Positions 1 to 64,000 of a stretch of DNA of 64,000 nucleotides are shown in pieces. Numbering within the stretch: position 1 is the stretch's first letter; every line of letters begins with the position of its first letter. Made by a program: the position numbers and the translations under genes. The stretch comes from an uncultured delta proteobacterium (GTDB taxonomy: Bacteria; Desulfobacterota; Deferrimicrobia; Deferrimicrobiales; Deferrimicrobiaceae). The notes beneath the pieces are model-generated. The model saw nothing but the letters and a program-made list of their open reading frames with translations. It did not search any database and was not told the DNA's origin. The stretch is from NCBI GenBank assembly GCA_963811025.1, contig CAWEPX010000033.1, positions 144,583-208,582 of the forward strand, given 5' to 3'.

Positions 1-3000
1 CTCGAACGATACGCAACAGGGGCGTGCGCTGAACCGTCGCGTGGAGGTGGAGTTCTGGCACGACGATCCGCTTCAGGATCTTCCCGACGAGCCCCAACTG
101 TGCCCTGACGCCCTCGCCACCGAAACCGTCACCCGCGTCTACGATTCGCCGTCGGGTGGCATTGATCCTATTTTGTTTGAAAACGGCAAGCCTGTGATAC
201 CGGCAGGTTACACCGAACGTTTGCGTCGCATCATGGACGAGATAAGTGACAAGACCAATGTCCGCCTGCGGTTTGTCGGCTACACAAGCAACAAGCGCCT
301 CGACCGGCGGACTGCAGTGGTTTACGGAGACGACATCGGTTTGTCCATGGCGCGTGCACGCCGTTCCATGGCGGCCGTCGACGAGCAGATGGGGTTGGCG
401 GAAGGGCAGTCGGAGTTCGACGGCCGCGGCTATGTTCAGTCAGACGATGTGATAAATGCCGGTTTTATCGAGTCCGATACGTCGAGAGTCAAGGTTCAGG
501 TAGTCTACGATGAACAGATCATCCGCGACGAATACGAAGGCGTGGAAGTCACCCCCATGACTCGCGAGGTGAGCACCGCCGATCCCTTTGCCCTGAATCT
601 CATGCGCATCACGGTAGACGGCAAGCCGCTCGACGATCCGGGAAAATGCAGTTCCGATGTGCAGCGCTGCACCGACGTGGCCCTGGACAATGCCCAAATC
701 CAGGTTAAGTACGACAGCCTGAAGGCGGAACCGCGGTTGAACGTGGCCGCCTGGCCAATTACGGTCCGCTATCGGGATCTGCCGGATACTGCGTTTGCCG
801 AAAACATGGTGCATTTCCGCCTGTACTCGAACTACCGCACCTTTATAGAGAGGGCGGAAGTCAGGATTTTCGAAGAGAAGCAGTCCGTCCGCGATACCCC
901 CATTGCCGTCGTCGAGATGGATGCCGACGGGTTGGCCCAATGGCAGGCCGAGTTCGAGTCCTTCTCCGCGTCGGTTCGCAGGCTGAAATACCTGGTGCGT
1001 GTGTACGACAGAAAGGGGCTTTTTGACGAGACGAGCACCCAGCCACTGTGGGTAGTCGACAAAATCGATCCGTCGGTCGTCGAAGCGAACGTTGACGAAA
1101 AACTGCTGGTCGTTTACGGCGAGAGCCGAATCGCCAGCCGCAATATTCCCCTTCACGGCGGTACGGTGCAGGCGCACGGGACCGCGATTCCAGAAGGAGA
1201 CGGGGTATGGATGGCCGGATACAGAGTGCCGGTGGACAACACCGGTAATTTCGTGGCCGAAGAGATTCTGCCGGAGGGCATGCAAACCGTGGAAGTGGCC
1301 GTGCTCGATGAGTTCGGCGACGGCGAACTATTTCTGCGTGATCTGGCGCTGAAAAAGAACGACTGGTTCACCGTGGGGATCGCCGACCTGACCTTGTCAG
1401 GAGGCAAGACAGACGGACCGGCCGAACGGGTTGCGCCGGATAACCCCCTGTACGGCGACGACTCGAACCTCCAGGGTCGCCTGGCGTTCTATACGACCGG
1501 CAAATTCGAAAACGGCTGGTCGCTGACGGCGAGCGCCGATACGCGCGAAGGTCCCCTGGATGATATCTTTTCCAATTTTCTGGACAAGTCCCCCGAGGCA
1601 TTGTTCAGGCGTATAGATCCGTACTACCACTACCCAACCTACGGAGACGACAGCACCGTCACGCAAGACGCGCCGACCAACGGAAAGTTCTTTGTGAAAG
1701 CGCAAAAAGAGAAAACCTACGGACTCTGGGGCAATTTCAAGATCGCGTATACCGATATCGACCTGGCGCACGTGGAACGCGGGCTTTACGGCGCCAATCT
1801 GCATTATCAACCCCTCGACACCACCAGTTTCGGTGAGCCGCGCCTCTTAGTGGACGGGTATGCCTCGGACCCGGGTACCGTCAAGGGACAGGATGAGTTC
1901 CGCGGCACGGGCGGATCGCTCTATTTCCTGAGGCGCCAGGACGTGCTGGAGGGTTCCGAGCACGTGCGTATCGAGGTCCGCGACAAGGATTCCGGGATTG
2001 TTCTGGGAGTCAAGAACCTGACGCCGGTGCTCGATTACACGATCGACTATCTGCAGGGACGCATTCTGCTATCTCAGCCTCTGTCCCCGACGGCGGACGA
2101 CGGTCTCCTGGTTTCCACCCGCTCCCTCAGCGGGAATCCGGTCTTCCTTGTGACAATTTACGAGTTCACTCCGGGGTTCGACGACCCGGACACGCTGTCT
2201 ACCGGTGGCAGGGTTCATTACTGGTTTAATGACTATGTCAAGATCGGGGCGACTGCAAGTCAGGATGATGAGGAGAACGTCGATAACCGGCTGGTTGGAG
2301 CGGATGTGACCCTGCGCAAGTCCGCGGCGTCGTGGATCAAACTCGAAGCGGGGCATACCAAAGGTCCGGGCGTTTTGGCGACGAATTCCGTGGACGGCGG
2401 TTTCGGTTTCGGCACGGTGGGCAGCTTGCTCGACAATACCGCGGAAGCGCCGGCCTATCGCGTGGATGCCAGTTTGGGCCTCAAGGACATCTTTGAAAAC
2501 GCGCGCGGGAAGGTCACCTTCTACCTGCAGGATCTCGAGGCAGGCTATTCGGCGCCGGGCGTGGCCACCGCACGGGACCTGACCGAATACGGGGGAACGG
2601 CAGAGATACCGTTAACCGACCGTCTGAGCGCACAGTTGAAGATGGACAAGCAGGATCAGCAGGAAGGTCTGGAGACCGAAAACGAGGAACTAGACCTCAA
2701 ATACCAGATAGACGAGCACTGGACCCTGGGGTCGGGGGTGCGTCACGAAGAGCGCAAGGACAATTCGGTGGTGGTTCCCGCCACCCAGGAAGAGGGCGAC
2801 CGGACAGACGCAGTGGCCCGGCTGCAGTACGATTCCAATGCACGATGGAAGACCTACGGGTTCGTTCAGGGCACGGTTCAGTCAAGCGGCACCATTGAGG
2901 ACAATGACCGCGTCGGTGCCGGCGGCAGCTACCGTTTGACCGACAAGTTCAATGTCACCGGTGAGGTTTCCGGAGGAGATCTCGGGCCAGGCGCCAAACT

Positions 3001-4045
3001 CGGGACCGAGTATCTGTATTCCGACCGGACCACCATCTACAGCAATTACACGTACGAGGACGAACGGACGGACAACGGTTTGCTTGCCAGGAAGGGCAAG
3101 ATGACTTCCGGTTTCCGGACTCGTTATTCGGACAGCGCCAGTGTTTACCTCGAAGAGCTGTATACCCACGGCAATGTCCCCACGGGCCTGACGCATTCTG
3201 CCGGTGTAAAGCTCGTGGTTTTCGAGCGGCTCAATGTCGGCGCCAATATCGATTATGGAACCCTCAAGGACCCACTTACTTCGGCTGAACTCGAAAGGAA
3301 GGCGGTGGGCGTGAGCGCCGGCTACGGATTTGACAAGCTGAAGCTTGCCAGCGCCGTGGAATACCGGGTCGACGATATCGAGCAGACCGATCTCAGCTAC
3401 TCCAAACGTACCTCCTGGCTGTTGAAAAACAGTTTCAAGTACCAACTGTCAGAGGATTGGAGGCTTTTAGGCAAATTCAATTACGCTGTGAGTGACAGTT
3501 CGATGGGAGATTCCTATAGCGGTGACTATACGGAAGCGGGACTCGGCTATGCGTATCGCCCCGTCAATAATGACCGACTGAACGCGCTGCTCAAGTACAC
3601 CTATTTCTACAATGTGCCGGCGTTCGACCAGGTGACCGGAACCGGTACGCCGGCCGACTATATCCAGCGCAGCCACATCGGAGCTGTGGACGTCATGTAT
3701 GACCTGACGGACCGTTGGACCGTGGGAGGCAAGTATGCCCACCGGTACGGGCAGGTGTCCCCGGATCGGATTAATCGGGAGTTCTTCACCAGCCGGGCCA
3801 ATCTGTACGTGCTTCGCGCAGACTGGCACATCGTCTACAAATGGGATGCATTGGTCGAAGTGCGCAGACTTGACCTTCCCGACGCGGACGACAACCGCAG
3901 CGGGGTGGTGGTGATGTTGTACCGCCACGTGACCGATCATATCAAGGCGGGAGTTGGCTATAACTTCAGCGATTTCTCGGATGATCTGACCCAACTGGAT
4001 TACAGGTACCAGGGGCTGTGCGTCAACCTGGTCGGGAAGTATTAG
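1..4045 (+). CDS. Large outer-membrane protein with OmpA-like domain(s); 5' end lies outside the window
   Basis: The reading frame is open from nt 2. Window-start residues 'NRRVEVEF' match the OmpA C-terminal motif, and a second OmpA-like segment follows ('RLRFVGYTSN...LSMARARRSMAAV...RVKVQVVYDE'). About 1000 aa of Gly/Tyr/Asp-rich sequence follows with an aromatic C-terminus, consistent with a beta-barrel. It is first in an envelope gene cluster. Confidence 0.6.
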   Translation, partial: SNDTQQGRALNRRVEVEFWHDDPLQDLPDEPQLCPDALATETVTRVYDSPSGGIDPILFENGKPVIPAGYTERLRRIMDEISDKTNVRLRFVGYTSNKRLDRRTAVVYGDDIGLSMARARRSMAAVDEQMGLAEGQSEFDGRGYVQSDDVINAGFIESDTSRVKVQVVYDEQIIRDEYEGVEVTPMTREVSTADPFALNLMRITVDGKPLDDPGKCSSDVQRCTDVALDNAQIQVKYDSLKAEPRLNVAAWPITVRYRDLPDTAFAENMVHFRLYSNYRTFIERAEVRIFEEKQSVRDTPIAVVEMDADGLAQWQAEFESFSASVRRLKYLVRVYDRKGLFDETSTQPLWVVDKIDPSVVEANVDEKLLVVYGESRIASRNIPLHGGTVQAHGTAIPEGDGVWMAGYRVPVDNTGNFVAEEILPEGMQTVEVAVLDEFGDGELFLRDLALKKNDWFTVGIADLTLSGGKTDGPAERVAPDNPLYGDDSNLQGRLAFYTTGKFENGWSLTASADTREGPLDDIFSNFLDKSPEALFRRIDPYYHYPTYGDDSTVTQDAPTNGKFFVKAQKEKTYGLWGNFKIAYTDIDLAHVERGLYGANLHYQPLDTTSFGEPRLLVDGYASDPGTVKGQDEFRGTGGSLYFLRRQDVLEGSEHVRIEVRDKDSGIVLGVKNLTPVLDYTIDYLQGRILLSQPLSPTADDGLLVSTRSLSGNPVFLVTIYEFTPGFDDPDTLSTGGRVHYWFNDYVKIGATASQDDEENVDNRLVGADVTLRKSAASWIKLEAGHTKGPGVLATNSVDGGFGFGTVGSLLDNTAEAPAYRVDASLGLKDIFENARGKVTFYLQDLEAGYSAPGVATARDLTEYGGTAEIPLTDRLSAQLKMDKQDQQEGLETENEELDLKYQIDEHWTLGSGVRHEERKDNSVVVPATQEEGDRTDAVARLQYDSNARWKTYGFVQGTVQSSGTIEDNDRVGAGGSYRLTDKFNVTGEVSGGDLGPGAKLGTEYLYSDRTTIYSNYTYEDERTDNGLLARKGKMTSGFRTRYSDSASVYLEELYTHGNVPTGLTHSAGVKLVVFERLNVGANIDYGTLKDPLTSAELERKAVGVSAGYGFDKLKLASAVEYRVDDIEQTDLSYSKRTSWLLKNSFKYQLSEDWRLLGKFNYAVSDSSMGDSYSGDYTEAGLGYAYRPVNNDRLNALLKYTYFYNVPAFDQVTGTGTPADYIQRSHIGAVDVMYDLTDRWTVGGKYAHRYGQVSPDRINREFFTSRANLYVLRADWHIVYKWDALVEVRRLDLPDADDNRSGVVVMLYRHVTDHIKAGVGYNFSDFSDDLTQLDYRYQGLCVNLVGKY

Positions 4046-4116
4046 AGCGTGGGGGCTTTGCCCGATGGATGCGGAATACAAGGAAAAACGGATTTCCGAG
4101 ATGTGAGGAGGCCAAC

Positions 4117-4632
4117 ATGTTTAGCTGGCAGCGAGGCGTCATTATAGGGATTTCAGTGCTCTTTTTAAGCGCTGTCGCTTACGGGCAGGAAATCTCGAAG
4201 GAACAGATCAAGGGCCTGGATGAACAGGTCCAGGAGGTCAAGAGCGATGTCCTGAGCATCGCGGCGGAATTGAACCAGCTTGAAGAGAAGCTGCTGTATC
4301 CGTCCAACACGCAGGTCGCGGTATTCGTGTCGCTGGCCAACGGCGAGACCTTCCGTCTCGATTCGGTGGAGATCCAGCTGGACGGAGAGCCGGTCGCCTA
4401 CCACCTTTACACCTTCAAGGAGCTTGAAGCCCTGCGGAAGGGCGGGGTGCAGCACATTTACACCGGCAATGTCCGGTCCGGCGGGCATGACCTCCAGGTT
4501 CTGGTCCTCGGCAAAAACGCAGGGGGGACCGATTTCAAAAAATCGGGACGTTTCACGTTCGATAAGGACGTGGGCCCGAAGTTCGTGGAGATATCTCTGG
4601 CCGGCAAGGACATCACCATGAATGACAGGTAG
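4117..4632 (+). CDS. Hypothetical secreted protein (signal peptide, coiled-coil N-terminus)
   Basis: RBS 'gaggagg' precedes ATG 4117. The hydrophobic signal 'VIIGISVLFLSAVAYGQ' is present. No family recognised. Confidence 0.5.
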   Translation: MFSWQRGVIIGISVLFLSAVAYGQEISKEQIKGLDEQVQEVKSDVLSIAAELNQLEEKLLYPSNTQVAVFVSLANGETFRLDSVEIQLDGEPVAYHLYTFKELEALRKGGVQHIYTGNVRSGGHDLQVLVLGKNAGGTDFKKSGRFTFDKDVGPKFVEISLAGKDITMNDR

Positions 4633-4635
4633 ACC

Positions 4636-6528
4636 ATGAAGAGGCTGATAGTTTCATTGACCATTCTGATATTTTCAACGCCTTCGGCGTCGGCCGGACC
4701 GTCCGCTCCGAAGGAGCTGAGGGACCTCCACTTCGGAGAGGCCCTCTATTGCGCGTATCAGGGAGATTGGTTCGACGCCATCTCAAGGCTCGACACCGAA
4801 CTCATGCAGCACTATGGGGTGGACGAGCCAGAACGCGACATCCTTCATTATCATGTCGGCGAAGCGAAGTTCGACGTGGGCGATTTCGAGCTGGCATACC
4901 GGATGCACCGGCGGGCCGGGCGCGCCTATACGGCGGTCATCGAGGGCAACGTCGAGGAGCCGGTGCGCAACGAGGCCATTTTCCGCTTGGCGCGGCTCTA
5001 CTTTCAGAAGGATCAGCCGGTCAACGCCGAGGACGCAGTGGAGAGCATCAGGGGGGACGTCCCGCCGGAGATTCGCAACGACCTGGATTTCCTGCGCGCC
5101 CAGATCCACATGGCCAATGGCCGGTATCCCGATGCCGTGAGAATTCTGAGGGGCCTAAAGGATGCCAAGGGCCTCCAGGGCTTTGCCACATACAACCTCG
5201 GCATCGCCCTTATCAAGGACGGAAAGGAGCTCGAAGGCCGCCAGGTTCTCGACCACACGGGCCAGATAAGCGGCGTTGACGATGTCACCCTGGCGATCAA
5301 GGACAAGGCGAACCTCGTCCTCGGGTTCAAGCTGTTAAAGGAGAAGGATTTCGAGGGTGCCAAGCTGGTGCTTGACCGGGTGCGCCTAAACGGGCCGTTT
5401 TCCAACCGGGCGTTGCTTGCCTCGGGATGGGCGGACGCCTCCCAAGGACGATTCGAGAGGGCGTTGGTGCCCTGGAGCACTGTCGTGACGAGAGAGGTCA
5501 CGGACGCCTCGGTGCAGGAGGCCATGCTCGCCGTCCCTTATGCGTATGGCAAGCTGAACGTGAACAGCAAGGCAGCGGTGATGTACGACGGTGCGCTCGA
5601 GAAGTTCGATGCTGAATTCGACAACCTCGGGGCGTCCATCAAAAGCATCCGCGAAGGCAATTTTCTCCGGGCTCTGACGCGGGAGGAACTGAAACAGGAC
5701 GCTGACTGGGTCGTCAAGCTGCGCGAGCTCCCCCAGACTCCCGAGACATATTACCTGCTTGACCTGATGGCCTCCCATGATTTCCAGGAATCCCTGAAGA
5801 ACTATCTCGACCTGGAGCAGTTGCGCACGAAGCTTTACTCCTGGGAAAAAGATTTGGACGCTTTCGAGGATATCATTGCGCAACGCTGGGCATATTACGA
5901 GCCGCTTCTTCCAGTCATCGACCGGGAGTTCCGGCGGCTTGACTCACAAATGCGCCTGCGCCTGGAGCAGCGGGACCGCATCGAGCAGCGTCTTACGGCC
6001 ATGCTGGTGGTCCCGAGGCCCGATTATTTAGCGACCGCCGAGGAAAGGGTCATCGGTGAGCGGATCGCGCTCTTGGAGCGAAAGCTGACTACGGGTGGCA
6101 CAGCAGTACCCGACGAGGTCGACGCCAGAATCAACCGTTTGCGGGGAGTGCTGCACTGGAACGTCTATACGGAATACGACGGTCGCTTCACAGAGGCCTA
6201 TAAGGATCTACGCGACCTCAATCGAGAGGTGGACCTGTTGAAGAGGCAGTACTCCGCCTTTGTCCGCACCCGCCAAGCCGCCACCCAGAGCTACGAAGGA
6301 TACGACGACGTGATCCGTCGCCTGAGGTCGACGATAGGAAAGGCCCGGGAAAAGGTGGGCCAACTGATGGCACGACAGGGCCAAATGCTCGAGACCATGG
6401 CCGTCAACGAACTCAACGCCCGCCGTGATCGGCTTGCCAAGTTCCAAACCAAGGCAAGTTTTTCCATGGCGGACAGCTATGACCGCGCCACCAGGGCCCA
6501 GATCAAGGAAAAGGAAAAGGGTGAGTAA
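4636..6528 (+). CDS. TPR-repeat periplasmic protein
   Basis: Signal peptide 'MKRLIVSLTILIFSTPSASA'. TPR-like helical repeats throughout. The stop overlaps the next start (taaATG). Confidence 0.65.
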   Translation: MKRLIVSLTILIFSTPSASAGPSAPKELRDLHFGEALYCAYQGDWFDAISRLDTELMQHYGVDEPERDILHYHVGEAKFDVGDFELAYRMHRRAGRAYTAVIEGNVEEPVRNEAIFRLARLYFQKDQPVNAEDAVESIRGDVPPEIRNDLDFLRAQIHMANGRYPDAVRILRGLKDAKGLQGFATYNLGIALIKDGKELEGRQVLDHTGQISGVDDVTLAIKDKANLVLGFKLLKEKDFEGAKLVLDRVRLNGPFSNRALLASGWADASQGRFERALVPWSTVVTREVTDASVQEAMLAVPYAYGKLNVNSKAAVMYDGALEKFDAEFDNLGASIKSIREGNFLRALTREELKQDADWVVKLRELPQTPETYYLLDLMASHDFQESLKNYLDLEQLRTKLYSWEKDLDAFEDIIAQRWAYYEPLLPVIDREFRRLDSQMRLRLEQRDRIEQRLTAMLVVPRPDYLATAEERVIGERIALLERKLTTGGTAVPDEVDARINRLRGVLHWNVYTEYDGRFTEAYKDLRDLNREVDLLKRQYSAFVRTRQAATQSYEGYDDVIRRLRSTIGKAREKVGQLMARQGQMLETMAVNELNARRDRLAKFQTKASFSMADSYDRATRAQIKEKEKGE

Positions 6529-9500
6529 ATGAAGCGGATCCGACTTTTCCTTTGCGCGGCGCCATTGATGCTGGCCGCATGTGCCTCGGTAAGCAACAGG
6601 GATACCATTGCCACGTTGCGACATGAGCATATCGAGATCAAGGAGGAGAAGATCGAGGGCGGGCTTGAGAAAGCGATGATGAGTTACAAGCGTTTCCTGA
6701 AGGACAAGCCGGACTCCACCTTGACGCCAGAGGCCATTCGTCGTCTGGCCGACCTGAAGATCGAAAAAGAATACGGCACCTTCACGACGGACGCCGGGAC
6801 TACCGGGTCGGCCCGGGCGTTGCCCCCCCCTGAACACGTGACGCCTCCCGAGTCCTCTCCGGTCGCCGGAGCAGCGCCGGAGCAGGCAGTGGCGCATATT
6901 CCGGTCCACGACGAGTCTGAGGCGGACTTTGTAGATCGTGCAGCCCACAGCCTGGCGGCGGACAGCACGGCGACGGCCACTGACAGGTCCGTCGGAGGAA
7001 CCGGCGATCTCGAACGGACTGGCGCCCGCGAGGCCATTGCGCTTTACCAGAAGCTTCTCGATGATTACCCCCTTTATGAACGCAACGACCAGGTGCTGTA
7101 CCAGATGTCCCGAGCGTATGAGGAACTGGGGCAGACCGAGGAGGCCATGGCGGTCATGGACCGGATGGTCCGCGAGTATCCACAGTCTCGGTATTTCGAT
7201 GAGGTGCAATTCCGGCGCGCTGAATACTACTTCGTGCACAGGCGCTACTTGGATGCCGAGAATGCCTACGAGAGCATCGTGAATATGGGCGCCGATTCAC
7301 AGTTCTACGAGCTGGCCCTGTACAAGCTGGGATGGACGTTCTACAAGCAGGACCTCTATGAGGACGGCCTGCAATGGTTTATCGCCCTAATGGACCACAA
7401 GGTGTCGGTGGGGTACGACTTCGAACAGACCGAGGACGAGCAGGAACGAAAGCGGACAGACGACACCTTCCGGGTCATCAGCTTGAGTTTTTCCAACCTC
7501 GGCGGAGCCGATTCCGCGGTGGAATACTTCTCGAAACACGGCAAGCGCAGCTACGAGGACAGCATATACAGTAACCTCGGCGAATTCTACTTCGACAAGC
7601 GCCGTTACGCCGACGCCGCCGCGACCTACAAAGCCTTCGTGGATCGCAACCCGTACCACAAGGCGGCACCGAACTTCCAGATGCGGATTATCGAAATTCA
7701 CGCTGCCGGCGGATTTCCCACTCTCGTTCTTGACTCCAAAAAGACATTCGCCGCGGCCTACGGTTTGCAGGCTGATTACTGGAAGTATTTTGCTCCGGGG
7801 GAGAGGCCGGACGTCCTTGGTTATCTGAAAACCAACTTGACCGACCTGGCGAACCATTATCATGCCTGCTATCAGGACCCCCGGCTGGCCAAGGGAAAAA
7901 TCTGCAAACTTCGAAGAGGCGCTGCACTGGTACAGGGAGTTTCTGACCTCGTTCCCCGCGGACCCCGAATCGCCTGCTATCAACTACCAGTTGGCGGATC
8001 TACTGATGGAAAACCGGTCGTTCGGAGAAGCGGCCGTGGAATTCGAGAAGACCGCGTACAACTATCCGACCCATGCAAAATCCTCCCAGGCTGGCTTCGC
8101 GGCGGTCGCCGCGTACCGGGAGCAACTGGCCGCCGCCGCTCCGGAAGACCAGGACGCGGTCAAACGGGAGGTCGTTCGCAGTTCGCTTACGTTTGCCGAT
8201 ACCTTCCCGGAACACGAAAAGGCTGCGATCGTTCTCGGGGCGGCCGCGGATGACCTGTACGGGATGAAGGAATATGAACAGGCGCGCGCCGCCGCCAACA
8301 GGCTCATCGAGGCGTTCCCCAGCGCAGAAACTGACGTCGTCCGCGAGGCCTGGCTGGTCGTCGGCCATGCATCTTACGAACTCTCGCGCTACGGCGAGGC
8401 CGAGGGCGCCTATATGAATGTATTATCGTTGCTTCCAGCGGAGGACACATCGCGCGAAGCTCTGATGAACAATCTCGCGGCATCGATTTACAAGCAAGGG
8501 GAGCAGGCCAATGCCGCCCAGGATTATAGAGCCGCAGCGGACCACTTCCTGCGGGTGAGCCGCGTGGCGCCGACCTCGAAAATCAGGCCGACCGCCGAAT
8601 ATGACGCTGCCGCGGCCCTGATCCAGGTCAAGGACTGGGAGGCGGCAGCATCGGTGCTGGTTGGATTCCGCAATACCTTTCCCGAGCACCCGTTGCAGCC
8701 CGAAGTGACAAAGAAGATCGCCTATGTCTACAGGGAAAACAATCAACTTTCCCTCGCGGCCATCGAGTATGAACGTATCGAAAGGGAATCCCGGGACGAC
8801 GAGACCAGGCGGGATGCTCTCCTGGTTGCGGCGGAGTTGCATGAAAAGGCAAACAATAGCGCCCGCGCGCTTGAGGTGTACCAACGCTACGTGGGCTTTT
8901 TCCCGCAACCGGTGGAGCTCAACCTGGAGACGCGAAACAAAATTGCCGGGATCCTGAAGGCACAGAACGACCGCACATCCTATCTTGAGGAACTCGAAAA
9001 GATCGTAGCCATCGACGCCTCGGCGGGGAGCGAACGGACCCTGCGGACCCGCGAACTTGCCGCACAGTCCGCATTGGTGTTGGCCGAGCAGGCATATGAC
9101 GCGTTTATTGCCGTCGACCTGGTACAACCCTTTGAGGTCAATCTGCAGAAGAAGCGCGAGCTGATGAAGATTGCTACACAGAAATTCAGTCAGCTCGTGG
9201 ATTACGAGATTGGGGACATCACTGCCGCGGCGACGTTCTATCTGGCCGAGATCTACGCCAACTTCAGCAAGGCCCTGATGGCGTCGGAGCGTCCCACGGA
9301 CCTGAGCCCCTTGGAACGGGAACAGTACGAACTGGCCATCGAAGAGCAGGCCTATCCGTTCGAAGAAAAGGCCATCGAGGTCCATGAGAGCAATCTCAAG
9401 CTGATCTCCCGCGGGGTATACAATGCGTGGATCGAAAAGAGCCTTCAGAAACTGGCGAAGTCCGTGCCCGCGCGATATGACAGGCCGGAAGATGCCAGCG

Positions 9501-9967
9501 GCATCATCAGTTCGGCGGACACTTACGTTTTTGCAATCGACAGACCGATTCCAGCGTACTCCCACGTGGCGAAATCCGTGGGGTCCGTTAATGCGCCTCC
9601 CGCCCAGGCTCAAGAACCCGGATCAGTAACGGAGTCTGACATTGCAGCACCTGCCCAGGCCGGAGAACCCGTCGCTACGACAGAGCCGGAAACAGCGGCG
9701 CCGGCCCTGGTCGAAGAACCCGGATCCATAACGGAGTCTGGCACCGCACCGCCTGCCCAGGTCCAGGAACCAGGATCTGAGACGGAGTCCGACACCACGG
9801 CGACTCCCCAGGCTGAACAACCCCGACCTGTGATGGGGCCGGACACTGCGGCGCCCGCCAAGGCCGAAGAACCCGTATCCGTGATGGAGCCGGAGACTGC
9901 TGCACCTGCGCAAAGCGACCGCATGGGCCAGCCCCCGATAAGAACGGGCGATGCAACAAGGAGGTAA
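6529..9967 (+). CDS. Large TPR-repeat lipoprotein (~1140 aa, GltD/AgmU-like), interrupted by a frameshift near 7870-7890
   Basis: Lipobox 'LMLAACAS'. Two overlapping ORFs (6529-8253 and 7862-9967) read as one continuous TPR protein if one indel is repaired: '...LANHYHA' in one frame continues as 'EKSANFEEALHWYREFL' in the next. The C-terminus carries acidic Pro/Glu/Thr 17-aa repeats. Confidence 0.6.
9598..9930 (+). repeat. About 6.5 diverged 51-nt tandem repeats encoding a 17-aa 'APAQxxEPGSxTESDTA'-type unit
   Basis: Successive units are visible in the sequence, e.g. cctgcccaggccggagaacccgtcgctacgacagagccggaaacagcggcg / ccggccctggtcgaagaacccggatccataacggagtctggcaccgcaccg. Confidence 0.7.
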
Positions 9968-9970
9968 GCG

Positions 9971-10663
9971 GTGCACAGCATGCATATAAGAATGTTGCGA
10001 AGGATACAAACACGAACGTGCGCCGGATTCGCCGTTCTTGCAATGGCGCTGGCGGTTCTCGCCGGGTGCGCAACTGGTGGAAAGGTCAAGGCCCCGGATG
10101 CTCATGAACCCTCCGCGGTTAAGGGCCCCTCAGTGGCGAGACTCGCGGATGGCCGGGAAGGGTTCATCATCACGGAAGTCCCCACGATGGATGAGGCGGC
10201 GCGCAGGGACTTCGATCGCGCCGTTGCCATGCTGAAGGACCAGGATTATGAACGGGCCATCGACCTTCTTGAAAAGGTCATCGAGCAGTCGCCGGGCGTC
10301 ACGGCGCCATATATCGACATCGCGATTGCCTATCAGCGCATCGGCAAGCCGGAGCGGGCCGAGGAGCATCTTCGCACAGCGCTGACGCTATTTCCCGGGC
10401 ACCCGGTGGCATGTAATGAATACGGTCTCTTGTATCGCAAGACCGGACGGTTTACCGAGGCGCGGGAGATTTATGAGAAGGCAATCGAGCGCTTTCCGGA
10501 TTATTATCCGGCGCACAAAAATCTCGGGATTCTCTGCGACCTGTATCTGAATGATCCGGCGTGCGCCTTGGAGCATTACGAGATATACAGCATCGCCAAT
10601 CCGGATGATACGCAGGTCACATTGTGGGTCGCGGATTTGCGCGCCCGGCTTGGACGCGATTAA
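9971..10663 (+). CDS. TPR-repeat lipoprotein
   Basis: Lipobox 'VLAGCATGG'. TPR motifs (e.g. '[27 protein letters not shown]'). Confidence 0.65.
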
Positions 10664-10675
10664 GGAGGGACAGCG

Positions 10676-10962
10676 ATGCGTCGCATTTTGGTCCTGTGTG
10701 TGTGTTTGGTACTCTTCCCGGCTGTCCTGCCGCAGCCGGGGATGTGGATAGCGAAGAGCAATCGGAAGCCAAGGAGCTATCCGGCATGTCGATCGTCGGC
10801 AATGACGAAGCACCGAAATCCCTTTACATCGTTCCCTGGAAAAGCTCGGAAATCGGCGCGGAGACCAGCCTGGACACGATGTTGAATGAAGGCGATGTGC
10901 CGGTGGACCGGGACGTTTTCAAGCGGCAGCTTAGATTTTATCAAGTCAGCACGAAGAAATAA
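10676..10962 (+). CDS. Small secreted acidic protein, apparently frameshifted after its signal peptide
   Basis: The signal peptide 'MRRILVLCVCLVLFPAV' is in frame 2. The mature-looking part 'LPGCPAAAGDVDSEEQ...PKSLYIVPWKSSEIG...' is in frame 1. The switch falls at a 'gtgtgtgtgtttgg' run. Confidence 0.35.
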
Positions 10963-10996
10963 CTTTGTTGTCTCGTTTGGGGAGAGGAGGAAAGCG

Positions 10997-11647
10997 ATGG
11001 GATTCTATTCAATAGTGGCGTTTTTCCAGAAGGGTGGGGTGTTCATGTACCCGATCCTGCTCGTGTTTGCGGTTGGGATGGCCATCGCGTTTGAACGCTG
11101 GGTTCAGTTGAACCGCATCCGGGGCGTAAATCAAAAGATGTGGGACATGCTGCATCCGGTGCTGGTCAAGGGAGAGTTCGATAAAGCCCGGGAAATGGTC
11201 AGCAAGGACAAATCCAGCATGGCGCAGATGCTGGGGATGGGACTGGCGCGCCAGGGCGCGGTCCGGCGGCGCGAAGACATCGAAATCGCCATGGAAGAGA
11301 GCATGATGGAGATCATCCCCCAGCTGGAGAAGCGCACGCCCTACGTGGCGCTGCTCTCCAATATCGCCACCCTGCTGGGGTTGCTCGGCACCATCATGGG
11401 GCTGATCGAGGCCTTCACCGCCGTTGCCAATGCCAACCCCGCCGAAAAGGCCGACCTGCTCTCGGCCAGCATCTCGGTGGCCATGAACACCACCGCCTTC
11501 GGACTGATGTCCGCGATTCCGCTGCTGCTGTTCCATGCCAAGCTGACCTCGACCGCCGGCCAGATCGTGGACAGCCTGGAAATGGCATCGGTCAAGACGC
11601 TGAACACCATCTCCAATTTCGCCAAGCGTCAATTCGAGAGGAGCTGA
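10997..11647 (+). CDS. MotA/TolQ/ExbB proton-channel protein
   Basis: RBS 'ggagaggagg' then ATG. Three TM helices and the TolQ/ExbB signature '...LLGLLGTIMGLIEAF...AMNTTAFGLMSAIPLLLFH'. Confidence 0.85.
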   Translation: MGFYSIVAFFQKGGVFMYPILLVFAVGMAIAFERWVQLNRIRGVNQKMWDMLHPVLVKGEFDKAREMVSKDKSSMAQMLGMGLARQGAVRRREDIEIAMEESMMEIIPQLEKRTPYVALLSNIATLLGLLGTIMGLIEAFTAVANANPAEKADLLSASISVAMNTTAFGLMSAIPLLLFHAKLTSTAGQIVDSLEMASVKTLNTISNFAKRQFERS

Positions 11648-11649
11648 CC

Positions 11650-12140
11650 ATGACCAGACGATATCATCACAAAAGGGGAAGGGAAGAAACATCCGGCCTG
11701 GACGTCACGACCTTCATGAACCTGATGGTGGTGCTCGTCCCGTTTCTGCTCATCAGTGCCGTCTTTTCGCGCGTGACGATCATGGAGCTGAGCGTTCCGA
11801 CCAGCGCCGGCGGAGCGGCTCGAAAGAGCCGAATTTCGCCATCGAAGTGATTGTCCGTAAAGCCGGACTGGAGATCGCCAACGGATCGTCCGTGGAGGCC
11901 GCAATTCCGAAAAAAGACGGTCACTACGACATGCAGATGCTGCACGAAATGCTCATGCGCCTGAAGGCACGTTACCCGAAGAAGGATGACGCGACAGTCC
12001 TGATGGAACCGGATATCGAGTACGACTATCTGGTCCAGGTCATGGATGCGGTACGCGGCGCCGAAGTGCGGGCGGAAGGGAGCGAAGAGGTCAAGAAAAT
12101 AGTTCTCTTTCCATACATATCGATAGGAGACGCGCCATGA
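11650..12140 (+). CDS. ExbD/TolR family protein (frameshift near 11815-11830)
   Basis: The N-terminal TM segment 'TTFMNLMVVLVPFLLISAVF' (ORF 11650-11850) and the C-terminal periplasmic ExbD domain 'IEVIVRKAGLEIANG...' (ORF 11847-12140) lie in different frames. Confidence 0.7.
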
Positions 12141-12632
12141 GAGAAACCAGACGCATGAAACGGATGGGGCGCAGCAGGAAGAAGATTACAGGTCTGAACC
12201 TGACGCCGCTGATGGATGTTTTCACCATTCTGGTGTTTTTCCTGCTTTTTCACTCGTCCGGCGGCGATATTGTGGAAGCGCCCAAGCAGATCAAGCTGCC
12301 CGATTCCGTCGTCGAGACCAAGCCAAGGGAAACGGTTGTGATCATGGTCAGCCCCGAGGTAGTGCTGGTCCAGGGCGAAGCCGTGATCGGCACCCCCGAA
12401 CTCCTTGATGACCGGATCGGGTCGGTTGCTGCGAATAACAGAGCGGTTGACGCAGCTTGAGCGCAATATCATCGGGATCAGCACCAAGACGGTTGCCGAA
12501 AACAAAGAAGTCACGATCCTTGCGGATAAAACGATTCCGTTCAAGGTACTTAAAAAAATAATGTCAACCTGTACGGACTCTGGATACGGAAGGATTTCCC
12601 TGGCCGTCATTCAGAAGGCCGTCCAGGGCTAG
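12137..12632 (+). CDS. Second ExbD/TolR family protein (frameshift near 12400-12420)
   Basis: N-terminus 'LNLTPLMDVFTILVFFLLF' and C-terminus '...KEVTILADKTIPFKVLKKIMSTCTDSGYGRISLAV' (ExbD C-terminal pattern) lie in different frames. Confidence 0.7.
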
Positions 12633-12642
12633 CGAGGATGCC

Positions 12643-14121
12643 GTGAAAACATCCATGTTAGCGCAGGAATTGGCGCCTCTGGAGGCGCTTATCGGGCAGG
12701 CGCGGCAAAGGAAAGATGCCCTTGAGGGTGAGTTGCGCGCCGTCGAGGCAGAACTCGAAACATTTTCCGCCGAGAGACAGCGGTTCGATGCGTTGCGGGA
12801 CATTTGCAATGCGTTCGACAGGCTGGGGGAACTGAAAGCGGATGCACTCTTTTGGGAAGGAGTCGCGGAGGGCCAGGACACCGCCGGACACGTGGAACGG
12901 GCGAGGAACCGGGTTGCCCGCTTCGAGGGGGAGATCGGCGGGATCCTGGAAAATCAGGCATCTCTACAGGGGCAGATCAAGCAATGTCTCGACGAATTGG
13001 ACATCCTCTATGAAGAAGTACGTGATGCGTACGACCGTGAAGAGCGGCGGAAGGAAGAGTTCGTCATAGAGCGGGAGATATCCCCTGTTCCCTATCGCGC
13101 AATGGTCATGCCATGGACCAAGGAGGCCGAGAGCGAAAGACGCTTCAATCGCTCCGTCCTCGTGGCGCTTTCCATAAGCTTTCTTTTCGGCGCTCTCATT
13201 TCCCTGATAATAGTGCCGATACCGGACCGCTCGGTCGCCGTTGCGGAAATTCCAAAACGATTGGTCCAGCTGGTCAAGAAGGAGATACCAAAGCCCGCGC
13301 CGGCGCCGAAGCGCGAGCCGAAAAAGGTCGAGGAGGAGACAAAACAGGCGAAGAAAGAGCCCAAACCCAAGGCCGATGAGCCTAAGCCGGAAGCACCGCC
13401 GAAAGAGGCGAAGCCGGCGGAGAAACCTACGAAAACGGCCGCCAATGACGGCGGGGCGGCGGCATCGAGGAAAAAGGCCGAAGGTGTCGGCGTTCTGAAG
13501 TTCAAGAACGCCTTCAAGGACTTAATGAACGAAGTTCCCGTTGCGAAGCTTGGCACCGAGGCCCGTCTGAGCAAGGAGAGCCCGCGGACGAAAGGACAGG
13601 CCGTGGCCCAGCGCTCGCTTGTGGCCATGCAGGGGGTGGGCGGCTCCAGCGGAGGTATCGGCGGCGCAGGCGTCAGCCGCAACGTTGGATACGGCAATGC
13701 CGGCCGGCTCGGAGGCGGCGGCGGTATCGGCAGCGGCGGTGGCAGCGGAGTGGGCTTTGTTCGGGTAGAAAGCTCCATAGCAAATTTGGAAGAATCGTCG
13801 AGGCCGACGAGCGATGGAATGGCCGCTGGACGAACGGATGAAGAAATCCAGATTGTATTCGATCGGTACAAGGCGGCCCTTTACCGGATCTACAACCAGG
13901 AACTGCGCAAGGACTCGACGCTACAAGGGAATATATTGATGCGAATCAGCATCGAACCGGACGGCGCGGTGTCCTTGTGCAAGGTGGAATCAACCGACTT
14001 GGCTTCAACCAAGCTGGTAGACAAGGTTGTGGAGCGCATCAGAAGGTTCAACTTTGGCCCGAAGGAAGGTGTTCAGAAGGTGACCATCCTGTACCCGATC
14101 GACTTTTTACCCGCTGGTTAG
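12643..14121 (+). CDS. TonB-family protein with ~170-aa cytoplasmic coiled-coil N-domain, one TM, Lys/Pro/Glu-rich and Gly-rich linkers, and C-terminal TonB domain (GltG/AgmX-like architecture)
   Basis: Coiled-coil N-terminus. TM 'VLVALSISFLFGALISLIIV'. Linker 'KPAPAPKREPKKVEEETKQAKKEPKPKADEPKPEAPPKEAKPAEKP'. Gly run. The C-terminal segment 'YNQELRKDSTLQGNILMRISIEPDGAV...KVTILYPIDF' resembles a TonB C-terminal domain. Confidence 0.7.
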   Translation: MKTSMLAQELAPLEALIGQARQRKDALEGELRAVEAELETFSAERQRFDALRDICNAFDRLGELKADALFWEGVAEGQDTAGHVERARNRVARFEGEIGGILENQASLQGQIKQCLDELDILYEEVRDAYDREERRKEEFVIEREISPVPYRAMVMPWTKEAESERRFNRSVLVALSISFLFGALISLIIVPIPDRSVAVAEIPKRLVQLVKKEIPKPAPAPKREPKKVEEETKQAKKEPKPKADEPKPEAPPKEAKPAEKPTKTAANDGGAAASRKKAEGVGVLKFKNAFKDLMNEVPVAKLGTEARLSKESPRTKGQAVAQRSLVAMQGVGGSSGGIGGAGVSRNVGYGNAGRLGGGGGIGSGGGSGVGFVRVESSIANLEESSRPTSDGMAAGRTDEEIQIVFDRYKAALYRIYNQELRKDSTLQGNILMRISIEPDGAVSLCKVESTDLASTKLVDKVVERIRRFNFGPKEGVQKVTILYPIDFLPAG

Positions 14122-14190
14122 AAAAGCGGAGGGGACGGGGTATACGTTTAAGGACGGAGACCACCGAGTGTCCGATTATAGGAGGAAACA

Positions 14191-14895
14191 ATGGGAATGA
14201 TTGCGTTTTTCCAAAAGGGCGGGTTGTTCATGTACCCCATTCTGCTGGTGTTTGTCGCCGGTATGGCCATTGTGGTCGAACGCTGGGTTCAGTTGAACCG
14301 CATCCGGGGCGTAAATCGAAAAATGTGGGATATGCTTCATCCCATACTGGCCAGGGGTGAATTCGACAAAGCGCATTCGATAATCGACAAGGACAAGTCC
14401 ACCATCTCTCAAATGCTGGGGATGGGACTGGCGCGCATGGGTGCGGTCCGGCGGCGGGAGGACATCGAAATCGCCATGGAAGAGAGCATGATGGAGATCA
14501 TCCCCCAGCTGGAGAAGCGCACGCCCTACGTGGCCCTGCTCGCCAATATCGCCACCCTGCTGGGGTTGCTCGGCACCATCATGGGGCTGATCGAGGCCTT
14601 CACCGCCGTTGCCAATGCGAATCCCGCCGAGAAGGCTGACCTGCTCTCGGCCAGCATCTCGGTGGCCATGAACACCACCGCCTTTGGGCTGATGTCGGCG
14701 ATTCCGCTTCTCCTGTTCCATGCCAAGCTGACATCGACCGCGGGCCAGATCGTGGACAGCCTGGAGATGGCGTCGGTAAAGTCGCTGAACAGTATTTCTG
14801 ATTTCAATAAGCGCCACTTCGAGGCGAAATCGGAGCCCCCGGCCGGAAAGCAGCAAGTTGCCACCCAGGAACCCCAGCTAGGGACAGCATCGTAA
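14191..14895 (+). CDS. MotA/TolQ/ExbB proton-channel protein, paralog of 10997-11647
   Basis: About 85% aa identity to the first copy. The central 269 nt are ~96% identical at the DNA level. Confidence 0.85.
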   Translation: MGMIAFFQKGGLFMYPILLVFVAGMAIVVERWVQLNRIRGVNRKMWDMLHPILARGEFDKAHSIIDKDKSTISQMLGMGLARMGAVRRREDIEIAMEESMMEIIPQLEKRTPYVALLANIATLLGLLGTIMGLIEAFTAVANANPAEKADLLSASISVAMNTTAFGLMSAIPLLLFHAKLTSTAGQIVDSLEMASVKSLNSISDFNKRHFEAKSEPPAGKQQVATQEPQLGTAS

Positions 14896-14953
14896 TGTCC
14901 GTTCAGGGCACGCGGAAACGATGTGTCAGCATCAAAAGAAAGGAGAAAAAGGG

Positions 14954-15529
14954 ATGAGAAACAAGGGATGGTTGGCTATCGCTCTGGGAGTGATGTTGCC
15001 GGTTATGTTATTCACGGTTTCATGTGCCAAAAAGACGGTGGTCCAATCCCAGCCGGAATCGATGGCTGGATCGGATGTCCAGAAGGCGGCAGTCCAGAAG
15101 GCGCCGGACAGACCCGCCGAGGAAGCCAGGCCGGACGGACGGCTTGAAGAAGACCGATTTCGGGCGGAAACCGCTGCCCGTGAAGCCGCCTTGACGGCGT
15201 TCGTCGGCGAGAATATCCATTTCGAATTCGACAGTTTTCTGTTGTCGGACCAAGCCCGGCAGATTTTGGTCAGCAAGGCCGAGTATCTGCGCACGAATCC
15301 GGATATAATGGTCACGGTGGAAGGGCATTGCGATGATCGCGGCACGAGTGAGTACAATATCGCCCTGGGCGAACGACGTGCCGAATCGGTCAGGATGTTC
15401 CTCGGTGATCTGGGCATCGGAACCAATCGGATGAATACCGTGAGTTACGGAGAAGAACGGCCCATTGCCACGGGACACGATGAGGCTTCCTGGGCCGAGA
15501 ACCGCAGAGCCCAGTTCGTGATCAATTGA
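14954..15529 (+). CDS. pal: Peptidoglycan-associated lipoprotein (OmpA-family C-terminal domain)
   Basis: Lipobox 'LFTVSCAKK'. OmpA/Pal motif 'TVEGHCDDRGTSEYNIALGERRAESV...NRRAQFVIN'. Confidence 0.8.
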   Translation: MRNKGWLAIALGVMLPVMLFTVSCAKKTVVQSQPESMAGSDVQKAAVQKAPDRPAEEARPDGRLEEDRFRAETAAREAALTAFVGENIHFEFDSFLLSDQARQILVSKAEYLRTNPDIMVTVEGHCDDRGTSEYNIALGERRAESVRMFLGDLGIGTNRMNTVSYGEERPIATGHDEASWAENRRAQFVIN

Positions 15530-15796
15530 TTTCCGACTAATCGCTTGTCCTTCAAGAACTGATCATGTGGGCACATCACGAGGTGTTTGGCTTGGAAATC
15601 CGCCGGGCAATCCATCGGCAGGCAACCGGCAATGCATCATTGGAATGTCGGGGTAACCCCCGAACTTCCCGGAATAAGACGACTTCGGAAGAACCCGGAT
15701 AGGATAAGGGAAAAACAGGGCATTTCAGCAAAATTTGGCCAATATACGGGAAACATAAGCGAGAACGTGCGCAATTTCATTGGAGGAGGTCGGTCG

Positions 15797-16201
15797 ATGA
15801 ATGCGATCCGGAAGGCAGGCTGGTTTTTCTCCTTGGTGTTGATGATGGCATGCGTAATGGGAGTACTCGGGTCGATCCGGGGAGAGGCAGTGGCGGGCGT
15901 CATCGCATCCCACGGCACGGACAGCGTGGTTGCTCGGAACGTGGACATCACCAAGGTCCAGTCATTCCTGGAGCAGAAGATCGTCCTGCAGAAGTTCTCC
16001 GACTACGGGGTCTCCGCGGACGAGGCGATGGAAAAGGTCCGCGCGATGAGCGACCGGGAGGTGCATCGGCTCGCTGCCCTGACCGACCGGGCGGCCGAAG
16101 GGACGGACTCCGGGCTGGGCCTGCTGATCGGGCTGGCGGTCCTCGTCCTCCTGATCGTCGTGATCCTCAAGCTGATGAATAAGGAAGTCGTCGTTCGCTG
16201 A
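15797..16201 (+). CDS. Hypothetical exported protein with C-terminal TM anchor
   Basis: RBS 'ggaggaggtcggtcgATG'. N-terminal signal/TM and C-terminal 'LGLLIGLAVLVLLIVVILKL'. Confidence 0.45.
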   Translation: MNAIRKAGWFFSLVLMMACVMGVLGSIRGEAVAGVIASHGTDSVVARNVDITKVQSFLEQKIVLQKFSDYGVSADEAMEKVRAMSDREVHRLAALTDRAAEGTDSGLGLLIGLAVLVLLIVVILKLMNKEVVVR

Positions 16202-16223
16202 CAATGCAGTCGAGCATGTTATC

Positions 16224-16257
16224 GGGCGCCGCCCAGGAATATTGCGGCGCCCTTTTC
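16224..16257 (+). terminator. Rho-independent terminator
   Basis: gggcgccgc-(11-nt loop)-gcggcgccc followed by ttttc. It sits 23 nt after the stop of the 15797-16201 gene. Confidence 0.6.
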
Positions 16258-16926
16258 ATGTAACGACATTTTGTGAGCGCACTCCCGACCTTCCTCTCTG
16301 AAACTCTCATACGGTTCCGAGGTGTTTCACACATCAACACCCTCTCGGCAAGCCCCCCTTTTCATCCAGAAAATGCCAGTTGTTTGCACTGATTTGCAGT
16401 CCGTTCGGACTCACTAAGCGGTACTTAAAGAACTTATGATCATCCGGCGCTATTGGAGTGAATGCGGACAGGGCACTACTTGGGCATACAGGTCTCTGTC
16501 GGGATGAGGATCGTATGCATTGGAGAAGTATGCTTGGGTGTCTAGGATCCCGATGGGATTCACTTCACGGAGATGGTATCTGTAAGCCCCCTAGAATAGC
16601 ATTGATATTGGTTACATTCCTGTCTCGATTCCGCATTCCGCGTCATATTTGTTGTTATGGCATGATTCATGAATTACAAGTTTATTGGGTATTCGGGGCA
16701 CTAAAAAGAGCGTACTTCCGGACCTTTTGGGGGCGCAGGAAAGGAAAGGTTTCGAAATCTTCCGAGCGATACCAAATGTGTAAATTCCCGAAAGAAAAAT
16801 CTAAGATGCGGGTGGAGCAATCACGGGTGATTTTCAGGATAGGCAGTGAAAAATGCAACCTCCTAACGGGGCAACAATCACAAACATTGGAAGAAGCCTG
16901 AGAGGATGACAGGGGGAGGCAACAAC

Positions 16927-17694
16927 ATGAAAAAGTTGCTATTGGGGACAATTCTTTTAGCGTTGGCAATTGTCGTTCCGATTCCAACAATCGCAGGCGT
17001 GAATATAAGTATTGGAATTTCTCTGCCGCCACCCATTGTATTTGAGGCACCTCCGGATGTGATCGTGATCCCTGATACGAACAATGTGTACGTTGTTCCT
17101 AATATAAATGTAGACTTCTTTTTCTGGAATGGTTGGTGGTGGCGTCCATGGGAAGGTCGTTGGTATCGCTCCCATTATTATAACCAGGGTTGGGTGTATT
17201 ATGAAAATGTTCCAAGTTTTTATTTTGATGTAGACCCTGGTTGGAGAAGATACTACAGAAGCCATAATTGGTACGGACATAGGTGGTACTATGAACGGAT
17301 CCCTAGTCGACAGGTTGAACAGAACTGGAAGCGCTGGGAAAATAATCGATATTGGGAAAAACAAAGAACATGGGGTGTGAAGAACTATAAACCTCGGACG
17401 CAATCACGGAGAGAAGAATTACGACATCAAAGACAAGTGCAATATCAACGGAGGCCCGAGGTTAAGCGACATCAGCAACAGATGCATCAGCAGCAAAGGC
17501 AAGGACAAGTTGGGCAACCTCAGAGACAACATCAGCAACCACAAAAAGAAAGACAGCGGAAGCAACAAGCTCAAAGTCAGCAGCAACCCAAGCAGCAGCA
17601 AGGTCAACCTCGGGGCAAGCAACAACAGGGGAAATCACGACTACAACACCCTCAAGAAAAACCTGATAGAGAGGACGAAGGACAACGACGGTAG
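16927..17694 (+). CDS. Secreted Trp/Tyr/Arg-rich protein with a long Gln/Arg/Lys-rich low-complexity tail; sits in an AT-rich islet
   Basis: Signal peptide 'MKKLLLGTILLALAIVVPIPTIAG'. Aromatic segment 'FFFWNGWWWRPWEGRWYRSHYYNQGWVYYENV...RYYRSHNWYGHRWYYER'. The C-terminal ~100 aa are almost entirely Q/R/K/P. The local GC content and codon usage depart from neighbouring genes. Confidence 0.5.
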   Translation: MKKLLLGTILLALAIVVPIPTIAGVNISIGISLPPPIVFEAPPDVIVIPDTNNVYVVPNINVDFFFWNGWWWRPWEGRWYRSHYYNQGWVYYENVPSFYFDVDPGWRRYYRSHNWYGHRWYYERIPSRQVEQNWKRWENNRYWEKQRTWGVKNYKPRTQSRREELRHQRQVQYQRRPEVKRHQQQMHQQQRQGQVGQPQRQHQQPQKERQRKQQAQSQQQPKQQQGQPRGKQQQGKSRLQHPQEKPDREDEGQRR

Positions 17695-17753
17695 GAAAAC
17701 CAGGGGAAGTCCATTTCAAGGGATATTGAAATATCTCATGCTGTGAGCATCTT

Positions 17754-18503
17754 ATGGAAGAAGACTACAATCCTGACATCCTAAAGACTATCGAGCTTTT
17801 ATCAACCCTCTCCGACGAGGAGGTCGAACACGTCCGCGAGCGGGCCGTGATCAAAAAGTTCTTGAAGAACGAGACCATTCTTCATGAGGAGGACACGAAC
17901 GAATTTCTCTACATGATTCTCTCCGGCAGCGTGAAGGTGGTCCAGACGACGCAGGACGGAAAGGAGATGGTGCTTGCCATGCACCGCTCGCGGGACTTCT
18001 TCGGCGAGATGTCGCTGCTTGACGGCAAGACCGTGCCTGCGACCGTGGTGGCGATGGAGGACTCCCTGGTGGCCATCATGTCCAAGAAGGACTTTTACTC
18101 GGTGCTCTTCTCCCAGAGGGCGCTTCTCGAGGCCGTCCTCAGGATCCTATGCAGTCGGCTCCGCGAGTCCTGGGAAAAGGTCCGTCTGCTAACATTCAAG
18201 GACACGGCTCTCCGTATCAAAGCCCTCTTCCTTATTCTGTCCAGCGAGTATGGAGAGGAAGGTGACGAAGGATTAACGCTCAGAATCACGCTCACTCACC
18301 AGAGCATCGCGGACATGACAGGCCTTGCGAGGGAGACCGTCACGCGGATGCTCGACAAGTGGCAGAGAGAAGGGGAGATAACCATCCTCAAGGACAAGTT
18401 CATTCTCATGAACCACGATTTTCTTAAGAAGGACTTGGATAGTTTCGCCGATTTCAGCGACAAAAAGGCCGGATCTTTTGAGTCTCACCTTATTTCTTCG
18501 TAG
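17754..18503 (+). CDS. Crp/Fnr-family transcriptional regulator
   Basis: cNMP-binding fold ('FFGEMSLLDGKTVPATVVA') plus C-terminal HTH ('HQSIADMTGLARETVTRML'). Confidence 0.8.
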   Translation: MEEDYNPDILKTIELLSTLSDEEVEHVRERAVIKKFLKNETILHEEDTNEFLYMILSGSVKVVQTTQDGKEMVLAMHRSRDFFGEMSLLDGKTVPATVVAMEDSLVAIMSKKDFYSVLFSQRALLEAVLRILCSRLRESWEKVRLLTFKDTALRIKALFLILSSEYGEEGDEGLTLRITLTHQSIADMTGLARETVTRMLDKWQREGEITILKDKFILMNHDFLKKDLDSFADFSDKKAGSFESHLISS

Positions 18504-18627
18504 GTCGCTGTGTTCCGCCAAACCAGCGCGAAACCGTCTTAACATAGACACCTATGCTGGCGGCGAACGCTTTCTGCTGTTGTAGTTTGGAGTTCATGGG
18601 TTCTTCGTTGCTCCGGGTTAATTCATC

Positions 18628-19335
18628 CTATGGATGCTTCGGGTAACCCTTCTTCAAAGGTCTGTACGGATACGGGGACATAAAAAAGGAGAGGAAGCAT
18701 CCCCACCCCGTAGACAAGGAAGGGGAGTACCGGCATAAAAGCAGCCGGGTCTTCCTCCAGTTCTTCTTGTTTCCCCTTCGGGCCCATTGCTCCTCCATCC
18801 GTTGTAGTCGGTCAAGCATCTCCTGCCTTTTTCCGGTCTTCCATAACAGTCGGACCAAGGAGACCTGCGTGGGGAATTCGTCCGGGGCAAGGCTCAAGAT
18901 CTTTTCCCCTACCGCGAGAGCCTCTTTCCGATACCTCTTCCCCCGGAACGCCTTGCGAGCCGCATCGAGAACGTTGCGTGCGTCGCCCGCGTGGTCCTTC
19001 CCAAGGTAAAGGGCAGCAAGATGCAGGTACGCCTCCAGGTTGCGACGGTCGACCGTCAGAGTCAGTCGGAGCATCGCGATTGCTTTCTCATTAAAGCCCT
19101 GCTTCTCATACGATGAGATGACTTGGCGGAGCGAATCCTTAGCCTGTTCTTTCTGTCCCACCCGGATGTAGAGCGGTGCGACCTTCATGTGAACGTCGAT
19201 ATCTCGTCGATCAACCGACAGGATCTTTTCGTATTCGCGGATGGCTTTCCGGATTCTCCCTCGCGAGCGGTGTTTCTCTGCAATGCGGAGGATTTCGCCT
19301 CGGTCATAGGAGGATGTAGCCCCCGAGAGCTTCAT
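18628..19335 (-). CDS. TPR-repeat protein (C-terminal ~40 aa look out-of-frame)
   Basis: TPR motifs ('AYLHLAALYLGKDHAGDARNVLDAARKAF'). The tail 'LLLCRYSPSLSTGWGCF...' is compositionally aberrant, so the true stop or frame is uncertain. Confidence 0.55.
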   Translation of the reverse strand: MKLSGATSSYDRGEILRIAEKHRSRGRIRKAIREYEKILSVDRRDIDVHMKVAPLYIRVGQKEQAKDSLRQVISSYEKQGFNEKAIAMLRLTLTVDRRNLEAYLHLAALYLGKDHAGDARNVLDAARKAFRGKRYRKEALAVGEKILSLAPDEFPTQVSLVRLLWKTGKRQEMLDRLQRMEEQWARRGNKKNWRKTRLLLCRYSPSLSTGWGCFLSFFMSPYPYRPLKKGYPKHP

Positions 19336-19906
19336 CTTGTAGGATTGCCCTTGATCCTTTTAGAGTCTTATAACTTTATCGGCAAGATACGGTCCCAGAT
19401 TTAGGAAGAAGCAGGCCGGTGACCTGGCGCCGTCCTGGTCGGCATTGACGTGTCTTCGCCTGTTTATACCTAGCCGGAAGGAGGTTGGAATATCGAAGAA
19501 GCGGACCGTCCCGAAGAGATCATCGGCAAACTGCGGGAAGCGGACATAAGGATAAGCGCTGGAGTAAGAATACTTCAGGCGGTCGTTGTATCGCCAGGCG
19601 GGGAAATTGGGCGGAGTGGACGCTCGAGTAGACCTCGGGTTCGCCGGTGGCATGACCGGTCAGTAGAGGGCGGCACATTCGGGGAGTCATATGTTCGAAC
19701 CGTTATATTGTGATTCACTACGTGATTGTACTAATATATTGCTATCGGTTCTGGGGGTATTATTGGGGTATATATACATCCTAACGTAGATACATTGGTA
19801 TACGGCATGTTGCGGAATCATCGACTCCCCCCGCCTCGCTGGGAATCGTTCATCTGTCATGTGGAAAGAACCATCACTCCGGTGATCACTGACGAAGGAG
19901 GAGACG

Positions 19907-20374
19907 ATGAAGGGCAACAAGAAACTCATCGAGGTGCTGAATTCGCTGCTGTCGGACGAATTGACCGCCATCAACCAGTACATGGTGCACTCGGAGATGT
20001 GCGCCAACTGGGGGTACGAGAAGCTGCACAAGCATTTCGAGAAGCGGGCCATCGAGGAGATGAAGCACGCCGAGAAGCTCATTGCAAGGATCCTGTTCCT
20101 GGAGGGGACGCCGACGGTCAGCAACCTCGGGAAGATGATGATCGGCGCGGACGTGCCCAAGCAGCTGGCAGGCGACCACGCGCTCGAACTTGGTGCCATC
20201 AAGGCCTACAACAGCGCCATCGTGCTCGCCGGCGAAGTGAGCGATTTCGCCACACGGGAGATCCTTGAGCATATTCTCCAGGACGAGGACGCACATATCG
20301 ACGGGATCGAGGAACTGCAGGACCAGATCGGGCACATGACGCTTCCCATATTCCTCACCACGCAGGTCGGATAG
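19907..20374 (+). CDS. bfr: Bacterioferritin
   Basis: 'MKGNKKLIEVLNSLLSDELTAINQYMVHSEMCANWGYEKL...EMKHAEKLIARILFLEG' is a ferritin-like diiron fold typical of Bfr, at Bfr length (155 aa). Confidence 0.85.
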   Translation: MKGNKKLIEVLNSLLSDELTAINQYMVHSEMCANWGYEKLHKHFEKRAIEEMKHAEKLIARILFLEGTPTVSNLGKMMIGADVPKQLAGDHALELGAIKAYNSAIVLAGEVSDFATREILEHILQDEDAHIDGIEELQDQIGHMTLPIFLTTQVG

Positions 20375-20625
20375 CGGCAGGAGTACCTGTTCGGCAGAAT
20401 ATCCGAACTTCGTTCCGAACCAGGGGGCAAGGCCCGGGATCGTTTTCCCCGGGCCGCCGTGTCCCGCGCTGCGATATTTCATCAAGGGATCCCTCTGGGA
20501 TCACCGGGGAAATGTGCCCTCCGCAGAAGCGAAGGCTTTTGATTCAAACCCCTATGATTACCCCGGTCGGATCGCCCCGCTCACTTCCCATATTCCCAAT
20601 GGGGGGATTCAGGTAGGATTTATTT

Positions 20626-22089
20626 GTGACCAAACAGGCAACCGAACTCAGGTACGCTGTCCGGTTTCGTGTGATCATAAAGTATTTCGGACAGTTGTGC
20701 CTCGTGCTCGCCGTGCTGACGGTGGTTCCCCTGGTGGTGTCGCTGATCTTCGGCGAGAGCAACATCACCCTGCGATATGCCGTTGTGGTTTGCGGGCTCG
20801 CAGGCCTGGGGTTGGGGACGGCGCGCCTGCGGGCTCCTTCCGGTATGCAGCCCAATGAGGGCATGGTGGTGGTGGCCCTCATTTTCCTGCTCTCGCCGCT
20901 TGCCATGAGCTACCCGATGATGAGTTCGGGACTGGGTTTCCTGGATGCTCTCTTTGAAGCCATCTCCGGCGTGACGACCACGGGACTGAGCACGAAGGCG
21001 ACGCTCGTTGGCGCGCCGGCGACGTTTCTTTTTTCCCGCGCCTGGATGCAGTGGTACGGAGGACTGGGCATCGTCGTACTCTCCCTGGCGCTCGTGATGC
21101 AGCCGGGACTGGTGGCGAAAGGCCTGGCTGTCACGGAGACCGAAACCGACGATCTGGTCGGTGGCACGCGGGCACGCGCGCAGCGGATACTGAAAGTCTA
21201 CGGCGCGTTGACCGCCCTGGGCATCATCGGTTCCTTGCTGGTGGGAGTCGGGTTTTTCGATGCGGTGCTGTATACCTTTGCGGCGGTCTCGACCGGGGGG
21301 TTTGCCCCGCATGACGCAAGCCTCGGGGCCTTTGGTTGGCTCGCACAGGGGTGGATCACGCTGCTCTGCCTCGCCGGTGCGATCCCGCTGATGATCTACC
21401 ACCGGATGGTACAGGAGAAGCGGCGCGTTGCAGTGGATATCCTGCAACTCCAGGCCGTCGTCATCGCTTCCGTGATCGCTTCGCTCGCGGTAGGCGTCTC
21501 CATGCGGCTTTTTGCCGGCATGGCCTGGCCCCAAGTGCTCCATCACGCGCCCTTGCTCGCCTTTTCCGCGCAGACAACCGCGGGTTTTTCCTCGATGCCG
21601 TGTTCGCAGCTCGATGCGGGTTCGAAGCTGGTCCTGATCTTCTCGATGCTCGCGGGCGGCGGCCTGGGATCGACCGCGGGCGGATTCAAGCTCCTGCGGC
21701 TGTTGATGGCAGCGAGCGTGTTTCGGTTGATCCTCCTGCGGACCTGCCTGCCGAAGCACGCCGTCATCGAGCCCCGGCTGGCAGGCCGCCGACTGCAGGA
21801 CGAAGAGATCCGCGCGGCCCTGCTGCTCATCCTGCTGTTCGTCGTCGTCGTCGCGCTGTCCTGGTTGCCGTTCGTGGCGATGGGATACGGCCCGCTCGAC
21901 TCCCTGTTTGAAGTGGTTTCGGCGACGGGAACGGTGGGGCTTTCCGTGGGGCTGACGAGCGCAACGTTGCCCGCGCTGCTCAAGGGGATTTTGTGCGTTG
22001 ACATGCTGATGGGAAGACTGGAAATTATCGCGTGGTTGGTGATGCTGTATCCCGGGACCTGGTTCGGCAGGAGAATGGAGGGAACATGA
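20626..22089 (+). CDS. trkH: TrkH/KtrB-family K+ transporter membrane subunit
   Basis: Selectivity-filter-like repeats 'SGVTTTGLS' and 'STGGFA'. Many TM helices. Confidence 0.85.
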   Translation: MTKQATELRYAVRFRVIIKYFGQLCLVLAVLTVVPLVVSLIFGESNITLRYAVVVCGLAGLGLGTARLRAPSGMQPNEGMVVVALIFLLSPLAMSYPMMSSGLGFLDALFEAISGVTTTGLSTKATLVGAPATFLFSRAWMQWYGGLGIVVLSLALVMQPGLVAKGLAVTETETDDLVGGTRARAQRILKVYGALTALGIIGSLLVGVGFFDAVLYTFAAVSTGGFAPHDASLGAFGWLAQGWITLLCLAGAIPLMIYHRMVQEKRRVAVDILQLQAVVIASVIASLAVGVSMRLFAGMAWPQVLHHAPLLAFSAQTTAGFSSMPCSQLDAGSKLVLIFSMLAGGGLGSTAGGFKLLRLLMAASVFRLILLRTCLPKHAVIEPRLAGRRLQDEEIRAALLLILLFVVVVALSWLPFVAMGYGPLDSLFEVVSATGTVGLSVGLTSATLPALLKGILCVDMLMGRLEIIAWLVMLYPGTWFGRRMEGT

Positions 22090-22778
22090 GAACCGTTTTT
22101 GTCGGAGCCGGAAATGTGAGCATCGGAACGGCCAGGGCGCTCATCAAGAAAGGCCACGAAGTCGTCATCATCGAGACCGACAAGGCCAAGATCGATGAGT
22201 TGTCCGAAGAGATGGACTGCAGCTTCCTGCAGGGCGATGGCAGCCAGCCGAACATCCTGCGCGAAGTCAATCCCGCGCAGACCGACCTCCTCTATTGCCT
22301 TACCGACAGCGACCAGGTTAACGTCATCGCCAGTCTCGTCGGCCGTTCCCTCGGTTTCAAACGGATCGTGACGAGCATCCGCGATCCGCAGTTCGAGGGC
22401 ATCTGCCATGAGCTGGGGCTTACGGACACGATCATCCCCTCCCGCACGATCAGCCGTTACCTGGTGGACATCGTCGGCGGAACGGAAACCGTTGATCTTT
22501 CCACGGTCATCAAGGACGAGGCCCGGTTCTTCATCTTCACTGTCAAGGAAGAAAATGCGGTGCCGGTCAAAGAGCTGAAGTTGCCTGCCGAGGCCCGTGC
22601 CGTCTGCTATTACCGGGAGGGCCGGTTCGCGCTTGCCGACGAGGGGACGAAACTGCAAAAAGGCGATGAGGTCGTGGTTCTCACGCACAGCAAGAATATG
22701 CCCGCGTTGCAGGAGCGTTTGCAGCCGAAGCCGACGCAAGAGGAGCCGGCGGATTCGGCCTCCAGGAAGAACAAGTAA
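22086..22778 (+). CDS. trkA: TrkA/KtrA K+ uptake regulatory subunit (NAD-binding domain plus TrkA-C)
   Basis: 'MRTVFVGAGNVSIGTARALIKKGHEVVIIE' is a Rossmann fold. Its ATG overlaps the trkH stop (ATGA). Confidence 0.8.
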   Translation: MRTVFVGAGNVSIGTARALIKKGHEVVIIETDKAKIDELSEEMDCSFLQGDGSQPNILREVNPAQTDLLYCLTDSDQVNVIASLVGRSLGFKRIVTSIRDPQFEGICHELGLTDTIIPSRTISRYLVDIVGGTETVDLSTVIKDEARFFIFTVKEENAVPVKELKLPAEARAVCYYREGRFALADEGTKLQKGDEVVVLTHSKNMPALQERLQPKPTQEEPADSASRKNK

Positions 22779-22966
22779 GCGTGGAGCGGTTTACGCCGCG
22801 AGAGCAGGGGACCGGGAGGGTCTATCCGGAGAGGCGCCGGACGTGGTTGTCCTGCCGGGGTCGCATACCCCGCACGGGGGCAACTTGCGGCAGGACATCG
22901 TTTACGGACGGGGAGCACGGGGGCGACACAGCTACCGGATCGGGGATGCACCTTGGGAGGGCTCGG

Positions 22967-23686
22967 TCATTTATCACCGACCAGTCGCCGGGTTTTTTTC
23001 AGGTACCGCACAACCGAATAAAAAATCGTGGCTGCAACAAATGATAAGGACGAGAACCAGATTACGGGCCCGCTTAATTCGTGCCCGTAACGTATGTACT
23101 GATTTTTGACGATCAACAGGATCATGACGGTTATCCAGGCATATGTCGTCCCATACTCTTTTACAAGGAGACGCCTCCAGTTGAACGTCATGCTTTTCAG
23201 TGTCGTCCCGATCCCGGACAGACCAGGGATAAGGCTGTTGACCTTTCCGCAGTATTCCCTGTATTCCTCTCCGAACTTGCCGGAGAGGTAATTCTCCTCC
23301 GCCTTTATGATTGCCATATATGCCAGAACGAAGAAGGGGATTCCGATGAAATAGAACACGGCTGAATCTGCGACTACGCCGAGCCCTGAAACGATCAGGA
23401 TATTCCCCAGGTACAACGGGTTTCTGCAATGGGCGAATATCCCGTTCGTGACCAGGGTATCGGCATATACTTTTTTGTCCCTGCCCCCGCGAACGATGTA
23501 GGCAAGCCCTATGGTCAAAGCTCGTACGAGCTGTCCGCTCAGGGCGATAACGAACCCTGCGAGATAAATCCATGTTTCCGTTTGCCTGTTGCCCAGGAAT
23601 GGTTTTGTGCCCAATATCATAAGGAAAAAGAGAAGAGGGAAAACAAGATTTCTGTACTTGAAAAGAAAATTTCCGAGGCGGATCAT
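22967..23686 (-). CDS. Isoprenylcysteine carboxyl methyltransferase (ICMT)-family membrane methyltransferase
   Basis: Motif 'FAHCRNPLYLGNILIVSGLG' and 'AEENYLSGKFGEEYREY'. Multi-TM protein. GC content is somewhat lower than surroundings. Confidence 0.7.
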   Translation of the reverse strand: MIRLGNFLFKYRNLVFPLLFFLMILGTKPFLGNRQTETWIYLAGFVIALSGQLVRALTIGLAYIVRGGRDKKVYADTLVTNGIFAHCRNPLYLGNILIVSGLGVVADSAVFYFIGIPFFVLAYMAIIKAEENYLSGKFGEEYREYCGKVNSLIPGLSGIGTTLKSMTFNWRRLLVKEYGTTYAWITVMILLIVKNQYIRYGHELSGPVIWFSSLSFVAATIFYSVVRYLKKTRRLVGDK

Positions 23687-23848
23687 CTTGCTACTTTACG
23701 GCTACCATTTTTGGACATTGGCGGATCCGATCGGAAGTTTTTTTCGCTCGCGCAACGCCGCATCCGGCAGCTTTTCTCCATCAGTATACGCGCGGTGGGA
23801 TGGTGCGTGCAATCCGAAATCCACGCGCACGCCGAATGTCGGCCGGCC

Positions 23849-24550
23849 CTATCGATATTGAATCTTTTTGATCCCTTCGAACTGCTCGATTGCCCCGGTC
23901 AACTCTCTGCCGATGTTACCCTGCCGCTGCTTCAGCACCATCTTGAGGAAGATTTCATTTTTTTCCAGGTCCACCTGGGAACTGACCTCCGAAATCCTCA
24001 GCCCCCGCTCATCGACCAATTGCCGGAGATCGTCGTACAGGGAATCGCGCCGCCTGGCGGTAACGGCCAAAAAGAGGTAACGGTCTTTTTTTATGGTCAA
24101 ATCAAACTGTTTCAGAAAAAGCAGACCCACAAGGACGGTAATGGTCGAGAGGGCCCCAAGAGAGAAAAATCCCATGCCGAACGCCATTCCGAGCCCGGCA
24201 ACCACCCAGAGGGTTGCGGCTGTCGTCAGTCCCCTCACGGTGGCCCCCTCCTTGAGGATCACTCCCGCGCCAAGAAAACCGATACCGGTCACAATCTGCG
24301 CCGCCGTACGGGAAGGATCAAGGCGCAAGAGGGACTGCGCATTGTATGCACCGTATTTGAGGAAAAACGTCTCGGAGATGATCATCACCGTACAAGCGCC
24401 GACCGAAACGAGCAGGTTCGTGCGCAACCCCGCAGGACGCCCCCGTTTCTCCCGTTCCAAGCCGACGAGCCCACCCGCCAGGGCAGAAAGAAACAGCTTC
24501 AGCAGGATCGCCAGTTCATAACTTCCGAACAGCCTGGGGTCGAAAAACAT
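23849..24550 (-). CDS. mgtC: MgtC/SapB-family membrane protein
   Basis: 'LKLFLSALAGGLVGLEREKRGRPAGLRTNLLVSVGA...' is the MgtC signature, with a C-terminal ACT-like domain. Confidence 0.8.
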   Translation of the reverse strand: MFFDPRLFGSYELAILLKLFLSALAGGLVGLEREKRGRPAGLRTNLLVSVGACTVMIISETFFLKYGAYNAQSLLRLDPSRTAAQIVTGIGFLGAGVILKEGATVRGLTTAATLWVVAGLGMAFGMGFFSLGALSTITVLVGLLFLKQFDLTIKKDRYLFLAVTARRRDSLYDDLRQLVDERGLRISEVSSQVDLEKNEIFLKMVLKQRQGNIGRELTGAIEQFEGIKKIQYR

Positions 24551-24816
24551 GTCTCACCTCTCGGGCAGGAAGGAAATCCACGGAGTTCCCCGGCCAGGAA
24601 CGGTCACAGACATTTCCTGGTCTGTATTATCCCCGAATGTTGATCGCATGTCCCGAATTTCGAGGGGGCACGCCGAAAACCGGGAGTTTCGCAGGCAGGC
24701 GGCGTCCCGGGGTGGATGCGATGACGAAAAAGCGATATCCTGTCTTCTATCCTTGTCAACCGTATCCGCAAGGGAGAAAAAATCGACGCTCCGTCATCGG
24801 GATGTGGGGGAAGACG

Positions 24817-25143
24817 ATGGAAAGCCCGGGCACGATGATTTCCTGGATGGTCGAGTCGATCACCAACCTGTCTGCATACCTGCTCGATCCGAAATACGAG
24901 GGGCTGCTCTTTGTCCTGTTTGTCCTGGTGGTTTTGTACTCGATCATTTCATCCATCAACCGCCTGAAGAGAAAAATCGAATCCTTCTCCTCGGAGTTGT
25001 CGGCAATCCGGTCGATCCTCAAGAGAATCGAACGGTCCCTTGACAGACCCGAGGGGGACCGCTCCCCAGTCGCAAAGGAGGACAAAGCCATCCGGGACCT
25101 TCTTTTCCGATTGGACAATGACCCGCCGGGAAAGAATCGTTGA
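24817..25143 (+). CDS. Hypothetical small membrane protein
   Basis: RBS 'gggggaag' then ATG. One TM helix 'LLFVLFVLVVLYSIISSI'. No family recognised. Confidence 0.35.
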   Translation: MESPGTMISWMVESITNLSAYLLDPKYEGLLFVLFVLVVLYSIISSINRLKRKIESFSSELSAIRSILKRIERSLDRPEGDRSPVAKEDKAIRDLLFRLDNDPPGKNR

Positions 25144-25154
25144 TCGGGATCCGC

Positions 25155-25721
25155 TCATCCCCGGGAGCGCTCTGCCTCCGCGGGGACGTTCAACGTGAAG
25201 CCGTCTCTCCGGTGAAAGTCCGGTCGGGGGCCGGGATGGACGCACGCCCAGTGGCTTGTATTGCCCGTAATGGTCTTGATGACGGCGCAGACTGCGGCCT
25301 CGATCGCTTTCCCCGCCGGGAGGATCTTTCCGATGTCAAGCTCCAGGGAAAGACCGATTGTCCCGGGGTCCGCCAGGACACGGAAGGGGAGTGACCCAAA
25401 GGCCGGTTCCTCCCGCATCCCCTTCCGGTACGACGTGAAGCGATAGACATTCCAGTTTCCGGCCGGCGAGAGGTTGAATTCCCAATAGCGTACCGAACCC
25501 TTTTCCGCGAGAAACAACTCCAGGCAGGTTTCCTTCCAGAGCCGGTCCCGTCTTCCCGGCGAACCGGTCGGCGAGGGGATCGCGACCCCCGAAAGGTCCC
25601 CCAGGAGCGCGAAGCCGAGGGATAACGTGTTTCCGCGCCGCCCGATCGTCCCCGGGATCGTGAGATCAGGCCGTTTTTCCTCTCCGGGAAACGGCTTCAG
25701 GGTATAGCTCTGGGGATCCAT
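25155..25721 (-). CDS. Hypothetical protein
   Basis: Complete ORF with plausible composition ('YWEFNLSPAGNWNVYRF...'). No family recognised. Confidence 0.4.
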   Translation of the reverse strand: MDPQSYTLKPFPGEEKRPDLTIPGTIGRRGNTLSLGFALLGDLSGVAIPSPTGSPGRRDRLWKETCLELFLAEKGSVRYWEFNLSPAGNWNVYRFTSYRKGMREEPAFGSLPFRVLADPGTIGLSLELDIGKILPAGKAIEAAVCAVIKTITGNTSHWACVHPGPRPDFHRRDGFTLNVPAEAERSRG

Positions 25722-25762
25722 CCGTTGTCCCGGTGTCGCGGGAGAGGGAGGCAGCGCCCGTT

Positions 25763-26953
25763 TACGGGGCGTACCGAAGATGCCGGGCCCGCCGCTTTGC
25801 GAACGCCCGCTCCTCGCGCGCCCACGCCGTCGCCAGGTCGCGCCACACCTGCCCTCGCTCGATCGCCTCCCGCTCCCGGGCCGAGCCGCACAGGAGATCG
25901 ATGGCGGGAACGTGCTTCACGAACTCGTAGGCCTCGGTTCGCCATCGGAAACGCGCCGGGATCCTGGGCGCGGGCCGCAGCGATGCACGCGATGCCGGTG
26001 CGAAAGGGACGAAACGTCTCCCGGTCGACGACGACTTCGACGCCGTGGCAGCGCGCCCCGGCGTGCTTGTCCCAGGTCGGCACGAAGCTTACCGGCCGGA
26101 ACCGGGCTCCCGGCAGCCGTTCGCCCGCAAGCGATTGAGCCAACCGGTCGCGGTCCAGCCATGGCGCCCCGAACAGTTCGAACGGCCGCGTGGTGCCGCG
26201 CCCCTCGCTCAGGTTCGTGCCCTCGAGAAGGCACATCCCGGGATAGACGAGCGCCGTTTCCGGCGTCGGCATGTTGGGCGAGGGAAAGACCCACGGCAGC
26301 CCGGTGTCGCGCTGGTGCATTCCCCGGCGCCAGCCGCGACAGGGAATCACCGTGAGCGCAAGGTCCAGTCCGCGCTCCTCCCGGTACAGCCCCGCCAGCT
26401 CGCCGACGGTCAGGCCATGCCGGATTGCCACGTCGTGCACGCCGCAGAAGCTCTCGAAGCCGGGTTGGAGTGCCGGTCCCTCCACGGCGAGCCCGCCGAT
26501 AGGGTTCGGCCGGTCAAGGACGAAGAAGGCGATCCTCGCGCGGGCTGCGGCCTCCATGCAGAAGAGCATGGTGGACTGGTAGGTGTAGTAGCGTGCCCCG
26601 ACGTCCTGGATGTCGAAGACCAGAGCGTCGAGATCGCGCAATACCGCAGGATCGGGACGAAGCGATCCGGCATTCTTTCCGTAGAGCGAGTGGACCGGAA
26701 CCCTCGTCCGTCCGTCGTTTTCGCCCTCCACGGGGGCCATATACTGGGTGTCGCCGCGGACGCCGTGTTCCGGACCGAAAAGAGCCTTGAGCCGAACGCC
26801 CCGCGCATCATGCAGCAGGTCCGCGGCATGACGCAGCCGCCGGTCCACCGCAGTGGGGTTGCAGATCAGGCCGACCGCAAGCCCCCGCAGGGGGGCGAAG
26901 CGTTTCTCGACGAGCACGTCGAGGCCTGACGCGACCCTCCTACTCATTCCCAT
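25763..26953 (-). CDS. DUF1343-family protein (NamZ/YzbB-like exo-muramidase family), frameshifted near 25930
   Basis: DUF1343 core 'LFGPEHGVRGD...VFDIQDVGARYYTYQSTM...VLDRPNPIGG'. The conserved C-terminus 'EAYEFVKHVPAIDLLCGSARER...RYAP*' is in an adjacent frame, reached by removing one T in 'gcgttt'. Confidence 0.65.
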
Positions 26954-27093
26954 AATGAAAGGACGATACCATATCCCGCGCGGTTTGTTCTGCGGCGTCG
27001 GCAGGGTAGTAGGCAGGGTGTCGGGCGGCTCGACGCCGGCCTTCAAGGAGATAAGACCAGGGGAAATAAGCGGGCGAGCACTTGCATATCCGA

Positions 27094-27521
27094 ACGCCGG
27101 CTCGAGAACGACCTCTGTCCGGATGGAGTTCGAGACGAGGCAGTTTTTCTCCGCCTTGTGCAGGATCTCTTCGGCCTGTTTACGGTCCTCTCCGGGAAGT
27201 AGCGCGACCCGGGGACGGACGACGATCTTCGTGAACAGGAACCGGCCGTCCACGAACTCGAGTAGCCCCTCAGCCTCGCTCTCGTATCCTTCGAAGGCCA
27301 GGCCCGCCCGCTCCAGCGAATGCCAGGAAAGTCGTCATGATGCAGGAGTTCACGGAGGCGACGTAGAGGTCCTCGGGCGACCAGATCCCCTCGTGCCCCT
27401 TGAATTCGGGCGGGGTCGCCACTTCCACGGAGGGCTTCCCGGAGACGTCCATCATCCCCTTTTTCTCTCCCGTCCACCGGACGGATGTCGTGTACCGGAA
27501 GCTCTTGGGGCGAGTCGCCAT
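27094..27521 (-). CDS. OsmC/Ohr-family peroxiredoxin-like protein (frameshift near 27290; no in-frame stop before the DUF1343 gene)
   Basis: N-terminus 'FRYTTSVRWTGEKKGMMDVSGKPSVEVATPPEFKGHEGIWSPEDLYVASVNSCIMTTFLAFA' (27270-27521). The C-terminal half 'DGRFLFTKIVVRPRVALLPGEDRKQAEEILHKAEKNCLVSNSIRTEVVLE' lies in another frame and reads on into the DUF1343 ORF. Confidence 0.65.
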
Positions 27522-27539
27522 CTGTCGCTCCTTTCCCGG

Positions 27540-28734
27540 TCAGTATACGAGGCGCACCCGGATCGTGTTGGGGATCGCCTCGAGGTCCGAAAGGATTCCC
27601 GCGTTGCACGGGCCGTCCACGTCGATGACCGCGTAACCGACGCTACCCCGGGTCTGCAGGTGCTGTCCGGCGATGTTGACATGTCGTTGCGCGAACACGT
27701 CGTTGATGCGGGCGAGCATCCCGGGGATGTTTTCGTGGATGTGCGCGAACCGGTGAAGATAGGCCTTGCCCAGCGGCTGGTAGGCCGGGAAGTTGACGCT
27801 CGTGACGGTGGAGCCGGAGGCGAAATACGCCGCAATCCGCTCCGCGACGAAGGTGCCGATCCCCGCCTGGGCCTCTTCCGTAGAGCCCCCGACGTGCGGT
27901 GTCAGGATCACGTTTTGCAACCCCTGCAGGGAGGAAGAAAAGGGTATCTTGTTGCTTTCCGGTTCCAGCCGGGAAGACGTCGACGGCGGCCCCCCTGACT
28001 CTGCCTTTTCGGACCTGGCGCGCGAGCGCCTCCACGTCCGCCACGAATCCCCGGCTCAGGTTCAGGAAGATGACCCCCTTCTTCATCGCGGAGAATTCCT
28101 TCTGCCCGATGAGGTTCCGGTTGGACTCCCGCCCGTCGACATGGACCGTGACGATGTCGGAGCGGCGCAGGAGTTCCTTGAGGGGGACCTTCCGGGCGTT
28201 CCCCAGGGAGAGCTTTTCCTCGATGTCGTGGTACACGACTTCCATCCCGAGGGATTCGGCGAGGATGGACAGCTGGGAGCCGATATTCCCGTATCCGATG
28301 ATCCCCAGTCGTTTTCCCCGGATCTCGTGGAACCCTTCGGAGGACTTCTTCCATACGCCGCTGTGGAGCCTGCTGCTGTTTTCGAACACCCCCCGAAGAA
28401 GCATGATCATTTCGCCCAGGGCCATCTCGACGACGCTGCGCGTATTGCTGTAGGGGGCGTTGAAGACCGCGATCCCTTGCGCGCTGCAGGCGGAAATATC
28501 GATCTGCTCGGTGCCGATGCAGAAGGCGCCGATCGCCGACAGATTCGGTGCCCGCTGAAGGATCTCGGGTCCGACCCGGGTCTTCGACCGGATCCCGAGG
28601 ACGTCCACGTTCTCCATCATCCGGGCAAGAATCTTTTTCCCGGGGCTGTGGGGCAACATCTCCACCTTGAACCCCGCCGCCTTGAATACCCGGATTGCCC
28701 CGGGGTGGATGTTCTCCAGGAAGAGCGCCTTCAT
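27540..28734 (-). CDS. serA: D-3-phosphoglycerate dehydrogenase / 2-hydroxyacid dehydrogenase with C-terminal ACT domain (frameshift near 27920-27960)
   Basis: NAD-binding 'RLGIIGYGNIGSQLSILAESLGMEVVYHD' and catalytic 'RGFVADVEALARQVRKGRV' (ORF 27643-29109). '...NVILTPHVGGSTEEAQ' plus an ACT-like tail sits in ORF 27540-27920 in a different frame. Confidence 0.75.
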
Positions 28735-28945
28735 GCGGATCACTATACCATCCGTTGCGGCCGATGAAACCCCGCTCTTCGCTGCTTGCCATATGTACCC
28801 CGGCCCGCAATAATGAAAATGCCCTGTCAGGGATGCTCCCCGACTAAACCTCCGCGGCTTCGCGGCGCAATGGCAGTTTGTTTCGGGCCGGACCGTACCG
28901 GTGACGGGAAACGAACCGCTCTGGACCTTCGGACAGGAGGACATC

Positions 28946-30007
28946 GTGAAAGCGCAAATGCCTGCCATCGGCAAGGTATCTTCCGAAATATTCGATGAAA
29001 TCATCCTTCCCCACCTGGGACGGAAACGCCCGGAAATCCTGGTGGGGCCCCAGCATGGAGTGGATGTGGGGGTTGTCGACCTGGGGGACGGCAAGGTGAT
29101 GGTGACCACTACCGATCCGATTTTCGTGGTGCCTCCTTACGGATGGGAACGTTCCGGCTGGTTTGCGGTCCACATCCTGGCTTCCGACGCGGCCACGTCG
29201 GGAATCCGGCCGACCTATATCACCATGGATCTGAATCTTCCCCTGTCGATGACCCGGGAGGACTTCGAAGCGTTATGGGCGGTGATGCACCGGGAGTGCG
29301 ACAGAATCGGCATGGCCATCATCACCGGACACACCGGCCGCTATGAAGGGTGTGAATACCCCATGATCGGCGGGGCTACCGTGATCGGTATCGGCCCGAA
29401 AGACCGGTATGTGACCCCGAATATGGCAAAGGTGGGAGATTTCATTATCATCACCAAAGGGGCGGCCATCGAGGCCGCCGGATTGTTCGCCGTAACCTTT
29501 CCCCACCGGGTGGCGGAACGATACGGGGAAGATGCGGCACGGGAAGCCGAGGAGATTTTCTGGCAGATGTCCGTCGTGGAGGATGCGCTCACCGCGGTGG
29601 AAGCAGGCGTGCGGGAAGACGGAGTCACCACCATGCACGATGCGACCGAGTGCGGGGTATGGGGCGGTCTGTTCGAGGTCGCCCAGGCCTCGGGAGTCGG
29701 GATGACCATCGACAAGGAGAAGATCATCGTGCAGGACGCGGTCCGGAAGGTGTGCGACCTGTTCGGCATCGACCCGTTTTCCTCGATCAGCGAAGGAACC
29801 CTGATTCTCACCTGCCGGGCGCACAAGGCGCAGGAAGTGGTCCGGCGGCTGGGTGACAAGGGGATCCCTGCCACCATGGTGGGGGAAATCGTGGAGCGGC
29901 AGCGGGGGATGCGGTTTTTCGAAAAGGGAATTTCCCACGAGTTGGTCCATCCCCGGGTGGATCCGTTCTGGGGGGCTTTCGGAAAGGCCGCGTCGCAGGG
30001 GAGGTGA
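28946..30007 (+). CDS. AIR-synthase-related (PurM/HypE/ThiL-fold) protein
   Basis: RBS 'ggagga' then GTG. 'VGPQHGVDVGVVDLGDGKVMVTTTDPIF...' is a PurM-like N-domain. It lies directly upstream of, and co-oriented with, tenA-thiE-thiL-thiD. Confidence 0.65.
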   Translation: MKAQMPAIGKVSSEIFDEIILPHLGRKRPEILVGPQHGVDVGVVDLGDGKVMVTTTDPIFVVPPYGWERSGWFAVHILASDAATSGIRPTYITMDLNLPLSMTREDFEALWAVMHRECDRIGMAIITGHTGRYEGCEYPMIGGATVIGIGPKDRYVTPNMAKVGDFIIITKGAAIEAAGLFAVTFPHRVAERYGEDAAREAEEIFWQMSVVEDALTAVEAGVREDGVTTMHDATECGVWGGLFEVAQASGVGMTIDKEKIIVQDAVRKVCDLFGIDPFSSISEGTLILTCRAHKAQEVVRRLGDKGIPATMVGEIVERQRGMRFFEKGISHELVHPRVDPFWGAFGKAASQGR

Positions 30008-30723
30008 CATCGGTGTCGAAACGTTCCTTTTACCAGGAAATGCGGCATGCGTCCGATCCCCTCTGGCAGGCGATTCTGGCGCACCCGTTCGTGACGGGGA
30101 TCGGAGACGGCACCCTGTCCCGGGACCGGTTCGAGTTCTACCTGAAGCAGGATTACGTGTACCTGATCGATTTCAGCCGGGTCTTCGCCCTGGCGAGCGC
30201 AAAATCCTGGCATCTTCAGGATATGGGAACCTTTGCCACTTTGCTTTCCACCACCCTGAACGTGGAAATGAATCTCCATCGGAAAACGTGCGCCGCTTTC
30301 GGGATTCCGGCGCAGGACCTGGAACAGACCCGCAAGAGCATGATCACGTCCGCCTATACCGATTTCCTGGTCCGGACCTGTCACGAGGGGAACCTGTCGG
30401 ACATCCTGGCGGTGCTGACGCCCTGTGCCTGCGGGTACGTCGAGATCGGCCAGAAGATGAAATCCCGTGGCCTCCCGGACAATCCGTTCTTCCGGGACTG
30501 GGTCGAGACCTATTCCTCCCCGGAGTTTTGCGATCTTGCCGACTGGCTTGTCGGAAAAGCGAACGAGTACGGCGGGGACGCCCCTGCGCAGCGCAAGGAG
30601 TACTGGTACCGGCTCTACGAAACGAGCACCCGCTTCGAATACCTGTTTTTCGACATGAGCTGGAAGAAAGAGGAATGGCCGGCCGCAGCCACGTATTCTT
30701 CCGGGGGATTCCCCATTGATTGA
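30004..30723 (+). CDS. tenA: Aminopyrimidine aminohydrolase (thiaminase II, TenA/ThiC family)
   Basis: 'WQAILAHPFVTGIGDGTLSRDRFEFYLKQDYVYLIDFSRVFALA' is the TenA signature. Confidence 0.8.
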   Translation: MTSVSKRSFYQEMRHASDPLWQAILAHPFVTGIGDGTLSRDRFEFYLKQDYVYLIDFSRVFALASAKSWHLQDMGTFATLLSTTLNVEMNLHRKTCAAFGIPAQDLEQTRKSMITSAYTDFLVRTCHEGNLSDILAVLTPCACGYVEIGQKMKSRGLPDNPFFRDWVETYSSPEFCDLADWLVGKANEYGGDAPAQRKEYWYRLYETSTRFEYLFFDMSWKKEEWPAAATYSSGGFPID

Positions 30724-31372
30724 CAGGGTCTCTCCCGGCCGCTGGCGCCTCTATGTCATCACGGACGAGTCGGTAAGCCGGGGCCGGTCGCATATCGAGA
30801 TCGCGGAGGCCGCGATCCGGGGCGGAGCCGATGTCATACAGCTGCGGGACAAGACCGCCTCCGGGGGAACGCTTTACCGGGTCGCGCTCGCGCTTCGAAC
30901 GCTCACCCGGGAGGCGAAGGTTCCGCTTATCGTCAACGACCGTATCGATATCGCTCTGGCCGCCGACGCCGACGGGGTCCACCTCGGCCAGAAGGATCTG
31001 CCTGCGTCCGTGGCGCGCCACATCATGGGACCCGGCAGGATCCTGGGGGTTTCCGCGGAGACGCTGGAAGAAGCCCTCCTGGCGGAGAAGGACGGGGCGG
31101 ATTACCTGGGGGTGGGCCCGGTGTTCGAGGCCCGGAAAACCAAGGCGGATGCCGGGGAGCCTCTCGGCCTGGGACGGATTGCACGTGTCCGGAAGCATTG
31201 CCGCCTCCCCATTGTCGCGATCGGAGGGATCGACGCGCAAAACGCGCGGCAGGTGCGGGAGGCGGGGGCGGATTCCGCAGCGGTGATATCCGCGATCGTC
31301 GGGGCGGACGATATTGCCCGGGCGGCAGAGCAGATGAAATCCCTGCTCCGGTTGCCGGGGGAAGTCCCGTGA
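30716..31372 (+). CDS. thiE: Thiamine-phosphate synthase
   Basis: 'LYVITDE...GADVIQLRDK...VPLIVNDRIDIALAADADGVHLGQKDL...IVAIGGI'. Confidence 0.85.
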   Translation: MIDRVSPGRWRLYVITDESVSRGRSHIEIAEAAIRGGADVIQLRDKTASGGTLYRVALALRTLTREAKVPLIVNDRIDIALAADADGVHLGQKDLPASVARHIMGPGRILGVSAETLEEALLAEKDGADYLGVGPVFEARKTKADAGEPLGLGRIARVRKHCRLPIVAIGGIDAQNARQVREAGADSAAVISAIVGADDIARAAEQMKSLLRLPGEVP

Positions 31373-32427
31373 GAAAAGGGCGGAAAAGCGTGGGGGAGAT
31401 CGGGGAATTTTCCCTGATCGACAGGATCGGGAAAATCCTGCCCGCCACCAGAGCCAGGGATCTGCTGATCGGCATCGGAGACGATACCGCGGTGATCCGG
31501 ATGGACAAGCGGCGGGCGCTGCTGGTGACCTGCGACATCCAGGTGGAAGGCCGGCATTTCCGGTTCGACCGCATCACTCCTTACCAGCTGGGTCGGCGTG
31601 CCATGGCGGTGAACGTAAGCGATATCGCCTCGATGGGGGGAAAGCCCACCTTTGCCCTCGTCTCGCTGGGACTCCCGGGCGACTTTTCCGTCACAAGCTA
31701 CGACCGGCTGTTCGAGGGGATGCGGGATGAGCTGAAACGCCACGGGGCCCGGATCGTTGGGGGGAACCTGGCCCGGACCGAAGACGTGCTGATCGTGGAC
31801 ATCACCCTGATGGGGGAAAACGATCTGTCACGGGTGATGACCCGCGGCGGCGCCCGGGTGGGCGACCGCGTGTTTGTCACAGGGAGACTGGGAGCGTCCG
31901 GCGCGGGGTTCCAGGCGCTGAAGGCGTTCGGGAAAAAAGTACCCGCAAGGTACCGCCACCTGGTTGCCTGCCACCTTGTTCCCACGCCCCGGGTTACGCT
32001 GGGGCGGCGGATCTCGCGCGCCGGCGTAGCCACCGCAATGATCGACCTGAGCGACGGGCTGGCCGGCGACCTGTTCCACATCTGTACCCGGAGCAAGGTG
32101 GGAGCGGAGATCTATCCGGACCTTCTGCCGCTTCCGGAACGGATCGGGGAGATCGCGGCAAGGTCCGGCAAATCGGTGATCGACCTTGCCCTGCACAGCG
32201 GGGAGGATTACGAATTGCTCTTTACCGCGCCGCCCGGCGTCCCTGCGCGAACGATTCGGTCCCTCTCCCGCGATCCGGGGATACCGATCACCGAAATCGG
32301 AAAAATCGTGGGGCGGAAAGAAGGATATTGCCTGGTCGATTCCCAAGGGATCAGAACCCCCTTGACCCCGGCCGGCTGGGATCATTTCCGGACACCGGGA
32401 AGATCGCGAAAGGAAACGAAACGATGA
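31370..32427 (+). CDS. thiL: Thiamine-monophosphate kinase
   Basis: 'GEFSLIDRI...IGIGDDTAV...LVTCDIQVEGRHF' is the PurM-fold ThiL signature. The GTG start overlaps the thiE stop. Confidence 0.8.
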
Positions 32428-33224
32428 AAAAGGCGCTCACCATCGCCGGCTCCGACAGCGGCGGAGGAGCAGGCATTCAGGCGGACCTGAAAACGTTTAC
32501 GGCATTCGGGGTTTACGGGATGTCCGCCGTCGCTGCCTTGACCGCCCAGAACACGGTGGGAGTGCAGGGGATATTCGACATCTCTCCCGACTTCGTCCGG
32601 GAGCAGATCCGAAGCGTCATGACCGATATCGGTACCGATGCCGCCAAGACCGGGATGCTCTCCAACGCGGCTGTCGTCAGGACCGTGGCGGATGCCGTCC
32701 GTACGTTCCATATCCCCAATCTGGTCGTCGACCCGGTGATGATCGCCAAGAGCGGCGATTCCCTGCTGGCGGCGGACGCCCGCCGGGCGATCCGGGAGGA
32801 ACTGCTGCCGCTGGCCACGGTCATTACCCCTAATATTTTCGAGGCCGAGGCGCTTCTTGGGTGCAAAATCGGGGATCTGGACGCCATGCGGGACGCCGCG
32901 CGGGAGCTCCGGGAAATCGGGTGCCCGTGGGTGGTCTTGAAGGGCGGGTGCCTGGATATCGAATCCCAGGCGATCGACATCCTTTATGACGGGAAGGAAT
33001 TGGTTCTCCTGAAATCACCTCGCTTCGATAGCCGAAATACCCACGGCACCGGCTGCACCTTCGCTTCCGCCATCGCCGCCGGACTGGCGAAGGACCTCCC
33101 GCCGCCAGAAGCCGTCAGGCGGGCGAAGGACTACATTACCGAGGCCATCCGGAGCGCAATCCCGATCGGAAGCGGACACGCTCCCCCCAACCACCTGACC
33201 GGCGTCCACAGCGAATGGGCATAA
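32424..33224 (+). CDS. thiD: Hydroxymethylpyrimidine/phosphomethylpyrimidine kinase
   Basis: 'ALTIAGSDSGGGAGIQADLKTF...VVDPVMIAKSGDSLL...HGTGCTFASAIAAGLA'. Confidence 0.85.
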   Translation: MKKALTIAGSDSGGGAGIQADLKTFTAFGVYGMSAVAALTAQNTVGVQGIFDISPDFVREQIRSVMTDIGTDAAKTGMLSNAAVVRTVADAVRTFHIPNLVVDPVMIAKSGDSLLAADARRAIREELLPLATVITPNIFEAEALLGCKIGDLDAMRDAARELREIGCPWVVLKGGCLDIESQAIDILYDGKELVLLKSPRFDSRNTHGTGCTFASAIAAGLAKDLPPPEAVRRAKDYITEAIRSAIPIGSGHAPPNHLTGVHSEWA

Positions 33225-33339
33225 ACCGTTCCGGTTTGCTGCGGGAAGAGACGTGCCGCCGCCCATATCGCCGGGCGTTTCTTCGTACCGGTTGTCCTTT
33301 CCGCGGCGCCTCGACCGGGACGGGCAAAGGAGAAAGGGA

Positions 33340-36300
33340 ATGAAGACGCATCGGAACGGGCCGCGGTACAGGGAGCTCAGGAATCTCCTCTCCGGGTCGG
33401 AGCGGCGAGCGAAAGAGAATCTCGACTGGCTGATGGCCAACATGCACCCGGTGTTCTTCGAAACGATGCGCGGGGAGCAGGGAGCCGTAGCCACGCTGTG
33501 CCGGGAGCTGGACGCCTTGAAGGACAACCGGCACCTCCTCCTCGCGGAGCGGGAGAAGGCGCTGATCGTGGCGCGCCTCGACGTCCCGGGGTCTCTCTAC
33601 GAGACGATCCGCCATATGACGGAGCGGGAGATCTCCTACTCGGAGATGTCCCACTCCTATGCCCCCCTCCCGGGGACCGGCTTCTTCCTGGAAGTGCAGA
33701 GATTCGAGCTGGACCGGAAAGAGGAACGGGAAATCGCGACGTATGATGGGCCGGCTTTGCCGGAGTCGATCCGGCGGCGTGTTCTCGCGGTGGTCCGGAG
33801 GGAATATCCGGAGATCCCGCCGAAAGCCCAGGGAAGGATGCTGGAGATCCTCTGGAGGAACAACCCTTCCTTCCTCCGCTTCTCCCCGCCGCTGCGGGTG
33901 GCCCGGATGGTCTGGCTCCTCCACCAGGGAAAGGCCAACGAGGGGGTATTCCTCGGTCTCCAGGACCCCGGGGGATCGGAGGAGTGGGGGGAGAGCCGGA
34001 TCCTCCTGGCCGTGTCGAATCCGCCCGACCGGGGGTTTCTCGCCCAGATCATGGAGGTCTTCAACCGGCTCGACCTGGGGGTGCGCCGGGCCTACACCCA
34101 TGCCATCAGCTCGGGGGTCCAGCCGTGGTTCATGGGGACCTTCTACGTGAAGCAGCGGGGCGAGAGGGTTCTCCTCCTCCCGGAGAAGGAGCGGTTCCTG
34201 AGGCTCCGGGCGGAGCTGTTCAACACCCTGATCCTCTCGAACGCCTCACCCATCTACAGGGAGTTCGTCGTTCCCCGGAAGATGACGGGCGACGAGGCGT
34301 CCCTGCTGAACGCCTTCATCGCCTTCAGCCACGCCAGCCTGGCCCACGTCGATCCGGACCGGTATGACTACGACGAGGTCCACCGGGCTTTCTCTTCCGA
34401 CCCGGAGATGGCGCTGCGGTTCGTCCGCCTCTTCGAGCTCCGGTTCGCCCCCGAGGTGGAGGGACGGGAAGAGGGCGTGGCGCACGGCCCTTGCCGAAGC
34501 GGATAGGGAGATCGAGGAGTACAACACGGGGCACAGGTTCCTGGACGACTTCCGGCGCACGGTCTTTCGCGCCACCCTGGCCATGATCCGGAGGACGCTC
34601 AAGACGAACGCCTTCGTGGCGGAAAAGCACGCTCTCGCCTTCCGGCTGGATCCCCGGTATCTCGACGATCTCGGGGAGATGTTCACCTCAGGCCTCCCGC
34701 CGGAGCGCCCCTTCCGCGTGACCTTCTTCTTCACGCGCAACGCCCTGGGGTTCCACGTCGGCTTCTCCGACATCGCCCGGGGGGGGTGGCGGACCGTCAT
34801 CACCCGGACATGGGACGACGTCGTCACCGCCGCGAACACCCTGTTCCGGGAGGTATACGTCCTGGCCCACACGCAGCACATCAAGAACAAGGACATCTAC
34901 GAGGGAGGCTCGAAGATGGTCACCCTCCTCTACGCCCCGGAGACCCATACGCGGGCGCTCCTGGACCAGCGCCTCTACCAGGCCCAGCTCGCCTTCGCGA
35001 ACGCTTTCCTGGATCTCTTCGTGACCGAGGACGGCAAGGCAAGGGACAAACGGGTCGTCGACTACTACGGGGAGGACGAGCCGATCGAGCTGGGGCCGGA
35101 CGAGAACATGCACGACGCGATGATCGAGACGATCGCCGAGCTCGCCGTGCGGCGAGGGTACATCCTCGGAAACGGGATCATGTCGAGCAAGAGAGTGGGG
35201 ATCAACCACAAGGAGTACGGGGTGACCTCCACGGGCGTGGTGACGTTCGCCGAGGTGGCGATGCGGGAGGCGGGCGTCGACATCCGGACGGACCCGTTCT
35301 CGGTGAAGTTCACCGGCGGGCCGAACGGGGACGTGGCGGGGAACGCCATGCGGATCCTGCTTTCCCGCTGCCCGGAAATACGTATCCGCCTCGTCCTCGA
35401 CGGGACGGGAGCCCTCGTCGACCCGGGGGGGGCGGACCGGAAGGAACTCTCCCGGATCGTGTTGAAGGACGACGTCGAAGGATTCGATCCGTTCCGCCTT
35501 TCCCCGGGCGGGTTCCTCCTCTACCGTAATGTCCGGAAAACGGAGGGGCTCAAGGAACTCTACCGCAGGGTCGACCGGACGGCGGAAGGCGTAAAGGAGA
35601 CGTGGCTCACCGTGGACGACTTCTACCGGGAGTTCGAAGGCCTGATCTTCACCGTCCCGGCGGATCTCTTCATCCCCGCGGGAGGCAGGCCGGAGACGGT
35701 GGACGGGAGCAATTGGCGCCGGTTCTTCCCGAAAGAAGGCGATCCCGCCGTGCGCCTGATCGTGGAGGGGGCGAACTCGTTCCTGACCCCCGAGGCGCGC
35801 CTTGCGCTCCAGGACAAGGGTGTCGTGATTCTGCGGGACGCCTCGGCGAACAAGTGCGGGGTCATCTCCTCCTCCTATGAGATCATCGCGAACCTCCTTC
35901 TGTCGGAAAAGGAGTTCTTCGCCCACAAGGAGGAGTACGTGGCGGGGGTGCTGGAGGTCCTCGAAAAGCGGGCCTCGGACGAGGCGGAGCTGATCTTCCG
36001 CCGTTACCGCGAGGCGGGGGGGAAGGTGCCGTATACGGAGATCTCCGGATCCTTGAGCCGGGAGATCAACGACTGGTACGCAAGGATCTTCGCCCATTTT
36101 CAGGCGAGCCCGGATCTTACTCTCAAGAATCCGTTCCGACGGGCCCTCCTGGCCCACCTGCCGGCGCTGATCCGGAAGACCCCGAGGTTCCGCGTCCGTG
36201 TTCGCAAACTCCTGCCGAAGTACCGGGCGGCGATCCTGGCGGCGGAGATCGCAGCTACGATCGTCTACCGCGACGGGTTCACCGCGGATTTCGGGCAGAA

Positions 36301-36364
36301 TCTGAAGGCCTACGTGGCCCGGACGTTCGGGAGGCGCGGGAATGGCGAGGTTGGCTCCTTCTGA
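33340..36364 (+). CDS. Large NAD-specific glutamate dehydrogenase (Bac_GDH family, ~1000 aa), frameshifted near 34480
   Basis: Catalytic segment 'KFTGGPNGDVAGNAMRIL...RLVLDGTGALVDPGG' lies in ORF 34364-36364. The N-terminal part lies in ORF 33253-34506 in a different frame. RBS 'aaaggagaaagggaATG' precedes 33340. Confidence 0.7.
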
Positions 36365-36447
36365 CCGGAGTCCACGGCAAATGGTAAGGTATCTGCCTGT
36401 CCATGGCATCGAGACAGGCAATCATCCCCATCAGGGAAGGAGGAATC

Positions 36448-36897
36448 ATGGAAATTTCGGAATTCACCGAAGTGCTGCTGGAAGCCAAGGAGGACAAGGG
36501 TCTTTCTTTCGCGGCTCTTGGCAAACTCGTCGGACGCAGTGAAATGTGGGCGGCGGCCCTGCTCTACGGCCAGGCCCAGGCCACGGCGGAGGAAGCAGGG
36601 AAAATCGTCTCCAAACTCGGATTGGAGGAAGAGAAAGAGGCGTTTCAATATTTTTTGACCTCTTTCCCGAGCAAGGGGCTGGGGCCGGTCGTTCCTACCG
36701 ACCCCCTCATTTACCGTCTCTATGAGATCATGCAGGTTTACGGTCATCCTTTCAAAGCGATCGTGCACGAGAAATTCGGCGACGGCATCATGAGCGCCAT
36801 CGATTTCACGATGGATGTGGTAAAGGAGAAAGACCCCAAGGGAGACCGGGTGAAAGTCATAATGTCCGGGAAATATCTTCCCTACAAGATCTGGTAG
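36448..36897 (+). CDS. cynS: Cyanate hydratase (cyanase)
   Basis: '[23 protein letters not shown]...[44 protein letters not shown]...[15 protein letters not shown]' is the full-length cyanase signature (150 aa). Confidence 0.85.
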
Positions 36898-36925
36898 CCC
36901 GGAATCGTATCCCCCCTCGTATCGC

Positions 36926-36971
36926 CCGGACAGGGAAGGGATTGCCGCAAGGCGATCCCTTCCCTGTCCGG
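36926..36971 (+). other. Very stable stem-loop (about 21-bp stem, GCAA tetraloop) after cynS; terminator-like but without a U-tract
   Basis: ccggacagggaagggattgcc-gcaa-ggcgatcccttccctgtccgg. Confidence 0.5.
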
Positions 36972-37010
36972 CCTGAGTGAAAACGCGAAAGGGAACGAGG
37001 TGCAGCGGTT

Positions 37011-37751
37011 ATGAAAGTCTTCCCCTGGCAGGGCAAGGTCCTGGTCCTGTGCTTGCTGGTCGCATTCGTATTCAACGCGGCGCACTACGCCGTATTCCGG
37101 GACAGCAATTATGTTTTCATGTTCATCCTGGCCCAGCTCGGTTTTCTTCCCGTCTCGGTGTACCTGGTTACCATCGTCATCAACCAGCTTCTTGGCAGAC
37201 GGGAAAAACAGGCGATGCTGAAAAAGCTCAACATGGTGATCGGCAGCTTTTTCAGCGAGGTCGGCACGGACCTGCTTCGCCGGATCACGAAAAGGGAGCC
37301 GGACAAACGCACGAGCCGGGCGCATCTGCTGGTCGGTCAGGAATGGGGTCGGTCCGAATACCACCGGGCTCGGGCCCGACTGGTGGAAGGGGGCGGCACG
37401 CTCAGCCAGGAGGCAATGGACTGGGAAGGTCTGCGCTCTTTCCTGACAGGAAAACGTTTCTTCCTCCTGAGCCTGCTGGGAAACCCCAACCTGCTGGAAC
37501 ATGAGTCGTTTACCGATCTTCTCTGGGCGGTGTTCCATCTCGCGGAAGAGCTTGGAAACCGCGACAGTGTCTCCTCGCTGCCGGAAAGCGACCAGGAACA
37601 TCTCATCGGCGATATCAGGCGGGTAAACGTCCTGCTTTCGCTTGAGTGGCTCGCTTACATGCAGCATCTGCAGGAGGATTATCCGTATCTTTTTTCCCTG
37701 GCGGTGCGCACCAATCCTTTCGACCCGGACGCCAAAGTGGAAGTCGTGTAG
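37011..37751 (+). CDS. Hypothetical membrane protein (two N-terminal TM helices plus cytoplasmic domain)
   Basis: Complete ORF with coding-like composition. No family recognised. Confidence 0.5.
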   Translation: MKVFPWQGKVLVLCLLVAFVFNAAHYAVFRDSNYVFMFILAQLGFLPVSVYLVTIVINQLLGRREKQAMLKKLNMVIGSFFSEVGTDLLRRITKREPDKRTSRAHLLVGQEWGRSEYHRARARLVEGGGTLSQEAMDWEGLRSFLTGKRFFLLSLLGNPNLLEHESFTDLLWAVFHLAEELGNRDSVSSLPESDQEHLIGDIRRVNVLLSLEWLAYMQHLQEDYPYLFSLAVRTNPFDPDAKVEVV

Positions 37752-38029
37752 GATCCCACCCCGCCCGTTCTCTTCGGTGTTATATCGACAATGTGGCAAT
37801 ATGTGGCCATACTGCTAAAATTTATGTGCCTCCTTGACGGGAAAATCAGCGTCCGCCAGTGATCTCATACAGTGTATTTATGCATAGATAACAAATGGTT
37901 ACAAAATGGGGATGTCACGCCTGCCCATTGGCACGCTCCTTGAGTCTTACGTTGTCGACAGAGATGATGTTCAAGGACAGGGGGATTCATCCCGGTGGGC
38001 AATGGGAAAGGCAGGAAGGGGGTGGCGTC

Positions 38030-38347
38030 ATGGAAGAGGGAAGGCTAAGAGACCGTGTATGCGGGGCGATGAAGCCCATCTGCACCTGTTTCTCGGTTGC
38101 CGCCAGGCAGGCCAGAGAGGCAGAGATCGACGTTCCTTCGAAGAGGCGTTTCCGCCAGGGGGCATTATCCGGGGAAGCATCTTCGGCTATTCCGCCGGGT
38201 GCGGGCGCCGGCTTGCATGAAGTGGCGGCGCGCACGGGGATCGGGGTGCGGACATTTCTGGAATGCATGAGCGATGCCAGAAAACGGGTCGAGCAGAGCA
38301 GAACCGATGGCATCTTACGAATGTCCTACCGGAAATTGCCGGAATGA
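38030..38347 (+). CDS. Small hypothetical protein with 'CxxxxxxCxC' motif, possibly BFD-like or metal-binding
   Basis: RBS 'gaagggggtg' then ATG. 'VCGAMKPICTCFSVAARQA'. Weak call. Confidence 0.3.
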   Translation: MEEGRLRDRVCGAMKPICTCFSVAARQAREAEIDVPSKRRFRQGALSGEASSAIPPGAGAGLHEVAARTGIGVRTFLECMSDARKRVEQSRTDGILRMSYRKLPE

Positions 38348-38421
38348 GACGGACCCGCGGACCACGGGAATGACGCTTAACCCGTGCAGCACATGAACGC
38401 CGGGGGGTCGATCCGACCCCC

Positions 38422-39957
38422 CTAGCTCTTGGTGATTCCCCGTTTTTTCATCCGCGCCGTGAAGGTGGACCTCTTGATCCCTGCCCGGCGGGCCGCCGCC
38501 GCGATATTCCATTTCGTCCCGTCCAGAAGCGAGAGAATGTAGTCCCGTTCCAGCCCCTCCCAGGAGTATGCCGAGAGCAGAGCGGCATGTGGTTTCTCCC
38601 CGAAGCCGGGGGAAGCCGTGCCCGGGCGGGACTCCGGGACCTCGGACCGGCGCTGGCCGAAGAGCGTGGGGAGGTCGGAGAGCTGGATGGTGTTTCCCCG
38701 GGCCACGGTGAGAAGGAACTTCACCGTGTTTTCCATCTCGCGAATATTGCCGGGCCAGTGATATCCCATCAGTTTTTCCATCGCCTCGGGTGCGATCCTC
38801 GGGGATTGCCTCCCGGATACCCTGGTGAACTGCTGAAGAAAATGATTGATAAGCAAAGGGATATCGTTTTCCCTGTCCCGAAGTGGCGGCATCACCAGGG
38901 GCAGGACGTTGAGGCGGAAATACAGGTCCTCCCGGAAATGCCCTCTCTCGATGCCACTGGTCAGGTTCCTGTTCGTGGCCGCGATGATTCGCATGTTCAC
39001 CTTATGGGACTCGGCGCTCCCCAGCGGTTTGATCTCGTTGCTCTGCAGGACGGTGAGGATCTTGGCCTGCAGGCCCAGAGGCATGTCCCCGATCTCGTCA
39101 AGGAAGACGGTGCCCCCGCGGACGGCCTGGAACAGCCCTACCTTGTCCTTCGTCGCTCCGGTGAACGCCCCCCTCCTGTATCCGAACAGTTCGCTCTCCA
39201 GAAGGGTGTCGGGAATGGCGCTGCAGTTCTGGGTCATGAAGGGCTTGTCCCTCCGGGAGCTGTTCCGATGGATCTCCCGGGCGATAAGTTCCTTGCCGGT
39301 CCCGCTCTCTCCCGTGATCAGGACCGGGAAATCTTCATCGGCATAGGCCTCGGCGGTCCGCAGGACCGAAAGCAACGCTTCGCTCCGCCCGATGATGAGC
39401 GGCGGGGACCGGACCTCGTCCAGTATCCTCCTCAACTCGATGTTCTGTTTCTGCTGATCCTGCAGGGCCAGGGAGGCGCTCAGGGCGATCCCCCCGGTGG
39501 TCACCAATCCTTCCAGCAGACCCAGGTAGTCGGCATCCAGGTTCAGCCGGCCTCCTCCCGCGCTCGTGTCGATGATCTGCACGGCCCCGTAGACGGCACC
39601 GTCCTTCAATTTCAGGGGAATACAGAGGATCAGGGTACTCTTGACGTCCAGGGAGTGCTCGATCTCCTTGAAGTGGCGGGGGTCCTTCCCGGCTTCGGCG
39701 ATGATCGTCCTTCCCGTCTTGAACACGGAATCCACGATGCTCCGGTGCCCGGCGTTGATGGCCAGCCCCTTGACCTTGTCGCTTTCGGGACCGGCCGCCT
39801 CCGTGCAGATGTACCTGTCCCCCCTCCGGATCCACACGGACCCCCTCTCCACGTTCTGGATCTGCATCAGGGTTTCCAGGAACTGAATCTGGAATTGGTC
39901 GGGATCGAGCTTATCGAACAGGGACTTGATGAATCGGAGTGGTAACTTCTCATCCAT
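38422..39957 (-). CDS. Sigma-54-dependent transcriptional activator with N-terminal GAF domain
   Basis: 'VLITGESGTGKELIAREIH', 'GAFTGA', 'ESELFGY' and a C-terminal HTH 'AAARRAGIKRSTFTARMKK'. Confidence 0.85.
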   Translation of the reverse strand: MDEKLPLRFIKSLFDKLDPDQFQIQFLETLMQIQNVERGSVWIRRGDRYICTEAAGPESDKVKGLAINAGHRSIVDSVFKTGRTIIAEAGKDPRHFKEIEHSLDVKSTLILCIPLKLKDGAVYGAVQIIDTSAGGGRLNLDADYLGLLEGLVTTGGIALSASLALQDQQKQNIELRRILDEVRSPPLIIGRSEALLSVLRTAEAYADEDFPVLITGESGTGKELIAREIHRNSSRRDKPFMTQNCSAIPDTLLESELFGYRRGAFTGATKDKVGLFQAVRGGTVFLDEIGDMPLGLQAKILTVLQSNEIKPLGSAESHKVNMRIIAATNRNLTSGIERGHFREDLYFRLNVLPLVMPPLRDRENDIPLLINHFLQQFTRVSGRQSPRIAPEAMEKLMGYHWPGNIREMENTVKFLLTVARGNTIQLSDLPTLFGQRRSEVPESRPGTASPGFGEKPHAALLSAYSWEGLERDYILSLLDGTKWNIAAAARRAGIKRSTFTARMKKRGITKS

Positions 39958-40130
39958 GGGGCGGCTCCATTTTTTTTCTACCTCTCTTCCCGGGAGAGCG
40001 TCAAGCGGACGTTTCCGGCGAGGGTGACCCGGATCATTTTTTTGCCCTGACGACGAGAAAGCACCCCACGCCGTGCCCTTCCCGGACCGGACCCGTCTTT
40101 TCCCTCCCGCCCGGATCCCCCCCGGCGGTC

Positions 40131-40397
40131 CTACTCCGCTCCTCCCTTGCCCGGCCAGGGACAAGCGTTCGATACCGTGATCACCATGACCGCGTGACCC
40201 TTGGCCGCGGCCCCGCGGAAAGCGTCGAAAAGGGCCGGGAAGACCTTCTCGTCATCGCCCCACACCAGGGTGCTCATCGCCCCGGTCTGTCTTTCGATCC
40301 CGTGTTGCGCAAACGTCTGCGTCACGGCGTCGATGGAGGGGGAGAGATCATCCTGCCCCAACGGGTAGAGGCTTACCTGCGCGGAAATTCCATACAT
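40131..40397 (-). CDS. MTH1187/YkoF-family small protein (thiamine/HMP-binding fold, DUF77)
   Basis: 'MYGISAQVSLYPLGQDDLSPSIDAVTQTFAQHGIERQTGAMSTLVWGDDEKVFPALFDAF' is the characteristic pattern. Confidence 0.65.
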   Translation of the reverse strand: MYGISAQVSLYPLGQDDLSPSIDAVTQTFAQHGIERQTGAMSTLVWGDDEKVFPALFDAFRGAAAKGHAVMVITVSNACPWPGKGGAE

Positions 40398-40467
40398 GTC
40401 GCTCGACCTCCTTGTGGTAGGCGCCTCCCTGCCGTCCATCCGACGGGCACGGATGACTCCCTGGAAC

Positions 40468-41213
40468 CTAGTGATGTCCCCCGTGCTTTTCCAGAAGGCG
40501 GAGGATGTTCTCGTAGCCCCTGTGGTCCGCGTTCTGCAGTGGCGTAACGCCGAATTTGTCCCTCGCGTTCACGTCGGCCCCCTTCGCGATGAACAGCCTG
40601 GCAAGGTCCTCGTATCCCTTCAGGGCGGCCAGGTGCAGCGGCGTGATTCCGTAGTTGTTCCTCGCGTTGACGTCTGCCCCCTTCGACACGAGCAGTATCG
40701 CGACCGGTTTGTGGCCCATGTAGACCGCCTTGTGCAGCGGCGTGTCGCCACCCTGGTCCTTCGCGTCCAGGTCGACACCGCGCGCGAGAAGCTGTTTCAT
40801 CACGGCCTCGTTTCCCGTATCGGCCGCGTACAGCAAAGGCGTCTGCCCGAATCTGTCTCTCGCCTCCACGTCGGCGCCGTTCGCGATCAGGAGTTTCACT
40901 ACCTCTTCCCGGTTTTTCTCAACGGCCTTGTGCAACGGCGTTCCGTCATTGGCATCCTTCGCGTTCACATCGGCGCCGCTTTCGATCAGGAGATTCGCGA
41001 TGGCCCCGTTTCCCGACTCGGCTGCCCAGTGCAGCGGCGTTCTGCCGAGGTTATCCCTCGCGTTCACGTCGGCGCCCTCGGCGATGAGCTCCACCGCCAG
41101 CAACCAGTTTCCGTCCATGGCTGCCAGATGAAGAGGCTCCGCGGATACGGGAGATGCGGCAATCGCGATCGCGGATATCAGAATTCCGACCAGGAGAAAA
41201 CGAACGGCCACGG
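40468..41213 (-). CDS. Secreted ankyrin-repeat protein
   Basis: GTG start after 'aaaggagcaaaccc'. Signal peptide 'VAVRFLLVGILISAIAIAASPVSA'. About 6 ANK repeats ('GRTPLHWAAESGNGAIANLLIESGADVNAKD...'). Confidence 0.75.
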
Positions 41214-41432
41214 GTTTGCTCCTTTCCGGCCCGGACAGGGTAACCCTGCTGCTATTTTTACACGTAACGTGCCGGAACCGAAGTTCCGATACACAGGACG
41301 TGAGGAGGAAGATGACCATGACGATCGATGTGGACCCGGACGCCGGCGAGATCTTCGTCAAGGATGATGCCGGCAACGAGCGCCCGGTGAAGTCCATCGT
41401 GGCATCCCGGCGCCTGGTAATATTGTGCCCGC

Positions 41433-41957
41433 CTACGGATAGTTTTCTCCGTAATCCGTCGTTTCCCGGAGAACCTTCTCTTCCAGACGAATTCGCTGCC
41501 GGAGCACGACAAGGTTGGCCAGGGAAAACGCGACGAGCGTGAACGGCGCGCGCAGAAGGAGGGGAAAAAGGAGAAACTCCAGCACGATGACGAGGTAGTT
41601 CGGATGCCGGAAGAACCGGTAGGGGCCGGCCCGGGAGACCTTGCCGCCCGGGACGGAGACGATCCGTGTCGTCCACCTTCCCCCCAGCGCCGAGATGCTT
41701 GCGTATCGCAGGGCGGTAACGGCGACAAGCCCGGCAAGGCAGGCGGTTGTCCTCGTGTCCAAGGGCACGCGCCACGGGTACGACTCCCAGGCAAGGGAAA
41801 GGAAGAAAAACGTGTGGAGGCTTACCATGACGGGATACGTTTCCGGGTAGAATTCCTTCCCGCCCCGGGCGATCAGGGCACGCCTGTTGCGCCGGCAAAG
41901 CGCGAGCTCGCCCATCCGCTGGAGAAAGAGCACCGCCAGGATCCACGCGAAGGACAT
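41433..41957 (-). CDS. Isoprenylcysteine carboxyl methyltransferase (ICMT)-family membrane methyltransferase
   Basis: 'YRFFRHPNYLVIVLEFLLFPL' is the ICMT/PEMT motif. Four TM helices. Confidence 0.65.
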   Translation of the reverse strand: MSFAWILAVLFLQRMGELALCRRNRRALIARGGKEFYPETYPVMVSLHTFFFLSLAWESYPWRVPLDTRTTACLAGLVAVTALRYASISALGGRWTTRIVSVPGGKVSRAGPYRFFRHPNYLVIVLEFLLFPLLLRAPFTLVAFSLANLVVLRQRIRLEEKVLRETTDYGENYP

Positions 41958-42150
41958 GACCCCTGCCGCTCCCCCCGAACGTGTTAGAATCCCACCTATT
42001 ATACGAGGGATAACGGCTCATACGAGGGACAACAGCGATTCCCCCGGGGAGTCTCCCGCCACGATGACGTTTCCCCGCTTTTCGAATTTCCTTTGCCGTT
42101 TCTTCGTCCTGTCGCGGGAGCCGAAACGATCCGTCAAGGAGACGCCGTTC

Positions 42151-42741
42151 ATGATGAAGGTGGCGAGAATGGCGGTTGTTTTCCTTCTGGTGCTTGCCGC
42201 CTCCGCCCGGGCCGGGGAGCTAAAGGGTACGTGCTCCTTGCGGTTCGCGGGGGTTTCCACCCTGCACGATTTTACGGGAACCGTCCGTTGCCAGCCTTTC
42301 TCCGCGGACCTTGTGATGGGCCCGGACGGGGGGACGAGGATTCCCCACGTGGAAGTCGACGTCCAGGTACGGGAAATGGACACCGGGAACGATACCCGGG
42401 ACGGACAGATGCGGGAGATGTTCCAGAGCGACAGGTACCCGGTTATCCACGGAACCGTCAGAGAGATCGACGTGGACGGGATTCGGCGGGATATCGGGAA
42501 AGAAGGGGGAGGAAAGGCGTTCTTCGATCTGACGCTCGGGATACGGGATGTGGAAAGAACCATCCATGCCGCGGTGACAAACTTCCGGGAAGAAGGGAAC
42601 CGGGTCGGCTTCGACGTGGAATTCCCCATATCGCTTGCGGATTACGGCCTGAAGGCCCCGTCGTTTCTCGGGATATTCAGGGTTCGCGACAAGGTTACCG
42701 TAACGGGGAACGTCCGGCTGGAAGTTTCATCCAAGCAGTAG
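42151..42741 (+). CDS. YceI-family periplasmic (polyisoprenoid/lipid-binding) protein
   Basis: Signal peptide 'MMKVARMAVVFLLVLAASARA'. 'FAGVSTLHDFTGTV...FDLTLGIRDVERTIHAAV...ADYGL' is a YceI-like pattern. Confidence 0.75.
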   Translation: MMKVARMAVVFLLVLAASARAGELKGTCSLRFAGVSTLHDFTGTVRCQPFSADLVMGPDGGTRIPHVEVDVQVREMDTGNDTRDGQMREMFQSDRYPVIHGTVREIDVDGIRRDIGKEGGGKAFFDLTLGIRDVERTIHAAVTNFREEGNRVGFDVEFPISLADYGLKAPSFLGIFRVRDKVTVTGNVRLEVSSKQ

Positions 42742-42780
42742 GACCGCAGAGGGAAACGCTGGGCGCCGGGGGTAACGTTC

Positions 42781-43944
42781 ATGGCGGTGTGGATTCATCG
42801 GATCGATTCGCTTCTGCCGGATTTCTCCTTCACCCAGGAAGAGGCGAGCGCAAAGATGCAGGAGTGGGCCCGGGACGAGCGGGAAAGGCGTCTCATCCGG
42901 GCCATCTATCGGAGCTCCGGCATCGAGCGCCGGCACGCAGTCATAAGGAATTACGACGGCGATGCCCCCGACAGCTTCTTCCGGGCAGGTCCCGACGGGA
43001 GCATGAAAGGGCCGGGCACCGCAGCGCGAAACGCCATCTTTGCCTCCGAGTCCCGGCATCTCTCGGTAGCCCTGGCGCGAAAAACACTGGACAACTGCCC
43101 CGGGGTCGATGCGGGAGACGTAACGCACGTCGTCACGGTCTCCTGTACGGGCTTCTACAACCCCGGGCCCGACTACTACATCGTGCGCGACCTCGGGATG
43201 TCCCTCGGCACCGAACGATACCACCTGGGGTTCATGGGTTGCTACGCTGCCGTCCCGGCGCTGCGGATGGCAGTCCGGTTCTGCGAGGCGGATCCCGGCG
43301 CCGTCGTCCTGGTCCAGTGCCTCGAATTGTGTTCCCTGCATCTCAAGCTGTCCGGCACGGAGGACATGATCCTCGCGAACTCGCTTTTCTCGGACGGGGC
43401 GGCCGCCGCGATCGTAAGCGCGAGGGAGCCGGCCCCTGGCCAAAGCGCGTACCGGATCGACGGATTCCACAGCACGCTTGTGCCCGGCGGCGAGCAGGAT
43501 ATGGCCTGGCGCATCGGGGACAACGGCTTCGACATCGCTCTTTCCAGCTACGTTCCGAAGATCATCGGCGCCAACCTCCGGGAGTTCGTCGAGCCGTCTC
43601 TTTCCGTAACCGGCATGTCGATCGCCGACGTGGACCTCTGGGCCATCCACCCGGGGGGGAAATCCATCATCGACCAGGCGCAGAGGTGCCTGTCCCTGCG
43701 GCCGGAACAGGTTCGGGAGTCGCGCGAGGTGCTTCGCAAGTACGGCAACATGAGCAGCGTTTCCATCCTCTTCGTGCTCGCGGAGATCCTGGAACGGCAG
43801 GGCGAGGCCGGCGAGGAAACGGTCTGCGCCGTTGCTTTCGGCCCGGGACTGACGGTGGAAATGGCCCTCCTGTCGGTCCTTCGGACCGCGTCCGGTATCC
43901 GGGACGACCGGGCGGGAAGGGAACGTTCGGCCGTCAAGGTCTGA
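42781..43944 (+). CDS. Type III polyketide synthase (chalcone/stilbene synthase family)
   Basis: Cys-His-Asn triad contexts 'VVTVSCTGFYNPG', 'WAIHPGGKSII', 'YGNMSSVSILFVL'. Length 387 aa. Confidence 0.85.
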   Translation: MAVWIHRIDSLLPDFSFTQEEASAKMQEWARDERERRLIRAIYRSSGIERRHAVIRNYDGDAPDSFFRAGPDGSMKGPGTAARNAIFASESRHLSVALARKTLDNCPGVDAGDVTHVVTVSCTGFYNPGPDYYIVRDLGMSLGTERYHLGFMGCYAAVPALRMAVRFCEADPGAVVLVQCLELCSLHLKLSGTEDMILANSLFSDGAAAAIVSAREPAPGQSAYRIDGFHSTLVPGGEQDMAWRIGDNGFDIALSSYVPKIIGANLREFVEPSLSVTGMSIADVDLWAIHPGGKSIIDQAQRCLSLRPEQVRESREVLRKYGNMSSVSILFVLAEILERQGEAGEETVCAVAFGPGLTVEMALLSVLRTASGIRDDRAGRERSAVKV

Positions 43945-44037
43945 CCTTCCCGATGCATACGCGGAATCCTTCCCCGCTCCCGGTCTTCCGAAGGAAGGGG
44001 AATGTTGGAAAGGGACAGCGTACAGGGAGGAGGCGTC

Positions 44038-45345
44038 ATGAGGCTTTCCGTCGCCACGAATTTCGACCCGGCGCTGGTCGAGGCGATGAACGGATATCCC
44101 GTCGTGGAGCTTTTCGGAAAGCTCCGGGAGGACGCCGTCGGCGGAGGCCGGGCGCCGTACCAGCTGGCTCGCGTGTCCCGGAAGCGCCTCGCGGACCATG
44201 TGCGGCAGGCCCGCCTGGCCGGGATCGAATTCAACTATCTCCTGAACGCCTCCTGCCTCGGGAACCGGGAGATGACGAGAGCGGGGCAGAGGGAAATCGA
44301 GGAACTCGCCGGCTGGCTCTGCGGGATCGGCGTCGCCTCGGTGACGGTATCTTCGCCTTACCTGCTTACGCTCATCAAGACCCGGTATCCGGGACTCAAG
44401 GTCCGCGTTTCGGTCTTCGGCGGGGTGGACAGGGTGCGCAAAGCCCAGATGTGGGAGGAGCTGGGAGCGGACTGCATCGTGCTCGACAGCATCCTGGTCA
44501 ACCGGGAGCTCGGGGTGCTCGAACGAATCCGGAAACGTGTCCGGTGCGATCTTGCGCTGCTGGTCAACAACAACTGCCTGTCGGGATGCGCCTTCTCTCC
44601 CATGCACATGAACGCGCTTTCGCACGCCGGACAGTCGTGGAACGGGAACCGGGGATTTTTCATCGACTGGTGCTTCCTCCGGTGCACGGAGATGAAGCTG
44701 CGCGACCCGGTCAACTATCTCCGGTCGGAATGGATCCGTCCCGAAGACCTGCACGTGTACGAAGATCTCGGGTACGACCTGTTCAAGATCGCCGAGCGCG
44801 ACATCCCGACGCCGCTCATGGCAACAAGGGTCCGGGCGTATGCCGGGCGAAGGTACGACGGAAACCTCCTCGATCTCGTCCAGCCCTATGCTTTCCAGGG
44901 GGTGGAACAGAACGACCGGTATTACCGGCGCGGCCCGGCATGGATCCTGCGCTTTCTCCTGCGTCCCTTTCTTGTGAATCCCGCGCGGATGATGCTCCTC
45001 AAGCGCGTGGCCGATCTGCGGCACATGACGCGGCCTCTCACGGGGGAGGCTCCCGTCCATATCGACAACCGGGCCCTCGACGGGTTCCTGGATCGTTTCC
45101 GGGAATCCGGATGCCGCGACGTCGAATGCGAGGAATGCCGGTGGTGCCACGAATTCGTCCGGAAGGCCGTTCGGATCGACGAGGCCCACCGGGCGCAGGT
45201 CCTCAAGGCCTACGAAACGTTGTTCGGGGCGCTCGACGACGGGAGCATGTGGAGGTATCTCCCCGGAAGGGACGGCGGGGAAGGGCCGCTTTTCCCCCGA
45301 CCCTCCCTGGCGGGGGCGAGCGACGGGGGAGACGAGGAAGGGTGA
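44038..45345 (+). CDS. Peptidase U32-family protein (UbiU/UbiV/RlhA-like; putative Fe-S, O2-independent hydroxylase fold)
   Basis: RBS 'agggaggagg' then ATG. 'LSVATNFDPALVEAM...YPVVELFG...AGIEFNYLLNAS' is the U32 N-terminal pattern. Cys cluster 'NNNCLSGC...WCFLRC'. Confidence 0.7.
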   Translation: MRLSVATNFDPALVEAMNGYPVVELFGKLREDAVGGGRAPYQLARVSRKRLADHVRQARLAGIEFNYLLNASCLGNREMTRAGQREIEELAGWLCGIGVASVTVSSPYLLTLIKTRYPGLKVRVSVFGGVDRVRKAQMWEELGADCIVLDSILVNRELGVLERIRKRVRCDLALLVNNNCLSGCAFSPMHMNALSHAGQSWNGNRGFFIDWCFLRCTEMKLRDPVNYLRSEWIRPEDLHVYEDLGYDLFKIAERDIPTPLMATRVRAYAGRRYDGNLLDLVQPYAFQGVEQNDRYYRRGPAWILRFLLRPFLVNPARMMLLKRVADLRHMTRPLTGEAPVHIDNRALDGFLDRFRESGCRDVECEECRWCHEFVRKAVRIDEAHRAQVLKAYETLFGALDDGSMWRYLPGRDGGEGPLFPRPSLAGASDGGDEEG

Positions 45346-46181
45346 TGGCGCGGTTCGACCTGAAAAGCAGGGACTACCTCCGCGTCCCGGAGAGAAAAAA
45401 ACTCTACAACGAGCTTCATTTCGCCGAGGCGGCGCCGCGATACGACACGGCCACGCGCGCCATGTCGCTGTTTCGCGACGCAGCGTGGAAGAGACGACTC
45501 GTCGGCTCGCTGCCGGAGATCGCAAAGCCCTTGTGCGTGGACATCGCGTGCGGGACGGGAGACGTCTCCTTCCTCCTGGCGCAGCGGTATCCGGAAGGCC
45601 GAACCGTGGGACTGGACATCGCCGAGCCGATGCTTGGCATCGCCCGGGAGCGAAACCGGTACCCCAATCTTCGTTTCGCAAGGCAGGACATGTGCGCGAT
45701 GGAATTTCCGGAAGGATCCGTCGACGTCGTCACGGGAAGCTACGCGCTGCGCAACGCGCCGGATCTCCCGCGCGCCCTGGGCGAGATCCGGCGGATCCTG
45801 AAGCCGGCCGGCACGGCCGCTTTTCTCGATTTCTCGAAGCCCCGGTCGGCGATATTCCGGATCCCCCAATACCTGCTCCTGCGGACGTGGTGCGGCTCCT
45901 GGGGGCTGATCCTCCACGGGAACCACGAGATCCACGGGTACATCGCGGCAAGCCTTGGGGCGTTCCCGGACAGGGGCAACCTTCTCGACCTCTTCGCGCA
46001 GAGCGGTTTTGCCCTTGTCCTGGCGAAGCGGTTCTTCCTGGGGATCACGGAACTTCTCGTTTTTCGGCGCGCGGTCCGTAAGACGCAAACCAACCGGCCA
46101 ACCTGCCTGCCTATCGGCCACGGTCAAGGTCCGTCCGGCCCCGGCATCCGGCGGACGCCGACCCGCACGGGAGGAGGGTAG
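45345..46181 (+). CDS. Class I SAM-dependent methyltransferase (UbiE/MenG/COQ5-like)
   Basis: Motif I 'VDIACGTGDVSFLLA', post-I 'VGLDIAEPML', motif II 'VDVVTGSYALRNAPD'. The ATG overlaps the U32 stop (ATGA). Confidence 0.75.
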   Translation: MARFDLKSRDYLRVPERKKLYNELHFAEAAPRYDTATRAMSLFRDAAWKRRLVGSLPEIAKPLCVDIACGTGDVSFLLAQRYPEGRTVGLDIAEPMLGIARERNRYPNLRFARQDMCAMEFPEGSVDVVTGSYALRNAPDLPRALGEIRRILKPAGTAAFLDFSKPRSAIFRIPQYLLLRTWCGSWGLILHGNHEIHGYIAASLGAFPDRGNLLDLFAQSGFALVLAKRFFLGITELLVFRRAVRKTQTNRPTCLPIGHGQGPSGPGIRRTPTRTGGG

Positions 46182-46189
46182 CCCCGCTC

Positions 46190-46654
46190 CTACTTGATCT
46201 TGAGCTTCTCCCGTTCCTCGTGGACCTGCTCCGAGGTGAGCTTCTTTCCCCGCAGGGCCTTGACCTCGGCGGGTGTGATCTTCTTGTGGCCTTTGGGCAG
46301 CAGCTTCTCGTTTCCCCAGCTGGACAGGACGTAATTCAGCACCGCTGCGATCTCTTCGTCTTTCAGCTGGTCCCCGAGAGCGGGCATCTCGCCGTTGTAC
46401 TTCTTCCCCTCGACCTCGATCTCGCCCTTGAGACCGAACAGGACCACCTGGATGGGAAAGGATCGCCTGGCGTCGACAAGCTTCGCCGCGTGCCCTGCGA
46501 GGGGCGGGAAGACGCCCGCGATGCCCCCTCCGGTCGACTGATGGCAACCGAAGCACCGTCGATAGACGGCGGCGCCGTCCGCCTTGGCCAGGGCCGGGGC
46601 GGCCAGGGCCAGAGACAACACCAGAACTGCCAGAAGAGTCCATGGTTTGCGCAT
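46190..46654 (-). CDS. Class I c-type cytochrome (monoheme)
   Basis: Signal peptide 'MRKPWTLLAVLVLSLALAAPALA'. Heme motif 'CFGCH'. Met ligand region 'YNGEMPA'. Confidence 0.75.
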   Translation of the reverse strand: MRKPWTLLAVLVLSLALAAPALAKADGAAVYRRCFGCHQSTGGGIAGVFPPLAGHAAKLVDARRSFPIQVVLFGLKGEIEVEGKKYNGEMPALGDQLKDEEIAAVLNYVLSSWGNEKLLPKGHKKITPAEVKALRGKKLTSEQVHEEREKLKIK

Positions 46655-46900
46655 GAATACCTCCCGAAACCCGCCCGGGACGATGCGGGGATGATAATCG
46701 AACGATACGCCTGACGAACGGTGAAGGCAAGGATGCTGTTTTCCCGGGGTCACGTTGTCCGTGCCGGCGGCGGGGATCTCCTCCCCCACGGAGATGCGAT
46801 AGTAGCGATTCCGGAATATTCCTGTGGTAATTTTAAAACGGGCCGGGCAAAATTCCATACCTGTCGTGATAACAAACAATGCCGGAGCACGGGAAGAGAG

Positions 46901-49564
46901 ATGAGGAACCGGGACGGGCGCAATGACGGGAAGCAGATCGACCACGCGATCGCTCATTCCCTTTTCTGGGATGACGAGCGGTACATCCTGCTGATACTGC
47001 GAGAAGACGGCAGAATCATCGACGCCAACAAGAAGGCCGTCGTGTCCTATGGCTATGACAAGGACGAGTTGCTCTCCCTGCGCATCCATGACCTGCGGGA
47101 TACGGCCACCGTTCCCCTGGTGGACGAGCAGATGGCCGTGGCGGCCCGCGAGGAGGTTTTCTTCGAGACCGTGCACCGCCGCCGGGACGGGAGCACGTTT
47201 CCCGTGGAGGTCAGTTGTCGCGGGGCGGTTGTCGGGAAGGGAAAGGTCCTCCTGAGCATCGTCCGGGACATCTCCGCCCGCAAGGAATCGGAACAGCGCA
47301 TGGCCGAGGCTCTCGAGTTCAACCAGAAGATCATCGAGTCGTCCCCCCTCGCCATCCTGACCTACGACGCGTCGGGACAGTGCATTTCCACCAACGAGGC
47401 GACCGGGGCGATCATCGGAGCCTCCCGGGAGCAGATCCTCCGGCAGAACTTCCGCACGGTCGAACCGTTCCGGAAGAGCGGGGTGGTAGACCTCGCCGAA
47501 GAAGCACTGGCCAGCGGGACGGAACGTCGGATCGAGTTCCACACCGTGAGTTCTTTCGGAAAGGAAGTCTGGCTCGATACCCTCATCGTTCCTTTCACCA
47601 CCCGCGGCAAATCGCACCTGCTTATGCTCTGCGCCGACATGACGAGGCGCCGGAAGGTGGAGGAGGCTCTGCGAGCCAGCACCGAAACCCTGAGGGCGCT
47701 GATCCAGGCCGCACCGCTTGCCATCGTGGCCTTCGACCCCTCGGGAATCATCCAGTTGTGGACCCCCTCCGCCGAGCGAATGTTCGGGTGGACCGAGGAG
47801 GAGGTTGTCGGGAAATTCCATCCGATCGTCCCCGAGGAAAAGCAGGAGGAGTTCCGGGCCATCCGGGAGTCCGCGATGCAGGGGAAGACGTTCACGGGCA
47901 TGGAGCTTCGGCGCCGCCGGAAGGATGGCTCGTTCATCGACATCAGCGTTTCCACTTCTTCCCTGCGCGATGGCGACGGGCGAATCACCGGCATCATGTC
48001 CATCATCAACGACATCACCGAGAAAAAGAAATCCGAGGGGGCCCTCCTTCGCCTCGTGACGGCGGTGGAGCAATCCGCCGAGATCATCATGATCACCGGC
48101 GTCAACGGCGCCATCCAGTACGTAAACCCCGCCTTCGAGCGCATCACCGGCTACCACCGCGACGAGGTTCTCGGAAAGAACCCCCGGATTCTGAAGAGCG
48201 GCAGGCAGCCCCCCACCTTCTACGAGGAGTTGTGGGAAACCCTGAAAAGAGGCGACGTCTGGTCGGGCGTGTTCCAGAACCTGCGGAAAGACGGAACTCT
48301 TTACGAGGAGGAGGCGGTCATCTCTCCCGTGCGGGACGGAAGCGGGGAGGTGATCAATTACGTGGCGGTCAAGCGGGACGTGACGAAAGAGCGGCAGGTG
48401 GAGGAACAGCTTCGCCATGCGCAGAAGATGGAGGCCGTCGGCAAATTGGCAGGAGGTATCGCCCATGATTTCAACAACTTGTTGACGGCCATTGCCGGGT
48501 ACAGCGATCTGTTGTTGCTGCATCTCCCCGAAGGCGAAGCGGCGCACAGGGAGGTGCTCGAGATCCGGAAGGCGAGCGACCGGGCGGCTGCGCTCACGCG
48601 CCAGCTTCTGGCGTTCAGCCGGCGGCAGGTCCTCCAGCCGAAGGTGCTGGACCTGAACCAGGTGGTGATGAACATGGAGAAGATGCTTCACCGCCTGATC
48701 GGCGAGGACGTTGAGCTGATCACCAGCCTCGCGAGCGACCTCGGGCAGGTGAAGGCCGACCCGGGCCAGATCGAGCAGGTCATCGTGAATCTGGCCGTCA
48801 ACTCGCGGGATGCGATGCCGGAAGGGGGGAAACTCATCCTGGAGACGGCGAACGTGGAACTCGACGAGCACTATGCAACGCGGCACGAGTCTGCCCTCCC
48901 CGGCTCCTACGTGATGTTTGCGGTCGCCGACTCGGGATGCGGCATGGACGAGGCGACGATGTCCCGCCTCTTCGAACCGTTCTTCACGACAAAGGAAGTG
49001 GGGAAGGGGACGGGACTCGGGCTGGCGACCGTCTACGGGATCGTGAAGCAGAGCGGCGGGTACATCCGGGCGTACAGCGAGGTGGGGCGCGGAACGACGT
49101 TCAAGGTATATCTGCCGAGGGAGAAGATGGTTGCCGAACCGGTGGAGAAGGAAGATCTCCCCCTGTACTCGCCCGAGGGAGAGGAGACCGTCCTCGTCGT
49201 CGAGGACGAGAGGATGGTGCGGGACCTCGTCCGGGAGATCCTCTCCCGGCAAGGGTACGAAATGCTGGAGGCGGGCCGGGGGGCGGAAGCCCTCGAGGTG
49301 AGCGAACGACACAAGGGGCCGATCCACCTCCTGATCACCGACGTCGTGATGCCCGGGATGACCGGGCCCGAACTGGCGCGGCACCTGACCGCCCGTCGGC
49401 CTGCAACGAAAGTTCTCTTCATGTCCGGGTACACGGACGACGCCATCCTGCACCACGGGGTTCTCGAGCCCGGCACGGAATTTCTCCAGAAGCCCTTCAC
49501 GGCGGGTTCCCTGGCTGCCAAGGTTCGGCACGTCCTCGATGCATCCCGGGGCAGGAAGGCATAG
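46901..49564 (+). CDS. Multi-PAS hybrid sensor histidine kinase (PAS x4, HisKA, HATPase_c, REC)
   Basis: HisKA 'GGIAHDFNNLLTAIAGYSDLL'. HATPase 'GTGLGLATVYGIVKQSGGYIRAYSEVGRGTTFKVYLP'. REC 'TVLVVEDERMVRDLV...LLITDVVMPGMTG'. Confidence 0.85.
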   Translation: MRNRDGRNDGKQIDHAIAHSLFWDDERYILLILREDGRIIDANKKAVVSYGYDKDELLSLRIHDLRDTATVPLVDEQMAVAAREEVFFETVHRRRDGSTFPVEVSCRGAVVGKGKVLLSIVRDISARKESEQRMAEALEFNQKIIESSPLAILTYDASGQCISTNEATGAIIGASREQILRQNFRTVEPFRKSGVVDLAEEALASGTERRIEFHTVSSFGKEVWLDTLIVPFTTRGKSHLLMLCADMTRRRKVEEALRASTETLRALIQAAPLAIVAFDPSGIIQLWTPSAERMFGWTEEEVVGKFHPIVPEEKQEEFRAIRESAMQGKTFTGMELRRRRKDGSFIDISVSTSSLRDGDGRITGIMSIINDITEKKKSEGALLRLVTAVEQSAEIIMITGVNGAIQYVNPAFERITGYHRDEVLGKNPRILKSGRQPPTFYEELWETLKRGDVWSGVFQNLRKDGTLYEEEAVISPVRDGSGEVINYVAVKRDVTKERQVEEQLRHAQKMEAVGKLAGGIAHDFNNLLTAIAGYSDLLLLHLPEGEAAHREVLEIRKASDRAAALTRQLLAFSRRQVLQPKVLDLNQVVMNMEKMLHRLIGEDVELITSLASDLGQVKADPGQIEQVIVNLAVNSRDAMPEGGKLILETANVELDEHYATRHESALPGSYVMFAVADSGCGMDEATMSRLFEPFFTTKEVGKGTGLGLATVYGIVKQSGGYIRAYSEVGRGTTFKVYLPREKMVAEPVEKEDLPLYSPEGEETVLVVEDERMVRDLVREILSRQGYEMLEAGRGAEALEVSERHKGPIHLLITDVVMPGMTGPELARHLTARRPATKVLFMSGYTDDAILHHGVLEPGTEFLQKPFTAGSLAAKVRHVLDASRGRKA

Positions 49565-49590
49565 GCGGCGGACTTTCCTCGTGCCGTCGG

Positions 49591-50982
49591 TCAGAACTCC
49601 TTGAGCGCCGCGATCAGCTCGAGGACCGCCTTTTTCCCGTCTCCGAACAGCATGACCGTGTTGTCGGCGGCGAACAGGGGATTGGGGATCCCGGCAAACC
49701 CGGGGCTCAGGGAGCGTTTGATCACCACGACCGTGCGCGCCTTGTCCACGTCCAGGATGGGCATCCCGGCGATCGGGCTGTCCGGATCGGTGCGCGCCAG
49801 CGGATTCACCACGTCGTTGGCCCCGATCACGAGGGCGACGTCCGTCTGGGCGAATCCGGAGTTGGCCTCGTCCATCTCCTTGACCTTGTCGTACGGGATG
49901 TTCGCTTCCGCCAGCAGTACGTTCATGTGTCCCGGCATCCGCCCTGCCACGGGGTGGATCCCGAACTCCACCTCGCACCCACGTGATTCGAGAAGGTTGG
50001 CCAGGTCTCGCACGGCGTGCTGCGCCTGGGAGACAGCCATCCCGTACCCGGGGACGATTACCGCCCGGCGCGCCGTGTCGAACACCATCGCGACCTCCTC
50101 GGGCGAGGCCGACTTGACCCTCCCCTCGTAGATCTCCTCTCCCGGAACAGGTCCCGTTCCCACCGTACCCCCGATGCCGAACAGGACGTTTCCCAGCGAC
50201 CGGTTCATCGCCCTGCACATGATGCGGGTGAGGATGATCCCGGACGCCCCGACGAGCGAGCCGGCGATGATCAGGACATTGTTATCCAGGACGAACCCCG
50301 TGGCTGCCCCCGCGAGCCCCGAATAGGAGTTCAGCAGGGCGATCACGACGGGCATGTCCGCCCCTCCGATGGGGATCACGAGGAATACCCCCAGAATGGA
50401 TGCGACTCCCACGATCGACATGTAGTTCGCGGGGTCGTCGGGGTGCACCACCAGCAGTCCTCCCAGGAACGCGATGACGATCCCGATGGCGGCGTTGATC
50501 GAGTGCTGGCCCTTGAATACCATGGCCTGTTCGGAGATGAGCCCCTGAAGCTTTCCGAAGGCGACGAGGCTTCCCCAGAAGGTGATCGAGCCGATGATTC
50601 CGCTTGCTCCGACGGCCACCAGGAACCGGTCGGAACGCGGCTCGCCCAACGCGATCGCCTCCAGGAAGCTTGCGCCGGCCACCAGCACGGAGGCGCCGCC
50701 GCCGAACCCGTTGAAGAGGGCGACCATCTGGGGCATGGCCGTCATCGGCACCTTCACGGCGAAGGCCGCGCCGATGGCCGACCCGACCAGAAGGCCCGCG
50801 GCAACGATCTCGAAGCTTACGATCTGGCGGTCGAGCAATGTTACCGTCACGGCGAGGAGCATCCCCAACGCCCCGTAAAGATTGCCCCTGACCGCGGTCC
50901 GCGGGTGCGAAAGCCCCTTCAGGCAGAAAACGAACAGTGCCGACGCGGCAAGATAGGAGAGGTTGATCAGGGCGCCGCTCAC
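49591..50982 (-). CDS. pntB: NAD(P) transhydrogenase subunit beta
   Basis: '...VIVPGYGMAVSQAQHAV...GIHPVAGRMPGHMNVLLAEANIPYD...' The GTG start overlaps the pntAB stop. Confidence 0.85.
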   Translation of the reverse strand: MSGALINLSYLAASALFVFCLKGLSHPRTAVRGNLYGALGMLLAVTVTLLDRQIVSFEIVAAGLLVGSAIGAAFAVKVPMTAMPQMVALFNGFGGGASVLVAGASFLEAIALGEPRSDRFLVAVGASGIIGSITFWGSLVAFGKLQGLISEQAMVFKGQHSINAAIGIVIAFLGGLLVVHPDDPANYMSIVGVASILGVFLVIPIGGADMPVVIALLNSYSGLAGAATGFVLDNNVLIIAGSLVGASGIILTRIMCRAMNRSLGNVLFGIGGTVGTGPVPGEEIYEGRVKSASPEEVAMVFDTARRAVIVPGYGMAVSQAQHAVRDLANLLESRGCEVEFGIHPVAGRMPGHMNVLLAEANIPYDKVKEMDEANSGFAQTDVALVIGANDVVNPLARTDPDSPIAGMPILDVDKARTVVVIKRSLSPGFAGIPNPLFAADNTVMLFGDGKKAVLELIAALKEF

Positions 50983-51266
50983 CGGTCCTCCTTCTTCCGG
51001 AACATCCCGAGCATCCGGTGGGTGACGAGGAATCCCCCCACGACATTGACGGTGGCGAAGACCACCGCGACAAAACCCAGAACGGTCGTGAGCAGGGTAT
51101 GCTGGTGGCCGGCCGACAGCAATGCGCCGACCAGGGTGATGCCGGAGATGGCGTTTGATCCGGACATGAGCGGCGTGTGAAGCGTCGGCGGCACCTTGGT
51201 GATCACCTCGAAACCTACGAAGATGGCGAGGACGAAGATCGTAAGGCTTGTGATCAATCCCTCCAT
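50979..51266 (-). CDS. pntAB: NAD(P) transhydrogenase subunit alpha part 2 (membrane)
   Basis: 95-aa protein with three TM helices, 'SGSNAISGITLVGALL'. Confidence 0.8.
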   Translation of the reverse strand: MEGLITSLTIFVLAIFVGFEVITKVPPTLHTPLMSGSNAISGITLVGALLSAGHQHTLLTTVLGFVAVVFATVNVVGGFLVTHRMLGMFRKKEDR

Positions 51267-52453
51267 CAGGTGCTCCTTTCCGGGGAAGTGGTTTCGCCGA
51301 CGGGGAGCCCGAGGGCGGCCCTGACACGCGTGTGGACCACGTCTCCCCCGCGAGCGACGAGCGTCTCCCGGGTGATCTCGTCGGAAACGTCCTGCGCGAG
51401 CTTCCCCTCTTTCCCGACGTGCAGCAGAAACGCGGCGGCGTTTTTGGCGTACATCTGGCTGGCGTGGTACGGCACGGTCGAGGGCAGGTTCGCGGGCCCC
51501 AGGATCGTCACGCCGTGCACGGTGACGGTCTCGCCCGCGCGCGTCCCTTCGCAGTTTCCCCCCTGTTCGGCCGCGAGATCCACGATCACCGACCCGGGCC
51601 CCATGCCGGCCACCATTTCCTCCGTGATCAGCAAGGGGGCTTTCTTTCCGGGGACCTGGGCCGTGGTGATTACCACGTCGCTCGCGGCAACGACACGGGT
51701 CATCGTTTCCCTCTGCCTGCGGTAGAACTCCTCGTCCTGCTCTCTGGCGTATCCGCCCTCTCCCTCGGCGCCATCCGCGGGAAGCGGGAGTTCCACGAAC
51801 TTCGCTCCCAGGCTTTCCACCTGCTCCTTCACTGCGGCGCGAACGTCGTATGCTTCCACGACGGCCCCCAGCCGCCTCGCCGTGGCGATCGCGGTGAGCC
51901 CCGCCACGCCCGCCCCGACCACGAAAATGCGGGCGGGGGAGACGGTCCCCGCGGCCGTCATGAGAAGCGGGAACATCCGGGGCAGTTCCGCTGCCGCGAG
52001 CAGAACCGCCTTGTACCCGGCCACGGTGGACATCGACGAGAGGACGTCCATCGACTGCGCCCGGGTGATCCGCGGCAGGAGCTCCAGGGAGAACAGGGTT
52101 ACACCGAGGCGGGCCGCCTCCCGGATCGATTCCGGGGCCCCGAGAGGATTGCAGAGGCCGATCACGCCCTGGCCGGCGCGAAACAGATCGTTGTCGGCTT
52201 GGCTTGCCACGGGATTGGCGCCGAAGGCATGTACATGGAGAATGACATCCGCGCCGCCGAACAGATCGGCTCGCGAAGCCACGATTTTCGCTCCCTTTTC
52301 CCCATAGGCGGAGTCCGGGTACCCCGCGGGGGTCCCGGCGCCCGATTCCAGCAGGACCTGGATTCCCGTTTTGCCGAGCGAGGGGAGCACGCCCGGCACG
52401 AGGGCGACGCGCCGCTCTCCGGGGAACGTTTCTTTGGGAACACCCACGATCAA
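51266..52453 (-). CDS. pntAA: NAD(P) transhydrogenase subunit alpha part 1 (soluble NAD(H)-binding)
   Basis: 'MIVGVPKETFPGERRVALVP...FVVGAGVAGLTAIATARRLGAVVEAYDVR'. Confidence 0.85.
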   Translation of the reverse strand: MIVGVPKETFPGERRVALVPGVLPSLGKTGIQVLLESGAGTPAGYPDSAYGEKGAKIVASRADLFGGADVILHVHAFGANPVASQADNDLFRAGQGVIGLCNPLGAPESIREAARLGVTLFSLELLPRITRAQSMDVLSSMSTVAGYKAVLLAAAELPRMFPLLMTAAGTVSPARIFVVGAGVAGLTAIATARRLGAVVEAYDVRAAVKEQVESLGAKFVELPLPADGAEGEGGYAREQDEEFYRRQRETMTRVVAASDVVITTAQVPGKKAPLLITEEMVAGMGPGSVIVDLAAEQGGNCEGTRAGETVTVHGVTILGPANLPSTVPYHASQMYAKNAAAFLLHVGKEGKLAQDVSDEITRETLVARGGDVVHTRVRAALGLPVGETTSPERST

Positions 52454-52645
52454 GGAAACACCATCCCGGTCAAGAAATTGCCCTTGCGAGGGGCTTTGTG
52501 GCCGTATTCCGCGCGACTATACCGTATGATGCAGAAAAGCGGGAAAAAGGGTTCCCCGGGGGGCGATTTTCCCGGATAATCTAATATTTGCCGGTAAGGA
52601 GCACCTTGTGGCGAGTTGCCGGGAGAAGGGGGAGGATGAAGGGGG

Positions 52646-53368
52646 ATGCGCGCAGGCGGGAGAAAAGCGGGGGATCTCCGGAAGATCCGCGTCACGGCGG
52701 GCCTGCAGAAGCACGCCGAGGGGTCGGTGCTCTACGAATTGGGAGAGACGAAGGTGGTTTGCGCCGCGTCGGTCGAAGACCGCATCCCGCCGTTCCTCCG
52801 GGGAACGGGTAAGGGCTGGGTGACCGCCGAGTACGCGATGCTGCCGCGGGCGACGAACACGAGGACCCAGCGGGAAGGGCGTGCCGGGAAAGTCCAGGGT
52901 CGAACGCAGGAGATCCAGCGGCTGATCGGCAGGTCGCTTCGCGCCGTTGTGGACCAGGGTGCCCTGGGCGAGCGAACGATCACCATCGATTGCGACGTTC
53001 TCCAGGCGGACGGCGGAACCCGCACCGCGTCGATCAACGGGGCCTGGATCGCCCTGTGGCAGGCATGCTCCCGGCTGGTCGACAGCGGGGCAATCCCGGG
53101 AAATCCCGTCCGGGAACCGGTGGCGGCGGTCAGCGTGGGGTTGATCGGGAGCCGTACCCTGGTCGACCTCGACTACGCGGAAGACTCGAATGCCCAGGTC
53201 GACATGAACATCGTCATGACCGGGAGCGGGAATCTGATCGAGATCCAGGGGACGGCCGAGGGGGCGCCGTTCACGCGGGAGCAGCTGGACCGGATGCTCG
53301 AGGCGGCGGTGCGTGCGGGAAAACGGATCCTTCAGATCCAGAAGAAGTGGAAGGGGGGCGGCCGTTGA
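52646..53368 (+). CDS. rph: Ribonuclease PH
   Basis: '[42 protein letters not shown]...[23 protein letters not shown]' matches the E. coli Rph pattern. Confidence 0.9.
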
Positions 53369-53970
53369 AGCTGTTGATCGCTACCCGGAACCGCGGGAAG
53401 GCAACGGAGATCCGGGCGTTGCTCGGGTTGGGGCTGCAGAAAAACGTCGAGGTCCTGACGTTGCCCGACCTGCCGACCGGAAGGGATCCGCGCGAGATAG
53501 GGAAGACCTTCGCGGAGAACGCGAAGATCAAGGCGTTCCATTACGCGAAAGAGCACAATCTCCTGTGCATCGCGGACGATTCCGGCCTCGCGGTGGAGGC
53601 ATTGGGCGGCCGGCCGGGCGTACGGTCGGCCCGCTACGCAGGCGAAGAAGCGACCGACGAGAAGAACATCGCGTTGCTTCTCGAAGAGCTGAATCCCCGT
53701 CCCAAGCCATGGAACGCCGCGTTTCTCTGCGTGGCCGCGGCCGCTCTCCCCGGCCGGATGATCGCCGAGGCGACCGGCCGGGTGGACGGGGAAATCGTAT
53801 CCGTCCCGCGCGGGGACAACGGCTTCGGGTACGACCCGGTCTTCCGGGTCAAGGGCTCCTCGAAGACGATGGCGGAGCACACCACCGAGGAGAAGAACAG
53901 GATCAGCCACCGGGGGCTGGCGGTGCGGCGCATCATCGAGGAGCTGAAGAAAAGCGGGGTGTTCGGGTAG
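53366..53970 (+). CDS. rdgB: Non-canonical purine NTP pyrophosphatase (RdgB/HAM1)
   Basis: The TTG start overlaps the rph stop. '[20 protein letters not shown]...FGYDPVF...KTMAEHTTEEKNRISHRGLA'. Confidence 0.8.
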
Positions 53971-53986
53971 GGTATATTTACCGAGT

Positions 53987-54063
53987 CGGGACGTAGCGCA
54001 GTCTGGTAGCGCACTTGCCTTGGGAGCAAGGGGTCGCCGGTTCAAGTCCGGCCGTCCCGACCA
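53987..54063 (+). tRNA. tRNA-Pro (anticodon UGG)
   Basis: Acceptor stem CGGGACG/CGUCCCG. D-arm GCGC-AGUCUGGUA-GCGC. Anticodon stem CUUGC/GCAAG with loop CUUGGGA. T-arm GCCGG-UUCAAGU-CCGGC. Discriminator A plus CCA encoded. Confidence 0.85.
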
Positions 54064-54247
54064 ATTTTTTCAATTAGTTACAAATTTCACCTTCCTGGAT
54101 GAACATTCATTTGTGACTGATTTGAGACGTTCCGGTGTGAAGTTGCCCCTCTTTCGGCCGGACACGCATCGTTTGTGAACGCCTTGGTCCTATTCATCCG
54201 AAAGATTTTTCGTGTGATCACCTGATAGGGGTGATATCATCACCCCT

Positions 54248-54532
54248 ATGAAGGCTACCTTGATCCGCCATTCCCGATTACGTTTCGCTGACGGGGGAAT
54301 GATCGAGGTGAAGCTATGGAAGGTTCCACAATCGGCGTACGCGCCTCACGGCTACAAGTATTCCCTGGTTTATATCGAGGGGAGGAAACGGGTCATAGGC
54401 TATGACAACGGTGAGCGGCGCGGTGACCATCGGCACTATGCCGACACAGAGGATTCCTACGCATTTACATCCATCGATAATCTGATCCGGGATTTTCTGC
54501 GAGACGTCTCGAAGTGGAGGGCGAAGAAATGA
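54248..54532 (+). CDS. Small toxin-like protein (DUF6516/TumE-like family; name recalled from memory)
   Basis: 'GYKYSLVYIEGRKRVIGYDNGERRGDHRHYADTEDSYAFTSIDNLIRDFLRDV'. A 4-nt ATGA overlap links it to a downstream HTH gene. Confidence 0.5.
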   Translation: MKATLIRHSRLRFADGGMIEVKLWKVPQSAYAPHGYKYSLVYIEGRKRVIGYDNGERRGDHRHYADTEDSYAFTSIDNLIRDFLRDVSKWRAKK

Positions 54533-54903
54533 AGATCAAGAAACTGAACATCGGGATCCGGAGCGTCGATCAGGTCATGGGCGATTTCGCGAAAGCGGCC
54601 AAAGCATTGGAGCGGGGAGAGCCGGTGTCGAAAAAGGAAGGTCTCTATTTCATCGATCTTCGTGCTTTCCGGCGGGCCCTCACCGACCAGCGACTTGCCA
54701 TCCTGCGTACGATCAAGGAACGCAATCCGGACTCGGTCTACGAGCTGGCCAAGATCATCCAAAGGGACGTCAAGAACGTTTCGGCCGATCTGTCTATCCT
54801 GGAAGAGTTGGGACTTGTCGAACTCAGAAAGACGAAAACAGTGCGGGGAAAGGTCAAGCCATCGGTCCCGTACGACTCGATCCATCTGGACATCGCGGTA
54901 TGA
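54529..54903 (+). CDS. HTH DNA-binding protein, putative antitoxin/regulator partner (HVO_A0114/TumA-like)
   Basis: Winged-helix-like segment 'QRLAILRTIKERNPDSVYELAKIIQRDVKNVSADLSILEELGLVEL'. Translationally coupled to the upstream small gene. Confidence 0.5.
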   Translation: MKIKKLNIGIRSVDQVMGDFAKAAKALERGEPVSKKEGLYFIDLRAFRRALTDQRLAILRTIKERNPDSVYELAKIIQRDVKNVSADLSILEELGLVELRKTKTVRGKVKPSVPYDSIHLDIAV

Positions 54904-55065
54904 CGGCTGGATGAGCGTTCATTCATCGTTTGTGACCGATTTGTGACCATCCGGTGCCTGGAATGCTTGGATGGGGTGGCCCGCGGGGAAGGTGTGGACA
55001 TCGCAACCCGCAGATTTTCCTAGGGTCGCATTTCTGCTTGTTTTTCAGAAAGTTAGGCTGCCCAA

Positions 55066-55110
55066 CTTGGGAGCAAGGGGTCGCCGGTTCAAGTCCGGCC
55101 GTCCCGACCA
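55066..55110 (+). repeat. 45-nt direct repeat of the tRNA-Pro 3' portion (anticodon loop to CCA); att-like
   Basis: cttgggagcaaggggtcgccggttcaagtccggccgtcccgacca is identical to 54019-54063. Confidence 0.8.
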
Positions 55111-55274
55111 GTTTTTTTTAAGGTACGTTGTTTTCGGGCATCTCTTCTTCTCGCTCTATTCGAGTCGTGTCAAGGGGGGCCGGTACCTGATCGACCATGC
55201 CCAATAGGCCGCCTCTTCTCCTGGTGGGATTCGGATTGACGTGTGTACGATGTTGGTCTATTATACCAACATGA

Positions 55275-55566
55275 ATGGCGAGCTCTTTTTTACACGAAAA
55301 GATTACGGACGAGCTGGGCAATACGGTAGAGATAAAGATTTGGCGGGTTCGGGTTTCGGAGCACACCCGCGCACGATTATAAATACTCTCTCGTATACGT
55401 CGGGGACGGGGAGCGGATCATAGGTTTCGACAACGCGGAGCGAAAAGGTGATCATCGGCATTTCTTGGGACGCGAAGAACCTTATCGTTTCCGAGGGCTG
55501 CCGCAACTCGTCCGGGATTTTCAGGGGGACGTTGCACGGTATACGGAGAAGCGACATGAAGGTTAA
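55275..55566 (+). pseudogene. Second copy of the DUF6516/TumE-like gene, frameshifted near 55350
   Basis: Frame b gives 'MASSFLHEKITDELGNTVEIKIWRVRVSEH'. The adjacent frame gives 'TPAHDYKYSLVYVGDGERIIGFDNAERKGDHRHFLGREEPYRF...'. Together these are homologous to 54248-54532. Confidence 0.45.
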
Positions 55567-55921
55567 GAAGGTCATGATCGGCATCAAGAGGGTCGAGGCG
55601 GGCCTGGGGGACTTTGTCCGCGCAGGGGAAGCGGTCGAGCGCGGCGAGAAGGTGAAGAAGGAATCCGGGATCTACATCACGAGCTTGGATGCGGTACGGA
55701 AGGTGCTGACCCCGCAACGGATGGCTCTCCTGCGCCTGATCCGGGAGGAGAAACCCGAATCGCTGCATGAACTGGCGAGGCTGGCGCGACGGAACATCAA
55801 GAACGTCTCCGACGACGTCCGGTATCTGGCCCAGGTTGACCTCATTGAACTCAGGGAATCGGACAAGAAGGTCTCGGCGCGGGTGAACTACGACACGATT
55901 CTCCTGGAAATTGCAGTGTGA
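55556..55921 (+). CDS. Second HTH partner protein (paralog of 54529-54903, ~45% identity)
   Basis: 'MKVKKVMIGIKRVEAGLGDFVRAGEAVERGEKV...QRMALLRLIREEKPESLHELARLARRNIKNVSDDVRYLAQVDLIEL'. Confidence 0.5.
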   Translation: MKVKKVMIGIKRVEAGLGDFVRAGEAVERGEKVKKESGIYITSLDAVRKVLTPQRMALLRLIREEKPESLHELARLARRNIKNVSDDVRYLAQVDLIELRESDKKVSARVNYDTILLEIAV

Positions 55922-55983
55922 CGTAGACCTCCGGCGGTGAATCCGCGAGGAAGTCGAGGAGGGAAGCAATCCGGTGACGACCT

Positions 55984-56886
55984 TTAGGCCTCTGTCTCGA
56001 ACGCGGGGGCGAACACGTTACGAGCGAATTCCTCCAGCGTGGTCCTGGTCGAGTTCTCCGGGCTTCGCTTTTGTGTCGGGACGATCGCGCCCGCGTTGAA
56101 TCCCCGCTCCATCTCGAGCATCGCATCCGCCGCGCTGGGCGACATGCCCATCCCGATCATCTCCCCGCGCGCATCCTCCTCGGGGAACTGGACGTATTGC
56201 AGGTCCGGTTTTCCGATCGCCTCGCCCAGGATCCTGGCGGCCTCGGTCATCGTCAGGTCCCGGGGCCCAAGCAGGTACCGGACCGCGTGTCCGGTCACGG
56301 ATTCCTCTCGCAGCCGCCGCGTGGCCTCCTCCGCGATATCCCGGGTGGCGATCATGGGAATCGGGACGTCGGAGCGGGTCGGGCTCCCGCTTATCCCGTT
56401 CGCCCGGATCACGGGTATGCTCCAGAGATGGTTCTCCATGAAGTAGCCCGGGCGCAGGATGACGACCGCGGCCCCCTGGAGTCCGCCGAGCTTTCCCTCC
56501 ATGTCGTGCAGGCCCAGGATCGGCCCCGTTCCCCGGGACAGGTGCGCCCCGACGGAGCTTAGGGCGACGACGCGCGGGACCCGGGCAGTTTGCAACGCGG
56601 AGGTCAGGCTGTCCGCGATCCGGTTCTGGTATCCCCGGTAGTCCGGGGCGTCGTATCCAGGGGGGATCAAGACGAAAGCGCCCCGGGTCCCTGCGAATGC
56701 CTTTGCGAGGAATTCGGCATCCCCCAGGTCGCCCGACCACGGGTCGGCGCCCTTCGTCTCCAGGGGACCAAGGCGGGTCCGATCGCGCCCGACGGCGCGA
56801 ACCGGTTCCCCGGCGGCAAGAAGCGTTTCGACTACACGGGAACCGATATTTCCCGTCGCCCCGCAGATCACGATCGGAGATTTCAT
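55984..56886 (-). CDS. NmrA-family NAD(P)-binding protein
   Basis: 'MKSPIVICGATGNIGSRVVETLLAAGEPVRAVGRD' is a Rossmann fold with an NmrA-like tail. Confidence 0.75.
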   Translation of the reverse strand: MKSPIVICGATGNIGSRVVETLLAAGEPVRAVGRDRTRLGPLETKGADPWSGDLGDAEFLAKAFAGTRGAFVLIPPGYDAPDYRGYQNRIADSLTSALQTARVPRVVALSSVGAHLSRGTGPILGLHDMEGKLGGLQGAAVVILRPGYFMENHLWSIPVIRANGISGSPTRSDVPIPMIATRDIAEEATRRLREESVTGHAVRYLLGPRDLTMTEAARILGEAIGKPDLQYVQFPEEDARGEMIGMGMSPSAADAMLEMERGFNAGAIVPTQKRSPENSTRTTLEEFARNVFAPAFETEA

Positions 56887-56958
56887 TTACCCCTCCTCGC
56901 CCCGAGCGACGAAATCGCAATCGACCCCAACGTCCCTGCACGCCAATATTTTCGCCAT
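56887..56958 (-). pseudogene. 23-codon remnant resembling the N-terminus of a DUF1059 metal-binding protein
   Basis: 'MAKILACRDVGVDCDFVARGEEG*' matches the DUF1059 start motif (MAKxLxCxDxGxDCxF). It is truncated by a stop immediately followed by the NmrA ATG. Confidence 0.3.
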
Positions 56959-57230
56959 GAGGAACCTCCTTCCGTTCCGTGGTCTGAGGTGATACCGTTT
57001 CGATGTCCATCGGCAGAGGCGGGTTTCCATGAAGCGGAAACGCTTTTTCCGCCGGGTCGGTTCCGGCCGGGGCGCGCCGGTTTCCGCGTCCCCGGCGGCG
57101 GACGCCCGCCCCTCCGGGTGTGGATTTCGACGCATTCCCTGTGGTATAGTCCCCCGGATGCATCCTCGCGGAGCGTCCCGCGGGAGGAGGGCTTCTTGAA
57201 CCAGGACGCCATCGGTACCGCCGCCATCGG

Positions 57231-58685
57231 ATGAAACGAAAAATCATCATCGGTCTGGCAGTCTACTCGGTCGTATTCCTTTCCGCCGGAGCGTACATCG
57301 CCGTCACCATCCACTCCGCCACGGTGGGCCTGGGCCGGTTGATCGAACTCCACCAGGTCGAGATCCTGAGAGAGCACTACCTGAGCCAGATCAAGGGTGT
57401 GCAAGCGGACCTCGCGCTCGCCGACATGAACGGATCCGGGCCACGCGATACCGTCGTGGCGAAGATCGCCAATATGGGTTTTCTCATCGATACCTGCTTC
57501 CGGTGCCACCATTCCTCGCAGGGAACGGAACGGCTCAAGGGGTTGAGGAGGCAGACGCAGAAGTACATATTCGCTCTGGGCCGCGTCTCGGATTCCGGTC
57601 TCAGCCTCCCCGCGTCCACCGCCGAGAGGGAGTCTGCAATGGCGATCGGCGTGGAACTGATCCAGGAGGTCCGGGAGATGATCGACGAAACCGCCCAGGG
57701 TCTCGAGAAAACCACAAGAAAGGCAATGGTCGAGATTGCGCACACGAGGTACCTCCTCTACGGGCTCCTGGTGCTTGCTCCCCTGGTGTCGGCGCTGCTC
57801 GGGTTCGTCTTCATCTCGGACCTGACCCGTCCCGTCAACGTCCTTCTGGAATCCACCCGGAAGCTCCAGGGGGGGGACCTGGACCACCGGGTTACGGGGC
57901 TGCGGGACGAATTCGGCGACCTCGCGGCCTCCTTCAACGATATGGCGGCCTCCCTCAAGGAGCAGATGCAGAAGACCCAGCGCGCCGAGCAGATGGCGGT
58001 CTTCGGGGAGCTGGCGGCGGGCCTGGCGCACGAGATCAAGAACCCCCTCGCGGGGATCAAGGCGGCGATGCAGGTCCTCTACGAGGAGGCCGAGCTGTCG
58101 GAGGAGGACCGCGGAGTTGCGAGAAGGGTCACCCAGGAGGTCGGACGCCTCGAGACCCTGATGAAGAACTTCCTGAATTTCGCAAAGCCGGCGAAGCCGC
58201 GCCTGACGGAGATGAACGTCAACCGGCTGATCGAGGCGGTCCTGGCCTTCTACGGGAGGTCCGACACGATCCATCCGGACCGCAAGGACGAGATCCGCAT
58301 CACGAAAGTCCTCGGGCTCGTCCCGGAGACGATGGCCGACCCGATGCAGATGCAGCAGATCCTGTTGAACATCGTCCTGAACGCCGTCGATTCCATGCCG
58401 GACGGCGGCACGCTGGACATCCGGACCTCCTTCGACAAGAGGGACGGGCTCATCCGCATCGAGGTCTCGGACACGGGAAGGGGAGTGAGCAAGGAGCACG
58501 CGAACAAGATCTTCCATCCGTTTTTCACGACGAAGCCGAAGGGGACAGGGCTGGGTCTGGCCATTTCCCGGCAACTGATCGAGCAGCATGGAGGATCCGT
58601 CACGGTCACCCCCAATTCTCCCCGCGGATCCGTATTCCGGATCCATCTCCCCTTGAAGGCCCCGCCGGCTGTGGAGACGACATGA
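57231..58685 (+). CDS. Sensor histidine kinase (two TM, periplasmic domain with CFRCHH motif, HAMP, HisKA, HATPase_c)
   Basis: HisKA 'AAGLAHEIKNPLAGIKAAMQVL'. HATPase 'GTGLGLAISRQLIEQHGGSVTV'. Partner of the downstream NtrC-type regulator. Confidence 0.8.
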   Translation: MKRKIIIGLAVYSVVFLSAGAYIAVTIHSATVGLGRLIELHQVEILREHYLSQIKGVQADLALADMNGSGPRDTVVAKIANMGFLIDTCFRCHHSSQGTERLKGLRRQTQKYIFALGRVSDSGLSLPASTAERESAMAIGVELIQEVREMIDETAQGLEKTTRKAMVEIAHTRYLLYGLLVLAPLVSALLGFVFISDLTRPVNVLLESTRKLQGGDLDHRVTGLRDEFGDLAASFNDMAASLKEQMQKTQRAEQMAVFGELAAGLAHEIKNPLAGIKAAMQVLYEEAELSEEDRGVARRVTQEVGRLETLMKNFLNFAKPAKPRLTEMNVNRLIEAVLAFYGRSDTIHPDRKDEIRITKVLGLVPETMADPMQMQQILLNIVLNAVDSMPDGGTLDIRTSFDKRDGLIRIEVSDTGRGVSKEHANKIFHPFFTTKPKGTGLGLAISRQLIEQHGGSVTVTPNSPRGSVFRIHLPLKAPPAVETT

Positions 58686-60073
58686 AGGCGAAGGGACGGA
58701 TCTTCCTGCTCGACGACGACGACCTGATCCTCTCCATGCTCGCGAGAGCCCTGAAGGGAGAGGGGTACGAAGTCCAGGCGGAGACGAAATCGGAGGAGAT
58801 CCTCGACAAGATCCGGTCGTTCGCCCCCGACGTCGTCCTCCTGGACATCAAGCTGCCCGGAAGGAACGGAATGGAGATCCTCGAGGAGCTCGTGGAGCAA
58901 AGGGTCGGCGGCCAGGTCGTGATGCTGACGTCGGACGACAGCGCGGAGACCGCCGTGAAGGCGATGAAGATGGGGGCGGTGGACTACCTCACCAAGCCGT
59001 TCGACATGGACGAGGTGAAGATCGTCCTCGCCTCGGTCCTGGAGAAAGGGAGCCTGAAGCAGGAGGTCGAGTACCTGCGGAAGATCAGCTCGCCCCTGAC
59101 CAGCCAGGAGATCATCGGGAGCTCGGACGTCATCCGCCTGGTCAAGGAGAAGGCCGAGAAGCTGGCGAGCGCCGGCGTTCCCATGGTGCTGATCACCGGG
59201 GAGAACGGGACCGGAAAGGAGGTCTTCGCGAGATACATCCACAACCGGATGGGCGGCGGGAACGCCGCAGGGTACCTGCCGTTCATCGGCATCAACTGCT
59301 GCGCGCTGCCCGAGCCCCTGATCGAAAGCGAGCTCTTCGGCCACGACAAGGGATCCTTTACCGACGCCAAGTCCGAGAAGAAGGGGATCTTCGAGCTCGC
59401 CTCGGGCGGGGGCATCCTCCTGGACGAGATCGGGGAGATGAAGTGGGACCTCCAGGCCAAGCTCCTGCGGGTGCTGGAAGAGCGGAAGGTCCGGCGCGTG
59501 GGGGGAAGGCACGACATTCCCATCGACGCAACGGTGTTCGCGACCACCAACCGGAACCTCGATAGGGCGGTGAAGGACGGAGAGTTCCGGATCGACCTCT
59601 ACTTTCGGCTGAACATCTTTTCCCTCCATATCCCCCCCCTCCGGGAGCGGCGGGAGGATATCATGGATCTCGCCCAGCATTACCTGGAGCAGTTCTGCGG
59701 GAAATACAACCGGCCCGTGATCCCCCGCATCCGCCCCGAGGCGGAGAAGCTCCTCCTTTCCTACAGCTGGCCGGGAAACGTGCGGGAGCTTCGAAACGTC
59801 ATCGAGCGGATCGTCGTGCTGGAAAGCGGACAGGCGGTCCTTCCCGACCACCTTCCGAAGGAGATCCTCTTCTCGAAGGAGCAGGGAAGCGCGTCCCCTT
59901 CCTCCGCGGGATTCACGCTCCCGGACGCGGGCCTTTCCCTCGACGGGGTGGAAAAGGACCTCATCCTCCAGGCGCTCGAGAGGTCCGGGAGAAACAAGTC
60001 CCAGGCGGCGAAGCTCCTCGGGATCACGTACGACTCCCTCCGGTACCAGATCAAGAAGTTCGGGCTGGAATAG
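58682..60073 (+). CDS. Sigma-54-dependent response regulator (REC, AAA+, Fis-type HTH; NtrC family)
   Basis: REC 'RIFLLDDDDLILSML...VLLDIKLPGRNG'. 'GENGTGKEVFARYIH', 'GSFTDA', 'ESELFGH'. The ATG overlaps the HK stop. Confidence 0.9.
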   Translation: MKAKGRIFLLDDDDLILSMLARALKGEGYEVQAETKSEEILDKIRSFAPDVVLLDIKLPGRNGMEILEELVEQRVGGQVVMLTSDDSAETAVKAMKMGAVDYLTKPFDMDEVKIVLASVLEKGSLKQEVEYLRKISSPLTSQEIIGSSDVIRLVKEKAEKLASAGVPMVLITGENGTGKEVFARYIHNRMGGGNAAGYLPFIGINCCALPEPLIESELFGHDKGSFTDAKSEKKGIFELASGGGILLDEIGEMKWDLQAKLLRVLEERKVRRVGGRHDIPIDATVFATTNRNLDRAVKDGEFRIDLYFRLNIFSLHIPPLRERREDIMDLAQHYLEQFCGKYNRPVIPRIRPEAEKLLLSYSWPGNVRELRNVIERIVVLESGQAVLPDHLPKEILFSKEQGSASPSSAGFTLPDAGLSLDGVEKDLILQALERSGRNKSQAAKLLGITYDSLRYQIKKFGLE

Positions 60074-60075
60074 CC

Positions 60076-60747
60076 TCAGGCCGGGAATTTCAAGCCGGCC
60101 GTGATACCGGGCTCATCGGGAACGGCCCACACGACCTCGGCGGCGGCGCGCTGCGGCATATCCTGAAGGAACGGGTCGTTTCCGGCCGGGATCCGGACCA
60201 CGAGCCTCTGTCCCGCCTGCAGGGGATATTCCGTCCAAAGGCGCACTCCTCCCAGGCCGATGTCGACCGCCGTGCCGAGGATGTCCTGGGAATCGGAAAG
60301 AGATTCCCCCGGCGCGAGAGCGATGACGGAGAATTGCACGGGGAGACGACACAGATGCCTCGGATGGATCCGGATCCGGGAATATTCTCCCGTGGCGCTT
60401 TTGAGGATCCGGCGGAAGTCGGAGAGGTCGAACGGTTTTTCCAGGAACTGCAGGGCGCCTCCCGCGAGCGCCCGCCTGCGGTTGCCTTCGCAGGCGTCGC
60501 AGCTCATGACGATGACCTTCGTGTCCGGGGAAATCCGTTCGATTTCGGGGAGAAGCGCATTTCCGTCCGAATCCGGAAGGTGGATATCGAGGAACAGGAG
60601 GTCGTACGGCTGCGTGGAGAGCTCCGAGAGGGCGTCCGCGCCGGTCTCGACGGCATGGGGGGCAAGACGGAGACCGGCGATTTCCTTCTCCAGCGCCCAG
60701 CAGATCAGCTTGTCATCATCGACGACAAGGACCCTTTTCCCCACCAT
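60076..60747 (-). CDS. Response-regulator receiver fused to PilZ (c-di-GMP-binding) domain
   Basis: REC 'RVLVVDDDKLICW...LLFLDIHLPDSDG'. PilZ motifs 'RIRIHPR' (RxxxR) and 'DIGLGG' (DxSxGG-like). Confidence 0.75.
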   Translation of the reverse strand: MVGKRVLVVDDDKLICWALEKEIAGLRLAPHAVETGADALSELSTQPYDLLFLDIHLPDSDGNALLPEIERISPDTKVIVMSCDACEGNRRRALAGGALQFLEKPFDLSDFRRILKSATGEYSRIRIHPRHLCRLPVQFSVIALAPGESLSDSQDILGTAVDIGLGGVRLWTEYPLQAGQRLVVRIPAGNDPFLQDMPQRAAAEVVWAVPDEPGITAGLKFPA

Positions 60748-61075
60748 TTGCTAGTCCTTTGATGCGGAACTCCGCATCCGTCCGGTCGATGAGGCGCGTT
60801 CGCAATGTCGTCTCGCCAGATCTATATAGCAACTAGCGTGCCTCGAAAGGATATCCCTCCTCCCAGTGCATCAATGCTCTATCGATATGCCGGAAGCGTT
60901 CCGGGGAGGAGGGGGAATTGTTCCGGGATATTCCGATGATGGCGGCTTCGCCGCCGGAGGCTCCGCCGGGCCAGGCGATCGATCCCGCCTTGCCCGGAAT
61001 TCCCTTGGCGAGGATGGAGAAGCGGTGATATCCCCGACCGCGTCCGGCTTTCCACCGGGTAAGAGCGGTACGGGT

Positions 61076-62008
61076 TCAGTGCCTGTCGATCCCGTGGAGC
61101 ATGAAGAACAGGTGCTCCATCGTCTTCGTGATTTCGGACAGGTACTCCGAGACGGCCTTGACGCTTCCGGGAAGGGTGTAGACGACGGTCTTTCCCATGA
61201 CGCCGGCGACTCCCCTGCTCAGGAGGGCATTGGGCTTTTCCATGCCGTACTTCACGCGGATCAGCTCCATGATCCCGGGAATCTGCTTGTCGAGCAACGG
61301 AGATACGGCCTCCACGGTCACGTCCCGCTCCCCGATCCCCGTTCCTCCCGTGGTGAATACGAAGTCGGTCCCGCGTTCCCTGCATTCGACCAGGATCTTT
61401 CGCAGGGCGTCCCCGTCGTCCGGGATGACCGTGGTTTCCATCTCCACCGGCTGCTCCCATCCCGCGAAGAAGGCGTCCAGGATTTCCCGGACCTTCGGGC
61501 CGCTTCGGTCCTCGTATTCTCCGCTGCTCGCACGGTCGCTCAGCGTAACGATCGATACGTGGAACACCTTCGGGAGATGCAGGATCCCGTCGCCCGGACG
61601 GATCGCGCCCGCTTTCCGCACGCGGCAGAAGATCCCTTCCTTCGGCATCACGCAGTTGCCGACCTCCTTGAAGATCGCGCAGGCCGTACCGTGGCATTCC
61701 TTCCCGATTTGCGTGAGCTCGAGCTCCGCGTCGCCGATCCGGAAGCGATCGAAGACGCGGCACTTGGCGAGATCGATCCCCTCGGTGGAGATATTCTCCG
61801 CGAATTCGCCGAAGCGGATCTTCCGCTTCGCCTCTTTCGCGAATTTTTCGATGCTCTCGCCGGCGAGCATGCTCACCTGCCGGTGCCAGGTCCCGGCGTG
61901 GGCGTCGTCCTCCACCCCGGTATCCGTGACGGTGATCGCGTCCACCGGGTGTTTCACGGTCCCCTTCCGTTCGGAGATGTTCACGGAAAGCACCCTGGCA
62001 TGCTTCAT
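61076..62008 (-). CDS. MOSC-domain / MogA-MoaB-domain fusion protein (molybdenum cofactor biosynthesis)
   Basis: N-terminal 'MKHARVLSVNISERKGTVKHPV' is MOSC-like. C-terminal 'HVSIVTLSDRASSGEYEDRSGPKV...FTTGGTGIGERDVT...LPGSVKAV' is MogA/MoaB-like. Confidence 0.7.
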   Translation of the reverse strand: MKHARVLSVNISERKGTVKHPVDAITVTDTGVEDDAHAGTWHRQVSMLAGESIEKFAKEAKRKIRFGEFAENISTEGIDLAKCRVFDRFRIGDAELELTQIGKECHGTACAIFKEVGNCVMPKEGIFCRVRKAGAIRPGDGILHLPKVFHVSIVTLSDRASSGEYEDRSGPKVREILDAFFAGWEQPVEMETTVIPDDGDALRKILVECRERGTDFVFTTGGTGIGERDVTVEAVSPLLDKQIPGIMELIRVKYGMEKPNALLSRGVAGVMGKTVVYTLPGSVKAVSEYLSEITKTMEHLFFMLHGIDRH

Positions 62009-62012
62009 CGCG

Positions 62013-62813
62013 TCACCCGCCGATGCGATGGAACGGGGTTCGCTGATTTTCCGTCCCGTGCTCGGGCTTTGCATCCACGGCCGACCGGATCGCCCGCTCG
62101 GCCCCGAGCGTTCTCACGTTGAACGAGAGGTCGCTGAACAGGCAGGGACGCAGGTTCCCGTCGCTCGACAGCCGCAGCTTGTTGCACATGCGGCAATCGC
62201 CGCCCGTCCCCCCCTCCACGACCGCAAACTCGCCGGCCGCCAGGTTCATCTGGTGAATGAACCGAACGTTGAAATTCCTGCTTTCGCAGAACGCCTTCAC
62301 GCGGACCGCGTCCTGTTCGCTGGAGGATTCCTTCACGACGCAGTTGATCTTGATCGGCAGGAGTCCCGCCCGTTCGGCGGCGTCGATTCCTTCCATGACG
62401 TTCCGGATCTCTCCCACCCGGGTGATTTTCCGGTATCTTTCCGGGTCGACGGTATCGAGACTGATGTTCACCCGCTTCAAGCCGGCGTCCTTCAGCGGTT
62501 TCGCAAAATCCTTCAGCAGGATCCCGTTTGTCGTAAGGGACAGGTCCCGGATTCCGTCGATGCCGGCAAGCAGACGAACCAGGTGAACGATGTTCTTCCG
62601 TACGAGCGGCTCTCCTCCGGTAATGCGCACCTTGTCGATTCCCTGTTCCACGGCGGTCCCGGTAAAGGAAAATATCTCCTCGAACGACAGTATTTCTTCC
62701 CTCTTCAATAGTTTTGTTCTGGCTCGCGGCATGCAGTAGAGGCATCGGAGGTTGCATCGATCCGTCACCGATATCCTGAGATAATGGATTTTTCGGTCAA
62801 ACCGGTCGTACAT
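62013..62813 (-). CDS. moaA: GTP 3',8-cyclase (radical SAM)
   Basis: 'YLRISVTDRCNLRCLYC' is the CxxxCxxC radical-SAM motif. The second cluster is 'CRMCNKLRLSSDGNLRPC'. The C-terminus is '...IGG'. Confidence 0.8.
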   Translation of the reverse strand: MYDRFDRKIHYLRISVTDRCNLRCLYCMPRARTKLLKREEILSFEEIFSFTGTAVEQGIDKVRITGGEPLVRKNIVHLVRLLAGIDGIRDLSLTTNGILLKDFAKPLKDAGLKRVNISLDTVDPERYRKITRVGEIRNVMEGIDAAERAGLLPIKINCVVKESSSEQDAVRVKAFCESRNFNVRFIHQMNLAAGEFAVVEGGTGGDCRMCNKLRLSSDGNLRPCLFSDLSFNVRTLGAERAIRSAVDAKPEHGTENQRTPFHRIGG

Positions 62814-63211
62814 CTACGCCCTCGCCACGAGATATAAATGGGTAATCCGGATACATAAAGGAGGAATCGGCCGTCTCTTCCGGTAGGCCGATTCAAGATG
62901 AGCGGATTGGGATCCCATTTTTCCGGCAATCGAGACTACCATCCGGGCGTTTCGATGTCAATGATCGACGAAGGAGAAAGGAGGAAGGAGGAAGGAGGGA
63001 ATGGTGAAATCACCAGACCGGATCGGTTTTTCCACGGTCCCGGCCGGATGGCCAGGCGATCCGCGCCTCTAATCATCTAAATTTAATGAGAATCACTAAT
63101 CTTTACCGGCGGCATGTTCCTTGCTCCCCTCGGGCGTGTGCCACCCTGATCCCAGGCGACGGCAGCGGAAGACAACATCCGAATACACCGCGGGTGAAAA
63201 GGAGGAGGCAA

Positions 63212-64000
63212 ATGACGGACGTACGAAGGAAGGTTCCCGTAAAGCCCGGTGAAGACGTATTGTCCGGTAAGGTTGCGGAGTACATCCACAAAATCGTTAC
63301 CCGGCGAGCATTTCTGCAGGGGACGGGCGTCGCCGGTCTCGGCATCGCCACGTTCTGCGTTATGGGATGCGGAGGGAGCAGCAGCGGGTCCGCTGCCGCG
63401 GAAACGACGCCGCGACAGATTTTCGTGGCCAACTCCCTCGGGATGATCGTCGCCGAGCCGAGCCGCTGCGTCGGATGCCGGCGTTGCGAGCTGGCGTGTT
63501 CCGAGTATAACAGCGGCAAGTCGCAGCCCTCCATCGCCCGGATCAAGGTCGGCAGGAACTACAATGTCGGTCCGCAGGACACGGCGGCGGGATTCGGACG
63601 GGGGGACGGAACCTGGGGCAACCACCGCATCATTCAGGACGTTTGCCACCAGTGCCCGCACCCGGTGCCGTGCCAGCTCTCCTGCCCCAACGCCGCGATC
63701 GAGGTCATCTCCCCGGTCAACGCCCGGGTGGTGAACGTCGACAAGTGCCAGGGGTGCGGCATCTGCACACAGGCGTGCCCCTGGGCGATGACGTCCCTCG
63801 ACGGACCGATGGGAGGGCCGAACACGAAGGCGACCAAGTGCACCCTCTGCAACGGCAACCCGGAGTGCGTCCAGATGTGCCCGGTGGGGGCCATCCAGTA
63901 CATGCCCTGGCAGGACATGACCGACGCCTTCCCGCCGCGCCAGATCGTCCCCGCAACCATTCAACTGCCGGAGGACGTCGCGAAAACTTGCCTCGATTGC
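63212..64000 (+). CDS. TAT-signal 4Fe-4S ferredoxin-type protein (iron-sulfur subunit of a molybdo-oxidoreductase); 3' end lies outside the window
   Basis: RBS 'aaaaggaggagg' then ATG. Tat motif 'TRRAFLQGTGVAGLGIA'. Multiple CxxCxxCxxxCP clusters ('CVGCRRCELAC', 'CHQCPHPVPC', 'CQGCGICTQACP', 'CTLCNGNPECVQMCP'). The ORF is not in the supplied track because it has no stop within the window. Confidence 0.7.
   Translation, partial: MTDVRRKVPVKPGEDVLSGKVAEYIHKIVTRRAFLQGTGVAGLGIATFCVMGCGGSSSGSAAAETTPRQIFVANSLGMIVAEPSRCVGCRRCELACSEYNSGKSQPSIARIKVGRNYNVGPQDTAAGFGRGDGTWGNHRIIQDVCHQCPHPVPCQLSCPNAAIEVISPVNARVVNVDKCQGCGICTQACPWAMTSLDGPMGGPNTKATKCTLCNGNPECVQMCPVGAIQYMPWQDMTDAFPPRQIVPATIQLPEDVAKTCLDC

Follow-up and report, generated by a model that had tools for sequence, protein, structure and literature searches.

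The gliding machine of Myxococcus evolved from a core complex encoded by the Group B genes (Luciano et al. 2011, PMC3169522). In Geobacter uraniireducens, one of the non-gliding bacteria that carry it, this core consists of Gura_3077 (629 aa, GltC), Gura_3076 (1108 aa, GltD), Gura_3075 (240 aa, GltE), an extra gene, Gura_3073 (211 aa, AglR), Gura_3072 and Gura_3071 (166 aa each), which were matched to MXAN_6861 and MXAN_6860, i.e., to the aglQ-aglS pair, and Gura_3070 (484 aa, GltG) (PMC3169522, Table S3). It was shown that AglR of M. xanthus binds GltG (PMC3169522); the M. xanthus motor was modelled as AglR5-AglQ-AglS, and the GltD and GltE proteins of this bacterium are also lipoproteins, with mature proteins beginning at Cys1 (PMC11761067). 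A cluster with the gene order OmpA-TPR-TPR-TolQ-ExbD-ExbD-TonB is induced on cellulose in Fibrobacter succinogenes, and its OmpA and TPR proteins were found in an adhesion complex (PMC6851124).

Here we analyse a related cluster at the start of the window, i.e., of the whole 64,000-nucleotide stretch of DNA under study. ORF calls and domain searches reveal 12 co-directional genes, tightly spaced or overlapping by their ORF coordinates, on the + strand at positions 1-15529 (Table 1), and all 12 products named in an earlier note on this DNA were found there. The contents of that gene list were right, but it missed that four of the genes (those of the GltD-like protein, p95, ExbD1 and ExbD2) are split. 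Likewise, the TPR lipoprotein of ~1140 aa that it described does exist (~1143 aa), but not as a single ORF, being distributed here over two frames through a +1 base.

Table 1. Genes and domains of the cluster, in window coordinates
Feature	Position	Strand	Characteristics
Giant outer-membrane protein, C-terminal 1347 residues	1..4045	+	open frame 2-4042; 5' part cut by window start
OmpA-like (peptidoglycan-binding) domain in giant outer-membrane protein	173..439	+	Pfam OmpA E=0.004, residues 58-146; TIGR03350 E=7e-7
C-terminal large beta-barrel of giant outer-membrane protein	2462..4042	+	AlphaFold prediction
p171, small secreted protein, 171 aa	4114..4632	+	signal peptide ...AVAYG/QE; helix, then beta-rich part
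GltC-like protein, 630 aa	4636..6528	+	signal peptide, TPR domain, long C-terminal helices
GltD-like large TPR lipoprotein, ~1143 aa	6529..9967	+	lipobox LAAC; ORFs 6529-8253 and 7862-9967
GltE-like TPR lipoprotein, 230 aa	9971..10663	+	lipobox LAGC; strong TPR matches
p95, small exported protein, ~95 aa	10676..10962	+	ORFs 10676-10885 and 10624-10962; -1 base ~10729
TolQ1, TolQ/ExbB-like proton channel (AglR-like), 216 aa	10997..11647	+	MotA_ExbB 88.7 bits
ExbD1, ExbD/TolR-like paralogue 1, ~163 aa	11650..12140	+	ExbD Pfam on both fragments; -1 base ~11822
ExbD2, ExbD/TolR-like paralogue 2, ~164 aa	12137..12632	+	ExbD Pfam on both fragments; +1 base ~12432
GltG-like (TonB-like) transducer, 492 aa	12643..14121	+	~170-aa cytoplasmic helical domain, one TM helix, linker, AgmX/PglI C-terminal domain
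TolQ2, second TolQ-like, 234 aa	14191..14895	+	MotA_ExbB 89.8 bits; 87-88% identical to TolQ1
Pal-type peptidoglycan-associated lipoprotein	14954..15529	+	lipobox TVSC; TIGR02802 137.8 bits vs cut-off 125.35; Pfam OmpA 68.6 bits

Taken in the same order as Gura_3077-3070, the products of the window measure 630, ~1143, 230, ~95, 216, ~163, ~164 and 492 aa, and their order and sizes also fit GM21_0438-0442 of Geobacter sp. M21 (PMC3169522, Table S3). With these published Geobacter clusters the comparison is one of order and size; sequence identity was obtained from the loci of a Geomonas (L035) and a Geobacteraceae MAG (L023), which are syntenic with the window, encode a GltC-like protein 61-68% identical to its counterpart there and contain a GltD-like ORF of 1088 aa, against 1090 aa for GM21_0439. 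(Numbers of this kind denote the homologous loci that were compared with the window.) The earlier note read the locus as an Agl/Glt core-type machine, which agrees with this order, with these sizes and with the match to the AgmX/PglI model described below. Of the checks that it proposed, profile searches gave the same AgmX/PglI match, with the TolQ, TolR, ExbB and ExbD equivalog thresholds missed widely, and gene-order comparison showed agreement with the Geobacter core clusters and among 45 of 45 complete loci. Several details of it have to be corrected: the published core has GltC rather than GltF, its small gene being an "additional gene without Myxococcales homologues"; AgmX is GltJ and PglI is GltG; and the genes are contiguous in non-myxobacteria as a rule, so that this locus is not special in that respect.

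The motor genes have the arrangement by which a core complex is recognised: one TolQ-like gene is followed by two different ExbD-like genes, and the paralogues are told apart by a conserved Asn versus Asp. ExbD1 carries Asn in place of TolR Asp23, with an Asp six residues upstream, and its motif F[LM]NLMVV is present in 41 of the 47 loci where the motif search gave a match, whereas ExbD2 retains the canonical transmembrane Asp (LMDVFTIL), found in every one of the 37 loci with a match. The tolQ model is the top NCBIfam motor model for both TolQ-like proteins, but scores for the TolQ, TolR, ExbB and ExbD equivalogs lie 4- to 6-fold under their cut-offs (TIGR02796 tolQ on TolQ1, 59.9 bits vs 221; TIGR02801 TolR, 23-25 bits vs 127; ExbB, 38 bits vs 206; ExbD, 26 bits vs 153).

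The GltG-like transducer has more than 5390 homologues, and the best 120 of them are full-length and 69-95% identical to it. Its single hydrophobic segment begins near residue 171, both in an orthologue of 93% identity and in almost all of the remaining relatives, and therefore ~170 residues are cytoplasmic, as had been claimed earlier for this TonB-like protein. [quoted passage not shown] The best full-length NCBIfam model is NF033760 GltG (45 bits, E=4.9e-12), the cut-off of 650 not being reached, and the GltJ model matches only via the shared C-terminal domain. No FHA domain was matched in the protein by Pfam, and its transmembrane helix contains no His, the residue that TonB and TolA use in this helix to bind the motor (PMC12204202). 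Although ancestry is common with the Agl-Glt system, a functional Myxococcus-type gliding machine is thus a most improbable reading of the cluster: the GltG score falls far below 650, FHA domains are missing, and, according to Luciano et al., the core alone is insufficient for motility (PMC3169522). Moreover, the Group A genes that gliding requires (gltA, B, H, K, I, J and F) were not found in the cluster, nor were cglB and aglZ, and profile searches confined to the cluster returned neither Group A genes nor CglB for any of its proteins.

The three TPR proteins and p95 occupy the positions expected from Geobacter. The GltC-like protein corresponds to Gura_3077/GltC by position and size; it has weak TPR Pfam matches, a predicted fold (AlphaFold, pLDDT 86) with TPR at residues 30-340 and long helices at 380-629, and a family of 2246 cluster representatives at E<=1e-3. 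The GltD-like protein ends in Pro/Glu/Ala-rich repeats of 17/34 aa (tandem repeats at 9603-9900), and in its L001 orthologue, which is unbroken and 1129 aa long, seven TPR stretches resemble YbgF/CpoB, with a summed score of 114.7 bits. The GltE-like protein fits Gura_3075 in position and size; the NCBIfam GltE model gives it 27-32 bits, not above PilW, MamA or other TPR families, and since the cut-off is 225, the match reflects generic TPR similarity. No NCBIfam model for GltC or GltD was among the matches to the cluster proteins. The putative correspondence of the three proteins to GltC, GltD and GltE of M. xanthus rests on the published BLAST and phylogeny mapping together with the GltG/AgmX profile matches. 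p95, which has no Pfam or NCBIfam family match, corresponds to the "additional gene" in the published core; it stands at the site that gltF has in Anaeromyxobacter, a correspondence of position only. Taken together, these comparisons support the assignment of the cluster, as judged from its sequence, to the published Agl/Glt core-complex family, of which it would be a new example in an extended operon.

Each of the four split genes is broken by one 1-bp indel, and the sites (~7897, +1; ~10729, -1; ~11822, -1; ~12432, +1) all lie inside 4.6 kb. The indels are missing from the close relatives L001 and L085 (91% and 93% DNA identity; TonB-like protein 93% and 95% identical to that of the window), which have the same 12 genes intact, as do the more distant L003 and L004; p95 is an intact gene of 95 aa in L001, L004 and L085, and in relatives ExbD1 (163 aa) and ExbD2 (164 aa) are unbroken. 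It is possible, though doubtful, that the indels are real and that the organism of the window carries a decaying pseudogene operon with a non-functional machine, which would bear on the activity of the cluster and not on its identity. Four uncompensated indels in so short a stretch, absent from both close relatives and in some cases outside homopolymers, in a window where the other genes sampled appear full-length, are in line with decay. Frameshifts aside, however, there are no premature stops and no deletions, and window-specific changes are not clearly relaxed (synonymous/non-synonymous: ExbD1 10/8, ExbD2 6/3, p95 2/2). Window-specific substitutions are in excess around TolQ1 and ExbD1, near the 87-88%-identical duplicate TolQ1/TolQ2, and this is the pattern expected from local assembly or consensus errors.

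The first gene of the cluster encodes a giant outer-membrane protein of ~1726 aa in the closest relative (full-length relatives, ~1700-1750 aa). The fragment in the window ends in ...VNLVGKY and aligns with residues 367-1711 of the L037 protein (1712 aa) at 66% identity. At E<=1e-10 its family exceeds 3014 members, which carry the annotation "MotB" or "OmpA family". Its OmpA match is weak, but PF00691 is present in full-length relatives (two stretches in L037); internal repeats were observed, and in the full-length protein several OmpA-like copies stand in tandem near the N-terminus, the domain in the window being one of them. An AlphaFold model built from an alignment of the protein predicts that the last ~530 residues form ~29 antiparallel strands (fragment residues 375-899, mostly pLDDT 70-88). 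A Foldseek search of the PDB with this barrel returned only large outer-membrane barrels (Cir, FhuA, LptD, MtrB, SlpA), with TM-scores of 0.2-0.3.

The top Foldseek matches are TonB-dependent transporters, and the cluster combines ExbB/ExbD-type domains with a TonB-CTD-like domain, so the giant barrel might serve as a new kind of importer that takes up a large substrate with energy supplied through the TonB-like protein; the authors of the Fibrobacter study proposed cellodextrin uptake for their own cluster (PMC6851124). Such a TonB-ExbBD-type uptake function seems quite improbable. TM-scores of just 0.2-0.3 amount to generic barrel similarity, neither Plug nor TonB_dep_Rec has a Pfam match on the giant protein, the ExbB, ExbD and TonB_C scores fall below threshold, and uptake systems have nothing that corresponds to the three TPR scaffold proteins or to the pair of small secreted proteins. 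A TonB-dependent receptor with a plug and a 22-strand barrel was rejected as the partner on the same strand number, Plug result and TM-scores.

Another reading, which we consider unlikely although less so than uptake, is Tol-Pal-like tethering, in which Pal and the giant OmpA-domain protein would bind to peptidoglycan and let go of it under the action of the motor and the TonB-like protein, which would keep the outer membrane attached, e.g., at division sites, with the neighbouring repeat giant described below as unrelated cargo. It draws on the Pal of the window, which passes its equivalog threshold, on the OmpA-like domains of the giant protein, on the YbgF/CpoB-like TPR stretches of the GltD-like orthologue and on tolQ as the best motor model. 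However, none of the 12 products matches a TolB or TolA family in Pfam or NCBIfam, and TolQ and TolR score far under their cut-offs. TolQ2, which has no TolR partner of its own, occurs only in the close clade of the window (L001-4, L010-12, L016, L029, L085-86), and the GltG-like gene is followed by a Pal-like one only in some loci labelled Desulfobacterota or Nitrospirota; where the cluster occurs in gamma- and betaproteobacteria it lacks both, and thus neither belongs to the core function. TolQ2 and Pal are clade-specific additions to the core, and the linkage to the repeat giant survives gene-order rearrangement. The earlier statement that the cluster is neither a classical Tol-Pal operon nor a TonB uptake system stands, since TolB, TolA and a plug-domain receptor are all missing from it and the equivalog cut-offs are not reached.

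A relative of the GltC-like protein is encoded in at least 580 species genomes. Among the best 80 loci, 45 hold all nine genes p171-GltC-GltD-GltE-p95-TolQ-ExbD-ExbD-GltG, and because this order is identical in 45/45 the arrangement is beyond chance. In essentially all related loci the GltC-like gene is directly preceded by a homologue of p171, which itself has no Pfam or NCBIfam match; p171 is therefore an additional, ninth member of the core cluster, essentially universal and new relative to the published core. The giant outer-membrane protein gene is found immediately 5' of p171 in all Desulfobacterota- or Nitrospirota-labelled loci with sufficient upstream sequence. In addition, wherever both flanks of a locus could be evaluated (29/29), a giant gene with CLIPPER/DUF11 repeats adjoins the cluster. 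Two arrangements occur, with this gene either upstream of the cluster or downstream of gltG; in the clade of the window it is just upstream, past the window start and hence outside the window. Its product, of more than 3300 aa, is a candidate adhesin, CLIPPER being a stalk domain of fibrillar adhesins (PMC12617251). The giant OmpA-domain barrel and the CLIPPER gene are thus added to the core as constant neighbours, and this steady linkage suggests what the role of the core may be.

We therefore favour, with a probability of roughly 0.55, membership in the core family combined with a mechanism that links motor, scaffold, barrel and adhesin; its basis is gene content, domain matches, synteny and linkage, from which we infer stoichiometry, contacts and output. 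A TolQ-like pentamer would surround a heterodimer of the two ExbD/TolR-like proteins, of which ExbD2 has the canonical proton-carrying Asp and ExbD1 has Asn, and would use proton flow to generate movement. Docked on this motor, the single-pass GltG-like protein would span the periplasm via its long Pro/Lys/Gly-rich linker, so that the AgmX/PglI domain engages a scaffold beneath the outer membrane, presumably composed of the GltD-like and GltE-like TPR lipoproteins, the secreted GltC-like TPR/coiled-coil protein and the two small secreted proteins. The outer-membrane partner would be the giant protein with its peptidoglycan-binding OmpA-like domains and ~29-strand barrel, and the work would most likely be done on the adjacent CLIPPER/DUF11-repeat adhesin-like protein, i.e., its export, anchoring, exposure or tensioning. 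Against this explanation, the GltG-like protein lacks FHA domains and the motor-binding His of TonB and TolA (PMC12204202), the GltE model match (32 bits) is not above those of other TPR families, and the adhesin gene is outside the window. Linkage is no proof of function, and Pal, OmpA-like domains and CpoB-like TPR fit envelope tethering equally well. With four genes frameshifted, the machine may also be inactive in the organism of the window.

More tentatively, and at less than even odds, we propose that the core is the motor and periplasmic scaffold of a widespread, hitherto unrecognised proton-driven apparatus that exports, anchors or mechanically operates giant (>3300 aa) CLIPPER-repeat fibrillar adhesins via a dedicated ~29-strand OmpA-domain barrel. 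If true, this would mean that the gliding focal adhesions of myxobacteria are a derived version of an adhesin-handling machine.

Known systems share parts of this design. Tol-Pal has a 5:2-type proton motor of the same family, a Pal of the TIGR02802 type, CpoB/YbgF-like TPR and peptidoglycan-binding OmpA-like domains, but the window cluster has two distinct TolR paralogues, no TolB or TolA and TolQ/TolR scores far under thresholds, and most versions of it have no Pal. ExbB-ExbD-TonB resembles it in motor family, in the proline-rich single-pass transducer with a TonB-CTD-like domain and in a large barrel as the probable target; the window cluster differs in having neither a plug receptor nor the transmembrane His and in having the ~170-aa cytoplasmic extension, TPR scaffold and small secreted proteins. 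The Agl-Glt system of M. xanthus shares with it the TolQ-like channel with two different TolR-like proteins, the TonB-like single-pass transducer with an AgmX/PglI C-terminal domain, and large TPR lipoproteins with a TPR connector toward outer-membrane barrels and a surface adhesin. In the window cluster, however, GltA, B, H, K, F, I, J, CglB and AglZ were not detected. The cytoplasmic part of its GltG is helical, ~170 aa long, and takes the place of the FHA domains; it further has one giant ~29-strand barrel with OmpA-like domains versus three small barrels, a >3300-aa CLIPPER-repeat candidate adhesin versus the vWA lipoprotein CglB, and all its genes in one operon.

The FSU_2396-2403 cluster of Fibrobacter succinogenes S85 likewise encodes an OmpA protein, two large TPR proteins, TolQ, two ExbD and a TonB-like protein, in an order that fits the Fibrobacter core Fisuc_1892-1897 of Luciano et al. 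if the locus tags are equivalent, as we infer; its TonB-like protein is short (308 aa), a GltE-like gene is not listed, and fibro-slime proteins and cellulases are the surface proteins associated with it. The Geobacter core complex has the same eight genes in the same order, with near-equal lengths and the same absence of gliding-specific genes. The clade of the window differs from it by an extra TolQ and Pal and the window sequence by frameshifts in four genes, and to the core complex itself the present analysis adds p171, the giant OmpA-domain barrel and the giant CLIPPER-repeat neighbour.

The first 15,529 nucleotides of the window (1-15529) carry 12 closely packed co-directional genes on the + strand, which are listed in the table below. 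Both TolQ-like proteins match MotA_ExbB (88.7 and 89.8 bits), TPR families are matched by three cluster proteins and ExbD by four ORF fragments, and the Pal lipoprotein matches OmpA (68.6 bits) and scores 137.8 bits with Pal_lipo TIGR02802 against a cut-off of 125.35. The 12 products named in the earlier note are thus found in the places where it had put them, but the ~1140-aa lipoprotein, the small exported protein and both ExbD proteins, which it had read as intact, are each interrupted by a 1-bp indel.

Genes of the cluster with their single-base indels (window coordinates), and giant CLIPPER genes in related loci (locus coordinates)
Feature	Coordinates	Strand	Indel in this sequence
Giant OMP, C-terminal 1347 residues (open frame; start beyond window)	2-4042	+	
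p171, ~171-172 aa, signal peptide	4114-4632	+	
GltC-like, 630 aa	4636-6528	+	
GltD-like large TPR lipoprotein, ~1143 aa	6529-9967	+	extra base ~7897, gene split
GltE-like TPR lipoprotein, 230 aa	9971-10663	+	
p95, small exported protein, ~95 aa	10676-10962	+	missing base ~10729, gene split
TolQ1, TolQ/ExbB-like, 216 aa	10997-11647	+	fifth indel at 11636, only last residues altered
ExbD1, ExbD/TolR-like, ~163 aa	11650-12140	+	missing base ~11822, gene split
ExbD2, ExbD/TolR-like, ~164 aa	12137-12632	+	extra base ~12432, gene split
GltG-like (TonB-like) protein, 492 aa	12643-14121	+	
TolQ2, second TolQ-like gene	14191-14895	+	
Pal lipoprotein	14954-15529	+	
Giant CLIPPER gene, locus L037	1-4230		
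Giant CLIPPER gene, locus L032	1-4260		
Giant CLIPPER gene, locus L050	2-4651		
Giant CLIPPER gene, locus L088	1-9831		
Giant CLIPPER gene, locus L087	1-7783		

Luciano et al. 2011 (PMC3169522) described an Agl/Glt 'core complex' of gltC, gltD, gltE, gltG, aglR, aglQ, aglS and one extra gene without Myxococcales homologues, which lie clustered together in Geobacter, several Gammaproteobacteria, one betaproteobacterium and Fibrobacter, and considered its function in non-gliders unestablished. In Geobacter uraniireducens (Table S3 of the same work) the core runs from Gura_3077 (GltC, 629 aa) through Gura_3076 (GltD, 1108 aa), Gura_3075 (GltE, 240 aa), a numbering gap at Gura_3074, Gura_3073 (AglR, 211 aa) and Gura_3072 and Gura_3071 (both 166 aa; they match MXAN_6861 and MXAN_6860, the aglQ-aglS pair) to Gura_3070 (GltG, 484 aa). 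Compared with Gura_3077-3070, the window proteins follow in identical order with lengths of 630, ~1143, 230, ~95, 216, ~163, ~164 and 492 aa. Geomonas and Geobacteraceae MAGs share 61-68% identity with the 630-aa GltC-like protein in a one-genome-per-species scan, and the GltD-like ORF of their loci has 1088 aa compared with 1090 aa for GM21_0439. The GltG-like protein passes the NCBI model of the AgmX/PglI C-terminal domain (57.5 bits against 40); its best full-length models, GltG (45 bits) and GltJ (39 bits), both stay far under their equivalog cut-offs. The Tol/Exb equivalogs are missed widely: tolQ scores 59.9 against 221, tolR about 25 against 127, exbB 38 against 206 and ExbD 26 against 153 bits, and TonB_C reaches 19.3 against 24.6. 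Because order and sizes follow the published core, the AgmX/PglI model is matched and the Tol/Exb equivalogs are missed, the earlier interpretation of the cluster as an 'Agl/Glt core'-type machine, neither Tol-Pal nor TonB-siderophore, is supported, and the cluster is another case of the already described core. The 12 cluster products include no TolA, TolB or plug-domain receptor, and these missing genes together with the equivalog scores rule out an ordinary Tol-Pal or TonB siderophore locus. A TonB-like importer, for which the ExbB/ExbD-type and TonB-like domains would speak, is very unlikely to be encoded here. A true gliding machine, whose ancestry the cluster shares, is an extremely improbable reading.

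Some details of the earlier reading have to be changed. GltF had been counted as a member of the published core, which holds GltC instead; p95 shares with GltF no more than the position, GltF (89 aa) being placed there in the Anaeromyxobacter order gltC-D-E-F-G (PMC3169522 Table S3). AgmX, which had been equated with GltG, is GltJ, and the contiguity of the genes, presented as special to this locus, is the norm outside Myxococcales. When the TPR proteins and the small proteins were scanned against NCBIfam at E<=10, no model of GltC, GltD or GltF came up. The GltC-like protein is modeled (pLDDT 86) as a TPR domain that leads into long helices, and a PDB fold search with this model gave generic TPR matches only. 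Sequence searches of the PDB yielded chance matches only, for the giant OMP as for the GltG-like protein, and neither the GltG-like protein nor TolQ2 of the window has an identical sequence on record. The C-terminus of the GltD-like lipoprotein (window 9603-9900) contains 51- and 102-nt tandem repeats encoding 17/34-aa Pro/Glu/Ala/Thr-rich units, a region that varies between close relatives.

The species scan, made with a 13-sequence alignment of the 630-aa GltC-like family and one genome per species, found relatives of this protein in 580 or more species genomes; in metagenomes they form thousands of 50%-identity clusters, and they span MAGs labelled Desulfobacterota, Nitrospirota and Gamma-, Beta- and Zetaproteobacteria. 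When the 12 cluster products were compared by tblastn with 84 fetched loci, the order p171-GltC-GltD-GltE-p95-TolQ-ExbD-ExbD-GltG was the same in all 45 loci holding all nine genes, and thus p171 is a ninth universal member that lies outside the published core, making the conserved unit bigger than published. TolQ2 is confined to the close clade of the window, and a Pal-like gene after gltG is restricted to part of the loci labelled Desulfobacterota or Nitrospirota; among the fetched loci, tblastn found neither Pal nor TolQ2 in the gamma- and betaproteobacterial versions. A Tol-Pal-like tethering system, which a Pal in the cluster would suit, is an alternative that we regard as unlikely. The nearest species-genome matches (L005, L006 and L013) carry Arthrobacter sp., Actinomycetota and Parcubacteria MAG labels; the cluster is of diderm type, and these labels are almost certainly binning errors. 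Some gammaproteobacterial contigs (L045 and L059) carry a second, more divergent core copy beside the first, with a GltG-like protein of ~300 aa and a transmembrane helix near residue 27, resembling the 321-334-aa GltG homologues of Marinobacter and Hahella (Luciano et al., PMC3169522).

The part of the giant OMP inside the window gives a weak OmpA-like match, its full-length relatives of about 1700-1750 aa contain PF00691, and AlphaFold with a 26-sequence alignment predicts ~29 consecutive antiparallel strands (pLDDT 70-88) in the last ~530 residues; the earlier designation as an OmpA-domain outer-membrane protein is therefore confirmed. The ~370 residues before the predicted barrel have low confidence, and a Foldseek search of the PDB with the barrel returned large outer-membrane barrels only (TM 0.2-0.3). 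Every Desulfobacterota- or Nitrospirota-labelled locus that extends far enough has the giant OMP gene immediately upstream of p171 and, further upstream, another giant ORF (3358 aa on a 5.1-Mb contig) that matches five DUF11 stretches, SdrD_B, DUF7507, DUF7619 and DUF7927. DUF11, which has borne the name CLIPPER since 2025, is a stalk domain with isopeptide bonds that occurs in fibrillar adhesins (PMC12617251). The gamma- and betaproteobacterial loci have a long open ORF of this kind immediately after gltG; in one genome of this type it measures 3451 aa and the OMP homologue comes next. All 29 loci that could be evaluated on either side have an adjacent CLIPPER-family giant gene (27 by tblastn, 2 by Pfam), and the giant CLIPPER/DUF11 and SdrD_B repeat protein has a Sec signal peptide. 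By synteny, the window's own CLIPPER gene is expected immediately before position 1. This constant neighbourhood of giant barrel and adhesin was not found described in the searchable literature, and a literature search found no paper on core function in non-gliders or on the DUF11 link.

The four gene-splitting indels of this sequence are uncompensated, and all five indels fall within 4.6 kb. Relatives with 91-93% nucleotide identity lack them; the genes are intact in two close metagenome contigs (93% and 95% identity in the TonB-like protein, 91% and 93% in DNA) and in two more distant relatives. Other window genes that were sampled (PntB, two sigma-54 activators, GDH, ThiE, TenA, NamZ and a PAS histidine kinase) give end-to-end Pfam matches, so that the indels are concentrated in these 4.6 kb and window-wide sequencing noise is an unlikely cause. 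In a three-way comparison, the changes of the window lineage are 10 synonymous and 8 non-synonymous in ExbD1, 6 and 3 in ExbD2 and 2 and 2 in p95, counts from which a relaxation of selection is not clear. TolQ1 and ExbD1 show an excess of window-specific substitutions, and this substitution-rich region adjoins the 87%-identical TolQ duplicate; TolQ1 and TolQ2 are 88% identical in the window compared with 81% in the related locus L001, which, with the substitution excess, could stem from gene conversion between the two copies or from their mixing in the assembly. That the operon is dead in this organism, having been recently inactivated, is a possibility that the uncompensated indels raise and that we hold doubtful; we lean towards a local assembly error rather than a very recent inactivation.

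Downstream of Pal are a DUF6627 membrane protein (15587-16201), a 262-aa secreted Trp/Tyr- and Gln-rich protein of no family (16906-17694) and a Crp/Fnr-type regulator (17754-18503), kept in the closest relatives L001, L085 and L086 but not in the related loci L003 and L004; the G+C content falls to 0.49 at 16-18 kb of the window. The - strand encodes at 40471-42219 a 583-aa protein in which ankyrin repeats are numerous (Ank_2, 204 bits), an uncommon kind of protein in bacteria.

The domain content, synteny and linkage of the cluster are direct observations, and the best-supported model of its work is a chain that leads from a proton-driven motor through a scaffold and a barrel to an adhesin-like protein. 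A TolQ5:ExbD1-ExbD2 motor would be driven by protons, the GltG-like transducer would relay its movement to the TPR scaffold beneath the outer membrane, and from there it would reach the giant OmpA-domain barrel, which may in turn act on the neighbouring giant adhesin-like protein. We infer the stoichiometry, contacts and output from the Tol/Exb/Agl literature and the M. xanthus AlphaFold model (PMC11761067). What is new is the ninth universal gene, the constant giant barrel and the giant adhesin-like neighbour; the window alone is of modest weight, being one more, possibly frameshift-damaged copy, and the family-level linkage weighs more. The role of the core in many non-gliding bacteria has been a question since 2011, and the constant barrel and adhesin neighbourhood makes it testable: the core may use proton power to operate a surface adhesin, an idea that can be addressed in culturable carriers such as Geotalea, Cellvibrio, Marinobacter and Fibrobacter and that, if true, would explain the evolution of gliding focal adhesions.

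A partial experimental hint for this model comes from Fibrobacter succinogenes, where FSU_2396-2403 (OmpA, TPR, TPR, TolQ, ExbD, ExbD, TonB) are cellulose-induced and their OmpA and TPR proteins belong to an adhesion/cellulase complex (PMC6851124); their order matches Fisuc_1892-1897 of Luciano's Fibrobacter core, the tags being presumably equivalent. Nearly all GltG-like relatives have a single transmembrane helix near residue 170, and the cytoplasmic N-domain is thus a family trait; the window protein has no FHA match in Pfam. Unlike TonB and TolA, whose helices carry a His (PMC12204202), the GltG-like protein of the window has a transmembrane helix without His, and GltG is not mentioned in that 2025 survey of TonB/TolA-type transducers. 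In 41 of the 47 loci that gave a motif match, ExbD1 has Asn at the TolR Asp23 position together with an Asp six residues before it; the canonical Asp of ExbD2 is present in all 37 loci with a match, and this conserved asymmetry argues for a putative obligate ExbD1-ExbD2 heterodimer, as was proposed for AglQ-AglS of M. xanthus (PMC11761067). The GltD-like and GltE-like proteins bear lipoboxes, as do their M. xanthus counterparts GltD and GltE (PMC11761067).

Follow-up and report, generated by a model that had tools for sequence, protein, structure and literature searches.

An exported tryptophan-rich protein of a large unnamed family, encoded in an AT-rich stretch of a Deferrimicrobiaceae genome

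An AT-rich stretch of a Deferrimicrobiaceae contig carries a gene for an exported protein rich in Trp, Tyr and Arg. The gene lies in the window, that is, the whole 64,000-nucleotide piece of DNA that was analysed, and it was acquired laterally as a bare open reading frame (ORF), segments of its alleles having since been exchanged by recombination. Judged by its motifs, the product is a typical member of a large uncharacterised family. The full reading, in which a laterally acquired, exported envelope protein of this unnamed family stabilises the envelope or protects it from stress by binding polyanions, is one on which our confidence is evenly divided.

The gene, its product and the family

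The preliminary description of this DNA had placed one ORF in the AT-rich stretch, and the ORF exists as described, with a strong Shine–Dalgarno site and the correct start (Table 1). An ATG at 16906 offers an alternative start upstream, but 16927 is preferred because all homologs begin MKK. Homology between genomes begins 16–25 nt 5' of the ATG and therefore includes the Shine–Dalgarno site. The ORF is a real gene under purifying selection. Third codon positions hold five of the seven single-nucleotide polymorphisms (SNPs) that separate it from sister strains, the dN/dS of the N-domain against L084 is 0.05, and the gene is intact in all sister strains. That the ORF is non-functional, arisen by chance or decaying as a pseudogene within AT-rich junk, is scarcely credible. 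Its composition is atypical, it is unannotated in curated libraries and its exact product is absent from the gene index, but this reading is already contradicted by the SNP pattern, the Shine–Dalgarno site, a confident structure model and thousands of homologs with a highly conserved core. Poor conservation, which the preliminary description had named as a sign against the gene, is thus not what was found.

Table 1. Features of the AT-rich stretch and its surroundings (window positions)
Feature	Position	Strand	Basis or remark
OmpA/Pal-like gene	14921..15529	+	Pfam OmpA; on 876-bp segment 14902–15777
DUF6627/PA2779-family membrane protein gene	15797..16201	+	Pfam PF20332, NCBIfam NF033919; GC3 0.84, host-like
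Non-coding spacer, 725 bp, GC 0.48	16202..16926		Gene callers found nothing in four assemblies
Intrinsic terminator of upstream DUF6627 gene	16224..16257	+	Left edge of AT-rich stretch
Conserved 51-bp element	16733..16783	+	Holds 20-bp near-palindrome 16744–16763, halves GAAAGGTTTC and GAAATCTTCC
Shine–Dalgarno GGGGGAGG	16912..16919	+	7 nt 5' of ATG; read from sequence
Gene for 255-aa exported Trp/Tyr/Arg-rich protein	16927..17694	+	ORF, homologs, strain SNPs
Sec-type signal peptide, residues 1–23	16927..16995	+	Predicted cleavage between TIA and GV; n/h/c layout
Conserved aromatic core domain, residues 31–150	17017..17376	+	Conservation and pLDDT 90–98
Basic Q/R-rich extension, residues 151–190	17377..17496	+	Helical from residue 159; conserved within subfamily
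Disordered cationic Q/R/K/P tail, residues 191–255	17497..17691	+	pLDDT about 50
Crp/Fnr-family regulator gene	17754..18503	+	60 bp downstream; Pfam cNMP_binding, HTH_Crp_2

The N terminus, MKKLLLGTILLALAIVVPIPTIA followed by GV, has by eye the n/h/c layout of a Sec signal peptide, with KK as the basic n-region, LLLGTILLALAIVV as the h-region and TIA before G as the small-x-small site. This layout is kept across the family (alignment of 56 members), so the signal peptide reported earlier stands, as do the aromatic sequences quoted with it. The folded domain of about 130–160 aa has an invariant scaffold of about 13 Trp together with Tyr, Arg and Pro, and no Cys. Over 84 loci, 32 positions of the core are at least 98% conserved (13 of the 32 are Trp), and alignment A2 has 30 invariant columns in the core. 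The structure prediction that had been proposed as a check gave an AlphaFold model with pLDDT of about 90 or more over residues 31–190 (90–98 for residues 31–150 and 87–97 for the block 151–190), with helices at 159–174 and 177–192 and values that stay at about 87 or above until about residue 190.

The preliminary description had taken the last ~100 residues to be essentially a run of Gln, Arg, Lys and Pro. A compositionally biased region does extend from about residue 150 to 255 (residues 151–255: 105 aa, pI 11.65, net charge +17). The truly disordered tail, however, is only about 65 aa long, because residues 151–190 are conserved in the subfamily and residues 159–192 are modelled as helical. 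The tail cannot be aligned across the family, whereas residues 151–190 are conserved among close homologs; no tandem DNA repeats were found in the tail-coding DNA.

No Pfam domain matched the window protein at E ≤ 1 or 56 diverse members at E ≤ 0.1, and NCBIfam, PHROGs and PADLOC had no match to the window protein, in keeping with the earlier statement that no family could be recognised. Against PDB sequences, the full profile retrieved poly-Q artefacts alone and a core-only profile nothing below E = 0.1; a Foldseek search of the window model against PDB and BFVD returned nothing at E ≤ 0.001. The core is thus predicted to fold with high confidence, without a recognisable relative in the libraries searched.

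The protein had been called bizarre and treated as an orphan, a view that did not survive the homology searches. Homologs at E ≤ 1e-3 fall into 1579 clusters (90% identity), the best 120 of the 1579 being 70–91% identical; the family amounts to 970 clusters at 50% identity, and the core-only profile search gave 1783 matches. The best 120 of these 1783 matches are all 'hypothetical' and without a Pfam domain, so that no annotated distant relative was seen among them. Members come from Nitrospirota, Thermodesulfobacteriota, NC10 and Deferrimicrobiota, a genome often carrying several of them, and the hosts are all sediment or soil anaerobes. The family was defined by alignments A1, A2 and A3, with the layout read on 56 members and conservation on 84 loci. 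A signal peptide or lipobox is followed by LPPP..F.APP..V.IP.T.VY.VP and then by D.FF..GWWWRPW.GRWYRS..Y..GW, with W79, W89 and P96 as further invariants. Every conserved motif is present in the window protein, whose closest family member has E = 1e-103. The cationic Q-rich tail is likewise the family norm: tails reach at least 40 aa in 90% of the family and are net positive in 97% (median net charge +10), and in 143 of 207 members Q outnumbers every other tail residue. A lipobox replaces the signal peptide in about 5% of members, and in one member fusion to a Big_5 Ig-like domain was seen, the sole curated-library match among the window protein, the 56 members and the long relatives. A literature search on the family, on PA2779/DUF6627 and on stress-gene clusters turned up nothing specific.

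Composition and lateral acquisition

The sharp drop in GC content noticed earlier is present: GC is 0.42–0.49 from about 16350 to 17700, against 0.56–0.63 in the flanks on both sides. The dip sits almost wholly at third codon positions. The window gene has GC1 0.58, GC2 0.38 and GC3 0.39–0.40, with neighbours at GC3 0.64–0.86; its GC3 is the lowest of about 50 window ORFs (mean 0.68, sd 0.10), and its residual on a family-wide regression is −2.9 sd. The codon usage is foreign to the host, as the preliminary description had held. The window contains no universal marker gene, and the host was assigned to Candidatus Deferrimicrobiaceae by the names carried by cluster members of 90% identity or more. 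Amino-acid composition was ruled out as the source of the AT-richness because GC1 and GC2 are ordinary. AT-richness is also not intrinsic to the gene, since GC-rich hosts elsewhere carry family copies with GC3 of 0.58–0.76 and saturated pS.

Horizontal acquisition, also proposed earlier, is well supported, by synonymous divergence as much as by composition. Alleles in unrelated genomes differ at few synonymous sites (pS 0.15–0.36), whereas the adjacent control gene is saturated. Against L010, for instance, dS is 0.58 for the family gene and 3.3 for the adjacent DUF6627 gene, whose products are 27% identical in amino acids. The L083 copy is 91.4% identical in nucleotides, with the identity confined to the ORF and 96 bp upstream, in an unrelated gene context. 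Other cross-host allele pairs have pS of 0.06–0.2; L004 and L014 differ by a pS of 0.06 despite flank GC of 0.43 vs 0.56. Among GC-rich hosts, the nearest pS is 0.06–0.24 for low-GC3 copies and 0.41–0.62 for host-like copies. What the genomes have in common is the bare ORF alone. The allele of the sister strain L090 is a mosaic, with 16 non-synonymous and 4 synonymous codon differences, and seven of its replaced residues match the L083 allele. Near-identical alleles occur in genomes that are unrelated and mostly lower in GC (Thermodesulfovibrionales and others). It follows that the gene arrived by lateral transfer as a bare ORF; for the window copy, a recent origin from an unrelated bacterium of lower GC is very probable. 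The preliminary description had also supposed that homologs widely conserved in syntenic position and with normal GC would speak against acquisition. Wide conservation and, in many homologs, host-like GC were indeed found, but synteny is absent and the window copy is compositionally foreign.

The alternative is that the gene is native and old in the lineage, its AT-rich codons being kept by selection (for instance because they weaken mRNA structure or slow the translation of an exported protein) and its low synonymous divergence reflecting constraint on synonymous sites. In its favour, two GC-rich hosts, the window genome and L002, have in common the DUF6627 adjacency, the terminator and the 51-bp element; the GC3 of the gene is 0.39–0.44 in both, and their dS values are alike (0.49 for the gene, 0.67 for the DUF6627 gene). 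Family genes also have GC3 systematically below that of their flanks across 81 loci (0.49 vs 0.58). Since the shared adjacency comes with comparable dS in both genes, part of the gene's history in this lineage could be vertical, with low GC3 kept. A wholly native origin is nonetheless quite unlikely: it is opposed by the host-like, saturated copies in other GC-rich hosts, by the saturation of the DUF6627 gene but not of the family gene against L010, by the L083 copy in its wholly different context, by the L004/L014 pair and by the mosaic L090 allele.

No mobility signature was found beside the acquired gene: no repeats bound the AT-rich stretch, no integrase lies near the gene, the sole tRNA in the window is 36 kb away, and phage, plasmid and IMG/VR collections hold no match to the gene; flanking repeats, integrase or transposase, a tRNA target and phage or plasmid carriage were the signs looked for.

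Upstream spacer and neighbouring genes

The terminator reported upstream was recovered as a hairpin at 16224–16252 with a 9-bp GC stem (dG −22.6 kcal/mol, z = −3.66) followed by UUUU, and it is kept after the DUF6627 gene of L002. The spacer, given as ~640 bp in the preliminary description, is longer than that (Table 1), and of the two roles proposed for it, promoter and small RNA (sRNA), only the first gained support. No Rfam family matched at E ≤ 1, and the spacer RNA folds less stably than shuffled sequence (z = +1.49), so an sRNA or riboswitch was rejected. A relic gene was rejected as well: tblastx matched non-coding DNA only, and strain SNPs (16.6 per kb) lack codon periodicity. The 51-bp element is a candidate promoter or operator, and a likely one. 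It is 90% identical to L002 positions 6836–6886, which precede a short family paralog, and is found in window strains and L002 only, being the one spacer element that L002 shares; its palindrome occurs just once in the window, where chance would give 0.01.

Known regulatory motifs were sought in 16202–16926. There is no FNR box (TTGAT-N4-ATCAA); matches to the CRP box (TGTGA-N6-TCACA) with two mismatches occur at chance frequency, and the palindrome differs from both in sequence. A sigma-70 scan found no + strand promoter upstream of the gene, and a sigma-54 −24/−12 motif seen by eye at about 16843–16858 (GGCAGTGAAAAATGCA) was dropped because its GG–GC spacing is 11 nt rather than 10 nt. Expression in the window lineage probably starts from a host-supplied promoter/operator, the palindromic element about 165 bp upstream, and transcription may continue into the Crp/Fnr gene. 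The 60-bp gap before that gene has no terminator-like hairpin (z = −0.8), and the two genes are possibly co-transcribed; their adjacency has been seen in the window lineage only.

Set apart by the terminator, the window gene stands last in an ExbB/ExbD/TonB-like/TPR cluster. The 876-bp segment that carries the OmpA/Pal-like gene is missing from the sister strains L084–L087. The DUF6627 gene adjoins the family gene in L002 and L010 and lies 1.6 kb away in L024; it occurs near family genes in 4 of 84 loci and is a recurrent neighbour in the window subclade. In 14 of 84 loci a BON-domain gene lies within 1.5 kb of the family gene and on its strand. No neighbour is universal; BON genes reach only about 15% of the loci, and these are not phylogenetically independent. 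OmpA-type genes are same-strand neighbours in nine of 84 loci, three kinds of small transmembrane proteins in four to five loci each, also on the same strand, and Flp/TadE pilus genes adjoin family genes in four loci.

Function and significance

The recurrence of BON/OsmY-like, OmpA/Pal-like, small membrane and DUF6627 proteins on the same strand suggests a periplasmic envelope protein that binds polyanions or acts in stress. The preliminary description had proposed interaction with nucleic acids, polysaccharides or membranes, in a chaperone-like or antimicrobial-like role; these are candidate functions, and the gene neighbourhoods speak more for a role in the envelope than for an antimicrobial one. 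On the preferred reading, the product is a Sec-exported cell-envelope protein of a large unnamed family of sediment anaerobes, built of a cleavable signal peptide, a compact folded domain and a fast-evolving, disordered, cationic Gln-rich tail. The aromatic/arginine domain may bind an anionic envelope component (peptidoglycan, lipopolysaccharide or phospholipid head groups), and the polycationic hydrophilic tail may add multivalent electrostatic contacts and hydration. The protein would then serve as an envelope-stabilising or stress-protective factor beside BON/OsmY-like, OmpA/Pal-like and small membrane proteins. The core has pN/pS of 0.24–0.54, which, like the 16:4 allele ratio, is high for a purely structural housekeeping role; these values suggest that the core could interact with a variable partner.

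Cationic, Trp/Arg-rich and exported, the protein might instead be a secreted competition factor, bacteriocin-like or membrane-active, diversified by an arms race and spread laterally. Its several copies per genome, frequent transfer, high pN/pS and the 16:4 ratio between alleles of one population are in line with this. The neighbours of family genes make it improbable: across 84 loci no immunity gene, ABC exporter, double-glycine leader or lysis gene recurs, the leader is Sec-type, and the recurrent neighbours are envelope or stress proteins. PADLOC and PHROGs also gave no match, and short membrane-active peptides are unlike the core, a large folded domain of about 130 aa in which 32 positions are near-invariant. 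An extracellular matrix or surface-adhesion protein, whose cationic tail binds extracellular DNA, acidic polysaccharide or sediment minerals, is unlikely. The strongly positive tails, the Big_5 surface-domain fusion, the lipoprotein members, the adjoining pilus genes and the sediment or soil habitat of all hosts agree with such a role, but the gene has no associated secretion system beyond Sec, and the genes found most often beside it (BON, OmpA/Pal, small inner-membrane proteins) encode proteins of the periplasm or envelope. It is a long shot that the Trp/Tyr ladder (about 13 invariant Trp) forms a new fold and a functional aromatic array, the protein being an exported redox-hopping or mineral/electrode-contact factor that passes between anaerobes of different phyla, metal reducers and syntrophs (Geobacteraceae, Syntrophales, Thermodesulfovibrionales, Deferrimicrobiota) and docks to anionic surfaces by its cationic tail.

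Several known systems resemble the family in part. WXXGXW/YXWGXW repeat proteins (Pfam PF12779) are small, exported and basic, and in them aromatic Gly-x-Trp beta-hairpin motifs come after a Pro-rich segment. The window protein shares export, this order of segments (D-FFFWNGWWWRPWEGRWYRS in the window) and basic composition; however, neither it (E ≤ 1) nor the 56 members (E ≤ 0.1) match PF12779, which is a short repeat array, whereas the window core forms one domain of about 130 aa that includes helices. Choline-binding repeats and GW modules are aromatic beta-hairpin modules that bind the cell wall, their clustered aromatics binding the ligand. The G-W...G-x-W-Y hairpin pattern and the clustered aromatics are alike, as a lead only: sequence and fold do not match, the window scaffold has conserved helices, and family hosts are diderm anaerobes without teichoic acids. 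TonB, TolA, FtsN and DamX also combine a folded binding domain with an extended low-complexity periplasmic segment (Pro/Gln/Lys-rich linkers), but most family members have no membrane anchor, the order is reversed, with the domain first and the tail last, and the window protein has no TonB_C, SPOR or TolA domain. In being a small AT-rich gene for an exported product that moves as little more than an ORF, the window gene recalls integron cassettes and phage morons; unlike these, it has no attC-like or bounding repeats, no integrase nearby and a 725-bp spacer ahead, and it is absent from phage, plasmid and viral-contig collections. BON-domain proteins (OsmY, DolP; PF04972), the neighbours in 14 of 84 loci, are likewise exported hydrophilic envelope proteins, and DolP binds phospholipid and supports outer-membrane integrity (PMC7806268). 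The window protein, in contrast, has no BON domain, is far richer in Trp and has a long cationic tail, so that the link is one of guilt by association.

With no representation in Pfam, NCBIfam or PDB and a confident model that matches nothing in the libraries searched, the family clearly invites the definition of a new domain, as well as structural and functional work. It is confined to environmentally important anaerobes (iron reducers, syntrophs, sulfate- or sulfur-cycling Nitrospirota), and the exchange of a multi-copy family across phylum boundaries as a bare ORF implies a portable benefit. Should the envelope-protection reading hold, the family would add a new component to what little is known of stress biology in these uncultured lineages; should it fail, an invariant Trp scaffold would still be the mark of some activity not yet described. 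Since cultured carriers exist (Pelotalea chapellei, Oryzomonas japonica), the question of function is testable.

Anatomy and extent of the family

The family gene of the window belongs to a large, unnamed, and structurally unassigned family of exported proteins. Translation starts at 16927 because a Shine–Dalgarno site (GGGGGAGG) lies 7 nt 5' of this ATG and all homologs begin with MKK; the spacing of the site and the MKK start rule out the in-frame ATG at 16906. As the preliminary description had it, the ORF encodes a Sec-type signal peptide (MKKLLLGTILLALAIVVPIPTIA|GV, read from sequence), the quoted aromatic blocks, and a C-terminus rich in Q/R/K/P.

An alignment of 56 diverse members divides the protein into a signal peptide (~5% of members carry a lipobox instead), a conserved core, and an unalignable tail. 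The core (consensus LPPP..F.APP..V.IP.T.VY.VPD.D.D.FF..GWWWRPW.GRWYRS..YD.GW.YY..VP.FY...P.WR..Y....W.G..W.Y.RIP......NW..W...R.W) is 24% Trp/Tyr/Phe and essentially free of Cys. Over 84 loci, conservation reaches 98% or more at 32 of its 120 positions, Trp accounting for 13 of the 32. With the same alignment as input, AlphaFold2 predicts residues 31–190 at pLDDT >90 as a small beta-sheet (strands 44–47, 65–67, 70–75, 78–82, and 90–92) packed on helices, and residues 191–255 at pLDDT ~50. Since the model is confident there, the aromatic block is predicted to be a folded domain rather than low complexity. Tails have a median length of 89 aa, reach at least 40 aa in 90% of members, and are net positive in 97% (median +10), with Q the most frequent residue in 143 of 207; a cationic Q-rich tail is thus the norm in the family. 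Variants include a few members with the core in tandem duplicate and a single lipoprotein that carries a fused Big_5 Ig-like domain.

The lack of a recognised family was borne out: Pfam, NCBIfam, PHROGs, and PADLOC gave no match, PDB sequence profile searches gave poly-Q artefacts or no match, and Foldseek found no relative of the model in PDB (best E = 1.2) or BFVD (best E = 0.73). The protein is not the oddity it was taken for. Its first 168 residues find homologs in 1579 clusters formed at 90% identity; the top 120 are 70–91% identical, all "hypothetical", and without a Pfam domain. When 1.84 billion cluster representatives were scanned exhaustively with HMMER, 970 clusters formed at 50% identity came up (E <= 1e-3), and a core-only profile matched 1783 proteins, the best 120 without annotation. 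Among species-representative genomes, several with more than one copy, hosts include Thermodesulfovibrionales and other Nitrospirota, Geobacteraceae (cultured examples being Pelotalea chapellei DSM 13688 and Oryzomonas japonica), Syntrophales, Syntrophorhabdales, Desulfobulbales, and NC10. To judge by the names given to cluster members that share at least 90% identity with the TrkH and PA2779-family proteins of the window, its host (Candidatus Deferrimicrobiaceae) belongs to the Deferrimicrobiota, formerly MBNT15 (PMC9386147).

Features of the window
Feature	Position	Strand	Remarks
Tol/Ton-like gene cluster	1-14900		ends with DUF6627
Strain-specific segment	14902-15777		876 bp
OmpA/Pal-like gene	14921-15529		GC3 0.64
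DUF6627/PA2779 gene	15797-16201	+	upstream neighbour
Conserved element	16733-16783		51 bp
Near-palindrome	16744-16763		20 bp, unique in window
Family gene	16927-17694	+	ORF confirmed in sequence
Perfect palindrome	17722-17735		GATATTGAAATATC; ~20-30 bp 5' of Crp/Fnr start
Crp/Fnr gene	17754-18503	+	downstream neighbour
Second GC dip	23001-24000		GC 0.50; ~6 kb downstream of family gene
Several sigma-54-dependent activators and a multi-PAS hybrid histidine kinase	38422-40164, 57503-60073, 46721-49564
Ankyrin-repeat protein	40468-42021
tRNA gene	53987-54060		only one in window
Lower-GC stretch after tRNA	54000-56000		~2 kb, GC 0.54-0.56 vs ~0.65; may be integration hotspot or island

Probable lateral acquisition

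The horizontal origin proposed earlier gains from several independent lines of sequence evidence, which agree that the gene was very probably acquired laterally. The first is base composition, where the reported sharp drop is real: GC is 0.42–0.49 across ~16350–17700 versus 0.56–0.63 on the flanks. GC1, GC2, and GC3 of the gene are 0.58, 0.38, and 0.39–0.41; its GC3 departs from that of the neighbour genes (0.64–0.86) and is the lowest among ~50 window ORFs (mean 0.68, sd 0.10). Because third codon positions carry the drop, amino-acid composition is ruled out as its source. The window copy also lies 2.9 sd under the family-wide regression.

Synonymous divergence from alleles of clearly different genomes is far below saturation (dS 0.16 to L083, 0.30 to L004, 0.33 to L014, 0.36 to L006, and about 0.58–0.60 to L010), whereas other members (L003, L007, and L039) are saturated at 1.7–2.4. 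L010 supplies an internal control, since DUF6627 adjoins the family gene there too: between the two genomes DUF6627 is 27% identical (dS 3.3), whereas the family gene is 76% identical (dS 0.58). Between-genome homology begins 16–25 nt 5' of the ATG and stops inside the ORF or at its end; the 91.4% identity to L083 is confined to 16831–17702, in unrelated gene context. In GC-rich hosts, copies with host-like GC3 (0.58–0.76) have their nearest relatives at pS 0.41–0.62 and no close relative elsewhere. For each of the four low-GC3 copies in such hosts (window copy 0.41, L014 0.40, L028 0.44, and L002 0.47), another genome contains a very near relative (pS 0.06–0.24), mostly in low-GC Thermodesulfovibrionales.

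In the sister strain L090, Crp is identical to that of the window, DUF6627 97%, and the TPR neighbour 96% identical. Its family allele has 16 codon changes that are non-synonymous and 4 that are synonymous; 7 of the replaced residues, at positions 61–114, agree with the L083 allele, which marks it by sequence as a mosaic within the host population. Two low-identity patches of L090, aligned to window 16450–16549 (83%) and 17150–17249 (90%) within surroundings at 98–100%, fit short recombination tracts. Strain similarity climbs steadily from ~95% at 14100–14900 to 99.9% at the Crp gene.

The family was not found in phage, plasmid, or viral-contig collections, nor were repeats flanking the gene. 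The related GC-rich host L002 has, like the window, DUF6627 beside the family gene, the terminator, and a promoter-like element, and dS between them is similar for the family gene and DUF6627; thus, the acquisition may predate the split of the two hosts, or an allele already there may have been replaced.

Spacer and downstream regulator

The terminator noted after the upstream gene has a 9-bp GC stem (dG -22.6 kcal/mol, z = -3.7) followed by UUUU. Between it and the family gene lies a 725-bp spacer, proposed to host a promoter or sRNA. The sRNA found no support: Rfam gave no match, and RNA structure falls below that of shuffled sequence (z = +1.5). No gene is called in the spacer in four assemblies, and strain SNPs there (16.6 per kb) show no codon periodicity. 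The promoter fared better, as the conserved element containing the near-palindrome is 90% identical to a segment 5' of a short paralog in L002 and is a plausible candidate promoter or operator. Upstream of the family gene, canonical FNR and CRP boxes are either missing or no more frequent than chance.

Since no terminator was found in the 60 bp before the Crp/Fnr gene, co-transcription is possible; the adjacency occurs only in the window lineage. For the perfect palindrome, an autoregulatory operator is one possibility and a weak hairpin (z = -0.8 as RNA) another. The nearest relatives of the regulator outside the host population (L091–L103) reach no more than 66% identity and lie on contigs of 33–46% GC without the family gene, so the regulator itself may be of foreign origin.

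Envelope context and candidate role

Recurrent neighbours of family genes over the 84 loci lie on the strand of the family gene in every case and are all envelope proteins, none universal: BON/OsmY-like genes within 1.5 kb (14 loci), OmpA/Pal-type genes (9, window counted), a coiled-coil protein (6), small membrane proteins of three kinds, one of them lmo0937-like (4–5 each), DUF6627/PA2779 (4), and Flp/TadE (4). In L002 (6920–8789), family members stand on both sides of DUF6627, a divergent short paralog (164 aa) ahead of it and the full-length gene behind, an arrangement suggesting that DUF6627/PA2779-family membrane proteins and the Trp-rich family are functionally linked. Together with the signal peptide, lipoprotein variants, and Ig-like fusion, these neighbours place the family, as a prediction, in the cell envelope.

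Other envelope genes lie close by. The strain-specific segment, which carries the OmpA/Pal-like gene, is an indel of an envelope gene beside the family gene; it is absent from sister strains L084–L087, where DUF6627 directly follows ExbB. The upstream cluster is similar to a Tol/Ton-type system for envelope energy transduction; it comprises TPR proteins, YbgF-like and BamD-like TPR, ExbB, two ExbD in a row, a 492-aa protein weakly matching TonB_C, and another ExbB. A further Trp/Tyr-rich envelope protein is encoded near the family gene of L057: an OmpA-type lipoprotein (3436–4173) with an aromatic tail of its own (…DHPYPYPYYPWGYYDPWWGYPYWWGGLGFSYYY).

As a best mechanistic guess, an anionic envelope polymer or lipid head groups would be the ligand of the Trp/Tyr/Arg domain, multivalent contacts would come from the polycationic hydrophilic tail, and both would jointly stabilise the envelope under stress. 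The core pN/pS (0.24–0.54) and the 16:4 ratio in L090 leave room for a variable interaction partner, which a competition factor could have; that role is improbable. Nothing yet shows an unusual mechanism for the protein. The interpretation in the preliminary description is partly supported: it was correct on the lack of a known family and on the horizontal origin and incorrect in seeing an oddity, while its functional analogies are hypothetical. The family lends itself well to definition as a new domain family and to experimental work in cultured Geobacteraceae.

Follow-up and report, generated by a model that had tools for sequence, protein, structure and literature searches.

A conserved cluster of type III polyketide synthase, U32-family and UbiE-like genes as a candidate oxygen-independent route to a tailored phenolic lipid

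The window, a 64,000-nucleotide stretch of contig CAWEPX010000033.1 from an uncultured Deferrimicrobiaceae bacterium (assembly GCA_963811025.1), contains six neighbouring open reading frames, which lie where the original prediction had placed them, carry the domains it had named according to Pfam, and were recovered by an independent gene call on the public contigs.

41433-41957, minus strand: ICMT-family membrane methyltransferase, 174 aa (PF04140, E 2e-20)
42151-42741, plus strand: YceI-family secreted lipid-binding protein, 196 aa (PF04264, E 4e-14)
42781-43944, plus strand: type III polyketide synthase (PKS), 387 aa (Pfam Chal_sti_synt_N and Chal_sti_synt_C)
44038-45345, plus strand: divergent U32-family Fe-S protein, 435 aa (PF01136, 29 bits)
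45345-46181, plus strand: UbiE/Coq5-like SAM-dependent C-methyltransferase, 278 aa (PF01209, 108.7 bits)
46190-46654, minus strand, convergent with the UbiE-like gene: monohaem c-type cytochrome, 154 aa (PF00034; CxxCH)

We regard 44038 as the correct start of the U32 gene, in preference to 44002, where its longest open reading frame begins, given that a GGAGG Shine-Dalgarno sequence precedes it by 6 nt and that all homologues share the N-terminus MRLSVATNF. The stop codon of this gene and the start codon of the UbiE-like gene share one nucleotide as TGATG, which replaces the ATGA overlap described earlier and agrees with the proposed translational coupling of the two genes.

A pattern scan of 185,579 species genomes for orthologues of the U32 protein returned 50 loci. 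In 40 of these a PKS is encoded no more than 6 kb from the U32 orthologue, in 40 a UbiE-like gene is found at the same distance or directly adjacent, and both partners fall within 6 kb in 21 of the 24 loci whose flanks are adequate; the grouping of the three genes exceeds chance. The cluster occurs in Deferrimicrobia, Desulfuromonadales and Planctomycetota (at least three bacterial phyla), with the same gene families in rearranged order in the latter two. In a Desulfuromonas MAG the genes form a tight operon with 4-nt overlaps (YceI-PKS-MMPL-p201-U32-UbiE), as they do in locus L064 (rSAM/ICMT/YceI-PKS-U32-UbiE), and the order in Planctomycetaceae is MT-PKS, MMPL-YceI and U32-UbiE. Compared with the window, the Planctomycetaceae PKS is only 36-41% identical and the U32 protein about 70% identical, and the latter is strongly conserved throughout, with at least 67% identity across phyla. 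Fusions of U32 and UbiE also occur (P0046, P0056 and P0066), the continuous 669-aa open reading frame having been verified in locus L058, as would be expected of enzymes that act at consecutive steps. The synteny in the three lineages, the stop/start overlaps and the fusions bear out the claim that these genes form a conserved functional unit. One close relative retains PKS-UbiE without U32 or YceI, so that U32 would be a non-obligatory tailoring step, dispensable for some product. A literature search found no paper that connects type III PKSs with U32 proteins, in agreement with the view that the pairing is undescribed.

The two outermost genes behave differently from this unit. ICMT is a direct neighbour of the cluster in 15 loci. 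No locus titled Desulfuromonadales/Geobacter or Planctomycetota is among them; they are mostly Deferrimicrobia-type or unresolved 'Deltaproteobacteria' MAGs, and L064 also has the gene. The cytochrome, whose haem-binding motif reads CFGCH in the sequence, adjoins the cluster only in the window and in five or all of its six closest relatives (L002, L004-L007 and L012). The locus survey places both as lineage-specific neighbours outside the core: ICMT is probably a lineage-specific accessory O-methyltransferase, and the membership of the cytochrome is doubtful. An ICMT-type methyltransferase adjoins the PKS in the Srs and Pkq operons too.

The YceI protein carries an N-terminal signal peptide (MMKVARMAVVFLLVLAASARA, ending in ASARA and followed by GE). 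In most Deferrimicrobia and Desulfuromonadales loci its gene directly precedes that of the PKS, and in a planctomycete locus it is the neighbour of MMPL; tblastn gave a match in 33 of the 50 loci. Fuller clusters also hold an MMPL/RND lipid exporter and a secreted protein of about 200 aa, an export side which, together with the secretion of YceI, was absent from the original prediction. These components suggest a lipid destined for the periplasm or envelope, and not simply a respiratory quinone of the inner membrane, and we propose the secreted YceI as the periplasmic carrier of the product.

The PKS has the catalytic triad Cys-His-Asn as C154/H290/N323, and the solved structures nearest to it are those of Ectocarpus PKS1 (4B0N) and of the long-chain PKS18 from M. 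tuberculosis (1TED). Trp243, kept in all cluster PKSs examined, stands 47 residues N-terminal to the catalytic His, a spacing which we take to match that from G256 to H303 in CHS (alfalfa CHS2 numbering). Trp at position 281 of ArsB is reported to determine resorcinol formation (PMC9927152). The enzyme family itself is clear, and the Trp at the cavity position points to a 5-alkylresorcinol product; the protein is thus most likely, as predicted from its sequence, an alkylresorcinol-type synthase acting on a fatty-acyl starter, with a pyrone or phloroglucinol also possible.

For the UbiE-like protein, the best NCBIfam models are UbiE/MenG, below their cut-offs (159 versus 216 bits). Its closest solved relative is yeast Coq5 (4OBW), a benzoquinol C-methylase, followed among others by the aromatic C-methyltransferases NovO and CouO. 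Given these family matches, and since YceI proteins are polyisoprenoid binders, one could speculate that U32 and UbiE belong to an isoprenoid (menaquinone- or ubiquinone-like) quinone pathway that merely sits beside the PKS or takes its ring precursor from it. We consider this very improbable: no UbiA/MenA, Men, Mqn or other Ubi gene is present among the approximately 26 window open reading frames run against Pfam, the precomputed Pfam gene calls of L058 and L061-L064 likewise list none, the methyltransferase falls under every UbiE/MenG equivalog cut-off, some loci hold a second UbiE-like paralogue at about 30% identity, and it is the PKS that is the constant partner.

The U32 protein is a genuine member of its fold with conserved cysteines, although its PF01136 match (29 bits against a cut-off of 22.4) covers only the first 90 or so of 233 profile positions. 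What had been described as a Cys cluster is in fact two separate motifs, C180-X3-C184...C212-X3-C216 and C359-X4-C364-X2-C367-X2-C370. The canonical CX6CX15CX3/4C spacing of the four 4Fe-4S ligands is not kept, and only three of the barrel-side cysteines are strictly conserved, C212 being present in 36 of 53 sequences. MK0906 of Methanopyrus kandleri (PDB 5D88), a 254-residue U32 protein with no known function, is about 180 residues shorter, and the extra part of the window protein holds both conserved motifs. Against the characterised U32 enzymes the identity is 20-24% over the aligned barrel region. We rejected the earlier label 'UbiU/V-like', as the NCBIfam UbiU, UbiV and TrhP models give no match and profile comparison is if anything closer to TrhP (E 4e-11) and RlhA (E 4e-9) than to UbiU (1.5e-5), with UbiV not significant. 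As a whole, the original interpretation is partly supported: the conserved functional unit stands, this label does not, and ICMT and cytochrome c are not core parts.

The profile ranking, and a conservation across phyla that resembles that of a housekeeping protein, would fit an RNA-modifying hydroxylase of RlhA/TrhP type whose adjacency to the PKS is without functional meaning. We find this reading scarcely credible, since true E. coli paralogues match one another at E < 1e-40 while the window protein misses the TrhP model, since the adjacency to PKS and UbiE is kept in three phyla through rearrangements and fusions, and since a core RNA-modification enzyme would be expected in far more than the 50 loci that the scan returned. 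Each of the four U32 proteins whose function has been studied has been tied to hydroxylation of an aromatic or heteroaromatic ring without O2; the family has been proposed to consist of prephenate-dependent, O2-independent hydroxylases (PMC10990095, PMC6747719), direct activity in vitro not having been demonstrated even for UbiU/V, RlhA and TrhP (PMC10990095). We count the homology to TrhP, RlhA and UbiU and the conserved cysteines as support for hydroxylation, and propose that the window protein is a putative O2-independent ring hydroxylase of the PKS product.

Bacillus subtilis BpsA/BpsB, in which BpsB is an ICMT-type methyltransferase, and Azotobacter vinelandii ArsABCD make long-chain alkylresorcinols or pyrones through type III PKSs for membranes or cyst coats, and, unlike the clusters described here, are not known to include a hydroxylation step, U32, a UbiE-type enzyme or dedicated YceI/MMPL export genes. 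The hydroxylase/oxidoreductase of the Srs and Pkq operons is an O2-dependent flavoprotein. Published alkylquinone and hierridin clusters combine a PKS, a methyltransferase and a hydroxylase or oxidoreductase (PMC9927152, PMC10896814), the enzyme being FAD-dependent in the planctomycete/Hid case. SrsABC of Streptomyces griseus and the actinobacterial PkqABC operons resemble the proposed system in that a type III PKS alkylresorcinol is methylated and hydroxylated to an alkyl-benzoquinone (PMC9927152), and share the Trp at the ArsB-281 position, but they lack U32, UbiE-type, YceI and MMPL genes, where the window has its U32 Fe-S protein and Coq5-like C-methyltransferase. The cyanobacterial hidABC (hierridin) and planctomycetal methyltransferase-FAD-oxidoreductase-type III PKS operons likewise join an alkylresorcinol synthase to tailoring methyltransferase(s), and in the 'S. 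ferox' variant genes for a lipoprotein and for a lipid/isoprenoid-binding protein precede them; U32 is nowhere named in that work (PMC10896814), whereas our planctomycete MAG loci show that the U32 version occurs in Planctomycetota. A flavin hydroxylase of UbiH/UbiI type is absent from the window and all related loci, and U32 occupies the place of the oxidoreductase/hydroxylase (a flavoprotein where described) of the Srs, Pkq and Hid clusters.

The other parallel is the UbiU-UbiV-UbiT system of ubiquinone synthesis, where U32 Fe-S proteins, acting together with the C-methyltransferase UbiE and an accessory protein that binds lipid, carry out O2-independent hydroxylation of a phenolic ring with a lipid tail, prephenate being the oxygen donor (PMC6747719, PMC10990095). 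In place of the UbiU/UbiV pair, the cluster has one U32 gene belonging to neither family, whose product differs in its Cys spacing and carries an additional CX4CX2CX2C motif at the C-terminus; no SCP2/UbiT homologue was found in any locus, the lipid binder being the secreted YceI, and the proposed substrate is a polyketide rather than a prenylated 4-hydroxybenzoate derivative.

Our best reading is that the cluster would do without O2 what the Srs/Pkq/Hid pathways do in turning alkylresorcinols into alkylquinones, with a product handed to the periplasm or envelope; we hold with about even confidence that the region is a conserved operon whose product is a long-chain phenolic lipid, tailored and made without molecular oxygen. 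The PKS would condense a fatty-acyl starter with malonyl units and cyclise the chain, most likely to a 5-alkylresorcinol, and the U32 protein, by U32-type chemistry, would hydroxylate the electron-rich ring to a hydroxy-resorcinol or 1,4-quinol. The coupled, in some genomes fused, UbiE/Coq5-like enzyme could then C-methylate the quinol ring and, in this lineage, the ICMT-type enzyme O-methylate a remaining hydroxyl. Judging from gene content, the resulting methyl/methoxy alkyl-benzoquinol or related phenolic lipid would pass to the secreted YceI and, in the fuller clusters, be carried by the MMPL/RND transporter and the secreted protein of about 200 aa towards the periplasm or outer membrane. 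We infer the hydroxylase activity, the product and any electron-carrier role.

It is also possible, if unlikely, that the phenolic lipid is made but U32 performs some other anaerobic tailoring, such as decarboxylation of an alkylresorcylic acid, ring reduction or dehydroxylation, or redox support of the methyltransferase, so that the end product is a methylated alkylresorcinol or pyrone for the envelope and not a quinone. The protein falls in no characterised U32 subfamily, its Cys pattern is non-canonical with an extra C-terminal four-Cys motif, and its distant subfamily members lie in unrelated contexts (B12-radical SAM, benzoyl-CoA-reductase-like BcrAD/HGD-D-type and polysaccharide genes), among which the radical SAM and reductive enzymes would suit such chemistry, as would the PKS-UbiE pair without U32 and the envelope destination suggested by YceI and MMPL. 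Hydroxylation is favoured over it by the precedent of the four studied U32 proteins, by the coupling and fusion to an enzyme of Coq5/UbiE type, which is known to act on quinols and fits an immediately preceding hydroxylation, and by the hydroxylase at the U32 place in the aerobic clusters.

With the same chemistry, our best reading could be extended in function to a true respiratory or extracellular electron carrier, an anaerobically made non-isoprenoid 'polyketide quinone' that YceI and MMPL deliver to the periplasm or outer membrane of metal- or nitrate-respiring bacteria. We judge this extension improbable: the cytochrome neighbour is not conserved past close relatives, nothing in the window or the loci ties the cluster to respiratory complexes, and alkylresorcinol derivatives also serve as structural, antioxidant or antimicrobial lipids. 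A stress role fits equally well, given that the solitary U32 orthologues (L033 and L048, the latter from Geothermobacter hydrogeniphilus) neighbour ferritin/catalase or peroxiredoxin/IscU genes. In its favour, when oxygen is limiting, Mycobacterium and Streptomyces use polyketide quinones as alternate electron carriers (PMC9927152), and the host lineages, whose anaerobic or facultative iron-reducing character also suits an oxygen-independent pathway, are predicted iron reducers rich in multihaem cytochromes (PMC9386147). The c-type cytochrome beside the cluster in the window and its close relatives points the same way, as does the presence of a multihaem cytochrome, some 4 kb downstream, in the planctomycete locus.

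The six genes named in the original prediction were all recovered by ORF listing and domain scans, and lie at the following window coordinates.

Genes of the cluster in the window
41433-41957 (-): ICMT-family methyltransferase, PF04140 at E 2e-20
42151-42741 (+): YceI protein, PF04264 at 53.6 bits, with a Sec-type signal peptide
42781-43944 (+): type III polyketide synthase (PKS) of 387 aa, Chal_sti_synt_N (PF00195) at E 2.5e-20 and Chal_sti_synt_C (PF02797) at E 1.3e-27
44038-45345 (+): U32-family protein, PF01136 at 29 bits (cut-off 22.4), matching only the first ~90 of 233 profile positions
45345-46181 (+): UbiE-like methyltransferase, PF01209 at 108.7 bits
46190-46654 (-): monohaem cytochrome c, from the ORF listing and domain scans

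The longest ORF of the U32 gene begins at 44002, but because a GGAGG stands 6 nt upstream of 44038 and the resulting N-terminus, MRLSVATNF, is invariant among homologues, we take 44038 as the true start. The coupling between this gene and the UbiE-like gene, originally read as ATGA, is instead a TGATG overlap of stop and start. The gene content was reproduced when genes were called independently on two public contigs, the JGI contig L060, which is collinear with the window, and L059, a 525-kb ENA contig that has small indels and carries an identical PKS. By its best matches, the window belongs to Candidatus Deferrimicrobiaceae (MBNT15 / Desulfobacterota-related). The differences of the latter from the window (upstream indels, an ICMT of 111 aa vs 174, and a large GDH split into three calls) are probably assembly errors in that record. 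A promoter and terminator scan of the cluster region returned background level only.

Orthologues of the U32 protein were sought in a pattern scan of one genome per species, covering 185,579 species, which returned 50 loci with an orthologue 59-94% identical to that of the window. By tblastn with the window proteins, a PKS was found within 6 kb of the U32 orthologue in 40 of the 50 loci, as was a UbiE-like gene (40/50), the misses falling mostly at contig ends. Both genes were present in 21 of the 24 loci whose flanks reach 5 kb or more upstream and 1.5 kb or more downstream, and the grouping recurs in rearranged form in Planctomycetaceae, so that the co-localisation proposed for PKS, U32 and UbiE holds well beyond the window. 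The three exceptions among these loci are L013, L033 and L048, the last of which is Geothermobacter hydrogeniphilus HR-1, the sole isolate. In the first (L013:9239-11227), apparently a cluster in decay, all that is left of the PKS between YceI and U32 is a stretch of 34 aa, and the ~1.5 kb of contig that remains has no UbiE-like gene; the other two (L033:8635-13841 and L048:8993-11650) hold solitary U32 orthologues, 69-71% identical, with no PKS or UbiE within 10 kb.

The arrangement of the genes varies between lineages. A Desulfuromonas MAG has the order YceI-PKS-MMPL-p201-U32-UbiE, p201 being a secreted protein of ~200 aa, with 4-nt overlaps between most genes, and a Planctomycetaceae MAG has the families reshuffled into MT-PKS, MMPL-YceI on the opposite strand, and U32-UbiE. 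Fusions of U32 and UbiE occur in three independent protein clusters, and one such ORF, of 669 aa, was confirmed on its own contig, where it directly follows a PKS. Together, the synteny counts and the fusion proteins rule out a chance adjacency of PKS, U32 and UbiE. In the Planctomycetota loci, identity to the window proteins is ~70% for U32 and 48-59% for UbiE while falling to 36-41% for PKS, and the U32/UbiE pair is therefore associated with quite divergent PKSs. We conclude that the core module consists of type III PKS, U32 and the UbiE-like enzyme, to which YceI is usually added.

Around this core, an MMPL/RND transporter and the secreted ~200-aa protein, which has no known family, are frequent extras (14-16 loci); a search of the 64-kb window found neither of them, nor the B12-binding radical SAM gene of the L028 type. 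A PF04140 membrane methyltransferase is encoded beside the type III PKS in the window, and ICMT adjoins the cluster in 15 related loci, all Deferrimicrobia-type or unresolved 'Deltaproteobacteria', while cytochrome c is found next to it in the six closest relatives only. A search seeded with the PKS instead of the U32 protein added one locus with the full set plus the radical SAM gene (L064) and one with PKS and UbiE only, without U32 or YceI, at the chromosomal position that the cluster has in the window (L063). In this natural 'U32-minus' variant, a useful point of comparison (L063:7001-8913, ENA ERZ27237538 contig k141_1373701), the PKS is 70% identical to that of the window, the UbiE-like gene follows it directly and overlaps it by 4 nt, and RNase PH and Ham1 come next on the downstream side.

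Three further genes were seen at the edges of the cluster. In several loci of the Deferrimicrobia type (L064:10234-10422, and also L008, L010, L019, L021 and L063), a conserved 62-aa ORF (MELxLTxPEKxVLRET...) lies just 3' of the UbiE-like gene; the window lacks it and has the convergent cytochrome c gene at that place. The B12-binding radical SAM gene is found 5' of the ICMT/YceI side (L028:2788-4251, L064:4330-5754, and in L011, L013, L017 and L027), and L056, which carries a distant U32 relative, likewise has one as a neighbour; the radical SAM enzyme may contribute another methylation or tailoring step. Between the ICMT and a YkoF-like gene, the window encodes at 40468-41250 (-) a protein that starts with a hydrophobic segment (a possible signal peptide or membrane anchor) and has, by eye, ankyrin repeats, with no Pfam match on record, and this gene is kept with ICMT in the closest relatives (L001, L002, L005-L007 and L012).

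The PKS has the features of its class, with both Chal_sti_synt domains in 387 aa, and its nearest solved structures are type III PKSs, namely Ectocarpus PKS1 and the long-chain PKS18 of M. tuberculosis. The catalytic triad C154 (GFMGC), H290 (HPGG) and N323 (GNMSS) is kept in all cluster PKSs aligned. A tryptophan, W243, stands 47 residues N-terminal to the catalytic His and is present in all eight cluster PKSs aligned, the planctomycete ones included; G256 and H303 of alfalfa CHS (CHS2) have the same spacing. We infer that W243 is probably the equivalent of W281 in ArsB. Trp at this position, common to PkqA, is reported to be a partial determinant of resorcinol formation, the pyrone-forming ArsC having Gly (PMC9927152).

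The U32 protein belongs to the PF01136 family with the TIM-barrel fold of MK0906, the sole structure for the U32 family in the PDB, and is known in public annotations only as 'U32 family peptidase' or 'collagenase-like protease'. Against NCBIfam it matched no family at E <= 0.01 and thus falls outside the equivalogs of the characterised O2-independent hydroxylase subfamilies (UbiU, UbiV, TrhP, RlhA), whereas the positive controls, E. coli UbiU, UbiV and TrhP, each exceeded the cut-off of their own model. In the same library, which showed no RlhA-specific model, E. coli UbiU, RlhA and TrhP cross-match the UbiU and TrhP models at E 1e-40 to 1e-56. Searched exhaustively, 1.84 billion cluster representatives yielded 1,728 relatives, 477 of them at E < 1e-30, typically 390-400 aa long and 33-50% identical. 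From a search of 50%-identity representatives we built a 53-sequence alignment (A2), whose profile is homologous to TrhP (97% probability, E 4e-11), RlhA (96%, 4e-9) and UbiU (80%, 1.5e-5), with homology to UbiV undetectable. With A2, AlphaFold gave a model of pLDDT 92.6 and pTM 0.90, as compared with a poor first AF2 model based on 12 close homologues only (pLDDT 62.9). The earlier description as 'UbiU/V-like' is not borne out: the profile comparison, by which the protein is if anything closer to TrhP and RlhA, and the missing NCBIfam match lead us to reject orthology to UbiU or UbiV.

The cysteines of the protein form two sets in A2. On the barrel side, C180, C184 and C216 are kept in 52-53 of the 53 sequences and C212 in 36, with C170 in 35 and C73 in 43, while a second group, C359, C364, C367 and C370 (CX4CX2CX2C), is kept in 51-52. 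The canonical [4Fe-4S] motif of U32 hydroxylases is CX6CX15CX3C (PMC6747719). The barrel-side pattern in the window is C180-X3-C184-X27-C212-X3-C216, as against the canonical CX6CX15CX3/4C, and on alignment with RlhA, C180 and C212/C216 match the first and the last two cysteines of the CX6CX15CX3C motif. The protein is therefore a genuine, if deeply divergent, member of the family, in which the Cys site on the barrel side is re-spaced and a second site of four cysteines is present. Given this second site, a single polypeptide may carry both of the clusters that UbiU and UbiV supply as a heterodimer.

U32 proteins have been proposed to hydroxylate ubiquinone and RNA independently of O2, in reactions that depend on prephenate (PMC10990095, PMC6747719). 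That the present protein modifies RNA is unlikely in view of its sparse distribution and conserved PKS/UbiE context. More distant members of its subfamily (35-50% identity) have heterogeneous, unrelated neighbours that point to no general function, and the PKS link is therefore specific to this orthologous group. Rather than hydroxylation, the reaction of the U32 protein may be some other tailoring step of anaerobic chemistry, a view for which its distance from the characterised members, the contexts of its distant relatives and the PKS-UbiE locus that does without it all leave scope.

The UbiE-like enzyme carries the SAM motif VDIACGTGD, and its best matches are to UbiE/MenG, all below the NCBIfam equivalog cut-offs (159.3 vs 216 bits for NF001244, 141.3 vs 158.35 for TIGR01934), so that we rejected it as a bona fide UbiE/MenG orthologue. 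Its nearest solved structure is yeast Coq5 (4OBW), followed by, among others, the aromatic C-methyltransferases NovO and CouO. In the part of the window ORFs that was scanned, and in the annotated loci, there is no prenyltransferase or men/mqn/ubi gene, and a role in isoprenoid quinone synthesis is thus unlikely. On the export side, the YceI protein (PF04264) is secreted and has no solved relative detectable from sequence, while the MMPL proteins of related loci have MmpL4, Patched and HpnN, all lipid transporters, as nearest solved relatives.

Known systems of this kind follow the plan PKS plus methyltransferase plus hydroxylase/oxidoreductase, the latter being FAD-dependent in the planctomycete and Hid operons. 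The Srs cluster of S. griseus and actinobacterial PkqABC make alkyl-benzoquinones that serve as electron carriers under scarce oxygen (PMC9927152), and methoxy-alkylphenols of the hierridin type are made by cyanobacterial hidABC and by a planctomycetal MT-FAD-oxidoreductase-PKS operon, with genes for a lipoprotein and a lipid-binding protein also present in one variant that has been published (PMC10896814). The present cluster resembles these in its working, with PKS and methyltransferases in place, but lacks the defining flavin-type hydroxylase: queries with class-A flavin monooxygenases found no UbiH/UbiI-type flavoprotein in the 64-kb window or the related loci, nor was a flavin hydroxylase seen in the Pfam-annotated flanks. 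The logic is similar to that of UbiUVT, yet in place of a UbiU/UbiV pair with UbiT there is a single U32 gene of another subfamily, and E. coli UbiT (SCP2) had no tblastn match in the window or any related locus at E <= 1e-3. The full text searched, which mostly excludes subscription journals, contained no paper linking a U32 protein to type III PKSs or to biosynthetic gene clusters of any sort, in line with the initial impression that the pairing is undescribed.

The most economical reading of the gene families, catalytic residues, fold, conserved cysteines, synteny and fusions observed here is a scheme of five steps, conditional in its chemistry, product and destination alike. The PKS would yield an alkylresorcinol, the U32 protein would hydroxylate its ring, and the coupled or fused Coq5-like enzyme would C-methylate the resulting quinol; in this lineage, ICMT would then O-methylate it, and the secreted YceI, joined elsewhere by MMPL plus the ~200-aa protein, would carry the product outwards, to the periplasm or outer membrane. 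The interpretation originally offered is supported in part: the comparative evidence strengthens it, its subfamily assignment is corrected and export components are added. The full reading, namely an O2-independent route to a non-isoprenoid polyketide benzoquinone, with a previously uncharacterised single-subunit, two-cluster U32 hydroxylase replacing the flavin monooxygenase and with a product that YceI/MMPL deliver to the periplasm or outer membrane, where it would carry or shuttle electrons for anaerobes respiring metals and nitrate, we consider unlikely. The product may instead be a structural or antioxidant envelope lipid; the solitary U32 orthologues lie beside ferritin and catalase (L033) and beside peroxiredoxin and an IscU/NifU-like gene (L048), oxidative-stress or iron contexts identified by eye from ORF translations.

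U32 is a large and mostly uncharacterised family, and to our knowledge its few studied members catalyse the only hydroxylations that use an organic oxygen donor (prephenate). Through a conserved U32 subfamily tied to a type III PKS and a Coq5-like methyltransferase, this chemistry would gain polyketide lipids as a third class of substrate, in addition to ubiquinone and RNA, together with a simpler test system, consisting of one U32 polypeptide and an alkylresorcinol-type substrate from a single PKS. It would also show how anaerobes reach quinone-like or polyhydroxylated phenolic lipids thought to need O2, and would identify a lipid that iron-reducing Desulfuromonadota/Deferrimicrobia, as well as Planctomycetota, actively export, which is of relevance to extracellular electron transfer, to envelope biology and to lipid biomarkers of anoxic sediments.

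Outside the cluster, the window ORFs scanned are of housekeeping character, with TPR and ExbB proteins, Crp, TrkH, NamZ, thiamine genes, a large GDH, cyanase, sigma-54 regulators, PntAB, RNase PH and Ham1, and nothing else related to quinones or lipids. A 1334-aa ORF at 41-4045 (+), without a Pfam match at E <= 1e-4, is followed at 4636-16201 by several TPR proteins and two ExbB/TolQ-type genes, which together may form an envelope or Ton-like system not yet characterised. Upstream of the cluster, genes related to thiamine are scattered over 30004-32427 and 40131-40439, comprising TenA, a ThiL-like gene of the AIR-synthase family and a YkoF-type thiamine-binding protein, with a ThiD-like kinase in the gene calls of L059.
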